A DNA stretch of 62,870 nt, the filler included, from Reclinomonas americana ATCC 50394 (lineage: Eukaryota): the NCBI GenBank assembly GCA_048213135.1. It is 4 parts of 2 records of this genome, joined end to end, with 100 filler letters (N's around TTAATTAATTAA, not from the genome) between each part and the next. Parts side by side here need not be neighbours in the genome. Positions count along the whole stretch, not along the records: positions 1 to 13,683 come from PS015208.1; positions 13,784 to 27,875 come from PS015208.1; positions 27,976 to 54,710 come from PS015208.1; positions 54,811 to 62,870 come from PS015209.1. One strand, 5' to 3'. Position 1 is the stretch's first letter; each line of letters starts with the position of its first letter. This document shows, one piece after another, positions 1 to 62,870 of this stretch. The position numbers and the translations under genes are program-made. The notes beneath the pieces were generated by a model. That model made no database searches, had not been told where the DNA came from, and worked only from the letters and a program-made list of their open reading frames with translations.

Positions 1-209
1 AGCGACTTGCACACGCAACTCTAAGTGAAACATCGTCGGGGAATTGTGCAAGCGCCACCACCAGCAGTGCCTCCTCCTCTTGCGCGTGGTTCTCCTGCGC
101 AAGCCGCCGGATGCGCTCAAGCAACTCTCCGGCCTTCATCTGAGTTTTGCAGAGGAAAGGTCGACATCGACCACAACTTGCCGTTATTTGAGACGTGTGC
201 GGAGAGAAG

Positions 210-3006
210 ATGACCGAGTGCTCCACGCGGCTGAGCCGATGGCGACGAGCCTTGTATCGCGTGCTGCGTGAATCACCACCTCTGCCGCCAGAGAACGAGT
301 TTGATCGACTTGCGCAGCTGCGTCAGCGGCGCCACGAGGCCGAGGATTTCGAGGACGAGGACTCGGATGCGGTGATCAACAAGAGGAGGCGACGCGAGGT
401 GGAGGACGACGAGGATGATGAGGAGGAGTCGAGTCGCATCGATGGCGTCTCGGGGTGGTGTCTGCGATGGCTGGCGCGCTTGGTCGCGCTGACGCAGTTC
501 GCGTTCATCACGCTGGCTGTGGTGCAGGCGCTGCAGGCGTCGATGGGTCCGCCGCTGACTGTCGCCGATGTGTTGGCCTATGGTGTGTTATCACTGCTCA
601 CACTATGGCGTGTGGCTCGTTCACTGATAACACACGCGCGCAGAGCATTCGGGACTGGAGATTTCCGTCGTCACCGTGTTCTCCGTCGAGTACGTGTTGC
701 GCGCTCTGGTCTCCTTCAACAGGTGCCGCTTCTTCCTGTCGCCACTCAACCTTATCGACCTCGGTGCCATCCTGCCGTTCTACTTGAGCTTCCTGCTGCC
801 GGACCTCGGTGTGCTGCTCGAATCGATGCGCGTTCTCCGAGTGCTTCGCGTGGTGCGTCTGCTGGCCAACGCCGGTCTTGGCCTCGGCCGCCAGGCACGC
901 AACGTGACGCGCGTCGTGCGGCGAGCCACCCCCGGCATCATTGTCGGCGTCTTCTTCTTCGTGGTCCTCTGTCTCATCAGCTCGGCGCTGATGTGGACTG
1001 TGGAGCGCGGAACGTACGAGTTGCGAGCTGTGTTTGTGCACAACAGAGGGGGCCAAGGGTTGAAAGCACGGCACGCTCACTCTTGCGTCCACTGTCGATC
1101 GAGCAGAACAAGCGTCCACGCGTGGGTCAGTTGTCTGCCGTGGGAGCCTACCAAGTGCAGCAAGTCACTGTTCTCATCGATTCCGGCCGCGATCTGGTGG
1201 TGCCTCGCCACCATTATGACGGTCGGCTACGGTGACATTTATGCACTGTCCTACGCTGGTCGAGTTGCGTCTTTTCATTCTCCAGATGGTCTTCGATTGT
1301 TTGTGCACCCCGACTGACACAACCGGCGTTGCAGGCTTTGACAGGAGTCATTGTGTTGGCGGGTATCCTCTCGATTGCGTTGCCGGTGGCCACAGTGTCA
1401 TCACACTTTGTCACGGTCACACAGCAAGTGGCCCGAGTTGCGTGTGCACGTGACGACACTCTGTGCTTTTTGGGGGAGTGGAAAAACTTATCTTTCGATT
1501 TCTTCGGCGGAGTGCAGGATCGAGCGCGCAAGCACGCCGAGGCAGTTCGGCGGGCTCGTGAGGAGGCCACCTGCGACGAGCATACGAGCGAAGTGATGAG
1601 TGGTCTGTCGCCAGTGTCGACATCGTCCATGTCGAGCATGTCACTGGGAGGCATTGGCGATCGCATGAGTTCGCACGCCGTCATGCCACGCTCACCAGTG
1701 GCTGCCGCGACGGTGCTGCCAGCCGACATGCTCGTGCTCACTCCACTGTCTGCCCATCAGTCGACGCCGGCAGCTTTCGCGATGCAAGACTCGCCCCTGG
1801 CCTCTGTGGCGTCAGCGATGACAGCCAAGTCGACAGCATCCGCAGCAGGAGAAGCTGCACAGCCGCCACCACCAACACCGCCGCCACCTGCACGGACGTA
1901 CAGCCCAGCCGAGTACTTTCTGCGAGAGTTGAACCAAGCCACGCTGGACGAGGTCTCCGCCATGCCCAAGCCCGTCAGACGACACACTCCTGCAGAGTAC
2001 CACGAGGCAGAGGTTGCGCGCGAGGCGGCGGCGAATGAGCCGCGTCCACCGCTGCGTCACTGGCTGACTCGGCGCTCGCTGCCGATGCACATGAAACCGG
2101 CGCTGGTTCGTCGACACACGGTGGCCGCCATTGACCGCATGCTCGGACAGCTGCAGCAGCGGCGACCTAGTGACCTGCAGGATCAGGGCCCTCTGGGTGT
2201 GGTTTGGGACAATGGTCCACACATTGTGCCACTGTATGGTGCTGAGGCGCACGATGACGACAGCGACGGTGACGACGAGTCGGAGAGCGACGGCGAGAGG
2301 CGCGTGGAGGATTTTGTGGCGCACGACAGTGTGTTTGCTGCCGACATTGACGAGTCACCGCTGGTGGATGTGGACGAGCGGGCCGGTCTGGTTGGCCGGG
2401 CAGAGTCTGTAAACGAGCCGCCGCCGCCGCGACGACTGTCGCGTGCGTCAACGCGGGAACGAATCCGGGCGATTTTCGTGGCCGACAGCGCCATGGCGAC
2501 AGACGACGAATTCCGCCACATTGACGTGGCTGTGGTTCACCACGCAGGTACTGAAGCACATCTGTAACTGTTGTTTGCGAGAGTGACGCACAAAACACTA
2601 ATCACTTCTTTCTTTTCCATCCTGCGCAGGTCCTGCGTCGTACTCGCACAACACGCTGCAGGTGCGCGGCTCGACCACCGCCGCCGAGTTGGCACGTCGG
2701 TTTGCCGTGCAACAGTTTTGCGATATCAATGGTTTCGAAATCCCCCACGCCGCGACAGTTCTCGATCTGTTGCGCGCCACTGTGGACGACGAAGGCTTCT
2801 GTGAATCGCCAGTGGTGTTGGTGGTTCCGGAAGAGCGTCGACCAATGACAGTCAAGAGCGTGTACAACGAGGCGCTGAACGAATCCCTTACTTCCTCGTC
2901 GGAGTCGGAGTCGGCGTCGGCGTCGTCACCAACCAGCAGCGACGACGAGCGCGACAATGAGGGAGACGATAAGCGAGTAGACGCAAGGCAGTCGTCGACA
3001 CCGTGA
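210..3006 (+). CDS. Voltage-gated potassium channel (6TM Kv-like), spliced; long low-complexity C-terminus
   Basis: S2 EYVLR, S3 PLNLIDLGAILPFYL, S4 RVLRVLRVVRLL, pore SIPAAIWWCLATIMTVGYGD, S6 ILSIALPVA. Inferred introns 583-643, 1020-1106, 1264-1334, 1437-1517 and about 2548-2629 join the frames. Stop TGA at 3006. Confidence 0.9.
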
Positions 3007-3111
3007 AACATAAACGAAAACAATTTTGATTGCAAAACTTACTACTTACTTACTGCTTGCTGCTCTCTCTCTCTCTCTCTGTCGCACTGTGTTCAACTGT
3101 ACATAAATCTG

Positions 3112-6100
3112 TCACTTGTCGAGCGCCGACTGACTTCGTCGGTGTCCGTGATGCGATCCCGACGAGGCAGCCGCCGACGACCGTCGCCGTGAGCCTCCCA
3201 ACGGCGGCACAATGTCGGGTCGCCGAGGTGGAATTGGTGACTCCAGTGGCGTCAAGTCGATCTCCATGTCGCTATTGTCACCACCTCGATACCACCCTGC
3301 ACAACCGGTGTGATGAGTTGCTCCATTCTCGCAATCAACGCCACATCGACACTCACCATCTGCAGTACCCGTGCTCTCCGACATGCCCGACAGTGAGCGG
3401 TGTGAGACGGTGCTGTTTTCGCGAGCTGCCGATCACGCGTGTCAGTCCTCCTCACACGGGAACGCAAAATCACACGCATGTCGAAACGCAGTCACGTACC
3501 ATACACCAACGATGCGTCGCTATCGCTGCCGAGGCGGTGATCCGTCGGCGACGTCTGGCTGGAACTGTTGGCTGGTGTCGTCTCCAAGAAGCCAGGCGTC
3601 GGTCGCACCTCGCGCAGTTGCTCCACGACTTGCGGCGTTGCTGTGCGTAGGAAGAAGGGGCGGTGAGCCGACAAAGTGTCATCCGAGTCACTCGTCAACG
3701 TGCGAAGCGGCGCAACTGTTTCTGCTCGAGTTGCTCGAATCCCCTGTCATGTTGCTCGGAGTAGAACGAGTGTTGTCCCACCCGGGACTCGACGGAAGAC
3801 TGGCCGACGCCGCCGACATGGACAGTGAGCGGTGATGACTGTCGCTCTTGTGTCGCCTCTTGCCGTCCAACATCGGCGGCGGTGAGCCCGAAGGCTGGTG
3901 CCGATCTCCTGTCGCCACTGCCGATTCCGACATGGGCATGCTCGTGCCGGAGGCTGCCGATGGCGAGTGTGGTGCCGAGTACCGATCCGGTGGTGTCAGC
4001 GTTGGACTGCGTGATCTGTCTCGCGAGGCTGACTTGCTGCGCCGCAACGAGCTCGGTGGCGTCACCGTCAAGCGAAAGCTCCCGGCGTCGTCTGTCGCTT
4101 GATTGATCCGCTGCGATGACGACGATGCCACCGACGAAGCCGCGGAGAGTGAGACAGGTCGCCCCCCAGCCGCAGATTGCGAAAAGTCAGCAGTGCTGCC
4201 TCCATCAGTGGCAGTCATTGGCTGCGAACGCGAGCTCAAGCGCGCCGCTGCTGTCGTGGACGTTGACGACGAATGCGCCGACGGAAGAGGCTGTGAGATA
4301 GTCAGCATGAGAATGTCAACAACAATGCAGGTGAAGCAAAACACACCACAGTCCACACAACTGTACGGTCGTCGGCGTGCTGCGACAGCGATGACACACT
4401 GCGCGCAGAGTGGCTCCGATGCACCACATCCTGCGAGCTACGCGCACTGCTGCGACCATCGTGTCGTCGTGGATCCCGATCCAAGTCCACCGGTGGCGAC
4501 ATGGCGCTGCTGGCGCGACTGGACGACTCACGCATCTCGCCGTGCACCGAGCGCTGCACGGATGCGCTGGATTCCTGCCGTGACGACAGCGAAGAGACGG
4601 CCATACTGGATTCACGAGTCTGGGTGGTAGACCGCGACGACATGGACGATGAGCGCGGCCGTCCGCCGACCAGCGGCATCACGTCCGAGTCGAGTGGACG
4701 CGTGTTGGAGGCGGCAATTGCACGATCCAAGTCAGCATTCGACAAGACAGCGGCAGAGGCTGTGTGCGCAGAGAAACTGCGAATGGTGCCGGTGGTTTCC
4801 AGTGGCGGTTTCATGAACGCCGGCGAAGCGCCGGCAGCAGCAGCACCACCACCAGAGGAGGAGGCATGCGCCGACGACATTGACACTGCGCTGGCACTCC
4901 GCGCACGATGTTGCGGCAGCAGTTCCGGCTGCGTGGCACCTTCACTGATACTCCGTCGCTGTACGGCGGCCGCCGCCGCCGTCGCCGCAGTCGTGGTAGG
5001 CGGAAGCGAGGAGGACGGCGTTGACGGCGATACTCCGGCTTCGCGACTGAACGCCGATGCGTGACTGTGGTGAGAGGCAGACGGCGACGAAGCCAGGGGA
5101 ATCTGCGAGCTGCTGCTCATCGTGCTGTATCTGCGTGCATCCACCTCACTGCAACGATGTCAGCCAATAATGGAAACACAAGGGCGCTCGAGTGATGAAA
5201 CAAGCAAAACGCACTTGGACAGCGAGTGGCTGTGGTGTCGGTGGCGGTGGCGACGTTCATCGCCGTCTTCATAGTCGTGCTCGTCATGGTGGCGGTGGTG
5301 GTGGTGGTGACGCTCGCGGTCCTCGCGATGACGCTCACGGCCGTTGGCGTCCGTGTGTTCGTGTCGGTGTCGGTGACTGCTGCTGCTGCTGACGCTGTGC
5401 CCGTCGCGATGTCGATGGCTTCGAGACGACGGAGTGGTGTCGTGCGGAGAGAGAACGCCCTCCTCGGTGCTTCGACTGGTGACACCCGCACGCATGCTGC
5501 TGCTGTGTGCCGACGAGATCGACGAGCTCCGGTGCTGACGATGACGGTGCTCCTCCCGCCGCGGTGACACCTCATCGCCCTCACGCAGTTCGCGAGCCTC
5601 GCGTGAGCTGCTCGGTCGTCGATGGCTGGACGACAAAGAGGAGGGTGGTGGAGGTGACAGATCAGGCGCGGGCACAGCCGATGAGGGTCGCCTGGTGTCT
5701 TCTCGATGCCGACGCTCTCGGTCGTCGCCCTCCTCGCGACGGCTGCTGGAGCGCGAGCTCACCGACGACCGCCGCCGCGGCATCGACGCATCATCTTCCG
5801 GTACGTCTGCATCACGCCGCCGATGTTGGGAAGACACAGTCGAGGAAGACGGATTCCGTGTGAGCGGTGTCAGGTCAATCTCCGGTCGTGAACTGCGACG
5901 CGGTGGTGATATCGGTGTCAGCGGTGTCGGCGGCAGTTGCGAACTCGACATCTCGCCGTGCCGGGACGACGGTCTCCTGTGGCGTCTCTCGTCCTCGTCA
6001 TCATACTGGTGGTGGTGGTGGTGGTGGCGGCTACTGCTGCGCACGGAGCCCGGCGATGACCGGCGACGGGGCGACGACGACGACAGAGCAGGTGACTGTG

Positions 6101-9100
6101 TGTATGACACATCGTCGTCTGTTCGCCGCGTCTCCGACGACACCGACATGGGCCGTGTGCGATCGCTGGACTGACCGTCACGGTGTCGACGCGAGTCGGA
6201 AACGGAGCTTGCTGACCGCCTGTGTTCCCGCTCTCGGTGATCTCGATCACGACGATGCCGACTGGAGCTGCCGTCGTCATACGATTCCGGTGATGCCATG
6301 AACGACCGCTCGTGCTGTGCTGACAACGACGACGACGAAGACCGATGGTGGTGTCCTCGTGAACGCGACGAGTCGACAGAGCGCTGGCGACGATGCTCTC
6401 CGTCGTCATTGGCGTCGCCGGTGTCGCCATGCCGATGACGATGTGAGGAGGACGACGAGCGGCGAGCGTGCCGTTCGCTAGTCGGTGGTGACACGTGCGA
6501 ACGAGTGTGTCGCGACGCCGAATCGTCGTCGGCGCGCGATCGACTCGACCGCGAGCCCCTCCGCTCGGCAATCTCATCCGCCGTCAGCGATGCCGGAATG
6601 CGCTGCGCAGACGGTGGTGGCACATCACGACTTGAAAAGTAGCCGCTCTCGTGTCGCGACGACCGTGTGGACGGAGAGGGCGCTGCGGGATGCGACTGCA
6701 GTGGTGGCGGTGGTGCCGGTGGTGGTGAGGTCGCCGACAACACAGGTAGCGCTGGCGGGTGCCTGTCGCCCACAGACAGCGAGCGCCGGCGACTGCTTCG
6801 ACTGTGTTCACTCTTGCGCGACGGCGACTCGGTGTCTCTGCGCGACGACGGTGATTTGCGCGACTCGGGCGCCGGAGATTCGACTCGTCGAGAGCTCCGT
6901 CTGCAGAGCGAAAGTGAGTACGCACTCTGTCATGTATGGCCAAGGCACAGTACTCGCCTCTCTGACGGCGGCGCTGGTGAGGCCACGTCGGCCGGAGTAT
7001 TTCGTCGACTGGCCGACATGGGGGGTTGCGCTGCGACAGCAGGCGAGGACATTGCCGAGGGAGGACCAGCGGTGGCCGGATGTGGTGACGGTGGACCATG
7101 CGACCACACCGAAGGTGCAGACAAGTAACGCGACGCTGGCGTCAGAAACGGAGTCGCAATAGCCGATGACCGCGAAAAACCGGGCGTGTGTGGCGAGGCG
7201 GTGGCCGAGAATGTTGGCCGGCTGCCATCACCGGGTTCGGGTGTGTGCCACGGTACCACCGTGCATGCCTGCAAATCTGCCACCGAGGAAGCAACGGTGT
7301 TTGAGAGTGACACACTCGCCAGTCAAGGATGCACTGTGTGGAGTGGAGATACATACCTTGAGCAGCGCGGCGCAGCGAGTCATCGAGGCGTGCCATGTCC
7401 ACGTCGCCAGAGTTTCCTGTACGGGGGCGGCCGAGTGAGTTGGCAGTGAAAAACGCATGCTGACTCGCTCCGCGAAATGTGTACCTGCTGCTGCGCGGAC
7501 GCGACTAAACGCGTCCAGCGCCGCATCGAGGTCCTCCTGTGCGTGCAGCACAAGGTCGCGCTGCTCTAGGTACTTGGACTTGAGTTGCCTGCAGCTCGCA
7601 CTGTCAGAAGGCTGTTGTGCGTCCTCGCGCGCTGCATGTCAACGCAACTCGTAAAGACGGCTCATTTCGGCTTGCTCCGTCTTGTAGCGCTGCGTGTGGT
7701 CAGCCAGAACATCCTGAAGCTTCACGATTTGCTCCTTCTTTGCAATGTAGCGGTACTTGAGCTCCCTGCACGTGCGCAGAGTCAGATCGAAAGACATGAA
7801 AAAATGTTGGGGTGGATGCCGCTGGCCGTCACAGCACGAAACTCGTACTTGCGCTGCGTGTCGAGATGATCGCGCGACGGTCGCTCCTGGCGCAGCGGGG
7901 CAGGCGGAACGAATGGACGCTCGCGGCTGCGCTTCAACTCCTCCAACAGGCGACGATTCTCCTCCTCCAGACGCTGAACCGTGGAATGCATCTCGCTTTG
8001 TCTGCGCGTCGCAGGTGGTGAGCAGGTGGTTTCTTGCTAGAAGAGCGTGAAGTGCATGGACGCAACAGTAGGCGACTCCGAGTGCTCTCCAGCTGCGAAC
8101 GCGGGAGGGGGGGGAGGTGAGCAACACTTGATTAAGGTCTCCTGGTTGAAGTCCGCAAAGAGGCACGCACCGCTTGCTGCACCTCACGGAGCTGCGCGGT
8201 GACTGCTGCGTGCTCCGTTCGCAACTGCTCGTACCGCTCCGACAGCAACTGCTTTTCGATTTCGACCTCCTTCCGACGGCCGTGCTCAGTGACCTCCGCC
8301 AGACGCACGTGCAGGAGACGCAATTCCTGCTCGAGAGTCGAGACCTTGGCATTGGAGACCTCCAGTGCGTCGGACTGTGGCGGTGGTGGCGAGGGCGGTG
8401 GAGACGCGTCGTCGTCGCCGAGTGCATCCACCTCCTCGGCGATCGACCGCTCGAGACGATCGACAAACTGCGACTGCATGCGCTCGAGAACTTGTCCGTG
8501 GGGAACGCCAGTCAGCGGCGATCGCAGGTTTCGGTAGCGCTGCGAAAGCAGACTGGATACTACCGACGCAGAGGTGCTCTTCTGTGGGCTCAAACCATTC
8601 GCCATGCCGTTCTGCGACTTGCGTCTGCTGGGTCCAGTTGCAGAGAATGACGACGCCGACGACGACTGCAGGTGTGAAGTAGGCTTTTGGGTAGTGCGCG
8701 AGGCCTTGACGGCATCGGTGGCGGCAGAAATGGCAAAATCCTGAGTCGCCGCCAACTGGTCCGACACAGCCATGCACACGGCCTCCAGCTCCCTGGAGAA
8801 GCAAGCCATTTAATTACAGGTAGGAAGCCAGTCGAAGAGCGCGGTGCATCACGCAACTTGTACTTGCCAAGCAACTCACGGTGCTCTCCCTCCACCTGCT
8901 TGCGTTCGTTCTGCGGGTTGAAAAAGTGAGCTGCCTGCACAGAAGAAGAAAAAAGAGAGGGGGTGGAACGCACTTGCAGCATGTTAAAGTCACTCTCCAG
9001 TGTGCGATACTCGAGTGTCAGCTGCCTGACGATCGAGTCGTGATACTCGCGAGTCACAACACTACTCAGCAACCCCGACGATGACGACTGCGAGACAGTG

Positions 9101-10322
9101 GGTGTGTCAGGCGTGAGAGAACAGACTTATGGATGAGCCTCGCACTCTCGAATCACACCTGCGACTCGGACAGCGTCTGAGGCGGAGGAGGCGGTGGTGG
9201 TGGTGGTGGTGGTGGAGGAGGAGATGGATGGGAGGGCGCAGGAGCAAAAATGGTGCTGGTGCTGAGATGGGTGTCAACGGCGTCGAGCACGTGCTTGAGT
9301 TTCCGCGTCCTCGCGGTGATGAGCTCGGTGCACGACAAAAATCGCGAGTCCTGTTGCGGTCGAGCACTGTGTGAGGCAGCGAAAGGGAAAAGAAGAGTTG
9401 CGCACACACGCAACATCAATGGCGTCCTCGTCGATGAGGAAAGAGTGTCGAGGAGACAAGGCGCGCAGTGGCAAATCATCCTCGCCAATCACCACGTCGC
9501 CAGTGAGCCGGCCCAGGGCTGTGCACGTGGCCAACAGGAGCTCATCCCGCTGCCGCAGACGCACGCGCAACGCGGCACACTCATGCTGCGCATGATCACG
9601 CGCTCGCTCCAACTGCCGAAGGTACGCCTCCATGTCGCCACTCAGCCCCGACCCCGATCGTCGCGGTGACACCTCATAAAATGGTGGCGGCTGTCCATCG
9701 TCTGCCGACTGCATCGACTGTCTTCGCCGCCCGTACGGCTCCTCGTTCGGTGGCGGCGATAGCGGCGGCGATGGTGGCGGTGACATGAGCGACGACGAGC
9801 TCACGTCGAGTCCACTGCTCAACATCGACGACGACAAGCCCGGCGGTGGTGGTCCGCGCGTAGCACCACCACCGCCAACACCACCATTGAAGAAGAGGCG
9901 TGATGATGAGGATGCCGATCCACGCAGAGGCTTGCTCGCCGACACCTCCGCAGGCTGCGCTCGACTCCGGCTGTGTGCCGAGATCGCCACCGACGACGGT
10001 GACAGCAGCGGTGCGGTCGCTCGCAACGATGCTGCCGATCGCTCGGGGTACTACGACCCCCCAGAACACATGAGTGAATGTTGTTTCTCATGAATCGGTA
10101 CACACACAGAGACACACATACCTCGCGTCGTTCACCAAGCGTCGATGATCGATGTGCGTGTCTGTGCTGGTTCATCAGCTGGCGATGAAGAGAGAGAAAC
10201 CAAAACTGACTCACCGATTCCAGTCGCTGCCACGAGACAGCATCGATGGCGATTGCGATGGTGGAGGAGGCTGGTGCTGGTGCTGGTGAGATGGGAGAGG
10301 AGTCTGCGCAGACGACGACCAT
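3112..10322 (-). CDS. Large multi-exon hypothetical protein: N-terminal coiled coils, then Ser/Arg/His-rich low complexity (may be more than one gene)
   Basis: Coiled-coil exons (LEQELRLLHVRLAE, EQIVKLQDVL, LYEQLKSKYLEQ) are linked by GT-AG introns such as 9351-9414, 8793-8857 and 7589-7648. Long open frames at 5160-6773, 4302-5144 and 3688-4356. No recognisable family. Confidence 0.5.
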
Positions 10323-11108
10323 CGTGGATCATTAATGTCGCCAAGCCATGGATCGCTAAACATTCCCCGAGCCTCCCCAAGCTCTGTGTGTGTGAGTCTC
10401 TCTCACACACAGACAGATGTGGGCACACAGGTGCAGCAGGCGTGCAGAAAAGGAAGAAAACAATCCGAACGAAAGTGGTGTCATCCAACGGCTTCACGCG
10501 ATGTCACGTGCGCTCATCACGGATACGATTGGAAACGCACGGATGGGAAACGGTGCGTGTTGTGCGTGTCACGAGGGAGGCCGGAGTTTCGCGAACGTAC
10601 CTTGCACTCTCGCACTTGAATCTACGTATTGACACCTCTCGTCGCACACGACGAATTTGAAAAAAACTGACCGTTCGACTTCACGCGCGCGATTCATGCA
10701 TGCAGCGCTGGCCAGCTGCTGGTGTGCGCAGCCAGGTGGCATAAGATAGGTGAACTACGAGATCTACAGAGTGAGTTGCATAGTGCGGCTGAGGAACCCG
10801 GGTTTCCAGAGGCCATGTCGACGTCGACGTCGTCACAATGCAGCTTGGCGGATTGCACACAGAGAGGTGTTCACATGATAGGGCAGTCGAGCAGGCACCA
10901 AGCTTGCAAGGCGTCGCAGGCTGCAAGCAGTTTCAGCGGATGCAAAGTGCTCGACGTCGACGTCGATGGCGAATTCGAAGTCTTCTGCGGCGGATCCATG
11001 CTCTCGGTCTGCAAGAAAAGTCGGAGGCGTCTGCGAATGAAGTCAACACTGTACTGTGCCTTCTCAGCCACGAGAGCATGCAGGACTTTCGGTCACGCAC
11101 TCAATCCA

Positions 11109-13402
11109 ATGATCTCCGTGGAGAAGTTCCTCAGCGATGTCAGCAAGCGCCGCCAGCCATCGGCCATTCGCGCGCTGATGCCGCTCGTCAAGCTGCCTGG
11201 TACACTCGCACGCACACGCACACACACGCACACGCCATGTCACACACTCTCACACTCACACTCTACTCTCACAGGCATGTTGTCACTGGGCGGTGGCCTT
11301 CCCAACCCGGAGACCTTCCCCATCGCTGGTCTGACCATCACTCTCAAACCGGAGTGCGTTCCGAGTGGAGGTGCCACACAAGTGGAGGTGGCTCCGGAGC
11401 ACGTGCGCGATGCATTGCAGTACTTTCCCACAGAGGGCTTCCCTCCGCTCGTCAAGTGGCTGCGAGAGGACTACATTCCCGAGTTCCACGGTCGAGGCGC
11501 TGGTCAACCACTATCCAAGGGTGTGTGTGTCTCTCTCTCTTGGTGGAAGATGCACACATTCTCCTCAAACTGTGTGTCAGAGTTTGGTATCTGTGTGACG
11601 ACGGGATCGCAGGATGCACTGACGATGAGCTTCAGCATGCTGCTGAATGAGCGTGACAGTCTGCTGGTGGAGGATCGTTGCGTTGCTCTCTCACCACCGC
11701 ATTTGCCGCCGAGTGTTGTTGTTGTTGTTGACGTGTGCGAGAGCGCAGCGCTGTACTCGGGCTCGCTCTCCTACCTGCGACCACTGAATGCACATCTGGT
11801 GGGTGTGCCGACCGATGCCGATGGACTGGTGCCGGAGGAGCTGGAGCGTATCTTGGCGAACTTTGAGGAGCTGTACCCGGGCGAGCGATTCCCGAAGGCG
11901 CTGTACTTGGTGCCGACGGGCAGCAATCCCTCTGGCGGCACGCTGTCGCGTGAGCGGCGGCAGCGCGTGGTTGACCTGGCCAAGCAGTTTGATATTCTAA
12001 TTCTGGAGGACGATCCCTACTTCCACCTGCAGCTCGACACGAACAGCGAGTTGCGTCGATGCGCTGGAACGGGAGCGGCGAAGCTGCCACTCGTAATCAC
12101 GAATGTGTGTGCAGATCGGAGCCACTTCCCAGCTTGTTCTCGTTNNNNNNNNNNNNNNNNNNNNNNNNNNNNNNNNNNNNNNNNNNNNNNNNNNNNNNNN
12201 NNNNNNNNNNNNNNNNNNNNNNNNNNNNNNNNNNNNNNNNNNNNNNNNNNNNNNNNNNNNNNNNNNNNNNNNNNNNNNNNNNNNNNNNNNNNNNNNNNNN
12301 NNNNNNNNNNNNNNNNNNNNNNNNNNNNNNNNNNNNNNNNNNNNNNNNNNNNNNNNNNNNNNNNNNNNNNNNNNNNNNNNNNNNNNNNNNNNNNNNNNNN
12401 NNNNNNNNNNNNNNNNNNNNNNNNNNNNNNNNNNNNNNNNNNNNNNNNNNNNNNNNNNNNNNNNNNNNNNNNNNNNNNNNNNNNNNNNNNNNNNNNNNNN
12501 NNNNNNNNNNNNNNNNNNNNNNNNNNNNNNNNNNNNNNNNNNNNNNNNNNNNNNNNNNNNNNNNNNNNNNNNNNNNNNNNNNNNNNNNNNNNNNNNNNNN
12601 NNNNNNNNNNNNNNNNNNNNNNNNNNNNNNNNNNNNNNNNNNNNNNNNNNNNNNNNNNNNNNNNNNNNNNNNNNNNNNNNNNNNNNNNNNNNNNNNNNNN
12701 NNNNNNNNNNNNNNNNNNNNNNNNNNNNNNNNNNNNNNNNNNNNNNNNNNNNNNNNNNNNNNNNNNNNNNNNNNNNNNNNNNNNNNNNNNNNNGGACACG
12801 GAGGGTCGAGTGTTGCGCTTCGACTCACTCAGCAAGGTGCTGTCGGCCGGCATGCGCATCGGCTGGGTCACCGGTCATCCGACACTGATCGAGCGCATCA
12901 ACTTGCACTACCAAAGCTCGTCGCTGCATGCGTCCGGCGTCAGCCAGGCCGTGGCAGTGACCCTGTTCCAAGCGTGGGGCATTGCCGGTTTGCGTGAGCA
13001 CGTGGCCCGTGTGCAGGCGTTCTACAGGGCGCGACGTGATGCGTTCCTGGCGGCCGCCGAGCGACAGCTGACGGGCCTGGCCGAATGGGCCCCACCACGT
13101 GCCGGCATGTTCGGTCCGTGTGCGCGCCTGTGTATCGCCCCTTCCCACTCTCACGTGCACTCCCCCCTGCAGTGTGGCTCCGTCTGCTGGGAGTGGAGGA
13201 CTCGCGCGAGGTGATCCGCACACATGCACGCGAAAAGAAGGTTCTGCTGGTGCCAGGGCAGGAGTTTTCGGCATCGGATCGCAAGGGCCCGTTCGTGCGT
13301 GCCTCGTTCTCGCTGCTTGACGCGTCGCTCTTCGATACCGCGCTCGAGCGATTGGCCGAGGTGATTCGCGAGGCCGGCTCTGCCGCCAGTGGATCGTCGT
13401 GA
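11109..13402 (+). CDS. Class I/II PLP aminotransferase, kynurenine/2-aminoadipate aminotransferase (AADAT/KAT2/ARO8)-like
   Basis: Motifs SLGGGLPNP, VTTGSQDAL, EDPLYSG, YLVPTGSNPSG, ILEDDPYF, and the PLP-lysine motif DSLSKVLSAGMRIG. Contains the N-gap 12144-12793. Confidence 0.9.
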
Positions 13403-13727
13403 ACGATGATATGCAGGAGAGTGCGTGAGTGTTGTGTGAAGCTGACAATGGAGAATACCTCCGGCCCGAGACTCTGTTTGGGCAGCGAGCGATGTGGTGG
13501 TCGAATGCTCCGTGGGCAAGCGAAGAAGTGTGCATTTTCGTTCAATTCGTATCGAAAGGGTGACGAGAGAGCGCGCGATCATCGCTTTGGACACACACAA
13601 GTCGCCACGCCAACGCGCGCGCGCTCTCTTCTCTCGCTCTCTCACACACGCACACGCACGCACGTGCTGCTCTCTTGCTCTCTNNNNNNNNNNNNNNNNN
13701 NNNNNNNNNNNNNNNNNNNNNNNNNNN

Positions 13728-13739
13728 TTAATTAATTAA
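13728..13739. other. Artificial scaffold linker TTAATTAATTAA (stops in all frames) inside an N-run
   Basis: Identical 12-mer flanked by about 44 Ns; also at 27920 and 54755. Confidence 0.9.
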
Positions 13740-13783
13740 NNNNNNNNNNNNNNNNNNNNNNNNNNNNNNNNNNNNNNNNNNNN

Positions 13784-14858
13784 TCTCCTCATCATCATCA
13801 TCATCGTCGTCGTCATCGTCGCCATCATCGTCCTGCTGCCCAGCATCCTTATCATCATCACCGTCGTCGTCGTCTTCGCGTGCCACAATCGGTCCCTCGT
13901 TGGCCTCCTCGTCCTCCGCGAATCGCGTAACAACAGAGTCGCGCCAGCCGCTTCGCAGCGTCAGCTTGAACATTCCCATCTTCTTGCCCATCAGCTTCAG
14001 AATGCGGCACTGGCGCGGCGTAAGCTCCTCGCCCTCCGTGCACACCGTGTACGCCCTCTCCAGCAGCACGACACCTGTGGATCGCCATTGTGTCAGCACC
14101 AAGCGTGAGCAACAACAGAGAGAGAGATGGTACAGACCATCGCGTAGCGTCACTGGCATCTCGAGCTTCTCTCGCAGGTAGGGCTCCATGGGTCCGGAGC
14201 ACCAGCGATGACCCGTGTGCGCACCGAGCTCGCCCTGCGGTATCGTCACCGTCTCCGAGGCCACATCGCCACCGACTGCAAACTCGGGCACGCCAAACTC
14301 CTCAAAGAAGTTGACCACCGCCTCCTCTGGCTCATTGGTGAACAGCAGCCCGGAGGTGCCTGAGCCCTTCAGCGACAGTGCGATCTCGTGCAGCTTCTCA
14401 CGGTACTCGTTCTCGGGAGTGCGGCCAAGACCCACCGCCATCAGTGTGTTCTTGCCCAGAATGAACCTGAGAAGAGAGTCAGCATGCCAACAAAGGGGGA
14501 GATGAGAGGAGGCGGTGAGAAACGCAACTTGCTTCCGCCCCACGTCAGTCGCACCTCCTTCATGAGCTCCGTGCGAAAGTTGCTGTAGGAGAAGTGATAG
14601 ACGGCCTCGTACGCGTCCATCGCCTCACGAACCATATCAATGATGCGCTTCTTGTTCTCGCGGTTGCCTCCGACCGTGGCCTCTGCGTTGAGGGAGAGGG
14701 CGCGCGCGTGTGTGAGTCGCTCGTGCACATTCACATGCACAGACTCCACCAACAAAAAAAAGAACATGCTGCAGTGCTCTGCGCGTTCTTCTGCGCGTGT
14801 GTGACACACACAAAGGCAGAGACGCACCGGGCTTACGTGCGCGTCTGGAGCGTGGCAT
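13784..14858 (-). CDS. MRT4: Ribosome assembly factor Mrt4 (mRNA turnover 4); 3' end lost in gap
   Basis: MPRSRRAR start, spliced SKFILGKNTLMAVGLGRTPENEY, GLLFTN, MEPYLREKLEMP, YTVCTEGEELTPRQCRILKL, and an acidic tail. Confidence 0.9.
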
Positions 14859-14968
14859 GGGATGAGCGCAAAAGAGGGGTTCAGAAAAAGACTCGCGACA
14901 ATCGTGGACAGATACTCGCGTGTTTCTTGAGTGGTGTTGTCGCGTGTGGTGTGTCAAGCTTGCCCACC

Positions 14969-15090
14969 ATGAGTCGCAAAAAGGGCGGAGGAATGAGCAT
15001 CACCGAGCAGATCCAAGAGCAAGCTCGACGCGATGCCCTGGTACCTTCTGCACACTCACTCTCTGCATCACACTCTTCGCACTCACTCTC
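14969..15090 (+). CDS. Possible 5' exon of a small unknown gene divergent from MRT4
   Basis: ATG-initiated MSRKKGGGMSITEQIQEQARRDAL, followed by a G|GTAC donor-like site and then a gap. Confidence 0.3.
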
Positions 15091-15545
15091 NNNNNNNNNN
15101 NNNNNNNNNNNNNNNNNNNNNNNNNNNNNNNNNNNNNNNNNNNNNNNNNNNNNNNNNCACCGGGCGTGAGAGATGAGATGATCATGAGTGTGCATTGCAT
15201 TCAATGCACGCAACTCGTTCAGCAATCACACGTCGCTCCTGCTCCGTTGGTACACGTCGTCGCACTGTGCCACAGAGATGAGCGTGTGCGAGAGAGAGAG
15301 ACACACACGCGCGCATCATATGACGAACAAGGCACGGGCGATCGCTTGTCTTGCAACCACGTGAGGAACAAGTGCCGTGCCACGCGACACAAGATGGCCA
15401 CCAGAAGCACCAGCAACGGGCCCAACACCAGCACACGCACACACCACACAAGCAGATCGCTCAACGACATCCAAGACTTTTCACTTGCGGACAGTGTGAC
15501 TTAACAACAAAAAAGGGACTACTTGAACTTATTCTTCCGAGTGCG

Positions 15546-17729
15546 ATGCTTGCTGGAGTCGCCATTGGCGTCGGCAGCAGCAGCAGCAGCACCGCGCTTC
15601 CCTCGCTTCGGTCTTGCCACCTCCTCCANNNNNNNNNNNNNNNNNNNNNNNNNNNNNNNNNNNNNNNNNNNNNNNNNNNNNNNNNNNNNNNNNNNNNNNN
15701 NNNNNNNNNNNNNNNNNNNNNNNNNNNNNNNNNNNNNNNNNNNNNNNNNNNNNNNNNNNNNNNNNNNNNNNNNNNNNNNNNNNNNNNNNNNNNNNNNNNN
15801 NNNNNNNNNNNNNNNNNNNNNNNNNNNNNNNNNNNNNNNNNNNNNNNNNNNNNNNNNNNNNNNNNNNNNNNNNNNNNNNNNNNNNNNNNNNNNNNNNNNN
15901 NNNNNNNNNNNNNNNNNNNNNNNNNNNNNNNNNNNNNNNNNNNNNNNNNNNNCACAGTGGGCGCGTCACACACACCGCTATGAGCTGTGCACCTTCCTGG
16001 TGACTGGTGGTGCAGGCGTTGTCGGCAGCATGCTCGTGGAGGAGCTGCTGAGACGCGGAGCACGACGAGTTGTCTTGTTTGATCGAGTGCCTGGCACACT
16101 GGCCTGCGATGGTGTGCGCGTGTATCTCCTTCCTCCCCTCCCCCTTGTATAAGGTGTGCGTGTCTGAAGCTGTGGCCCCAGGTCAGCGTCTGTGCTGGGT
16201 CAAGGGCGACATTACGGACGCGATGCAGCTGCAACGAGTCATGATGGACGAGCGAGTCGATACGTGCTTCCATGTCGCCTCGGTGTGTGTGCGCTGTGTG
16301 CGAGTGTGGTTGGTTTTTTTATTCCGCTCACGGCACTGGTGCAGGTCATTGATCCCACGGACGGCAACATCAAGGCGCGCTGCGTTGCTCTGCGGTCGCT
16401 TGTTCTGTGCTGCTCACTTGCTTGTGTTGCTGGTGGTGCAGCTGATGGAGGCGGTCAATGTCGGTGGCACGCACAACGTGATTGAGGCGTGCGTCGCCGC
16501 CGGTGTCAAGGCAAGGCTTCTCGAGTGTGCGTGCGTGGGAGCGACGATGCGGTTTTCTGACAGTGATGCACGCGCAGCAACTGGTGTACACGAGCTCGAC
16601 CAATGCGATTCTCGGGCCGGCATTCGCGGGCACCGAGGAGGAGGTGCCGTACCCAGGTACGCTCTGCTGAGTTGGACGCACGCCTAGAGCCACCACTGTT
16701 GACTGGCGATGCCTGCAGCCGTGTTCCGCGACTCGTACTCGCGGACCAAGTCGCTGGCCGAGCGCACCGTTCTCGAGGCGAATGGAGTGGGCGGTCTGCT
16801 GACGTGCGCTCTGCGATGCTCGTTCCTGTACGGCCCGAACACCATCTTTTGCAACGAGATCAGTGCCGTCAAGGCGGTGCGCACCCCCCTTGCACCTCTT
16901 GCACAGTTAGAGAGGGAGAGTGTTTCGTCTCCTCTCGTGTCGATGTATTCTTCTCCTTTCATGTCCTTGCGCTGTCGCTCTCTCTCCTCTTCGCTTCTTC
17001 GTGCTTACTGCCATCTCTCCCAATCGCAGTTGCCGCTCTTCACGTTCCCGGTGGCCAGGTGCTTGTGTGTGCTTGCATGTCTCCTGCTGCCTTCTGTCTC
17101 ACCGTGCATCCCCCTTGACAGCAGGACCATGGCGCCGTGCTACGTCGGCAACTTTGTGCACGGCCACATCAAGGCATTCGAGAATCTGCTGCCCGACTCG
17201 GAAGCCGACGGCCGTCCCTACTTTATCGACGACCTCGACAGACCCAATGTCAACGCCTTCACGGTCTGTGGTACCTGTGTGGGGAGGAGGGCGTAGTTTC
17301 CACACATGAGGCTGGATGAGAGCTCACTCGATGTCAATAATTGCCCGCAGACCATGCTCCGACAGGCCATGAAGATGCCAGCGCCCTTTTACTTGCCACC
17401 GATTGTGTTGTACGTCACCGCCGCCGTCGTCGAGGGCATTGGTGCACTATGCCGCCTAGTGCTCGGTCGCACACCTCGCCTGCCACCAGTCTCCTTTGCC
17501 ACCGTCTGCAACATGGTCAGTAGTTGTCGCGACTTTGACTCGTCGACGTCGTCGCCGTCGCTCATTTGTATATTGTTGACGTCGGCAGTACCAACACCAG
17601 GATCCCAGTTGCGAACGTGCGAAGCAGTACCTCGGGTACGTACCAGCGTACACACTGGCCGAGGGTCTCCGCATCAGTGGCGACTTTGAACAACAACGTC
17701 GCACTCAGCAGCTCACGGGACGACGATAG
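15546..17729 (+). CDS. Extended SDR, 3beta-hydroxysteroid dehydrogenase/NSDHL/SDR42E-like; start uncertain because of a gap
   Basis: FLVTGGAGVVG, VKGDITD, spliced VNVGGTHNVIEACVAAGVKQLVYTSS, YSRTKSLAE (YxxxK), LRCSFLYGP, YVGNFVHGH, AKQYLGYVP. Confidence 0.85.
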
Positions 17730-17938
17730 ACAACAACGAAGAGCGTGAGAGTAAATGACCACATTGACACGTGATCGCTTACATATGGACGGTCGAGGAG
17801 GAGGAGGAGGAAGCGCACAGCGTGTGACACAAACAGCGACCATTGCCACTCGTTGCGTGTGATGAAAATGGAGACGCAATGAGAGAGAAGAAGAATCACC
17901 ATCGATGCACAGGTGGCACAGTGATGAATGGAGTTCCC

Positions 17939-18458
17939 ATGGCCAACCATCGAGTTGCGTTCCTCCCACTCCGCAGTGTGTACACTGTCTCGTCGCCCTC
18001 TCACCTTGCACGCGCGTACACAGAGAGACGAGGTGTGACATTTTCTCGTTGATTTTTCGCGCGCGAAACCGCTGCTGTCATCCTAACTGTGGTCACAGTA
18101 CGCGCTGCTGGCGGTGCCTCCATCGGGTCGAGTACGTCCACAGCCGCGACACTGGTCTCCAGAGTGGAAGGGTTCGCGTTTTTTCCAGGCAGTGGTGTCA
18201 CTCGCAGTGAGTTGTCCTTCTCATGACACACTGCAGTGCCATCGCTGGAGGAGGCGTTCGAGGCCGGTCGGCAGTTCAGTCGTGCAGAGGCGAGTCACTT
18301 GCTGGCCGATGATCTGGCTCGCTCGCGATTCGCACAGCAGCAGCCACAGCTGCCTCCGCCGAGGCCACCATCGCAACGCATCGCGTCTCTCAAACCAACG
18401 ACGACGAGCATCGATCGAGGTTCGCAGAAAGAGAGAAAGAGCTGGCGATTCTCTTGTC
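17939..18458 (+). CDS. Hypothetical spliced gene fragment
   Basis: A possible model MANHR|RDE|YALLAVPP...EWK|VPSLEEAFEAGRQF can be built with GT-AG junctions. No family recognised. Confidence 0.3.
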
Positions 18459-18832
18459 TNNNNNNNNNNNNNNNNNNNNNNNNNNNNNNNNNNNNNNNNN
18501 NNNNNNNNNNNNNNNNNNNNNNNNNNNNNNNNNNNNNNNNNNNNNNNNNNNNNNNNNNNNNNNNNNNNNNNNNNNNNNNNNNNNNNNNNNNNNNNNNNNN
18601 NNNNNNNNNNNNNNNNNNNNNNNNNNNNNNNNNNNNNNNNNNNNNNNNNNNNNNNNNNNNNNNNNNNNNNNNNNNNNNNNNNNNNNNNNNNNNNNNNNNN
18701 NNNNNNNNNNNNNNNNNNNNNNNNNNNNNNNNNNNNNNNNNNNNNNNNNNNNNNNNNNNNNNNNNNNNNNNNNNNNNNNNNNNNNNNNNNNNNNNNNNNN
18801 NNNNNNNNNNNNNNNNNNNNNNNNNNNNNNNN

Positions 18833-20535
18833 CAAGAGTGCGCCACCGGTACCAGCGGAGAGATAAAGTCTGGTGGCGACAGCTGCCGCCCACCCACCGA
18901 CGTTGATCCGACTTTCAGTGCACTCGACACCAGCTGATCGGCTGCACTGGCCAACAGCGCCGCCACACCGGGAGGCACCGGTGTCCTATTTGGCGGTCCT
19001 TCAGTAACACGATGCGTGTAGAGAACACTCATAAACAGCGAAACGCACGATGGTATTGTTGATTGCGTCGACTGCGGGTCCGCGGCCACCCACGTGCTGC
19101 TGGGGCTCGTGTCGGTGCGCCGCGAGAGTTCCTCCTGCACCGCAGTCACCAGTTGCGCCGACAGAGTCTCCACCAGCGCGTTTCTATACAGCTGCAGCTC
19201 GCTGTGGTGGAGCATCAGCACGCAGTCACAGCGGCGACGGCGGTAACACTCCCCACAAACCCGCGCATGGCATCGAGCGATCGTCGCACTTGCGTGTCCA
19301 CGAGATCGGCAATGAGCGTGGTGATTTGCGACTCGACCAGAATGCCCTCAATGGCCGCTGCACAGTTCCGTTCGCCGTGAACAACACNNNNNNNNNNNNN
19401 NNNNNNNNNNNNNNNNNNNNNNNNNNNNNNNNNNNNNNNNNNNNNNNNNNNNNNNNNNNNNNNNNNNNNNNNNNNAATAGTGTACACCAAGTGTTTTTCT
19501 GTACACTTTTTCTCAAAGTCTCACGGAACTCCACGCGACAGCAGATCGCGAGCCACCTGTTGGATGGCCTCCCTCTCCGCCACCAGCGACATGGACGAAC
19601 TAATGTCGGTGTCGGTCGCAACCGCCGGCGACGCCTGCACCTGCGTGGCAAGTGTGGTGAATCGCTCGCGCTGCCACATCAGCCGCCGTCGTTGTTGCCA
19701 GCCGACGGCGCCATGCGCATCGGCGCCGGTCAAATCGTTTACAGTGAGGGCGGCCTGATTGACGGGCGTTAGCGGCTGCGACTTGGGAGTGGCGGATCGA
19801 CGGCCACTCTGTGACGACGGAATACGGTCGTCCTCGGCCGCGTCGACCCACAGCTCACCCACGGCGGGAGCGTGGTAGTGCGTGGCCGACGTGTCAAGTG
19901 GATCACTGGCCGGCAACTCAAATGTAGCGGCTTCGACGGTCACCACTGGCGGCACACTCGGCCGTCGCTGGCGTATGGGTGGGGTGGTGGTTTGAATCGG
20001 CGGTGGTGGTGGTGGCGAGCGTGGCGACACGGCAAGGTATTTCTGCACGCGATGAGTGAGGGAGGACGCCCCGAAATGGCGGCTATGCAGAGATCATACC
20101 TCGGGAATGGCGTCTCCGGTTTCGTCGCTCCTTACGGGGGGTGTGGCAGAACGCCGTGGCAGTGGAGGTGGTGCGCGGGTGGCCCTGCACGCATGCGAAA
20201 GCATGAGGCACAACGGAAACAGTTGTGGGGAAGCACCTGCACGGGAGCGCACGTCTCACAAGTGTTCTCCAGCAGAAGGCATCACCGCCACGAAGCGGCC
20301 CATGGCACCGACCAGTTGCTGGATCATATCACGCAGTTGCTGCACTTCACCGACGAGCGCGGTTGTGGCGGAGGAGGGAGCTTCGCCAGCCGCTGCGGTG
20401 GCTGTCCCAGTTCCTGCTGTTGCTGTTGTTGTGACTGGTCGCGGAGGAAGTGGACTCTGCTCGACACTGTCTGCTTGGCGAGAAAGGAGTTGGTGAAAAC
20501 GTGCAGGAAACCGACGCACTCGCGTGTGCACGAAA
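18833..20535 (-). CDS. Hypothetical protein fragment between gaps
   Basis: Coding-like open frames (QQLRDMIQQLVG, MSLVAEREAIQQVARDLL, LYRNALVETLSAQLV) separated by intron-sized spacers. Confidence 0.45.
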
Positions 20536-20862
20536 NNNNNNNNNNNNNNNNNNNNNNNNNNNNNNNNNNNNNNNNNNNNNNNNNNNNNNNNNNNNNNNNN
20601 NNNNNNNNNNNNNNNNNNNNNNNNNNNNNNNNNNNNNNNNNNNNNNNNNNNNNNNNNNNNNNNNNNNNNNNNNNNNNNNNNNNNNNNNNNNNNNNNNNNN
20701 NNNNNNNNNNNNNNNNNNNNNNNNNNNNNNNNNNNNNNNNNNNNNNNNNNNNNNNNNNNNNNNNNNNNNNNNNNNNNNNNNNNNNNNNNNNNNNNNNNNN
20801 NNNNNNNNNNNNNNNNNNNNNNNNNNNNNNNNNNNNNNNNNNGGTAGGTTTTGAAATGATAA

Positions 20863-23800
20863 TTATGGAGTGCCGGCGACTGGGGCGCCATTGCTGCTGC
20901 TGGCCGATTCAGGCTGCGGCGGCGTGAATGGATCCGGCGGAGGCGGAGGTGGTGGCGGCTTTGGATAACCCTGTGAATTCGACAGTATGAGTGCAACACA
21001 GAAGAGACGTTGAGAGAGTTGTTCGGCGTTGAGCTCACCGGCATCGGATGCGTTACAAGCCACTCCTCAATATTACGTTGGCCAGCTTGCAGTGCTTGGT
21101 CGAGCCGGGCTCGAGTCATGCCGCACACGGCGTACCTCGTGCCTTTGACATTGGTGTTGCGAACCTGTATGTCGGCAGTGCGCGCGGTCAGCGATCGTAA
21201 TACAACAAAAGAAACAACACTGCAACCATGCGCACCTTGATATTGCGCGCCCAGAATCGCGCACCAGAGGCCTCGTAGACAGACGTGGCCCAGTCGTCAT
21301 TGTACCAGTTCTTGAACTCCCACGGAAAGTACATGCGCTTCATGACGTCGAAATGCGTCTTGTGCACAAACGTCTGCGTCATGAGACGGTCGTTGTTCAC
21401 GTCGTGCGGTCCGGCAATGCCAAAGTACGGCCGCACGTGTGATTCGCGAAGCCGGTTCATGAGCTCCGTGGCCCACCCGGGAGACATGATCTGCAAGTCG
21501 TCGTTGACCTGCACAGGCACGCCGCCGCGGTCAGCGATGCTCACACGAGAGGTACGCGTTGTGCACGCACCTGGAAGAACCACTCACAGCCGTCGAGAAT
21601 GGCACGCTCAAACAGACCGTTCCACAAGAACGTTGTCCAGCCGTGCGACTGGCGGAAGCGCATCAGCTCCAGACGGAACGTGTTGGGATATGCGTGAGTG
21701 AGCTGCAAAGACACACGAGGCAGGATCAGCTGAATGAATGCACGACGGGATGTGGGGGGGAACTGACGCCAAACCTGCTCAAAGTACGCCTGCACCTCGG
21801 CAACGTTATTGGCATTGTCCCAGTACGGATCGCCTTCGTCAAAGCCGACGTAGAACTCGATCGACACGTGACCCAGCTCCCACTCTGACCAATATCGACA
21901 TGGTGAGACAACATTCTTGTGCAATGGTTGAGTGAGAAAGGCGGCACAGCACGTACCAGTCATTGACATGAGTGTGGACTGAATGAGGATGGAAAAGAGA
22001 AGCAAGTCGCGCGGTCGAGTGATGCGCAGTTTCCGCGATGTTGTCGGCACACCCAACGCAATGCGGTGGCGACCGGCCACCGCAGCCTCCTGCGCACAGT
22101 GTGGGGTGAGTGCCATGCGCCTCACCGGCATAAAACACAAACACATACGAACCTTGGCTGCACGTTGCTCAGCCGTCAAGTTCATCACAGGCGTGGCAGT
22201 GAACGCCCAGTCTGTCTTGAAGCGTATGTCGCAGTCGTACCGCTCCTTGCCGGTGGCCTCGTCCACGGGGATATTGTAGGCCTCGAAGTAGCCGGCGCCG
22301 ATGCGTTCTTCCAAAGTTAAGGATTCTGCGTCGTATCATTCATCAGTCCTCGTAACACGCAAACTGCGAGAGTGACACAGACAGACTCAACTCAGGCTGA
22401 GAGCGCGTGCATTGATATCGTCGGCAATGGTGCCGCTGGCCGTCGCGCACGGGGCGAAAGAGCAGCGGGCTCGCGGAACAATGATTTGCTCATATGCCGC
22501 GGAGCCGATGGTGTAGCCCTGCACGTGCGCCGTGAACTTGTCGGAGCCGAGAGGTCGCATGAAGATGCAACCTGCCGACGCCAAATTGGCCTGCGCCCAG
22601 TCGAGGATGCCCGCGCGGACAAAGAACAGCGGCGTAAAGAAGAGAACCTTGCCGTATTTCTCCACGACGTGGTGAATCACCTGACATTACTACACATGAG
22701 AAACAGATCCACAAACCACAACACGGATGAGCACGAGAAACGTGATGACACACGTACCAAGGCCGACCAGTCTTCCACTGCGGCACCCAATTCGCTGACA
22801 GTGTAGCGGTACTCGCCCGACGCGTAGTCGCTCTTCGCTTGCATGAACTCCTCCTGCGTACCAGTATGAGCGGCAGTGTGCATGCACAAGCATCCATTTC
22901 AAGCACAGACGCACCACGACATCAACAATCTCCACATTGCGAAAGATATTGATCTCGCCCTTGACGATCTTGGGAAAGCCGAGCAGGTACAAGACGAGTT
23001 TCGCGTCGGGATCGCCGAGCACGTGAATGCTGCCGACCACGTTTCGCAACACCAACATTGGATCCTCTGTATCACATGAGAGAGTGAGTGACACGAACGC
23101 AAGGCAAGCTGCGACAGGGCACACAACTGCCAGTGAACGTGATCAGCGAGGCAAACACAAGCGGCCTCCGATCCACAAACTGCTTGAGCGTGGCCGCGTC
23201 TCGCGCCTGCACCACGTGCGAGGGCAGTGGGTCAGCAGGCACCGGCGCCGGTGGACTGCTCTCCTCTCCTTCGACACCGTCGCCGTCCTCTTCTCCCTCC
23301 TCCTCCTCCTTCTCCTCGACTTCTGGAGGCTCCAGGCCCAACATTTCGTGGATGGACTTGAGAAAATCAAAAGTCTGCATGCAGATATCGAAAGGAAGAT
23401 CGTCGGTGAGCAATCGTCGTGACCCTCCACGAATGGTCACGAGGCAACGACAAAAAGTGCCGATTCGACTCCTGACGACTGCGTGCGTGTGTGTGTCTCC
23501 CCTTCTCTCTCCCTCTCTCCTTTTCTGCCCTCGCTGTGTGAGGTGAGTGCGCATATCGCGTGCCAGCAGTGTTGAGCGAAATCATGTTCGATTTGGAGGA
23601 TCATCAAAAGAACAGACGACGACGACGGAGGCACACTTTCGCTCACTGAAAGAGAGATAATGAGTGACAGCACACAGAAAACGCTCATCACTCACAGAGT
23701 GAAAGAGAGAGAGCGTGCAAGTGTGTGTGTCTATTTTGTCTCAACTTGCAACAATCACTCACCGAGTCCTCCAACTCCTTCTTGATGCTGTCCTTGCCGG

Positions 23801-24092
23801 CCTCGAGTGCACGTTGCGCTGCCTCCAATAACACTTGAGTCGCGCTGTCACTGTCACCGTCGGCCACCACCGGCCTCTCTACTTGCTCCTCGGCGTCATA
23901 CTCGACAGCGGCGGCCCCAATAACATCGGCCACCACTTGCGAGACACCACCTCGGTTGCCTCCTCCTCCTCCTCCTCCTCCTCCTCCATTCGCGGATGAC
24001 AGCGTGCGGGCATTGAGCCACATCATCACACTCAGAATGCCAATGGCCATGAGGCCGGTGGCAAACAAGCGCTTGCGATCACGTAGTAGCAT
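20863..24092 (-). CDS. Type II membrane glycosyltransferase-like protein with two lumenal domains
   Basis: N-terminal signal anchor FATGLMAIGILSVMMWL and a Gly-rich stem. C-terminal GT-A-like domain IALGVPTTS, FYVGFDEGD, WNGLFERA, QVNDD, TQTFVHKTH, NWYNDDW. Confidence 0.7.
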
Positions 24093-25694
24093 TATCTAGT
24101 AGCGCACTCGATCATGCAGTGAGCACACTCACACACTCACACACGCACACCCCCGAATGTGAGGGTGCCCTCCTCTCACACACACACACACAACGCTGCG
24201 AAGGAATCCGAACGCGATGTCGACGTCGTGACCATTCATGTGTGCAACGACTTTTTTCGGCCTGTTGCCGTTCATTCGGAAGCTGTCAATATGCGGTATC
24301 GTGCACGGAAATGTGGTGTCTCGTACCACCATGTGTGGGTGGAGGGTGAGGCACAGATGCGCGCTGTGGAGTAAGCGCAGTTTTGCTGTAAACGATGCAT
24401 TGCATTGGCCTCGCATATTTTCCGCTTGCATGCATTTTGGCGACCACTCGGGCCAGTGCAGGCAGGTGCGGTGAAGTGGGGGTCACACACAGTGTGCACA
24501 GAGAGGCCGGCAGCGATGGTCGCACGTACGGTGGCATCGCCGCGGGATCAGTCATGTGCACATGTTCGAATTGGCGGGCACGTGTGGAGAGGAAAGGAGC
24601 GCTGCACGGGCATTGGCCATGAGCGCCAACACCCAGGCGTCAGCAGAGGCACGAGGATGATCGTGATTTTCGTTGTTGCCACTCGCATTTCGGGCACCAC
24701 ACACTCGGAATGGCAATCTCGATATCCGCCAATCGAAAACAGCACAATCCGCATGACATACGGTGCAAGTCGCAGTTATCACACGTAACGTTGTATCCAC
24801 AACAACCACAACAACAAAAAGCAACAATAGAAACCGCCGCTCATGACGTCGACAAGAAGGACATGAAAAACACCGCTCCCTTCGAATTCAAGATTGGTGT
24901 GTTCATATATGGATGGTTTGAATTCAGAGTTGTTCATGAAGACAGCTGTTGCTTGTTATGTTGGTGAATGAAGTGCCGCTGTTGTTGGAGCGGGAGAGCA
25001 AAGTTCCAGAATGCTGGTGTTCGAATTCCGCAAGGGCCGCCTGTGATTTCTGTTCTGAGATGGGTCGAGTGGAGAAAGGCCGTGCGGTGGAGATGCCGAA
25101 GAGTAAAGCAGGAATGCCAGTCAACGTTCATTTGAGAAGTCGCGAAAACGGTTTGTTCGGCAATTGTGCGAAAAGAATTCATCTGTTGCAACACGGCATT
25201 TGTTCCCTGTGCCTCTGTGATCAGCCCATCGACGAAGCGTGGTGCCTTTCCTTGCAAGCAGAATGCAAGCCGAGATCAGGCGGGCCATCGATTTCGCTTT
25301 GATATTGGCCACGGCCTTTGCCTGAAGGAAGCGACACAGAGACAAGTGCGGCTTACTTATCATGGGACTAAACATGCATGTGCTTCAGAAGGGGCCGTAC
25401 ACTTGCTGGCGACTACACGTGCACCAGCAGCTGTTTTCGCAAAGCTGAACACGTTTTCGCCATTTTTAGTCGCGTCCATGGCCAGCATCACAACCAGGTG
25501 TCGCTCATCTCCACACCCACCGCCTCCACCGCCGCACGGCTCCACAGCAGCAGTCGGTTGCAAACTGCCGCAGCACGAACACACCGCAGCGCCTCGCTTG
25601 CGGTATTCATCGCGAGGACTTCAGACAACCGACTGACGGTCGGGTCCGATCCACAATTACACACTATTCCCTTCGCGCGCGCAGCCAGGTGCTC

Positions 25695-27875
25695 ATGTTG
25701 TCGTGGCTGCCGTGGAAACGGCGACGCCTCAAGCCACTCAAGTTCCTCGTCGGTTCGTCTCCTCACACACTCACCCGCCCAGGCACACGTGGCACGGTCG
25801 CAACGGTCGTCTCTCTCTCCCCTCTCCCTCTCCCCTGTTCACGCACACGCCCACACGCTCGACTAAACAGCGCCCGTTGTTCTCACTCTCTTTGTCCTCT
25901 CTCTCCTTTCTCTCTTTGCTCTTTCTCTCAGGGCTGACGGTGATGCGGTTGCGCGACATCACCTACGCGGCGGGAAGCGGTCGCGTCTTCACCAAAGTCA
26001 AAGTCGCCGGCAACAAGCCAGCCACCACTCGCTCGGCCGACATTCATGCCAATGGCTGTGTCGAATGGGCCGAAGGCAAGTTGTTTGTGGTGGTGATTCC
26101 TGTTGTCTCCAGTCATCATCATCAGTCACTGTTTCCCTTGCTTCATCCTCTCACTCTCACTCTCTCTCTCTCTCTCTCTACATCTCCTTCATCTCTCCAC
26201 ATCGTTGCTTTGGGCAGTACGGGTGTTGGTGTCAGATGATCCTTTGCTTGTGTGCACACTCCACAGCAGCGCACATGCGCACGCACACATTAATGCACCC
26301 CTTGACGGTAGGAATCCCACCTCTACCCGTCGGTATTCTTGTTCTTTATTCTGCGGGTGATTTCGTTAGGGATCACACACTNNNNNNNNNNNNNNNNNNN
26401 NNNNNNNNNNNNNNNNNNNNNNNNNNNNNNNNNNNNNNNNNNNNNNNNNNNNNNNNNNNNNNNNNNNNNNNNNNNNNNNNNNNNNNNNNNNNNNNNNNNN
26501 NNNNNNNNNNNNNNNNNNNNNNNNNNNNNNNNNNNNNNNNNNNNNNNNNNNNNNNNNNNNNNNNNNNNNNNNNNNNNNNNNNNNNNNNNNNNNNNNNNNN
26601 NNNNNNNNNNNNNNNNNNNNNNNNNNNNNNNNNNNNNNNNNNNNNNNNNNNNNNNNNNNNNNNNNNNNNNNNNNNNNNNNNNNNNNNNNNNNNNNNNNNN
26701 NNNNNNNNNNNNNNNNNNNNNNNNNNNNNNNNNNNNNNNNNNNNNNNNNNNNNNNNNNNNNNNNNNNNNNNNNNNNNNNNNNNNNNNNNNNNNNNNNNNN
26801 NNNNNNNNNNNNNNNNNNNNNNNNNNNNNNNNNNNNNNNNNNNNNNNNNNNNNNNNNNNNNNNNNNNNNNNNNNNNNNNNNNNNNNNNNNNNNNNNNNNN
26901 NNNNNNNNNNNNNNNNNNNNNNNNNNNNNNNNNNNNNNNNNNNNNNNNNNNNNNNNNNNNNNNNNNNNNNNNNNNNNNNNNNNNNNNNNNNNNNNNNNNN
27001 NNNNCTATTTTCTCCCGCGCTCACTCACTCACTGCAAACACAGGTTTCGGATTCGAGTGCGAGCTGAAGCTCGATCAGGACAGCAACGAGCTGCAGCCGT
27101 TTGTGTGCCGCCTGTCGGTGCGCAGGGAGACCAAGGGCGGCAAATCACACGAACGCATTGGTGTGGCGCTGGTGGACCTGGCGCCGCTGGCGGCGCTGCG
27201 CAAGGGCACCAAGTTGTATGTGCTGCACGATTCGGCCATCAATTGCATTCTGGAGATCTCGTTCAACTTGTTGCAGACGAGTGGGGATCACACCTGGAAG
27301 ATTCGGCAGGATGAAGATGATGGCGATGATGATCTCATGGATGGATTGGACGGCGACGATCATCTCGCCCCACCACCCATTTCTGGAGTCGGCGGCTCGG
27401 GCATCGGTCGTGCACGGAGGTTATCGAGCGATCACTCCAGTCGGGGAGGAGGTGGGGGCGGTAGTGGCGGCGGTGGAGGAGGCGCGGGCGGTGGAGGAGG
27501 TGGTGGTGGGAGTGGGACGGGTGGTACGGCGGACGACGATGAGGCCGCCACAGAACACGATCTCGATCCACCGCCTTCCATGCGCGCCGCTCGTCGGAGC
27601 ATCGACAGTGAGCCGTACTTGACCATGGACGTGTTGCGACGGCGCAGTGCGTCGGGCGATGCGACCTCACTGCCACCGGCGGTTCCTGTCTTGTCCGTCA
27701 ATGGTGTGCGGCGTGGAGGTGATGCTGCCGGTCACCGGAGCATACCGGCGGGGCGGGTGAGTCTCTCTCTCTCTCTCTTTTCTCTCTCTCCCTTTGTAAT
27801 GTGCTGAATTGTGTGGCATGTCGTCACAGCAACGTGGCTCTGGGAGTCTCTCGGAGCTGGACGAGATGCGTGATC
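25695..27875 (+). CDS. NT-C2 (EEIG1/EHBP1/FAM102-type) domain protein, partial
   Basis: KFLVGLTVMRLRDI, spliced CVEWAEGFGFECEL, CRLSVRRETKGGKSHERIGVALVDLA, DSAINCILEI, then a Gly/Asp low-complexity tail. Confidence 0.8.
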
Positions 27876-27919
27876 NNNNNNNNNNNNNNNNNNNNNNNNN
27901 NNNNNNNNNNNNNNNNNNN

Positions 27920-27931
27920 TTAATTAATTAA
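27920..27931. other. Artificial scaffold linker TTAATTAATTAA
   Basis: Same 12-mer within an N-run. Confidence 0.9.
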
Positions 27932-28324
27932 NNNNNNNNNNNNNNNNNNNNNNNNNNNNNNNNNNNNNNNNNNNNCATGTTTCCATACGACCGGAGGCCG
28001 ATGCACTGGCGGGATCTTCCTTTTTAGTGCGCGGAGTCTGGTGCTGGGAGACTAGAGTGATTTTCTTTTTGCTTTTGGCCACCCGTCGCCGCTGCTGCTG
28101 CTGCTGGTGTTGCCACTGTACTGCGAGCGTGTGAATGTGTGTGTGTAAGGCTTGGCGTTCTTGGCAATATCTGTGATGCGATGTGGGAGGGAGGCGGGGA
28201 GGGGCGTTTCTGATTACAAAACAAGGTGCACCAGAGAGATTTACTGTGCACAACGAACCGCAAAACAAGCTAAACAACGAGGGGGACAGAAGAAGGAAGA
28301 GGGAGGGGGGAAGTACTACAAGAA

Positions 28325-28974
28325 CTAGGATCGCTCGCCGCCAGACCACGAACGCGACGATGACGAATGACTGCTGACATCAGACTCGCTCGTCTGATGG
28401 CCCTTCCGTGCCGCCGCCGTGACGACAGTGGGGACTGCGGGGACCGGTGGTGGTGCATACCGCTGGCTGAGACTTTCCAGCGGTTCCAACGGTGAATCAA
28501 TCCCACTGCCGTCGGCGCAGGCAAACGAGTGACTCGGTGCCGACAGGTTGCGCGACGCTCCACGCGAACCACGCGATCCACGCAACACAGGCGAAGCGCC
28601 GGGCGACGACAAGATCGCGCCTGGCGAATGCGTCGGCTGTGCGTGCGTACGCTGGTGATGATGGTGGTGACTGCGGTGGTGATGATGCTGGTGATGGTGG
28701 TGGTGATCGTGACGCGTGTGGTGGTGATGGTGATGCCTTCTGGAGTGATTGGACGGCGGAGCCAGAATGCTCACCGGCACGGCCGACGACGAGAGAACGG
28801 GCGTATACAACGCCGGTGGCGTGGTACCCGAGCCTTCCGCCGCCGACGCCGACACCGACTCGGACGGCTCAGTCATCACGGCCGCATCGTCGACATTGCC
28901 GCCGTCCGAGTTGCGCGACGAGTGTGTAGAAATCGACTCTAGCGTGCTCCGCAACACGTCGTGCACGATTTCCA
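28325..28974 (-). CDS. 3' exon of an unknown protein with a His-rich tract; 5' part lies in the gap
   Basis: Open frame EIVHDVLRSTLES...HHHHHHTRHDHHHHHQHHHHR...SGGERS-stop. Confidence 0.5.
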
Positions 28975-30090
28975 NNNNNNNNNNNNNNNNNNNNNNNNNN
29001 NNNNNNNNNNNNNNNNNNNNNNNNNNNNNNNNNNNNNNNNNNNNNNNNNNNNNNNNNNNNNNNNNNNNNNNNNNNNNNNNNNNNNNNNNNNNNNNNNNNN
29101 NNNNNNNNNNNNNNNNNNNNNNNNNNNNNNNNNNNNNNNNNNNNNNNNNNNNNNNNNNNNNNNNNNNNNNNNNNNNNNNNNNNNNNNNNNNNNNNNNNNN
29201 NNNNNNNNNNNNNNNNNNNNNNNNNNNNNNNNNNNNNNNNNNNNNNNNNNNNNNNNNNNNNNNNNNNNNNNNNNNNNNNNNNNNNNNNNNNNNNNNNNNN
29301 NNNNNNNNNNNNNNNNNNNNNNNNNNNNNNNNNNNNNNNNNNNNNNNNNNNNNNNNNNNNNNNNNNNNNNNNNNNNNNNNNNNNNNNNNNNNNNNNNNNN
29401 NNNNNNNNNNNNNNNNNNNNNNNNNNNNNNNNNNNNNNNNNNNNNNNNNNNNNNNNNNNNNNNNNNNNNNNNNNNNNNNNNNNNNNNNNNNNNNNNNNNN
29501 NNNNNNNNNNNNNNNNNNNNNNNNNNNNNNNNNNNNNNNNNNNNNNNNNNNNNNNNNNNNNNNNNNNNNNNNNNNNNNNNNNNNNNNNNNNNNNNNNNNN
29601 NNNNNNNNNNNNNNNNNNNNNNNNNNNNNNNNNNNNNNNNNNNNNNNNNNNNNNNNNNNNNNNNNNNNNNNNNNNNNNNNNNNNNNNNNNNNNNNNNNNN
29701 NNNNNNNNNNNNNNNNNNNNNNNNNNNNNNNNNNNNNNNNNNNNNNNNNNNNNNNNNNNNNNNNNNNNNNNNNNNNNNNNNNNNNNNNNNNNNNNNNNNN
29801 NNNNNNNNNNNNNNNNNNNNNNNNNNNNNNNNNNNNNNNNNNNNNNNNNNNNNNNNNNNNNNNNNNNNNNNNNNNNGTGTGCGCGCGCATGTCGGCCATG
29901 TCGCCCTCGTGCTCCTGTTGTCGTGCGCCTGTCTGTGTTTCCTCCTCTGTGTGTGCGTGCACTAGCCCTTTGAGAATAGAGAGAGGGAAAAAGAGGCTCG
30001 CGCTCTCTCGCTGCTCGTGTGGGGGTGTCTGGTTTTCATGTCGGCGGCCATGATGTGCACTCACACACGGCGCCCTCGTGCACCACGCAG

Positions 30091-30707
30091 ACCCGAAGAT
30101 CCGCATCTACGATCTCGGCCGCAAGCGCGCAAGCGTGGAGGAGTTCCCCTTCTGCGCTCACCTGGTGTCGGATGAGCGTGAGCAGCTTTCGTCGGAGGCC
30201 CTCGAAGCCGGCCGCATTTGCTGCAACAAGTACATGGTGAAGAACGTCGGCAAGGACGCTTTCCATCTCCGTGTGCGCTGCCACCCGTTCCACGTCATCC
30301 GCATCAACAAGATGCTTTCCTGCGCCGGCGCCGATCGGTTTGTGACACAGCACACATTGCAGAAGTAACGCTGGATTTTTTGCTCACACCTCTGCCCGCA
30401 CAACAGTCTGCAGACGGGTATGCGTGGTGCTTACGGCAAGCCGACTGGCACTGTGGCCCGTGTCGCCATTGGCCAGATCATCATGTCGGTCCGCAGCAAG
30501 GACGCCAGCGGTGATCACGTGAAGGAGGCTCTCCGCCGCACCAAGTACAAGTTCCCTGGCCGCCAGCGCATTGTGGTGTCGCGCAAGTGGGGCTTCACCA
30601 ACTTTGAGCGTGCCGAGTACGAGCAGCTGCGCGCCGAGGGCAAGATCGTCGATTGCGGTGCTCACTGCCGCAAGAAGAGCGAGCGTGGCCCGCTGCCCCG
30701 CGACTAA
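30091..30707 (+). CDS. RPL10: 60S ribosomal protein L10 (uL16); first exon lies in the gap
   Basis: [66 protein letters not shown]. Intron 30338-30406. Confidence 0.97.
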
Positions 30708-31699
30708 ATTCAAGGCAACTCTCACAACAACGAACGGTGGCGGAGATGGTGGTGGTGTTTAGTGGCAGTGGTGGAGCGAGTGGGAGAGCAGGAGTATTGG
30801 AGCGNNNNNNNNNNNNNNNNNNNNNNNNNNNNNNNNNNNNNNNNNNNNNNNNNNNNNNNNNNNNNNNNNNNNNNNNNNNNNNNNNNNNNNNNNNNNNNNN
30901 NNNNNNNNNNNNNNNNNNNNNNNNNNNNNNNNNNNNNNNNNNNNNNNNNNNNNNNNNNNNNNNNNNNNNNNNNNNNNNNNNNNNNNNNNNNNNNNNNNNN
31001 NNNNNNNNNNNNNNNNNNNNNNNNNNNNNNNNNNNNNNNNNNNNNNNNNNNNNNNNNNNNNNNNNNNNNNNNNNNNNNNNNNNNNNNNNNNNNNNNNNNN
31101 NNNNNNNNNNNNNNNNNNNNNNNNNNNNNNNNNNNNNNNNNNNNNNNNNNNNNNNNNNNNNNNNNNNNNNNNNNNNNNNNNNNNNNNNNNNNNNNNNNNN
31201 NNNNNNNNNNNNNNNNNNNNNNNNNNNNNNNNNNNNNNNNNNNNNNNNNNNNNNNNNNNNNNNNNNNNNNNNNNNNNNNNNNNNNNNNNNNNNNNNNNNN
31301 NNNNNNNNNNNNNNNNNNNNNNNNNNNNNNNNNNNNNNNNNNNNNNNNNNNNNNNNNNNNNNNNNNNNNNNNNNNNNNNNNNNNNNNNNNNNNNNNNNNN
31401 NNNNNNNNNNNNNNNNNNNNNNNNNNNNNNNNNNNNNNNNNNNNNNNNNNNNNNNNNNNNNNNNNNNNNNNNNNNNNNNNNNNNNNNNNNNNNNNNNNNN
31501 NNNNNNNNNNNNNNNNNNNNNNNNNNNNNNNNNNNNNNNNNNNNNNNNNNNNNNNNNNNNNNNNNNNNNNNNNNNNNNNNNNNNNNNNNNNNNNNNNNNN
31601 NNNNGTTGTGCTCTCTCTCCTCTCCCCCCCTCTCTCTCTCATCGTTCACTCACCGGGCACACCACGGCAGTACCGAGACTTGATGTACGCTGTGAAGGA

Positions 31700-33720
31700 G
31701 AAACACACACAAATCACAATCAGGAATCATGTCTCTCTTTTCCCAGTGCTGCACCAAAAGGGATTACGCACGCCGGTTCTTGCAGTCTGCGCAGCGGCAA
31801 TGGACAGAGAGGTAAGCCATCACATAACACATGCACGCCTCTCAAGCGCTGGTGCAGTGAACGCAACAGCGGTAGCAGCGGGCGGGGCGACGAGCCATGG
31901 CTGTGAGTTAAGCAAACAAGCACACAAGAGTCAACAACCCTCGCCGCTCATGCATTCCATCTCTCCCTTCTTCTTCCCCTCCCTCTTCTCCTCCCACTAC
32001 ATCGCACACGCCACACTGGCTGGCGGGGGAAGGGCGCGAGGAGGTGTGGATGTGAGATGCACATGCGCGCTCACTCACACCCGCGCCTTTTGCCACAACC
32101 CGCTTATCCCCTCGTACCCCCCTTCACACTCTACGCACACGCACGCACACACAAGCTGTCTCCTTCTCACTGACTTCCAGGCACGGCGCCAGCGCTCACC
32201 TGTGGCTTGATGGACAGTGTGAAGGACTTTGATCGGTCGGAGTGGGCACTCCGAATCGGGGTCTACATTTGGATCCCCTGTCAAAACAAAGCGCACACAG
32301 CTCCGTTGTCTACACGGACGAATCCGTCTTCGACACACGAGGATATGGCGTCCAGTTGCTCCTTGACTCCGAGATGCAGCTCCGAGTGCAACTGCAGCAA
32401 GTCACGATCAGTTTCTATGCGTTTCTTCCTGTGCATCTCGGCGCCACGCAACAAAGAGCTTGAGGTCGGTCAGCGGGAGGCGGTGATCACTCGTCTGACG
32501 CACGCGGCAAAAGGCGGCCAGAGTGGCACTGCGGGTGGACAAGTGGGGCAAGCGCAGCAGTCGCTCGGTCACCTCACGCCACTCTGCTACCGAGTCGACG
32601 AGCGCCGCACCGTGCTGTTGCAGGCGGGCAGTGGTTTGCTCGTGAGTGGCGACCTCCTGTTGCAGTGCCTCGGCCACACTGGAGAGCGGTGCACTCTCGC
32701 CGAGCTCCTCCCGGCGACGCATCTCACGCTGTAGGGCGTCGCACTCGGCACGCAACATTCGCAGCTCGGCCTCGGCCGCCGTCGGTGTTGCCGTGATGGT
32801 GCTCGAGGAGGAGGAGGAGGAGCAGGAGTCCATTGTAGTCGCCCTCAGCGTCTGCAGCACCGACCCTGTGCTTGCCACGATGTGGATCAGCACGTTAACT
32901 TGCTGGCATGTATGTGGACGATCACACGCAACGTGCATCCTGCAAGTCACGCTGCAGAAGTGCCAGCTCATCGCGGGCACTCTTGAGCGCCGCAGTCTTC
33001 TCCAGCAGTGTTCGCGCCAGCTGCTCCAGGTGCAGTCGGTTCGCTGCTTCCTCCGCCGCAGCGGCACGTCTCGCCTCCTGCTCGGCCTCCAGCGCCGCCA
33101 CCTGGAAGAAGACAATTGTCAGTTGTCTCGCGCACGACACACGACTCCTCAACTCGCGCAACTCGTCTCTGCTGCTCTTCGGCCTCCACCTCGAGTGCCG
33201 CAATCTCGCTCTGCAGTGCGCGCAGTATTTCACTGCGATCCGGCGGCGTCAGTCGCACGTATCCACCGAGTAGACACACACACGCACTCAAGCCGCAACT
33301 CTTGCCCACGTGCTGTTCTCACCGCGGCCTCTCGTCGGCTCGCTTCCTCCACTCGCTGCGTCACACACGTACAGTAACAGTGAGAGACGATCAGCAGAGA
33401 AGAGCAGCGGGCGATCTCGCCGCACCTGCTTCTCCGCAGCCACTCGATCGAGGAGACGCTGGCGGATCAACGCCACGCGCGTTGTTTGCTCGTTCAGCTC
33501 ACTGTAACGCGTGATCAGACGAGGCAAACCTCCCCATGCGCGCTCGGAGAGAACGCAACAACAGCTGGCAGTCTCGCATCGCGGCATCGGTCGCCTCCAT
33601 CACCCGTTGTCGCTTGCGTGCCGGCTCATCGCTCTCCATTGTCACTGATCCACTGGCGCCGATCAGCATCGCCTCCAGCGTGTCCATCCACGGAGCCACA
33701 CCGCCAACTCCACTGATCAT
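31700..33720 (-). CDS. Multi-exon coiled-coil hypothetical protein; both ends approximate
   Basis: Heptad-rich exons (EILRALQSEIAALEVE, VAALEAEQEARR, ELRMLRAECDALQRE) joined by introns 33233-33299, 33102-33162 and 32866-32932. Confidence 0.6.
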
Positions 33721-34087
33721 ATTGTAAGGAGACGTGTGCGCGCGCGCTGAGTATAAAAGGCGTGCGTACCGCTTCAGTTGACGACATCGCTCGAGGACGT
33801 GTCGCTCTTGATCAGTGGCCGCACGCTGAGCAAGAGACGAAGAGTGTAATCAGCAGAGATCATAACGGTTGACTAACTGATGAATAGTGGCGCGAAGGCA
33901 CGCAATCGCTCACTGATCGCCTCTCTCCCTCTCTGTCAGTCGCTTCTGTCGATGTTGCACGCGGGAGAACAGACTCTGCGATTGTGTGCGCACGACACTC
34001 ACCGCTGTCATATTCTCTCCTCGTCTCTCCAACAAAAGACGAACAAACCGAGAGGGACAAACAAAAACTTCGCCTTCACTATGATAT

Positions 34088-37000
34088 CTACTCCTTGAAG
34101 CCCCTCAGCCATGGCGCGTCCTTGCCAGGTCTGAAGACGCGGATTGGATGTGCTTCCGTATTGAACACCCACTGTCAACACAAAACGGTCGGTGAGCGAT
34201 CATCTTCCCCGAGACAAGAACAAAATAATGACGCACCTCGTCGAGCGGAATGACATCGTCGGGTGCAAAGAGCAGGTACAAGTACTTGAGGGTTTCGGCC
34301 AGGAAGAAACTCTGCATGAGATCGTCCTGCTGCGTCTCGCCCACTGTCACGTCGAACACGCCAGCGTAGCCACCGCCTTGCACTTCGCAGTGCTTGCGGA
34401 TGGCCTGGAAAATCTCCCAGCCCCACTCGCGATAGATTGGGTCGTGCGTCAGCCGCCACAACACGAAGAGACTCTCCACCGTCTCTGTGCACCAGACACA
34501 TTGTGTTCAGCAGCGGCAGCAAAGCGGGAAAGCAGGTGTCACACGAAACCTGGTCGGAGAATGTAGTACCGAGCGCCTGCATACAGATCCTGCCCCGGCG
34601 CAAAGTTCATCACCTCCGGGCCGAGGCCGCTTGCCATGCGGTGATACGACTCGTAGCATGTGCGAGTGATGCCCTTGGCCGCCTCCAAGTCCTTCTTGGC
34701 ACGCGGACCGCGAGCGCCGAGAGCCAGCATACCGCCGGCAAAGCACACGAGGTGGTCCATCTTGGGCGACTTGAAGGTGCCTTGCAACTCGGCCAGGTAC
34801 ACCAAGCCGCTGGGAGACGACACGTCGAGCATTCGCTGCACACACGCACAAACGCAAGTGTGAGCAGGCGTTGGCGAAACACAAACAAAAAAGAATCACT
34901 CTCGTACGACAAACCGCATGCACTCCCTCCATGGCCTGGTCGTACATTTCACGGTACGTGTCCTCGGTCTGTGCCGTCAGCAGCCACTGCTTCAGCAGAT
35001 ACTCAAAGTAGCTGTCGCCGAGGGCACCAAATGTGACATGCGCTGCGCATCACCACACGCCATCGCGGTCAACAAAATAAATGAAATCATCACGGCCGCA
35101 GCGCGCAAATCGCACACGCAACAAGAGGTAAAGTGGCCGGAATCGACATTGAGATAGATGGGCGCCAGGCCCATGGAATCGGGAGGCAGGTTGCGTCGAA
35201 TCACGTCGATGATGGTCGTCACCTGTGGTGCGGAGATGAGAAAGAGTCACCATCAAATTAGAGTCACTCAATCACCACTCTCAGCAAGCACCTTGTTCGC
35301 GTAGGTGGGGTCGCCCAAGCGATCGGCCAGCGCCTTGAACTCCACCTGCAGAGTGCCGACCTCGGAAAGCACCACCGATCCACCGGTCCACGACGGCACA
35401 GACACTTGACCCCTGCACAATCATAGATGAGAACAGACACGAGCTGGTTGGTGTGGTGTTCGTGCGACGACTCACGTCATGAGATTCACGGTGGTGAACG
35501 GCAGTCCGCTTGACGAAGTGAAGCCGCGCAACAGGCGATCGGCACAATCCTTGGCCTTGTCGAGCAGGATGCGCTCGCCGCTCAGATCGTACGCACTGAC
35601 CAGGCCGCCAACCACGCGAATGGTGGTCTCGAACAGCGAGATGCCTCCGTTCACGTCGAACGAGAGGTTTTGCCGAATCCACTCCACACCGGCCTTGAAG
35701 TCGTTCTTGAGACCCATGATCCACATGGTGTCGAGCGAGTCGAGCACCGTCAGCGCAACGCCACCGGGAATCCTGCACGCATACGCGTTAAAGCCGGCGC
35801 GCGCAGTACTGCTGGCGTGCAGACAGTGCTCACCAGTCGTGGAACGTGCGAGACTGCGGCTTGAACTCGTCGTGGCCCCACGCGTACATCTTGTAGCCCT
35901 CGTAGGCATGGATAAAGGCCTGTGTCCCCCGGAGCAAAAAACAGGAGGCGTGCACGGATTGAGCGAGAGAAACGGGGAAAACCACGGTGACGGCGGAAGC
36001 GAGACGCACGTCCTTGACAGCCTGCATCTTTTGCGTGTCGCCGTTCTTGGAGTTGTACGTCTGACTGCGATTGCCCTTGCCGGCCCATTCGCTCGCATCG
36101 CTCTTGCCGTTGGCACCGCCAAACATGGACGAGATCTTGCCGAAAAGCGATCCTGCACATCGTTGGCGCACACAGTGAGCTACACGCAAACGCACACACG
36201 CACACACATGTGGACGGCAGCAGGCACACCACCGTCACCGGAGGGCATGTCGGGAGGCCGCGGTACCAAATCATCGGGATTCTCCTCCGGTTTCGCACTG
36301 GACTTGTCGCTCCCGCTGTCGCCCGCTTCCGGCTTCAGTCGGTCCTTGGGCGGACCCGGCGTGCCAATCTTCCGTCGCCGACGTGCAGCCTTGTCCACTG
36401 GCTTCACTCGCTCGTTGTCGTCCCTATCGAGTTTTTTTTCAGCAACGACACCAGCATGTCCAAACACGACTCTCACTGCCGCCGCCAGCCAACTGCCGCC
36501 GCACTCACGCAACATCACATGATCAGGGTCGACAGAGAATGTGTCCACTGCGTCAGCCGGTGGTGTGCGCGAAGACGCAGGGAGCTGCTGTCGCCGTTTC
36601 CGTGGCCTACCGATCCGAATCGTCAGTCGGCAGTCGTCGGAACAAGTAAACATTCCGCATGCCACGCAACTGCTTCTCCACTTTGGGTGTCGGCTCACTG
36701 TCATCAACAGCATCGTCGCCCTCCTCGCCATCGTCAACAACGCCCTCTTCCTCCTCATCCTCCTCCGCACCATCATCGTCTGCATACCCGTCCTCGTCCA
36801 CATCGTAATAGTCGTCGTTTTCGTCTGCGTACTCCTCCTCCTCTTCCAGCGAGGTCACGGGTTCCGGTCGAGGGCGACGACGTGTCGGTGGAGGCGGCGG
36901 TGACGGTGGCTGCTGTTGGAAAACAAAAATGAGGTGGAGGGCACAGAACGCATGCGCACCAAACGCACACATACGCACTCGTCGCCGGCGACCATGCCGT

Positions 37001-37551
37001 GACCCTGCCGACTCGTCATCGTCCACTGTGTTCATGTCACCTGCTGCACGGTTCCGTGAGCCCCTTGTGTGCAGTGAGAGAGAGTGCACAGAGAGATCAC
37101 AGACCAACGCGTGTCGCTGGCGACGAGGGCGACGACGACATACTCGCCACCACCAGCACCACCAACAGGAACAAGAGCAGTGCAAGAGCAATCTTCGTGC
37201 CGGTGCCGTAGCTCTTCAAGCGAATCAGCAGCAGACCGAGACTGAATCGACCTGTGTCACACACACACGCGCAGTCAGTTGACCAGCGCGACACTCACTC
37301 CCCACTTGCACATACACCCCCAACGCACCACCCTTGTTCTTTCCGTCGCTGTCCTCGTCGAGGTGCGTGGTGCTTCCGTTGAGCAGCAGAGGAGTCGACG
37401 CAGCAATGGTGGGGCGTGCGGAGATGGTGCCGCCGCCGTTGAGAGCTGTGCTGCCACCGCCACCATTAGCACTGCTGAGAGCAGTGCCATTGCCACTGCC
37501 TCCACTGCCGCCGCCGCCACCGCCGCCTCCGTTGGTGTAGAGCGGAAGCAT
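34088..37551 (-). CDS. Class I alpha-1,2-mannosidase (GH47), type II membrane
   Basis: TM anchor [15 protein letters not shown]. Motifs [86 protein letters not shown]. Confidence 0.95.
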
Positions 37552-38727
37552 GAGTGCTCTCGCGATCGGCCGGCACGTGTCGTGAAGTGAGCAGATGAAT
37601 TTTCGTTCGGAAAACAAGTGCATGCACTGGGCCTGTGGACGCCGATACGAATACAGATACAGCGTGGGCTGTGTCGAGAGGCAGACGCTGCGACTGGCGG
37701 CGTCGGCGGGGTGCCTTTCGTGGATTATTTCATCCGCTGCGAGTTGCATTTGTTCGGATTTATGCATGAAACTGGCCACCGCAGCGCTGCGGTCCACGTC
37801 GAGCTCGTCTTTCCCCCTTTCACATCCGTGCTGCAACCACATTACGCAGGGCGTCTGTCGATCTGCATCCGATACACACGGAAGTGCCGGCGCCGTCATT
37901 GAATTGCACGTGCAATTGGCGATGTCGATTGGTTTTAGGTTCTTCAGTCGAAATCGTCGCGCAGTGCGATATTTGTTTGTGGTGTTGTAGTTGTCATTGT
38001 GCCCTGTGTGAGCTCTTCGTTGGTGACCCGCTTTCGAGAGATACAAGCGCACACGATAAATGCGCATGCATTGTGCGCGCCACGTACGCCCCTTCAGATC
38101 GTCGTGGGCCGGTTGCAATTGAGCGGGTGCGCACCGGCGCAACCGTGTGGTTGGGGGTCGTGGTCGACGTTCAAGGCAAGCAGGCGTACCCGGAAAAGGT
38201 CAATCAAGCATACTTGCCACAGTTTGCGTGCGCAAGTAGTTTTTGGGTCATTTGCGCAATCAATCACTTGTTTCAAATATTTTGTGTGTTGCGAGAGCGG
38301 TGACATCCCCCACTCGTCGGTTTGCTCGCTGGCAGTGCGCAAGAAAGATCCCGCATCTGTGTCTCTCTGGACATTACCCCTCCAATCATCCCTGCGTGGC
38401 GCGTCGCGTACCCCTGTGCCGAGACGGAGAACGACAACTCGTCGCCATTTGCCAATCGATTGCCTCGCGTTCGTTGTTTGATTGGCTGCAGCGATTGAGT
38501 CTCGCACTCATCCACTCTGCTGTGAGGTGCGTTGTTGAAGAAGAGCTGCGGTAGTGGTGGTGGTGGACCATGGAGGGGCGAGAGATGACGGGCGTGGCTG
38601 TACACAAAATTGATTCTCTTTGCATCACCGGCCCCTCTTCATTCCTGACATTCTCACTCTCCTTGCTCTGCACGCCGTCTCGCTCACTCTCTTTCTCTTC
38701 TGCTGTGCTGCTGCAGTATCACCGGCG

Positions 38728-41700
38728 ATGGCGTCTTCATCATCGCTCACCCTGACTGATGAGAGTGCTGTTGCCGCGTTGTGCGACGACGGAAACAAGG
38801 CAACTAGTCCGCCCCAACAGCAGTTCCACACCCATTGCGAACCTGGTTGTCGGGGCACGGCCTCCGTTGGAGACGGCCTGTCGACTCTTGCCGACAACAG
38901 CGACGATGGCAGCAGGGCCGTCGACGCACTGGAGAGCGTCCACGATGACTCGAACGACGACGGTGCCGACTTTTGTCGTTCGCCGCACTCTTCGGTCGTC
39001 CGTTCGCGCTCCATGGTGTCGTGCGCGTCTGCATCGGCGTTGATGGCCATGGCCACGGGCACCATTGACGTGGACGAGAGCGCTGTCACCACCGTCACCG
39101 CCACTGCCACAACTGTTGTTGCTGCGATCGCGGATATGCAAGGAGGATGTGAGCTAGAGACGCGGTCGTCGACTGGGACCACCACCACTCCCGCAGCGGA
39201 GGGAGTGACGGCCGAGCTTTCGAGCGACGCTGCTGCGTCGGAGACCACCGCGACTCTGTCGGCGTCGTGCCCCTCGTGCACTTCGTTGTCGTCAAGTGGC
39301 AGCGTGTCGACCGTGGACTCGGTGCAGTTGTCGTCGGCGATGCGACGGCACGATGCTTCTTCGCGATCGCGCCATGGTCGAACCCCCGGCGGAGCCTTCG
39401 GCACAGCCACCACCCTCACCGACATCACCAAGCGCCACAAGTCGACTTCACCACTGAAGTTTGTCGCCAACATGTACACGACGGAATCGGCGGCGGCAGA
39501 GGGGCCCGATGAGTGCGACGAGGTTGCGTCTCCAATGTCGTCGTCGTCAGCGTCGACACCGGCGGGCAAATCCTCTCGCGATCGATCGTCGTCGCTACCG
39601 CCTCCTGGTACAAAGGAGGACCTGGTAGTGGCGGCGGTGCGTGCGCTTCCCTCGCAAGTGCTGGCCGACGTGTGCTCGGCAGTGCGGCCGGGTATTCCGT
39701 TGCACGCGCAGTGGCATCCATTGCAGCGAGGCTCGTCGGCACGGAGCATAACAATGTTCATGCCGGTCGCGTCGGCATCGTCGAGCGAGTCCGCTGTCAC
39801 CAACACCACTGGCAGCACTGCTGACGAGTGTGCAATCTGCCCCACCGCTGCGTATGCGACTGCTGTTGCTGCCGACTCCTCCATGACGATCTTGGCGGCG
39901 TATGCGGCTGCCAAGGCGGCGGCGGCTGCCGCCAAAGTGGACAACCTCACCACCACCACTCTATCACCGATGGCTGTGCAACACAGCCGAGAGACTCGTG
40001 TGTGGCAACCACTGCAATCGCCCAAGATCCGCAGTCACAGTTTGCTGCGTGCCATTGGTGAGTGCGCGTGGTCCCTCTCGATTGTCAAACAAGCTGGAGT
40101 CATACGTATACTGGCTACTCATTATGTGGTCATTGTCATGGCCACACACACACACACAGTGCACGCCAACACTCAGTTTATTAACCGCGCCCCACTCGGT
40201 GTGCTGTTCACCGAGTTGCTGATGGAGGTGTTGTGGATTACCAACTCGGAGTATGGTTTCATCTCCCAAGTGTTTACAGACCCGGATACCGGCGTTGCGT
40301 AACGAACTCACCACTTCTGCTTTGCTAGCTGCTGCTGCGTTGCTGCTGTTGTGCTGACTGTTGACAACACACAGGATCCTTTCATGCGGACACACGCCTA
40401 CCGCACCATCTCCACCAACGAGGCCACTCGCATGTTCATGGACGCCACGAATGCCATTCTCAACCCCGTGGAAGGTGCGTCGACGTGATACGCGTTACAG
40501 TGCTGCATTTCACGACAGACGACTGCTGTATGGCTGCAGGCACCACTCTCGAATTCCGCAATCTCAACTCCCTGTTTGGTGTGACGCTGTTGAGTGGCGA
40601 AGCACTGATCACCAACTCACCAGACACGCACCCGCACTGCGGCGGTCTGCCACCCGGTCATCCACCACTGCACAAGTATGGTGAGCGAGTGAGTGATGAT
40701 GAAGTCGGAATGATGCACGAGTGATGTTTTTGCTTACACTTCGCGCAGCGCAAATCCCGCTGTACGTGCGCAACGAGTTTGTCGGCATGGTCGGCATCGC
40801 CAATCGACCCGAGGGCTACGATACAGCACTGGTGGAGACCATTGATCCACTCCTGCAGACTGGGTCAGTGCTGTGCTGCAGTTTGCCTCTTTGTTTTCAG
40901 TGTTGTTTTCACTCATCAGTTGTATCATGCTACCACCACCACTTCAACAACAGTGCCAACATCATCTACTCAGCCATGGAGGAGAGCAAGCGAAGAGAGG
41001 CGGAGAACGAAGTACGAAAACTCAACACCGAACTGGAACAGCGCGTTCAGCAGCGAACACACGAGGTGCGCAGGCACACAAGTCAGTGATTTGCAGATTG
41101 CATGCTTTGCACAAGTTGACACTGCACTGCACCACACGCAGCTGTTGCATTCGAATGCAAGCCTGCTGGTGGAGGTCGAAGAACGCCGCAAGGCTGAAGC
41201 GCTGGCAGCGGTGAGTGCTGCGCGGCATTGAGTTGTCAGTGGCTACTTGCTTGCTGACTGTTGAATCTCTCTCTTTGGCAGGCCGCTGTCGAGAGTAAGC
41301 GCTTGTTTTACGCCAAGCTCAGCCACGAGGTGCGCCGCTCTTCTTGAGCACACTCCTTTGTGTCCTTGCTATCTAACACGCTCCTTGCCTTGTGTTACTG
41401 CAGATGCGAACACCGGTGCGCACTGCTTCCCCTACCAGTTATGCTGCATCTCCATTGTCACCACTGATTTTCCTGTCTCGTAGATGCACGCGGTGATTGC
41501 CGTTCTCGATCTGTTGGAGAAGGAGACGCGGACGAGTCAAGCACAAGAGGTACGCGGTGAAGTCGGCCACAGTGTTGGCAGCGATGCTGATTTGCTATAA
41601 CTGGTACAGGAGCACATTCTCACCATTCGCAACTCATCGGTGGCACTGATGGTCCGTTTGTGTGTGGTGACTCTCATCGATGGTTTCACTGTGCTTACTC

Positions 41701-44326
41701 ATGGTTCTTGTCGCTTGTAACCCACAGCGTATTATTGATGATGTACGTCTAGACCTTTCTTCTTCTCGTACCGTTGATTGATTACTGTGCTCACTGGTGC
41801 ATTACAGCTGCTGGACTTTACGAAATCCGAGACCGGCCGTCTGACCCGCGAGGACCGCGAATTCAATCTCATGCTGCTCGTGCGCAACACACTGCGCATG
41901 TTTGTCAAGCAGGCCAAAAGTGCGCACGTCGAATTGCACTACCGCTGGTATGCGACGAATCCGCCACGTCTGGACCGAGTGTTGCTCGGACCAGACGCAA
42001 GTGATGAGGCGTGTCTGGAAGTGGCCACGTACAGAGCTGGTTCGCCGCTGTCCACTGGATCATCGCCGCTACAGGTGCACGAGCGAGTGGCTGGAGCCAA
42101 GGTCGCACACAATCAACGCTGGTCCGACTTCGAGACGTTGGACACGTCGTCATCAGCAATGATGCTTGTGGGCAAACTCGAATCCGCACCACACAGCCCG
42201 TCGTCGTCGACCACCTCCACCCTGAGCCACGCCGTTGCTGGTTCCCAGCCGGTGGAGCGCAGAAGCTGCTTGAGGGGCGGCAGCGCACAGTGCCGCCACT
42301 TGTCACTGTCCAGCTCGATGGGTAATCACGACACTGACGACTGTAGTGTCGAGGTCGAGCACGGACGGGCAACCGGCGAGCATCACTCGTCCGGATCCCC
42401 CCTGTCAACACGGTCGGGGATGCACTCACCGGTCGTGTCACCACCGACACCAGTGCCCCTGCATGCGGAACAACAGCCGCAGCTGCAATCGTCCGATCGT
42501 CCGTCACGGCGACCGAGTCTGGCAGCCGTCCATACGCCCGAGCTGTACCTGCCGCCAGCAGTGGTTCGGTCGGATCCGCATCGGCTGCGCCAGGTGGGGG
42601 GAACATGTCTTCGCTGACTGTGCGTAGCGATGCGATGCCTGATGTGCTGTTAACGATTAACACAGGTGTTGCTCAACCTCGTCGACAATGCCGTCAAGTA
42701 CGCGCGCAACTGGGTGCGCGTAGATGTTTGGAACTGTATGAGTGATGGGCCTGACGGCGACACACCGGCGGGCTCTTCGGCACACGTGCGCTTTGACATT
42801 GTGGACGACGGGCCGGGTATTCGCGAAGAGGTATGTTGGCAGTGCAAGTGATTCGTCCTCCTTTTGCTGACACTGGCGTGTACACAGCACTTGAGCGTCA
42901 TCTTTGAGCCTTTCATTCAAGTACGTCTCCACTTCTACTGGTCGAATACTTGTTGGCAAGTGAGCTGATGTGACATGCTTCGTGCAGATTGGCGAACACA
43001 TTTCGGCGTACAACCAGTCGGTGGTCACGGGCACTGGCCTCGGACTCCCGATTTGCGAATCGGTGCGTTTCGCCGCTGTGAGTGTGCACTGACGCAGTTA
43101 CATACTCATTTATCTTCGCGGATCGTAGATTATTCGACTGCTCGGCGGCAGCATCTCGGTCGCCAGTTCAGTTGGTGTCGGATCCGTGTTCTCCGTAGAG
43201 GTTCCGGTGGATGTGGTATCGTGGAGCTCCGACTTGGTTTGCTACTTGTTGTCCATCCCTTACGGCGACACAGTTGTTAATCATCTGTCACACTGTGACT
43301 TGCAGTGCCTCCGGCGGTTCAGCTTGGATCACAACTCACCGTTCCTGGACATGGGCATTGTCACTCCGCCCACCTCACCAAGACCAAGTACACTCGCGCC
43401 AGCGGCGCCATTGTCTCCTGCCACATCGCCCAGGGAATCGGCACCCGCTGCTTCGGCCATTGTGCATCATCCCACATGGACAGCGGTGGAGGCAACTGCT
43501 GGCAGCTCGAACGCACCTCTTGCAGCCTCGACGACGCCAGAAGCAGTCCCGGAAGCAGACGACTCACCATTGCCACGACGGAGACCCGTTCGCGTCTTGT
43601 TTGCCGAGGACAACAATGTTGCGTGCACCGAGAGTGAATCTAGACTCTACTGCGTCGACAAAGCTGTGTGTCCTTATCGGTGTGCTATGTGCAGGTGAAT
43701 AGGCGAATTGTACAGTGCATGCTGAGCAAACTTGAGAGACTACCGCCATGCGATGTCACCACTGTGGCGAATGGCAAGGAAGCCGTCATGGCGTTTGCGT
43801 GCTCAGCCTGCAATCCCTACGATATTGTACTGATGGATTGCATGATGCCGGTGATGGTGTGTGTGTGCGCGCGCGTTCGCTGTGCATCTGTGCTCTATCT
43901 GCCTTGGTTCTCACCGTCAAGTCTTGTATCTGTGGCAGAATGGTTACGAGGCTACGAGGAGAATTCGTGTCGTCGAGGAACAGTGCGGCCTACCCAGTTA
44001 CGGCTTGATTCAGCGTTGCATGATTGCACTCCTTTTTTCTGACCTTGTGTCGTTCTATCTCGTACAGGGACGCCGATAGTTGCAGTGACTGCAAGTGCGC
44101 AGCCGGAACAGATCGAGTACTGCATTGCTTGTGGGATGGACCATGTGCTCACCAAGGTACTACTGTGCACTGTTGACACTGCTTCGTCATGTGTCAACAC
44201 TGACACTGGCTTCTGCTCTCTCTCCTCTGCCAGCCGTTCAAGCGAGAGGATTTCAACAAGGTGGTGACGAAGTGGGTCGTGGAGCGCGAGGTATTAGCAG
44301 ATACAAAACACCACGAGGTCGGATGA
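38728..44326 (+). CDS. Hybrid sensor histidine kinase (GAF-HisKA-HATPase_c-REC)
   Basis: GAF EFRNLNSLFG...GLPPGHPPL. Spliced H-box SHEMRTPMH, N-box RLRQVLLNLVDNAVKY, DDGPGI, IFEPFIQ, GTGLGLPIC. REC AEDNNVN, IVLMDCMMP, VTASA, LTKPF. Confidence 0.93.
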
Positions 44327-44365
44327 GCGAGCTCGTGTGTGGATGGAGGACGCGATGTAAATATA

Positions 44366-45848
44366 TTAGAAATACACATTTTGAAAGAAAACTAATGTGA
44401 CTCCGCCCACCACAGCGAAGAAGACAAGGATGCACAACAGCAGATTGTAAAAGAGATTGAGCACGACAATTCTGCGTGGAATCGGTGCCTGCCACAGGGC
44501 CACTGTTTCATCGATGAGACCGGCAAAGGAGCTCTCGCTGCCACAGAAATCAGAGATGAACCTGCGTCGCCGTGTGTCAGGCAATGAAACACCACTGATA
44601 ACTGGGTCGCCAGACCGCCACGCAACAGTTGGAGGAACAGGACGAGGTACGGGTCGTTGCCGTTGGGAAACGACTGACGCAGCAGCAGCAGGTCGTGTGC
44701 AATGCCTATGAGAATGCACGAGACCATGTTGACACGAAATGTTCCCCACTGCACAGAGTGCCTGTTCTTGATGCCGTAGTTGCCAATGATGCTACGAGAG
44801 TGCGAAGGTGAATTATGTGCAGCTGTGTGCATTGCGATGGGAACGACCAAAGTGCACGTACCCGCCACTGATGGCACCAGACACTGACAGGAACACCGAC
44901 GTCCAGAACGTGTAGATTCTAAAATCGTACTGCACACTCGGTCCACCGAACACGCCCGAGCCTGCGTAATAGTTTGCCGGTACGTATGGTGCATGCACGC
45001 TTATTCTGTGCATGCAGCGGTGGAGAGCATTAGCTTCCTGTTGATTGACAATGGGTGTTGTTTGAAAAAACGTAACATGACTGCAATGATGGCGCTGAAG
45101 CACACCGCCAGCACAATCAGGTGGCTTGAACCACACCACAACGACTGATTGCTGATGCTCTGCGACAGTGGGTTAGCAAAGTGGCATTCTTCCATCAGGA
45201 GGGTTGTTGACACCGACGTCGACGCAACGCGCTGGAGGCTCTGCAGGTACAGCTCGTCGGCCTCGACCACACTCTTCGTGTTCTTGCCGAGTCGAATCAG
45301 TGCCCGTGAGGTGTCGCTGCGCTGCAGATTGAACATGGAGATGGAGGAACCGAGTGGCGACAGACGCTCTCCACGGCCTTCATCGTCCACGTCAAGACCA
45401 CCCGTTGGGTCCTCCTGCAGCTCAGGAGATGTGGGTGCATGACATACTTGAAGAATCACCACCACCACCACCACCACCACCACTCACCCGCACGGCCTCG
45501 CGAGTCAGCGAAAACTGCATGTGTGCGTCGTCGTTGAGGTGGACTCGCTTCGAGAGACCGGCAAACGGCTTCCAGATGGAACCGACCCAGCGACCTGCGT
45601 GGTGAGTAGTAAGACGGCGAAGCTGCGTGGCAGTTGTCACACGAACACGACGAACCGAGTGCATTCGCCGCAAAGGCCACAATCAGTGTGGCGACAATGT
45701 TGATCAGCGTGCGCACGTAGCCGTACGTAAAGTTGATGAGCGTGTCGGTCTCCTGGATAAAGTTGCCAAACGAGGTCCACACACTGCAATAGCCGCCCTT
45801 GATGGCATTGTAACTGTGCGACTCCGGGTCAGCAATGGGGGGCCACAT
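44366..45848 (-). CDS. FEX/CrcB (Fluc)-like fluoride exporter with two domains; 5' end lost at gap
   Basis: Two degenerate Fluc TM3 motifs (KGGYCSVWTSFGNF and SDFCGSESSFAGL), TM2-like WGTFRVNMVSCILIG, and multiple hydrophobic helices. Confidence 0.6.
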
Positions 45849-45868
45849 NNNNNNNNNNNNNNNNNNNN

Positions 45869-46572
45869 CCACACACGCACTGAGAAATCGTACGATGCCG
45901 ACAGCAGCCGTGAGCCGTCGCGAGAGAACTCGACGCGGACCACATAATCCTGCACCAACCATGAGCACGGGCGACATAACAGGAATGCACGACCGACGCG
46001 CGCACCTTGTGACCCTCGAGCACACGCTGACACACGCCACTCTCCATGCTCCACAGACGCACGGTGCGATCGAACGCTCCGGTGGCCAATCGCGTTCCAC
46101 ACGGCGATATGGACACACCGCGCACCGAATGCACGTGGCCCTCAAACACACGCACTGCTGCCGCTCCGCTTTGCGCTCCCGCATCAAACGGCGACCATAA
46201 TCTGGCGGTCTGATCGTACGACGCCGACACCAAGTGCGACCCTGCATGCACACACGAGATGTGAGACACGACCAGTGTGTGAGAGAGAGAGAGGCAAGTG
46301 TGCGTCACCATCGGGCAACCATGCCAACGCGGTGACGCCACCCTGATGCCCGCGCAGCACACACAACAGCATCCCGTGTGCATCCGCATCTGCACCACTC
46401 GCCGACGCCGCGGCACTTGCCCCGCCCGTGGACTCTTGCCGATCCCGCCCGACATCTTCCGCTGCATCACCTCTCTCCTGCTGTGGTGCTGCTCCGCCTG
46501 CTGCCGCTGTTCTTGCCTGCGGCTGCTGGCCTCGCCGCTGCGGCTCACCGCGTTCTACACTGAGCACCGGCA
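45869..46572 (-). CDS. WD40 repeat protein, N-terminal half, on a gap-bounded contig that is probably inverted
   Basis: LRGHQGGVTALAW, LVSASYDQTARLW, FEGHVHSV, ATGAFDRTVRLW, LLSASYDFSVRVW. Confidence 0.85.
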
Positions 46573-46638
46573 NNNNNNNNNNNNNNNNNNNNNNNNNNNN
46601 NNNNNNNNNNNNNNNNNNNNNNNNNNNNNNNNNNNNNN

Positions 46639-47521
46639 TTGGTGCCACCCGACGAAGAGCCGCAGTGTCTGCGCGTCTTGTGTGGCCACGACGATTACGT
46701 GTGGGGTGTCTCGTGGTCGCCCGATGACCGACGAGCCGTGTCCTCCAGCGACGACTGTACTTTGTGTGTGTGGGATCTGGAGGTGAGTCGTGTGCGTGCG
46801 TCGCGTCTCTCTGCCCATCGCTGCCGCATAACCGTGTCGAATGCAGTCGGCGTCTGTGGAACGAGTGCTGGTGGGTCATACTGGATGGGTCAACGATGTC
46901 GCGTGGTCACTAGCGTCGCCGCTCGTGCTGTCGTGCTCGTGGGATCGAAGTGTGCGCATGTGGGATCCCGACACGGGCGAATGTGTGTGGAGTGCCGTGG
47001 GGTTCCACACCGACGAGGTCGTGTCGGTGGCCTGGTGTGCAGACTATGCAAGGTGTGATGATGCATTCGTGTATTGTCTCCTGCCTCCTTTAGCTCTCTT
47101 GGCCAATCCAACGCGCGTGCGCTTGGTTGTCGCAGATTTGCGTCAGGCTCTCGCGATGGAACTGTCCGCGTGTTTATCGACGACCACGGTTGGTGCATGT
47201 GGTGCGCACCGCCTCATCTCATCATCTCTGTTGACACATCGCGCATGCACAGCGGCAATGTACGCCGAGTATCGCATGCTGCTTGGCGCCATGTCGTTAC
47301 TCACTGCGCTGGAGGAGGGCGAGGAGCAGCGGCAGCGCATCGCACTCGTGGTGCTGCACATTGCGACGCAGCACACGGTAGTGCTGTGCAAGCAACTCGC
47401 GGATGAGCTCATGGCGCACAGTGCGGCTCCGAATGGCGGCGCAGAGGAGGCGAGCCCGTCGCCAACATCCAGTAGCAGCGGTAGTCTGGACGGGTCGCGG
47501 GCAAGTCTGCATTCAAGATAA
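46639..47521 (+). CDS. WD40 repeat protein, C-terminal half
   Basis: LCGHDDYVWGVSW, SSSDDCTLCVWD, LVGHTGWVNDVAW, SCSWDRSVRMWD, FASGSRDGTVRVF. Stop at 47521. Confidence 0.85.
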
Positions 47522-47637
47522 TGATGTTGTGTGTCTGATGTTTTTTTTTTTATGGTTTCGTTAATGAGTGCACGTTTGCTAGCCCGTGATGATACGTCGA
47601 TTATTCGCGGGAGCCATTCATTCTGTTCGTTGTACAA

Positions 47638-50082
47638 TTATTGCGGGAGCTCTTCGCCACTGAAAGTCGACGCCGCGGGTATGACATGTGGCGTCGGCGT
47701 GGGGGTTGGCGTGCTGCCCGGCACACCACTGGCAGACGCACTGGACCGCCGTCGCACGGGCACGACGGCAGCTTGCAGCTGCGCCACCAGCGAGTCAAAG
47801 GCCTTTTGCTGGTCGCCTTCGGCAGGCGGCCTCTTCTCGCGGCATCGTCGCATGTACTCCTCCAGCCGGTCGGCGGGATACGAGGATGCGACGTGACACA
47901 ACATGGTGAGCAGCGGTTCCAGCACATTGGCGTAGTCGTCGATTTTGCGCAAGAAGAACTCCTCAATCACCAGCCGCGCCGTTTCACACCATTCCTGCAC
48001 AAATAAGCGCACGCCTGTTGTTGAATACGACACCCCGATTGTTGTCTGCGTGCGGACAGGAGTGTGCGCACCTTGTGCCACAACTTCCACAGCAACTTGT
48101 CGTAAAAGTGCGTGTGGACCATGGTCGAGCTGTCGAGCGTGAGCAGACTCGGCAACACCTCGCGCAACCGCTCCACATCGTCGGCTTCCACCCAGTGCAA
48201 CGCGTGCTCCAGATAGATCTACGCACCCACAGAAAGCACAACGGTCAAAGAACGATAAATCGAGACACACAGCTGCGCTACACAGACCAGCGCCGCCACT
48301 GGGTCCGAGGCCGCCAGGCTCGGGAGGTCGGGATCCAGCGGTGGACAATCGCCCTCTTGCTCTCGCATTTTGTCGTCCACCAGCACGCCGACCAGTGCCG
48401 GCAGGAACTTGTGCACAATGTTGGCGTTGATCTCGACGAAGCGACCGCTGCCCTCCTTGATGAGGCTGAGGGCCCGCGTGGCAAGTGTCAGCAGTCGACA
48501 CAAGAACAGGAGCACCTTGTCGTGCTGTGTTTTTGGTGAACAAGCGCGACACGCGCGAGTTAGAGTGCTCAATGAAGAGGACGGGGATAATAGGGGAGAG
48601 CGGTCGCAACTCGCGGCAACTTCTGCTGCTCGATCAGTCGCTGCAGCAGCTCGTAGATGTTGCCGACGGCGACGTCAAGAACATACGGCGTGGCCATGAT
48701 CATGCCAATGTCGCCCCACCAAATACCTCCGTCGGCTGTACGCCGGCGCAGCAGTGAATTCACGCAGCTCACTGAGTGTCATGAAATATACGCACGCACC
48801 ACCCTCCAGAGGCGCCAGGAACTCGGTGAGATCCGTCACGCGCTTCTGATCCATTAGCCACACACGCTGCCAGCCGTCGAGGCCCCACGCAAACTTGTAA
48901 CACTTGTCGGATTCGAGAATCTGGCGCCAGATGAGCACGGGGTGGACCAGCACACACACACACACACACACGAATGAACGCACGCACCTCTTTCCGATTC
49001 TCGTCGTGAAACGCCATTAGCAACTCGTAGCGCAGCGTGCAAAAAGCACTCTGCGTGAAGCGCACGTACAGGCCACGCACAAACGTGCGAATGTACTCGT
49101 ACAGGCGAGTGGAGGTGCCGACCATTTCAACCAGCGTGCGCAACACGTCGTTCTCCTGACGACGTAACCGCGGATCCTCCACTTTCTCCGCCGTCATCTT
49201 GCTCTCGTGCTCCAAGTACCGGTGAAAGAGTGGAAAACTGGTGCACACAACAGAGCGACGTGGGGTACATGCGAGAAGACAAGGTAGGTACTCAACTACA
49301 AAACGCAACACTTCCTGTCGAAAGCGATCCTTGTCGTTCTCCCAGATGCGACGCTTGACCTCAATCGGCAGCGCAGCCGGCAACGACTGCGTGTCTCCCC
49401 TCTCTGATCAGACACTCTCACAACGATCTCACGACAACAGCAGTCGGCGCGAGACGCACCGGCACGGCTTGACCTCGTTCGTCGGTCACCAGTCTCTTCA
49501 GCACGTGCTCCTCGATGCGATCCAACTTCAGCAGAATGGAGATGGGAATCACTCGCAGCTCTTCGTGCGACAGGAAACACAGAGTGCGTTCCAACAGCGG
49601 CAGCAGTCTGCACTCGGCGTGGTGAGGAAGCATCGAAGACACTCTCTCTCGTTGATTGACAAGCACACTCAACTTTTCCTGGTCGCAGCTGCGAATGCCG
49701 TCTTCCACCAGTGCGCGCAGATGCACAAAGAGTCCCTTGTAGATGTCAGAGCCTGGCACCTCCAGCAGCTCCGACAACTCCAGCGCATGCGTGGCAGAAG
49801 GCAGTACTCAATGCACACACGCAATGCATGAGATAAAAACACACACACACATGCAAGGCAAAGGGGGTCGCAAAGCATATCTTTGAGACCGCGTGTCTGC
49901 TGGAAGGTGGGCACAGCCTTCTTCGGGTCGCGTTCCAGCGACTGCCGCAACTCTCGCCTCTCACGCGCCAAATCAAACAAGTCGCCACTCTGCTCCATTC
50001 CTCCTCCTCCACTGCCACTGCCACTCGCGCCTGCAGCAGAGGAGGACGAGGAGGATGACAAGGCCTCACTGGCAGCGCTCAT
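47638..50082 (-). CDS. NELFB: Negative elongation factor B (COBRA1)-like
   Basis: LPIEVKRRIW, spliced FRQEVFPLFHRY, PRLRRQ, LVEMVGTSTRLY, FCTLRYELLMAFHD, DKCYKFAWGLD, GDIGMIMATP, KLPR. These match remembered NELF-B motifs in order. Confidence 0.8.
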
Positions 50083-50365
50083 GCGTGACGACTGCAGACT
50101 GTGACGTCCTGTCACTGTCTCCTTTACTTTACTTCGCGCGATGGAACGCCNNNNNNNNNNNNNNNNNNNNNNNNNNNNNNNNNNNNNNNNNNNNNNNNNN
50201 NNNNNNNNNNNNNNNNNNNNNNNNNNNNNNNNNNNNNNNNNNNNNNNNNNNNNNNNNNNNNNNNNNNNNNNNNNNNNNNNNNNNNNNNNNNNNNNNNNNN
50301 NNNNNNNNNNNNNNNNNNNNNNNNNNNNNNNNNNNNNNNNNNNNNNNNNNNNNNNNNNNNNNNNN

Positions 50366-50810
50366 TTGCTGCACTGCTGGCACAGAGTCAGGCACTGAGT
50401 GGCCAGTTGCAGCAAGCAGCAGCAGAGCGTGAGCGCGAGGAGGCTGCGCGACAGGAACGTTGCGTGCATTGTTTCTCACCTCAAGATTGCAATGAGTGAG
50501 TCTGACTGTGAGGCGCGCAGTGGTGCAGCTGGAGCAGGAACGAGAGGTGCTGGAGCGGCGAGTACGAGCGTTGCGGGAGTCGAGACGGAGGGCACGAAAG
50601 CGTGCGGCCGATGCGCAGATGACAGAGGCGGAGGTGGTTGATGTCGATGGGAGGAGAGACAAGCGATGGTTGGTGACGGAGAAGCGCGTTCGTGCCAGTG
50701 TGCTGCCGCTGTTGACGGGTCGGACGGTGGTACTGTCGCCTACGCAAGAGATCGCCACGTTGGTGGGAGGCAGTGGAAAGCGGCAGCGCAGGCGAAAGGT
50801 GCGGTTTGGC
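50366..50810 (+). CDS. Coiled-coil protein fragment between gaps
   Basis: EREREEAARQE|LVQLEQEREVLERRVRALRE joined by intron 50459-50520; ends KVRFG at the gap. Confidence 0.5.
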
Positions 50811-50832
50811 NNNNNNNNNNNNNNNNNNNNNN

Positions 50833-51476
50833 TGATGATGATGATAGTGGAGTGATGCTGCTGATGGTGGTGGCGGTGATTGCACAGGCGGCAGCAGAGG
50901 GTGGGGGAACATGAGAGGCGCTGCTGGCATTGCCACATCGTGCTGCATCAGCTGAGGCGGTGGTGGTGGTGGCGGTAGTGGAGGCGAAAGAGACCACGTG
51001 TGCGGTTGGAATTGATGCACCTGTTGCTGGTGTTGTTGTTGTTGCTGCTGCAGCAGCAACAGCTGTTGTTGGAGCTGCTGTTGCTGTTGCTGTTGCTGCT
51101 GCTGTTGTTGTTGACCCCACATGTCTTGCTCCGCGAAATGCTTTCGCTCGGGTAACCTTGTTTTTGTCTGTCCGGATTTTGGGGATTTTGGCTCGGCTTT
51201 GTACTTGGGCTTGTGTCGAGGACGACTCAAATTGAGGAACTGCGTTCCTCGCACCCGTACTCCGGCGCCTATCTGTTCGACTATGCGGAAGGAAAGCCGG
51301 AACTGCACCCCGATTGTGAGATCGGAGAGAGAGTGCGAGAGAGAGAGGAAGAGAGGACACATGTCGATTTTGGTGTATTTGGGTGGTGAGCGCATCTCAT
51401 ACATGGGATGCTGCGAGTGAAGCAATACTGGCGTAGCCACAGAGTCTCCCTCGTTCCCATTCCCATTGTCGCTCAC
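50833..51476 (-). CDS. Hypothetical polyQ/polyP protein fragment
   Basis: Open frame with a basic region (RPRHKPKYK) followed by Q-rich and P-rich tracts. Confidence 0.4.
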
Positions 51477-51593
51477 TTGGAAGGCGAGGCGGCCACCACC
51501 GAGGATATCGAAGCCAAATATGGTAATGTCAGTCGGAGGCCATCGGAGGTGCGTCCGCGGGTGATGGTGAGGAGGGGGTGGCAGCTGGAGCAG

Positions 51594-52395
51594 TCATAGC
51601 AGCTCCGAAACATTTCTCGAAGCACCGCAGCAGAGACTAGAAATCGAGAGAGTCGGTGAGAGGCCTGAAAGAACGCAGAAAAAATACGGGGAAACAAACA
51701 GCACCGTGGTGGACGATGTGAACTCGTTCTCCACTGCAGGCAGTCGTTGTGTGCACCGAGTGGCCTCGTCGTAGAAGCTGACACGACTCCGCGTCACACG
51801 GTCGCTGTCTGCATGGTCGTAGAGCAGCTGCACAGTGACAGACCTGCAAAAAAAAGAAGAGGGGGGTCAGTGTCCGTCGCACATGTCGCCCTCACACACA
51901 CTCCCTCGCTCCCGCTTTCCCTCCCCTCGTTACCGAGCAGTACTAGCGTGGCAGACCACAAGCTCCACTCGATCGCACGCCGGTGTGTGGAACACGCTGC
52001 CGGCGTCGATCGACCGGTCACCGGCACCGCCGTCAAACTCGCCCAGCAACTCGGCCAGCTGCTCCCGTCGTGCGACAAACGCCTGCAGCCGGCAGTCCAA
52101 GGCCGTCAGGAAGGCCTGCACACCCACCTTTTTGCGTGAGGCAGACTATGAAGCACGAATAAAAGAAAAACAGAACGTGTGACCGACACAAAACTCGCAG
52201 ACGGCGACCGGCGCTGCGAAACAGTTCCTTGACGTGCACAAACGGCGGCACCGTGTGGTGCTCCAGTGCCAGCTGCTGCTCCAGCTCGTCATCACCGACC
52301 ACATCCACCGCAGAGGGCACAGCAGCAGCGGAGAAAAACACAAAGTACGACTCCTCCACCAATCGCCGCCCGCGGTGCCACATGTCCAGTCGCAC
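51594..52395 (-). CDS. Centromere protein O (CENP-O/Mcm21)-like, partial
   Basis: EESYFVFF...LEHHTVPPFV...FLTALDCRLQAFVARREQ resembles the CENP-O HH[ST][IV]PPF[IV] motif and the following helix. Confidence 0.55.
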
Positions 52396-52554
52396 NNNNN
52401 NNNNNNNNNNNNNNNNNNNNNNNNNNNNNNNNNNNNNNNNNNNNNNNNNNNNNNNNNNNNNNNNNNNNNNNNNNNNNNNNNNNNNNNNNNNNNNNNNNNN
52501 NNNNNNNNNNNNNNNNNNNNNGAGAGAGAGAGAGACAGAGACTGATAGGACAGC

Positions 52555-55434
52555 TCAGCTGCCGAGTAGTGACTCGCCGAGCAGATTCACCTTGATGATC
52601 TCGTTCGGCAGGTACTCGCCCGTGTTGCTGCACGGAGGTGACATGTGAGTTTCAGGCATTGCGAGGGCGGAGAGAAACCAAGCACGAAACTAGGCAATCA
52701 GTGCCGCAAAGTGGAAGGGTCTGTGTGGATCGCCGCGCAGCGATTGCACATCTGCAGTGCGCGGAGTGAGCAGAGAGCACAGCGAGCGGTATGTCGGACG
52801 TGGTAAACGGACGAAACAGAGATCGCCAGTATTCTGGCGGCCCTCCATGTGCACTTCGGCCAGCATTTTACCGGTGCGACTGCACATGACACGCACCGCG
52901 TCCTCCAGGCATGAGCCGCTGATGATATAATCGCTGCCATTCATGTAGTACGAGCGCGTGTAGTTTCGGGGACTGCCGGTCTGCACAATTGGATACCTGC
53001 GTGACGTGGTGGAGTGAGCACACAAAACACAATCCGGCAGTCGGCATCCGCACGCCAACGCACCGCATATGGAACTCGCCGTCCAGTGTGTACTGTCGCA
53101 CCTCGTTGTCGACCGCAGAGCTGAGGACATACTTGTCGTCCGAAGAGAAACACACCATCACGCAGCCCTGCTCGGACTGGCGCGTGAAGATGGGCTGCAG
53201 GGACAATCAAACACGTCAGCCCCCATCCCCACAGTGTCGACGATGGAAAAGAGGAAGTGGAAACAATGCGACGCAACTTCTTTCGGCGCACGCAAATCCC
53301 ACAACTTGATGGTCTTGTCGAAGCTGCTAGTGGCAAACAGGTGTGGCGACGTATTACTGAACTTCAACACATTCACATGCTCCGTGTGGACATCTCGCAG
53401 CGTTGTCACAATGGTGCCATTGCGCAAGTCGTAGAGAGACACATTGCGCGAATAGCCACCTATTGCGACAGCAGCATCAACAACCGCTGCCCAACTTCAA
53501 CAAGGACGCCGCGTGTCACTGCCGACGCAACTCGTGAGGAACAGATCGTCGGTGCAGTTGACATTGACTGATGTTAGTCGCTGGAACGGCGGATACTCGT
53601 ACACCAGCGGATTCTTGCCGTCTATCAGCACACGTCGCAACTGAGTACTTGCGTCCACACATTCTCACACACAAACAAAAGGACACTGGTTTCCGCACCT
53701 TGCAGATAGTTAATGTCCATCAAACACACAGCGCCGTCGGAAGCGCCGGCGACAAACTTGGTCGGCTCGTGTCGCATCCACGAAATACCCAAGAAACTGC
53801 CACGCATGCGGCCGCTGTAAACACGCACATGTTCAAGTGAGTGAGGTGGGCACTCAGCGACATCACTGACGAAGAAGAAGAAGAAGAGACGGAGAGGGTG
53901 GCGACGCACGTCATGGCAATGGTGCCGAGACACGAGCCCGTCATGTGGTTCACCAGCACGAGTTCGCCCGGCAGCGTGCCATAGATAAGCAAATCTGGCA
54001 CGGTCGGGTGATACTCAAACTGGCGCGGGTACGTGACGTGCGTCGTCTGGTCCGCATGGCTCAGCAGAGGCTTCTGTAGCGACGAAGAAATACGACAGGC
54101 TGTGGCCTCCTGCTGCAGCGCACTCTCACACGAGAAACTGCCAACAAGACGGCCTACAAGTGGTGGCAGTCCAGCGCCAGCAGCATTGACAGCGGCCGCT
54201 GCCGCTGCTGCGACTGGTGACTGTGACAACGCACTGCTCTCGCCAGAGGATGCAGCTGACGAAGGGGTGTCTGTGCGGCGAGACGGGCTCGCGGCTAACA
54301 GCCTCTTTGTGGCGACACACTCGGGAGAGAAACGCGACATGCGCAGGTCGAGGCGGAACTTGGCTCCGTGGCCTCCATACAGGCCCATTTCTCGTTGCAT
54401 GATGATTCTGCACGACACATTCAGTGCACGGATGAATTCATGCCGTTGACGGGAGCAACACACACCGAGTCATTCGAACACCCGGTGCGCACTCGTAGGC
54501 AGCACGCTCGAACTTTTCAGCAGCCACACGAATCGCGCGCTCACGAGCACGCTGCCAGATAAACACACACGTGAGGCCAAGCACACACTCCGCGGAAGCA
54601 AGGCAGACGAAAAAGGATCGACGCACCGGCTTGATGGCATACCCGTTGAGGATGTGCAACTGCGGCAGCTGTGCAACCAGGAATTCGCGATAGTAGCCCT
54701 CGGTGCAGACNNNNNNNNNNNNNNNNNNNNNNNNNNNNNNNNNNNNNNNNNNNNTTAATTAATTAANNNNNNNNNNNNNNNNNNNNNNNNNNNNNNNNNN
54801 NNNNNNNNNNGTAACGACACGACGGGGGCCGCACGCAACTCACGGTCAAACTCCAACGACGGTTCAACCTGTGGGTGAGGACTGCCCAGCTCGTCTACCA
54901 CTGCATTCAGACACGCAATGTCCACCTCGCCCGTCGGAGGCACCGTCCACACCACTGCAATCAGTAGTGAGAGAACGCTATAGGAGTCACATGGCACGTA
55001 CATGTTGCACACCAGCGGCCTCCTGTCAATCACATTAGAAACCACACATCTCATGCACACATATGCAAACCGATGTGCACGCACCGGGAACAGGTGATGC
55101 CAGTCGACACTACGAGCACGACCGCGCACCAACAAAAGCAGCTGTCGCCGGTGCATCAACCACGCGATTTGCGTCTTTCCCACCGCGTCTGGCTCCCGAA
55201 ACCGCTGCTCCACGAACGGCAGAAGCCGCTCCGCAGCCACACCCTCCGCGCCTTCCACACTGACCAGCCCGACGCCCTCAATGAACTGCCTCTCACCACT
55301 GAGTCACGAATGCATGTGGCCTTCTGCATGAACACACGCGCGCGAACCTCATAGAACACCAAATTGCAGTCGCCGCGGCCTGCGCGCACGTCCTCCGCCG
55401 CCTGTCGATCTTCCTCACTCACGAACGATGCCAT
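52555..55434 (-). CDS. LRRcap + WD40 protein, DHU1 (DWD hypersensitive to UV-B 1)-like
   Basis: YREFLVAQLPQLHILNG, PRQFEYHP, YGTLPGELVLVNH, FLGISW, ATSSFDKTIKLWDLR, NYTRSYYMNGSDYIISGSC, VQSLRGDP, EIIKVNL. Confidence 0.75.
54755..54766. other. Artificial scaffold linker TTAATTAATTAA
   Basis: Same 12-mer within an N-run. Confidence 0.9.
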
Positions 55435-55503
55435 GCAGCGAAAGAAACACGACAAGTTGTGCCGGGAACTGACAGCTTCCAAGTTATTGTCTTTGAGTGC
55501 GCC

Positions 55504-58500
55504 ATGCAACGCGATGGAGGCACATGGGGCTCGCCCTCGCGCACACGCGACGGTACCGGGTCCTCGCCCCCTGCAGCAGCAGCGGTCGCGGATGGAGTGA
55601 GCCCGCGCAGAGCCTCGTACGCCTTGTCTGAAGTTGGTCGAGCAGACCTCTTTCGACAACCAGACAGGGAGCTCTTGGCCAGTGTGATTGCGGAGAACGA
55701 CCGCTTGCTGGCCTGCGTGGCGGCGCTGGAGGAGGAGCTGAAGAATGAGCGCGCGGCGAAGCTGGCAGCAGAGGAAGCAGCTGGGGAGCTGGAGGCCAAG
55801 CTGGAGGCCGCCAAGAGCGCGCGTCAGCAGAATGCAGAGCGGGCGCGCGCCACGCAGCAGGCACTCGCGCAGGAGCGACAGCAGGTGGAGCATGAGCTGG
55901 AGGTGGAGCAGCACAAGGTCGCCGAGTTGAATCACATGACGGGCGTGTTACGGAGTCAGCTTGCACACGCAGAGGATCGACTGGAGGCCAACAGTGGCGA
56001 GTATCAACGCATGATTGATGGCATTTCTGCGCGGCTGGAGGAGGCGCAACGTGCGTTGCGTGTGGAGCGCGAGGAGCACTCGCACACGCGGGCTCTGCTC
56101 GAGCAGATGCGCGTGGAGAGAGAGGAGCTGGAGGCGGCGGCGAGGAGACGCCCAAAGACACGCAACTGTGTGCTGTGTAACGTGCTGTTTGACGAGAGCA
56201 TGCTGGTGAAGGCTGCATTGACGTGTGAACATGAGGACAGCGTGTGTATGGCGGTAAGTGTGTGTGTGTGAGAGAGAGTGTGTGTGTGCATTGTTCCGCA
56301 ATCAATCATTCATGAGCTATTGTCTGACGTATTCCTCACGCAGTGCGTCCGACGACACATCAGAAGAAGTTTGGATCAAGACGCACATGCACCCGTCCCT
56401 TGCCCAACTTGCGGCTTGTCTTTGGATACTCAGGAGGATGTAAGAGTTGAGAAATGCTGATCTGCTGACGAGCGTGACGGTTGCTGACAATAGCCCTNNN
56501 NNNNNNNNNNNNNNNNNNNNNNNNNNNNNNNNNNNNNNNNNNNNNNNNNNNNNNNNNNNNNNNNNNNNNNNNNNNNNNNNNNNNNNNNNNNNNNNNNNNN
56601 NNNNNNNNNNNNNNNNNNNNNNNNNNNNNNNNNNNNNNNNNNNNNNNNNNNNNNNNNNNNNNNNNNNNNNNNNNNNNNNNNNNNNNNNNNNNNNNNNNNN
56701 NNNNNNNNNNNNNNNNNNNNNNNNNNNNNNNNNNNNNNNNNNNNNNNNNNNNNNNNNNNNNNNNNNNNNNNNNNNNNNNNNNNNNNNNNNNNNNNNNNNN
56801 NNNNNNNNNNNNNNNNNNNNNNNNNNNNNNNNNNNNNNNNNNNNNNNNNNNNNNNNNNNNNNNNNNNNNNNNNNNNNNNNNNNNNNNNNNNNNNNNNNNN
56901 NNNNNNNNNNNNNNNNNNNNNNNNNNNNNNNNNNNNNNNNNNNNNNNNNNNNNNNNNNNNNNNNNNNNNNNNNNNNNNNNNNNNNNNNNNNNNNNNNNNN
57001 NNNNNNNNNNNNNNNNNNNNNNNNNNNNNNNNNNNNNNNNNNNNNNNNNNNNNNNNNNNNNNNNNNNNNNNNNNNNNNNNNNNNNNNNNNNNNNNNNNNN
57101 NNNNNNNNNNNNNNNNNNNNNNNNNNNNNNNNNNNNNNNNNNNNNNNNNNNNNNNNNNNNNNNNNNNNNNNNNNNNNNNNNNNNNNNNNNNNNNNNNNNN
57201 NNNNNNNNNNNNNNNNCACTCCTTCTTTATGACATCTCTTCTTCTCTCTCTCTCCTTTCTTCCTTCTTCTGCTTCCCCTTCTCCTTCCCCTTCTCCTTCC
57301 CCTTCTCCTTCCCCTTCTCCTTCCCCTTCTCCTTCCCCTTCTCTCGACTGCAGAGATTGGCGGATCCAGAGGACTTTGACCGACTCCTGCAGCGTTTGCG
57401 AAGTCGCCAATGCCGAATTTGCGAGCGTGAGCGACGAGAGGAGCAGCTTGTTCATACCACGATCTCATGCACGCATCCTGACGACGTCTGTGATGAGGTC
57501 TGTACTGCATTGCTCTTGTTGTGTGCTGCTGTCAGATTCTCACGCCACCGTGGACAGTGCATGCGAACGTACATCGAGAGTCGAATTTCCATGAACGCTA
57601 ACGGAGGACCGACGCACATACCGTGTCCCACTTGTTCTGCGGTGCTGGAGACAGACGATGTCAGGGCACGTGACCATCGATGCACACTCACCTGCACCAG
57701 CAGTCTTCTCATCGTTTTTTGTCCTACCGCAGCGACTGGCCGGCGACGAAGCATATCTACGATGCTTGCCTCGTCGCCAGCGAGTCTGCGAGATTTGTGG
57801 CGAGATGAAGGACGAGAGTGAGCTGGCACACATCACTGAAGCTTGCGCTCATGACGATTCCGTTTGCTTCGCTGTGAGTCATTTGCAAGGGGGGTTGCAA
57901 GTGGCAAAACAATTGGTTGACTTGTGCTCTTTCTGCAGTGCATCAAGCAGCAGATCGAGCACGACGTAGAGCACAAAAGCCATTGCAGCTGTGCGCTCTG
58001 CGGCGCAATTCTCGAGACTTCTGATATACAAGCTACTACGGCTTTTGTTCTTTGTGTGCGTACGTGTGTGGTCACTGAACTCTGAATTTCTTCGACTGTA
58101 GAGGCTCGCGAGGCCCGAGGATTTCGCACGCTATTTGGAGCTGAAGACACGCGTGGCGTTGAGTGCTGACCCGCATTACCGCGGTTGCTTGCGTCCGGGT
58201 TGCAAGTCTGGACAGTTGGTGAGTTGATCTCGAAACTTTGGATAATCTTGTATTTTGCTAAAGTCGTGCAACCAGCACGAGGATGGCGATCAAGTGGAGA
58301 TGGTTTGCCGTTCCTGCGGCTATTCCATGTGCCATCGGCACGGGGGTGCCTGGCATAGAGGCTTGACTTGCGACGAGTTTGATCTTCACCTTCGCACTCA
58401 GCAAGAACAGGCGGACCAGCAGTTGAGACGTGAGCAGATTGCTGCGAGTGAGGCACTCATCCAATCAACTACCAAACCGTGTCCCTTGTGCCAGGCCCCG

Positions 58501-58932
58501 ATTGAGAAAGCAGGTGTGTTTTCGTGCCATCCTCCTCCTTTGCCATATATATCCAGATCTGCTCGACTCACTATCCCCCCCTCACGTATGTTTGTGACTG
58601 GCAGACGGCTGCGATCACCTCGTTTGCGAAAACCCGGCTTGTCGGCGAAGTGATGGGACTGCGTTTGAATTGTTGCGCCGTCTCTTCTTCCAGTGTCTTG
58701 CTGTGTCTGGTGGCGATCTTTGTAACTTTGTTTTTTACCGTGCAGTTGCTGGATTTGCTTTGTGGACCGTCGTTTGGTGATGGACAACGACAACTCATAT
58801 CACCGGGACGGTTGCCCATATAAAAACCCAGGCGACGCCATGGACCCCGCCGAACTGCAGCGGATTGCGGACGGCGGAGAAGCCCTCCCTCCCGATCCTG
58901 GTCCAGCCGGGCCTCCGCCTCCTCCGGAATGA
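55504..58932 (+). CDS. RBR E3 ubiquitin ligase: coiled coil + three RING1-like repeats + IBR + RING2
   Basis: Three C-x2-C...CxH-x4-C-x2-C...C-x2-C units. IBR (CLRPGC...CRSC...C...WHRGLTC). RING2 TKPCPLCQAPIEKADGCDHLVC...FEFCWIC. Confidence 0.88.
57270..57345 (+). repeat. Intronic 12-bp polypyrimidine tandem repeat (CCTTCCCCTTCT)n
   Basis: About six direct copies just upstream of an acceptor. Confidence 0.85.
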
Positions 58933-59277
58933 GCTTGATCGAGAGAACGCATGCAGTGACCCAGCTCCAATAACAACAATGGGAATACTTTCTTCTACCA
59001 CGCTGACGTGCGAGACTCGATCCTTGATGACGTCACAATGTCCACTTTCATCACACACTAACAACCAAGGTCAGAGCGCCCATCCACGCCCACTTCTGCC
59101 TACACCAATCACACACCACTCTTTGTCTCTCTTCACACGCGCGCGTGTGCTCTCTCCTCCGCGTGTCACACTCGACTTGTCTCTCTCTCTATTTCCCGCC
59201 ACACCCTCTCACACGCCAACTCTCATTTGCCTTTTGTGCACACAGAACACACACACACACTCTCTTATACACAACAA

Positions 59278-62200
59278 ATGAGTGGACCAGGACGTGGCTT
59301 TAGAGGTAACGCACGCGCGCGTGTGTGTGCTTGTGTGTGTCGATGGTCGACATCTCTCACTCACACTCTGACACGCACAGGGCGTGGCAGTGCAGGAGGC
59401 AGCTGGTCACGAGGTGGCGCCGGTCGCAGTGACTGGGGACGCGGAGGGAGCGGACTTGGCGGAGTTGCAAGTGGTGGTCTGGCGCCTAAACCGTTTCAGT
59501 TGCCGCCTATGCGTCACTCGTACTCGTCGTCGGTGGATAATAGCGGCAGCAACAGCAGCTCTTCGTCCTCTGCGGCGGGCAATGCCTCCTCTGGGGCATT
59601 GTCGGCGCAGGCTGTGGCGGGGGGAGCGCCGGCGGTGCAGGGTGGCGCGCAAAAGGCGGATGAGAGCAATGGTGACGTCTTGTTTTGGTCCATGGGTAGA
59701 GAGGGAAGGAGGGAGGGTGGGGGAGGGTGGGAGAGAGAGGGTGGGTGGGAGGAGAGAGAGAGGGAGAGAGAGACAGGTTGTCTATCGCTCTCTGTCTCTC
59801 GTCTGTCTTCTCTCTCCCTCACGAGAGTCACGGTGACGTCTTGTTTGGCTCCCGGTGGAGGGAGGGTGGAGAGAGAGACAGAGACAGGTTGTCTCCGCAG
59901 ATGTCTATCGCTCCTCTCCTCTTCTTGTCTTCCAACTCAGTCTCTCTCGTCTGCCTTCTCTCTCCCTGACGAGAGTCACGGTGACATCTTGTTTGGTCCG
60001 TGGTGGAGGGAGGAGAGAGGGAGACAGAGACAGGTTGTCTCCGCACATGTCTATCGCTCTCTCCCTTTTCTCAGTCTCTGTCTCTCGTCTGTCTTCTCTC
60101 TCCCTGACGAGAGTCACGGTGACATCTTGTTTGCTCCGTGGTGGAAGGAGGAGAGAGGGAGACAGAGACAGGTTGTTTCCGCACATGTCTATCTCTCTCG
60201 TCTGTCATGTTGCTCTCCTTGCTCATCTGCTCCCTTCTCCTTGTCCTCCCTCCCTCCGCAGCCCCTCGCCGCGCCAACCCCTGGCGAGCAAACGAGAAGA
60301 AAAAGCCCGTGAAAACGGGTCCAAGTTGGGCCGACGAGGACGCTGGGGAGTTGGACGACCTGCTGTCGCGTGTGCCGACGTTGCCCTCGGCACCGCCGCC
60401 ACCGCCGCCGCCTGCGCCAGCATCGGAGCACAATGGTGGCTCAGCGTCGAGCGGACACAGGTGTGTGTGACGACTGTGAATGCTTGCAGTGAGAGATGGA
60501 AATAGGAGAGGGAGTGAGGAAGCGACAGACACACACAGGTCGGCGAGTGCGGGCGAGATTGGCGAGAGTGAGTGAGCAGAAGCGGTGCGAATTGTTTGAT
60601 TGCTGAAGAACCATCAAGCTGGTGTCTCCTTCTTCCGCCCGTTGCCTTCCTTCTTCCCGAGTGAGTGAGCAGAAGCGGTGCGCGTTGTCTAATGGCAGTA
60701 GAACATCAAGCTTGTGTTTCCTCCTTCCGCCCTTTGTCTTTCCTTCTTCCCGAGTGAGTGAGCAGAAGCGGTGCAAGTTGTCTGATTGCAGTAGAACATC
60801 AAGCTTGTGTCTCCTCCTGCCGCCCTTTGCCTTCCCTTCATCCCGAGTGAGTGAGCAGTACGGTGCGAGCTGTCTGATTGCTGAAGAACATCAAGCTTGT
60901 GTCTCCTCTTCCGCCCGTTGCCGTCTTTCTTCCCGAGTGAGTGAGCAGAAGCGGTGCGAGTTGTCTGAACTACGCAGATCATCAAGTTTGTGTCTCCTCC
61001 CTCCTCGGTTGCCCTCACTTCCCCTCTCTTCTCGTGCGTGTGTTCGCCTCTGTGCGCGACTGCATCACGCAGGTTGAGAAAACCAGCACAGAGAAATAAT
61101 GTGAATTAGAGTGATGAGGGTGCGTGAGCGAGAAAAGAGGGTGAGAGTACGTCGTCTGATTGCAGCAGGTCATGAAGTTTGTGTCATCTCTCCCTTGCCC
61201 ACTCCCTCTTGTTCTTCTGTTTTTTCTCTTTTTGTCCCCTCTCTTTCCCTCACTTCCCCCTTCTTCCTCCCCCACCACAGAGACGAGGACGACTCGCGCA
61301 CCGCCGAGTCCGCACCGCAGGTGCTGAGAAGACCAGCCTCTGCGCAGTCTGCGCCTCCACCTCGACCGCAACCGCGCGTGCCACCAGAAGAGCGCGAGTC
61401 AGTGTGGGTGCGTTGTTTGTAAAAGTGGACGAGTGTTTGTTTGTATGTACGTGCGTGTGTGGCTGTGCGGTGTGTGGAGTGTGTGTTTATTCGATGGTGC
61501 CTCTGTGTGTGCACTCTGTGCCACTTGTGTCGCTCTCTCTCTCACTCTCTCTTTCTCTCTCTCTGTGTGTGTGTGTGTGTGTGCATTGCTCTTGTGCTGT
61601 TGTCGTTGTTGATGTCGAGTGTGCGTCCCTCTCTCCCTTTCCCCTTTCCCCCTTTCCCCCTTTCCCATTCCCCTCCCCTTTACCCTTACCCTTCTTTGAC
61701 TCCATCTCCCTCGAACCCCTTCGAACGGTGTATGTGTTTGTATTGCTCTGGCTGGTGTCTATGGCTGTTGTTGTTGTTGTCAAGAGTGCGTCCCTCTCAC
61801 CTCTCCCCCTTTCCCCCTTCCCCTTACCCTTATTTCCTCCCCCTCATCTTCAAATGGTGTATGTGATTGTTTTGTGTGTTTGTTGTTTTTCTTGTTGTGG
61901 AATGCGCCCCTCTCCTCCCTTCCCCCCTCCCACTTTCGCCCTTCCCCTTTTTCCTTCCTCCCCCTTCACTCCTCCTCCCTTTTCCTTCTTTTCCTCCCTC
62001 TCCCTCGTATCCCTTCAAATGTTGCGTATGTGTGTTTGTTGCTATTGTTGTTTGCCAAATGGACGAGTTTGCGTCCCCCTCTACCTTTCCCTCTCCCCGC
62101 TCTCCCTTTCCCTCCCCCCCTCTCCCTTTCCCTCCTTCCCTTTCCCTCCTCCCCCTCCCTTTCCCACATTGCCCCCTTCACAGAAGAGACCACCACCACC

Positions 62201-62870
62201 ACCACCTGCTGCTGCTGCTGCTACTGCCGCACCCATCGCTCAACCCCCACGCGAGGAGAGACCAGCAACAGCACCCGCACCGGCCCGCCCCAGACCTCAA
62301 CCCACCCCCGCCCCTGCTGTCCCTTCTACCGCCCCCTCTACCGCCCCTGCTCCCGCACTGACCGCCGCCGAGCAAGACCAGCAAGAACTTATGCGCAAGC
62401 TGGCCGAGGAGCATCGCCAGCGCCGACTGCAGGAGCAGAAGCGGGAGGAGGAGGAACGCGAGCGCCGCAAGGCCGAGCGACTGGCCAAACTCGACTCGGA
62501 TGCTCCGCCGCGAAAGGAGGACGCGGATCAGGCGTCGGCAGGCGCTCCACGACCCGGCGACGTGCGTGTGCTTCGTAATCAAGACCGCGGAGGTGCGCCG
62601 CCGCCACAACCAGCGGCACCGGCAACCACCGCACCGACGACACCACCGCACACGCACGATCGGCGGCCGCCACGTGGCCGCGGAGCCGGCTCACCTCCGT
62701 CGCCTCACAAGCATGCACCCCCCGCAGCACCAGCGCCACCAGCTTCTGCGCCACTGTACCAGCGCGGCGCAGCCCCATCGCCACAGGAGATGCAGGAGCG
62801 CGAGCGCAAGTTTGAAGAGAGCTGGCAGCGTGGTGCCGCACCGCCGGCCGCGCGTGGCAGAGGTGGTGGC
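59278..62870 (+). CDS. RGG/Pro-rich low-complexity protein, possibly PRRC2/BAT2-like; runs off the window
   Basis: RGG start, PKPFQLPPMR, SWADED, charged helix ELMRKLAEEHRQRRLQEQKREEEERERRKAERLAKLD. The family assignment is tentative. Confidence 0.5.
59661..60205 (+). repeat. Intronic tandem array, 4 units of about 140-160 bp
   Basis: GAGAG(T)CACGGTGAC..CTTGTTT...GAGACAGGTTGT recurs, with GTGAC at 59672, 59833, 59981 and 60119. Confidence 0.9.
60568..61010 (+). repeat. Intronic tandem array, 5 units of 90-93 bp
   Basis: GTGAGTGAGCAG at 60568, 60661, 60754, 60847 and 60937; a degenerate copy near 61124. Confidence 0.92.
61560..62180 (+). repeat. Degenerate intronic tandem array of alternating GT-rich and C-rich blocks
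   Basis: TGCG(T)CCCTCT...CCCTT...TTCAAATGGTGTATGTG-like blocks repeat about 4 times. Confidence 0.6.

Follow-up and report, generated by a model that had tools for sequence, protein, structure and literature searches.

Sequence analysis confirmed GTTGCG as a real and frequent class of 5′ splice site in Reclinomonas americana ATCC 50394 (GCA_048213135.1), probably a variant, not previously seen, of the shifted-register 5′ splice site known in humans. The DNA analysed (hereafter, the window) was a stretch of 62,870 nt from this microbial eukaryote, filler included; it is GC-rich and contains many introns, and all the frequencies given below refer to 57 kb in its four stitched parts, not to the whole genome. 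In the GTTGCG class, the whole donor profile, flanks included, was shown by comparison of the predicted sites to be displaced by one base; the splicing of these introns and their snRNA partner are inferred from the sequence.

The first-pass annotation had assigned GTTGCG donors to 22 introns, and all 22 were present at the positions and strands it gave, starting short GT-AG introns of 58–141 nt with CTSAY branch-like motifs. A total of 84 copies of GTTGCG were counted on both strands of the window, compared with 55–67 expected from Markov models of order 2–4 taken as background, and this modest surplus is approximately the number of GTTGCG donors. In a donor-blind screen, which asked for GT, a YTRAY motif ahead of YAG and, on both flanks, at least 20 open codons with a positive coding score, 115 distinct GT sites passed, 12 of which were GTTGCG (12 of the 84 copies; Fisher P = 2.6e−9), while the decoy hexamers GTCGAC and GTGCAG passed in 2 of 80 and 2 of 82 copies, respectively. 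Introns were predicted with our own dynamic-programming gene finder, which is restricted to GT-AG. Its first version, knowing only 'GT...AG' and having no donor model, yielded 91 introns, 14 of them (15%) with GTTGCG as the commonest donor hexamer vs. 0.97 expected (P = 3e−12). With a self-trained two-component donor model (EM) that used positions −3 to +9 when choosing donors, 140 introns were obtained, including 24 GTTGCG (17%) and 16 GTGCGT donors. Hence, the earlier view of the class as a sizeable minority of introns was borne out within the window by both runs, at a frequency above chance, and GTTGCG, far from marginal, appears to outnumber every other donor hexamer here. The EM run recovered 19 of the 22 sites and added five on the minus strand (8066, 31867, 32452, 33559 and 35122), while the three sites absent from it (33299, 50459 and 58672) gave open, sensible frames when spliced by hand; all 27 introns have GT first and AG last. 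Moreover, the sister forms GTTTCGT (n = 5) and GTTGAGT (n = 2) followed the same one-base rule in this run and, together with GTTGCG, accounted for about a quarter of the predicted introns in the window, three GTTTGT donors being counted as normal-register sites. An initial gene finder without an acceptor rule was noisy (42 introns, no clear motif), the hexamers upstream and downstream of CTRAC motifs came from only 144 sites, too few for any signal, few of 150 raw ORFs in the first 18 kb had Pfam matches, and Rfam and tRNA scans of the window gave no hits. The protein database searches returned no proteins of the source organism itself.

The displacement was visible on both sides of the cut (marked with a slash). 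Normal donors read (G)AG/GTGCGT(G) and the GTTGCG class (C)GA/GTTGCGT(G); the class is thus moved one base on, GAG-T-TGCGT being a normal site with T replacing the +1 G. As the first-pass annotation had proposed, this is the normal donor shifted by one, positions +3 to +8 of the class copying +2 to +7 of the normal donor, and GTTGCGT has no G at +5 in the canonical register, this being the most conserved donor base after GT in well-studied eukaryotes. The Kullback–Leibler divergence over +4 to +10 was 1.21 at a shift of one vs. 13.03 unshifted, a result in part built into how the hexamer is defined. For exon positions −4 to −1 of the EM-run donors, it was lowest at a shift of one (0.20), ahead of shifts of two (0.96), zero (2.57) and minus one (5.12), a match that may be partly self-reinforced, as the EM model saw positions −3 to +9. 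In the same run, position −1 of the class (A12 C3 G0 T9) was comparable to position −2 of normal donors (A29 C18 G2 T28), and its G-rich −2 resembled the normal −3. A G at −1 appeared in none of the 22 sites of the first-pass annotation and in none of the 27 sites of the union, compared with 60 of 77 normal donors and 10 of 57 non-donor GTTGCG copies; the list of those 22 sites was not drawn up by the EM model, and their difference from the non-donor copies reached only P = 0.054. Furthermore, T at +7 was found in 17 of 22 GTTGCG donors vs. 15 of 57 non-donor copies (P = 7e−5), and the base equivalent to the normal +4 was C in 29 of the 31 GTTGCG, GTTTCG and GTTGAG donors of the EM run (24 of them by definition) vs. 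33 of 77 normal ones.

Five junctions were pinned exactly by colinearity with homologous proteins after splicing, and on these alignments they were shown to require a cut before GTT, that is, introns starting at the G of GTT. Four of them belong to the 22 sites. In a K+ channel gene, the 71-nt intron at 1264..1334 (+) lies between the GYGD filter and S6, and the pore-to-S6 region is gapless only with GT at this place (183.3 bits, compared with 177.1 and 174.5 for a donor 3 nt downstream or upstream, respectively); a PDB search with the short S6 ORF gave no hits. In an aminoadipate/kynurenine aminotransferase gene, the 72-nt in-frame intron at 11677..11748 (+) interrupts the match to human AADAT, which runs to ...LLVED (chain residue 139) and resumes at LYSGSL (chain residue 141) with 25 query residues in between, and splicing leaves one codon, C/CG for Pro, for the single chain residue 140, which we take to be Pro. 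In the MRT4 gene, removal of the 62-nt intron at 14467..14528 (−) gives WGGS[K]FILGKN, gapless against yeast WAGSKLIMGK (chain residues 60–69) and human MRTO4; a homologous-protein search with the MRT4 exon had one match of 33% identity. In the NELF-B (COBRA1) gene, the 86-nt intron at 48525..48610 (−) was pinned by Pfam coordinates, the last residue of the exon being COBRA1 position 227 and the first of the next exon position 228. The fifth, absent from the first-pass annotation, is the 80-nt intron at 35043..35122 (−) in the catalytic domain of a GH47 mannosidase: the spliced model scored 713 bits against an HMM of 60 homologs with small gaps only and none at the junctions, and moving the donor by −6, −3, +3 or +6 nt cost 3.8–8.1 bits. 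A sister-form GTTTCGT donor (the normal GTTCGT displaced by one) was pinned in the same domain at 34485..34549 (−), where a move of 3 or 6 nt either way cost 8.4–16.9 bits against the GH47 HMM. A PDB search with the exon upstream of 35122 gave a chance match only, and the best named matches of GH47 were metagenomic or from Paratrimastix pyriformis, the latter at 64% along a portion of the query.

Homology or motifs agreed with seven further sites in a way that was not residue-exact. The 141-nt intron at 1020..1160 (+), in frame and stop-free and found in the EM run, falls in the S5-pore linker of the K+ channel, where the Kv2.1 alignment is interrupted (query 126/180 vs. chain 352/358); splicing removed a 47-residue insertion and brought a gain from 178.9 to 183.3 bits against the homolog HMM. 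The second aminotransferase intron, at 12050..12114 (+), has AADAT homology reaching 3 residues upstream of its donor, and an N gap beginning at 12145 makes its acceptor uncertain, the choice being between 12114 (65 nt) and 12132 (83 nt). A hybrid histidine kinase has a 77-nt intron at 43618..43694 (+) within its receiver domain; splicing gives FAEDNN/VNRRIV, read here with the presumed EDNxxN spacing of this domain, and a weak Response_reg match lies downstream; the gene finder chose acceptor 43715 instead. The 72-nt in-frame intron of the NELF-B gene at 49238..49309 (−) yields EVFPLFHRYLE when spliced, identical to human EVSPLLKQYIL at 5 of 11 positions vs. 3 of 11 on read-through. Two introns of a WD40 gene, of 83 nt at 53195..53277 (−), after an exon ending in ...KLWDLRAPKE, and of 72 nt at 53460..53531 (−), were found both in the donor-blind screen and in the EM run; the latter gives LFLT[S]GYSRNVSLYD, which fits the repeat pattern FITGSYDRTCKLWD, and a PDB search with the WD40 exon returned generic repeats and no orthologue, leaving both sites unpinned. 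Finally, splicing of the 74-nt intron at 58672..58745 (+), outside the gene-finder models, gives ...GCDHLVCENPACRRSDGTAFE[F]CWIC in RING2 of an RBR E3 ligase gene with IBR and IBR_2 matches upstream.

For the other 11 of the 22 sites, frame and coding were the sole evidence, the coding model being weak. On the plus strand, these were 1437..1517 in the C-terminal part of the K+ channel (81 nt, in frame and stop-free, T-rich in its 3′ part, EM run only), 40294..40374 (81 nt, with an in-frame TAA as intron codon 3, in both the donor-blind screen and the EM run) and 50459..50520 (62 nt, with a CTGAC motif), which lies in a short stretch flanked by two N gaps, outside the gene-finder models, and gave an open coiled-coil frame when spliced by hand. 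On the minus strand, two came from coiled-coil genes, namely 7589..7648 (60 nt, with a stop three codons into the read-through and a CTGAC branch-like motif) and 32866..32932 (67 nt, EM run), while 8793..8857 (65 nt) and 9351..9414 (64 nt) were required for frame and found in the EM run. The 61-nt intron at 33102..33162 (−), with a CTGAC motif, appeared in the donor-blind screen and the EM run, and the 67-nt phase 2 intron at 33233..33299 (−), not picked by the gene finder, gave on hand splicing an open frame joined to the exon ending at 33163. In the N-terminal part of the GH47 gene, the 64-nt intron at 36607..36670 (−), with a CTGAC motif, was required for frame and found in the EM run, and the 90-nt in-frame intron at 36424..36513 (−), in the low-complexity region, was found in the EM run only. 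The remaining four added sites were these: 32392..32452 (−), 61 nt, was required for frame in the EM run and has a CTGAT branch-like motif; 33502..33559 (−), 58 nt, was in the donor-blind screen and the EM run; 8002..8066 (−), 65 nt, from the EM run, is weak, with a 26-nt flanking exon; and 31690..31867 (−), EM run only, is doubtful, being long (178 nt) and adjoining tiny exons and an N gap. Among the 19 recovered sites, intron removal was needed for frame at 14, whereas 1020, 1437, 11677, 36513 and 49309 were in frame and stop-free, so that an open frame alone does not require those five introns.

Apart from their donors, the GTTGCG introns were similar to the rest, with a median length of 72 vs. 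71 nt and a G+C content of 0.55 vs. 0.54. Of the 140 predicted introns, 105 had a YTNAY motif, mostly CTCAC, CTGAC, CTGAT or CTCAT, within their final 30 nt, a count partly built in by the acceptor heuristic of the gene finder, which favoured branch-like motifs; the median distance from the branch-like A to the intron end was 18 nt. Introns of the U12 type are marked by a /RTATCCTT donor box and by a branch site resembling TCCTTAAC, and this type was rejected for the GTTGCGT donors, which are unlike that box and have the CTSAY motifs of the other introns. A repeated intron family was also rejected, as all-against-all blastn of the 140 introns (E ≤ 0.01) gave just chance matches of 13–17 nt and none between two GTTGCG introns.

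These are probably ordinary U2-type GT-AG introns in which recognition of the 5′ splice site is out of step by a single base. An early reader, U1 snRNP or its equivalent, would bind the normal and GTTGCG classes alike with one mismatch tolerated, and the catalytic spliceosome would cut at the sole GU available, which in that register sits one base upstream of the normal cutting point. With one pair lost, the remaining positions would have to fit better, which would account for the class being near-invariant in GCGT; which molecule pairs with the site, and in what order the steps take place, are inferred. For a canonical U1 5′ end, the predicted energies of the class were −0.8 kcal/mol in the shifted, −0.3 in the canonical and +1.4 in the bulged register, the shifted one being the least bad and all of them poor, compared with −7.5 kcal/mol for the normal consensus in the named register; free duplex folding gave −9.0 for the normal consensus and −1.8 for the class. 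On this modelling, simple pairing with canonical U1 does not explain the frequent use of GTTGCG sites. U6, which reads the intron after U1 leaves, would meet the same one-base offset. A changed or second U1 (or U6) snRNA, with an altered 5′ end such as a G opposite the +4 C that would let both classes pair well, or a dedicated U1 complementary to GUUGCGU and reserved for the GTTGCG class, is a rather unlikely explanation that overlaps with reading out of step and does not exclude it. It agrees with the +4 of the normal consensus, which mismatches canonical U1 (C in 33 of 77 donors and G in only one), and with the near-invariant C at the equivalent position of the class, as expected of a pairing base; when a hypothetical U1 carrying G at its position 5 was modelled, the normal consensus reached −14.9 kcal/mol and the class −7.5, the latter folding unprompted into the shifted register. 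Against it, the U1 5′ end ACUUACCU is, to our knowledge, near-universal and almost unchanged across eukaryotes, and a dedicated second U1 alone leaves the one-base-off exon preferences unexplained. In a bulged register, U1 would pair normally at −1, +1 and +2, one U of +2/+3 would bulge out and pairing would resume at +4. GUU sites are the textbook human case of 'bulge +2/+3' (PMC4856993, in its account of these registers), and the two U's make both registers hard to separate on the intron side. The displaced exon side, overlooked in the first-pass annotation, favours the shifted register, because a bulge would keep the G at −1 of normal donors, which none of the 22 or 27 sites has; since the exon profile is also far closer to a shift of one than to none and the bulge has the worst of the three energies, this explanation is improbable. 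Of the shifted and bulged pairings proposed earlier, it is the shift that fits the exon profile better.

Miscalled boundaries or non-introns were considered as well: a GC donor three bases on (GTT/GCGT), a cut after the G (TT...AGG), or coding sequence in the in-frame cases. The five in-frame, stop-free sites agree with the last, and a G after the acceptor in 12 of 24 introns means that a one-base slide of both ends gives an identical mRNA. The base after AG is not G in the other 12, though, and the GC donor was rejected, as a donor 3 nt downstream lowered the HMM scores at 1264 (by 6.2 bits) and 35122 (by 3.8 bits) and would add a residue to the gapless MRT4 alignments. Moreover, only GT-AG gives the Pro codon in the single-residue AADAT gap at 11677, and read-through at 11677 and 1020 produces insertions of 24 and 47 residues not found in homologs, so miscalling is very improbable. 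Slightly less probable still are introner-like mobile elements, or minor-spliceosome introns, carrying their own donor. An invariant donor of 7–8 nt across many unrelated genes could reflect a recent burst of intron gain, but the GTTGCG introns share no sequence with each other, resemble the remaining introns in length, G+C content and CTSAY motifs, and have a donor unlike the U12 box.

Shifted-register 5′ splice sites were described in human genes by Roca and Krainer (2009, Nat Struct Mol Biol 16:176), according to the account in PMC4856993 and the citation in PMC9311317. They share with the GTTGCG class a GU at the cut, a consensus match only if all U1 pairs move by one, and the lack of +5 G; the human example of the first-pass annotation, GUUAAGU, is to GUAAGU as GUUGCGU is to GUGCGU here. 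Human sites of this kind are a rarity, with a handful known, whereas the GTTGCG class comprises about 15–25% of the predicted introns in the window and includes their commonest hexamer. In the window the exon-side consensus is displaced too, and experimental proof by suppressor U1 belongs to the human sites. Some lineages, Entamoeba with its GUUUGU among them, have an unusual but uniform donor that, like the GTTGCG class, tolerates or prefers U at +3; the +5 G and +6 U of such donors stay in their normal register. In humans, the bulge +2/+3 register (Roca et al. 2012; Tan et al. 2016, PMC4856993) covers 68 (54 curated) of 201,541 5′ splice sites, and all curated noncanonical registers together 2.1%, according to Table 3 of the latter. 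Such sites also start with GUU and have one extra nucleotide between the cut and the +5/+6-like GU; the missing G at −1 sets the GTTGCG class apart from a bulge with normal exon pairing. In fritillariid tunicates, the donor has drifted from U1 complementarity, and a shifted U1 register is left open by the authors in the account given in PMC13326754; these animals drop GT-AG in most introns, while here GT-AG stays and the register alone moves. No account of a GTTGCG/GUUGCG donor class was found in the open-access literature.

It is possible, although we hold it only tentatively, that this lineage routinely reads the 5′ splice site first at one position and cuts it at another, roughly one intron in four being recognised with a one-base offset, through a U1 (or U6) whose 5′ end has changed to match G-C-G-U and carries a G opposite the +4 C, unlike ACUUACCU. 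If so, the organism would be a natural experiment on how separate components of the spliceosome determine the register and the cleavage site, and the class may be the trace of intron gain or donor turnover in a wave specific to the lineage. Were GTTGCG the commonest donor genome-wide, a spliceosome could process many introns while its U1-type register and its cut differ by one base. The class gives a clear prediction on the U1 5′ end of this organism and on its U6, and standard gene finders trained on a single donor matrix would wrongly place, or overlook, around one in five introns of this genome. Relatives were sought in a metagenome scan with a GH47 exon, which gave 80 loci, the best identity being 55% across the whole query and as much as 60% within a single segment. 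The GTTGCG density was 0.40 per kb in these loci vs. 1.47 per kb in the window, and of eight copies inspected, in 3 of the 80 loci, none looked like a donor, two being plainly coding. The best match of RPL10 was an EST-derived protist protein (90%), compared with 84–87% for animals and fungi.

The window comprises 62,870 bases, of which 5,565 are N, with a G+C content of ~59% in the remainder, and its sequence is eukaryotic, with many short introns. Identical 100-base blocks of the form N44-TTAATTAATTAA-N44 were found at positions 13684-13783, 27876-27975 and 54711-54810, the first of which truncates the MRT4 gene. These blocks look like artificial six-frame-stop linkers, in which case the window would represent four joined contigs, with no real adjacency across the blocks. 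Pfam and PDB searches with single ORFs identified genes for a voltage-gated K+ channel, an aminoadipate/kynurenine aminotransferase (AADAT), MRT4, a 3-beta-HSD-like enzyme, ribosomal protein uL16, a GH47 mannosidase, a hybrid histidine kinase, WD40 proteins, NELF-B and an RBR E3 ligase. The organism's own proteins were absent from the protein collections searched, and Rfam and tRNA scans of the window gave zero matches.

On the basis of the gene models and alignments described below, the predicted GTTGCG donor sites are judged to be real, precisely placed and frequent in the window. The first-pass annotation had listed 22 such donors, and a GTTGCG hexamer was present on the expected strand at all of them, followed in each case by a short stretch to YAG, which in most was preceded at 15-25 nt by a motif resembling CTGAC or CTCAC. 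A total of 84 GTTGCG copies were counted on both strands of the window, where Markov models of order 2-4 predicted 55-67, an excess close to the number of GTTGCG donors. Donor frequency was assessed by three approaches described as blind to intron positions +3 to +6. In a screen that demanded a GT, a YTRAY motif lying 8-48 nt upstream of a YAG, no AG in between and, on both sides, a frame open for 20 codons or more with a coding score >0, 115 distinct GT sites passed. Among them, GTTGCG ranked first with 12 sites (12 of 84 copies; Fisher P = 2.6e−9), while GTGCGT passed at 6 of its 115 copies and similarly abundant decoys at 2 of 80 and 2 of 82. A dynamic-programming gene finder, whose three-periodic Markov model of coding sequence had been trained on the window and which considered GT-AG introns only, scoring acceptors heuristically and donors not at all, predicted 91 introns. 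GTTGCG began 14 of these versus 0.97 expected (P 3e−12), followed by GTGCGT with 5, a result carrying a weak dependence, as its coding model was trained on gene models from the EM run. T at +3, G at +6 and T at +7 occurred together in 21 of the 91 introns, and G at +5 without T at +3 in 39.

The EM run, in which a two-component donor model was learned from the finder's own output, is self-reinforcing and over-predicts in places, and was hence used as a catalogue, not as truth. It yielded 140 introns, with GTTGCG (24) being the most frequent donor listed, followed by GTGCGT (16), GTGTGT (11) and GTGAGT (8). It recovered 19 of the 22 claimed sites and added GTTGCG donors at 8066, 31867, 32452, 33559 and 35122, all on the minus strand. 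Manual splicing of the claimed sites that it missed (33299, 50459 and 58672) gave frames that were open and sensible; at 58672, this produced a RING2-like ...GCDHLVC...AFE[F]CWIC, with IBR matches upstream. According to homology, the EM acceptor at 11635 was wrong and those at 12132 and 43715 were probably wrong. The plus-strand region 38728-45730 appeared as one 31-exon model, surely several merged genes, including a 560-codon ORF of unassigned identity and a GAF/HATPase_c/receiver histidine kinase; the exons of 3-40 nt in its tail (44000-45700) are not credible. Furthermore, many predicted introns (1020-1160, 1437-1517, 11677-11748, 36424-36513 and 49238-49309, among others) had a length multiple of three and no in-frame stop, and their retention would lengthen the protein rather than truncate it; this property may stem from the high G+C content.

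Exact boundaries were examined by aligning both flanking ORFs with one target, or by scoring spliced models against HMMs of fetched homologs. For the MRT4 donor at 14528, the upstream ORF could be aligned with yeast Mrt4 as far as ...WAGSK and the downstream ORF from K-LIMGK onwards on that chain; once spliced, WGGS[K]FILGKN covered chain residues 60-69 with no gap, in agreement with human MRTO4. For the AADAT donor at 11677, the alignment to human AADAT ended at ...LLVED (chain residue 139) and restarted at LYSGSL (residue 141), with 25 query residues between; removal of 72 nt left a single codon C/CG (the slash marking the junction), a Pro filling the lone human residue 140, which we take to be Pro as well. 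At the NELF-B donor 48610, the final residue of the exon lay at position 227 of Pfam COBRA1 and the initial residue of the following exon at 228. At the NELF-B donor 49309, the spliced EVFPLFHRYLE shared 5 of 11 residues with human EVSPLLKQYIL, compared to 3 of 11 for read-through. Using an HMM of 30 homologs, the K+ channel spliced at 1264 and 1020 scored 183.3 bits and was gapless from the pore through S6. Moving the 1264 donor by 3 nt lowered the score to 177.1 (downstream) or 174.5 bits (upstream), and without splicing at 1020 the score was 178.9 bits, the S5-pore linker then carrying an insertion of 47 residues that likewise broke the Kv2.1 alignment. A set of 150 homologs contained 67 that were 430-720 residues long, 60 of which went into the GH47 HMM, and the full spliced model scored 713 bits over the catalytic domain, with small gaps only and none at junctions. 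The score fell for each of eight donors in this domain if moved 3 or 6 nt either way, with losses of 3.8-8.1 bits at 35122, a site absent from the first-pass annotation, and 8.4-16.9 bits at the GTTTCG donor 34549. The remaining sites were not pinned: the WD40 exon matched generic repeats only in PDB, and the placement at 43618 is a putative one, based on the EDNxxN spacing of the receiver-domain motif. A second MRT4 intron (14075-14137, minus strand) with donor GTCTGT, 63 nt long, in frame and stop-free, came to light in the PDB alignment as an insertion of ~19 residues not shared by human MRTO4.

Other placements of the cut were weighed against these boundaries. The evidence at 1264, 35122, 14528 and 11677 contradicts a GC donor three bases further. 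A one-base slide of both ends, with the cut falling after the G, would work only where the exon after AG begins with G, as found at 12 of the 24 GTTGCG sites; at 11677, such a slide would remove the Pro.

The GTTGCG class was compared with normal donors. The EM run separated two donor types, CGA/GTTGCGTG (weight 0.30) and (G)AG/GTGCGT(G) (weight 0.70). Donors with G at +5 and no T at +3 (77 of 140) were taken as normal and compared with the 24 GTTGCG donors, excluding 39 of 140 (22 others with T at +3 and 17 others). The claim that the class is a normal donor shifted by +1 held for the intron positions, which corresponded to those of the normal class displaced by one, although this is partly definitional. 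The exon positions, which lie outside the hexamer, were displaced as well: the class had A12 C3 G0 T9 at −1 versus A29 C18 G2 T28 at −2 of normal donors, and A7 C3 G10 T4 at −2 versus A16 C19 G29 T13 at −3. The Kullback–Leibler divergence over −4..−1 was 0.20 for a shift of one, compared to 2.57 for zero, 5.12 for minus one and 0.96 for two. The donor model had seen positions −3..+9, and the key count was therefore redone on the 22 claimed sites: G at −1 was found in 0 of 22, versus 60 of 77 normal donors and 10 of 57 non-donor hexamer copies (Fisher P 0.054 against the latter), and T at +7 in 17 of 22 versus 15 of 57 non-donor copies (P 7e−5). The class would so read as GAG-T-TGCGT, that is, the normal GAG-G-TGCGT with +1 G replaced by T and cut one base earlier, a reading supported by this independent feature of the flank. 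The same one-base rule described the sister donors GTTTCGT (5), a displaced GTTCGT, and GTTGAGT (2), a displaced GTGAGT, found in the EM run at 34485-34549, 7766-7842, 52628-52690, 52752-52817, 22326-22391 and 49608-49673 (minus strand) and 16922-17029 (plus strand); most had A or T at −1, and 34549 was pinned by the GH47 alignment. Moreover, the class was nearer the optimum than normal donors at every remaining position, a pattern typical of sites that make up for a lost contact. The predicted normal donors, (G)AG/GTGCGT, had C at +4 in 33 of 77, T in 27 and G in 1, with G at −2 in 2 of 77.

The displaced exon profile is what pairing in a register shifted by one would predict. A U bulged at +2/+3 with normal exon pairing would not give the displaced profile on the exon side. 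For a U1 whose 5′ end is canonical, the nearest-neighbour energy of the class consensus was −0.8 (shifted), +1.4 (bulged) and −0.3 kcal/mol (canonical), compared to −7.5 kcal/mol for the normal consensus. Free duplex folding favoured no register consistently and gave means of −1.3 for the 24 class sites versus −5.8 for the 77 normal donors. The C at +4 of the normal consensus is a mismatch to canonical U1, and this C is near-invariant in the class. A hypothetical U1 with G at position 5 gave −14.9 for the normal consensus and −7.5 for the class, folding unaided into the shifted register; such a U1 would be a prediction rather than a finding. The displaced profile matches a shifted register known from rare human 5′ splice sites, as summarised in PMC4856993 (see also the reference list of PMC9311317). 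Table 3 of PMC4856993 gives 68 of 201,541 human donors for the bulge +2/+3 register and 2.1% for all curated noncanonical registers. The open-access literature searched held no account of such a donor class, and the passages of PMC10599564 searched on fungal, animal and plant donors did not mention a register shift.

When metagenomes were scanned with a GH47 exon, 80 loci were found, at most 55% identical across the full query, with one segment reaching 60%. GTTGCG density was 0.40 per kb in these loci versus 1.47 per kb in the window, and none of the 8 copies inspected, in 3 of the 80 loci, was donor-like in appearance, two being plainly coding. Regarding the introns themselves, an introner-like family was rejected, as all-against-all blastn of the 140 introns gave only chance matches of 13-17 nt, none between GTTGCG introns. 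The class donor is also unlike the U12 box. GTTGCG introns had the same length and G+C content as other introns and shared their branch-like motif, CTSAY. In the last 30 nt of the 140 introns, this motif appeared as CTCAC (27), CTGAC (19), CTGAT (16) and CTCAT (13), the A lying a median of 18 nt before the end of the intron, and 35 introns had no YTNAY. Finally, the uL16 (RPL10) gene at 29877-30707 (plus strand) had a 69-nt intron with donor GTTTGT, splitting Pfam Ribosomal_L16 between positions 81 and 82, and its best database match was an EST-derived protist protein (90% identity), followed by animal and fungal proteins at 84-87%.
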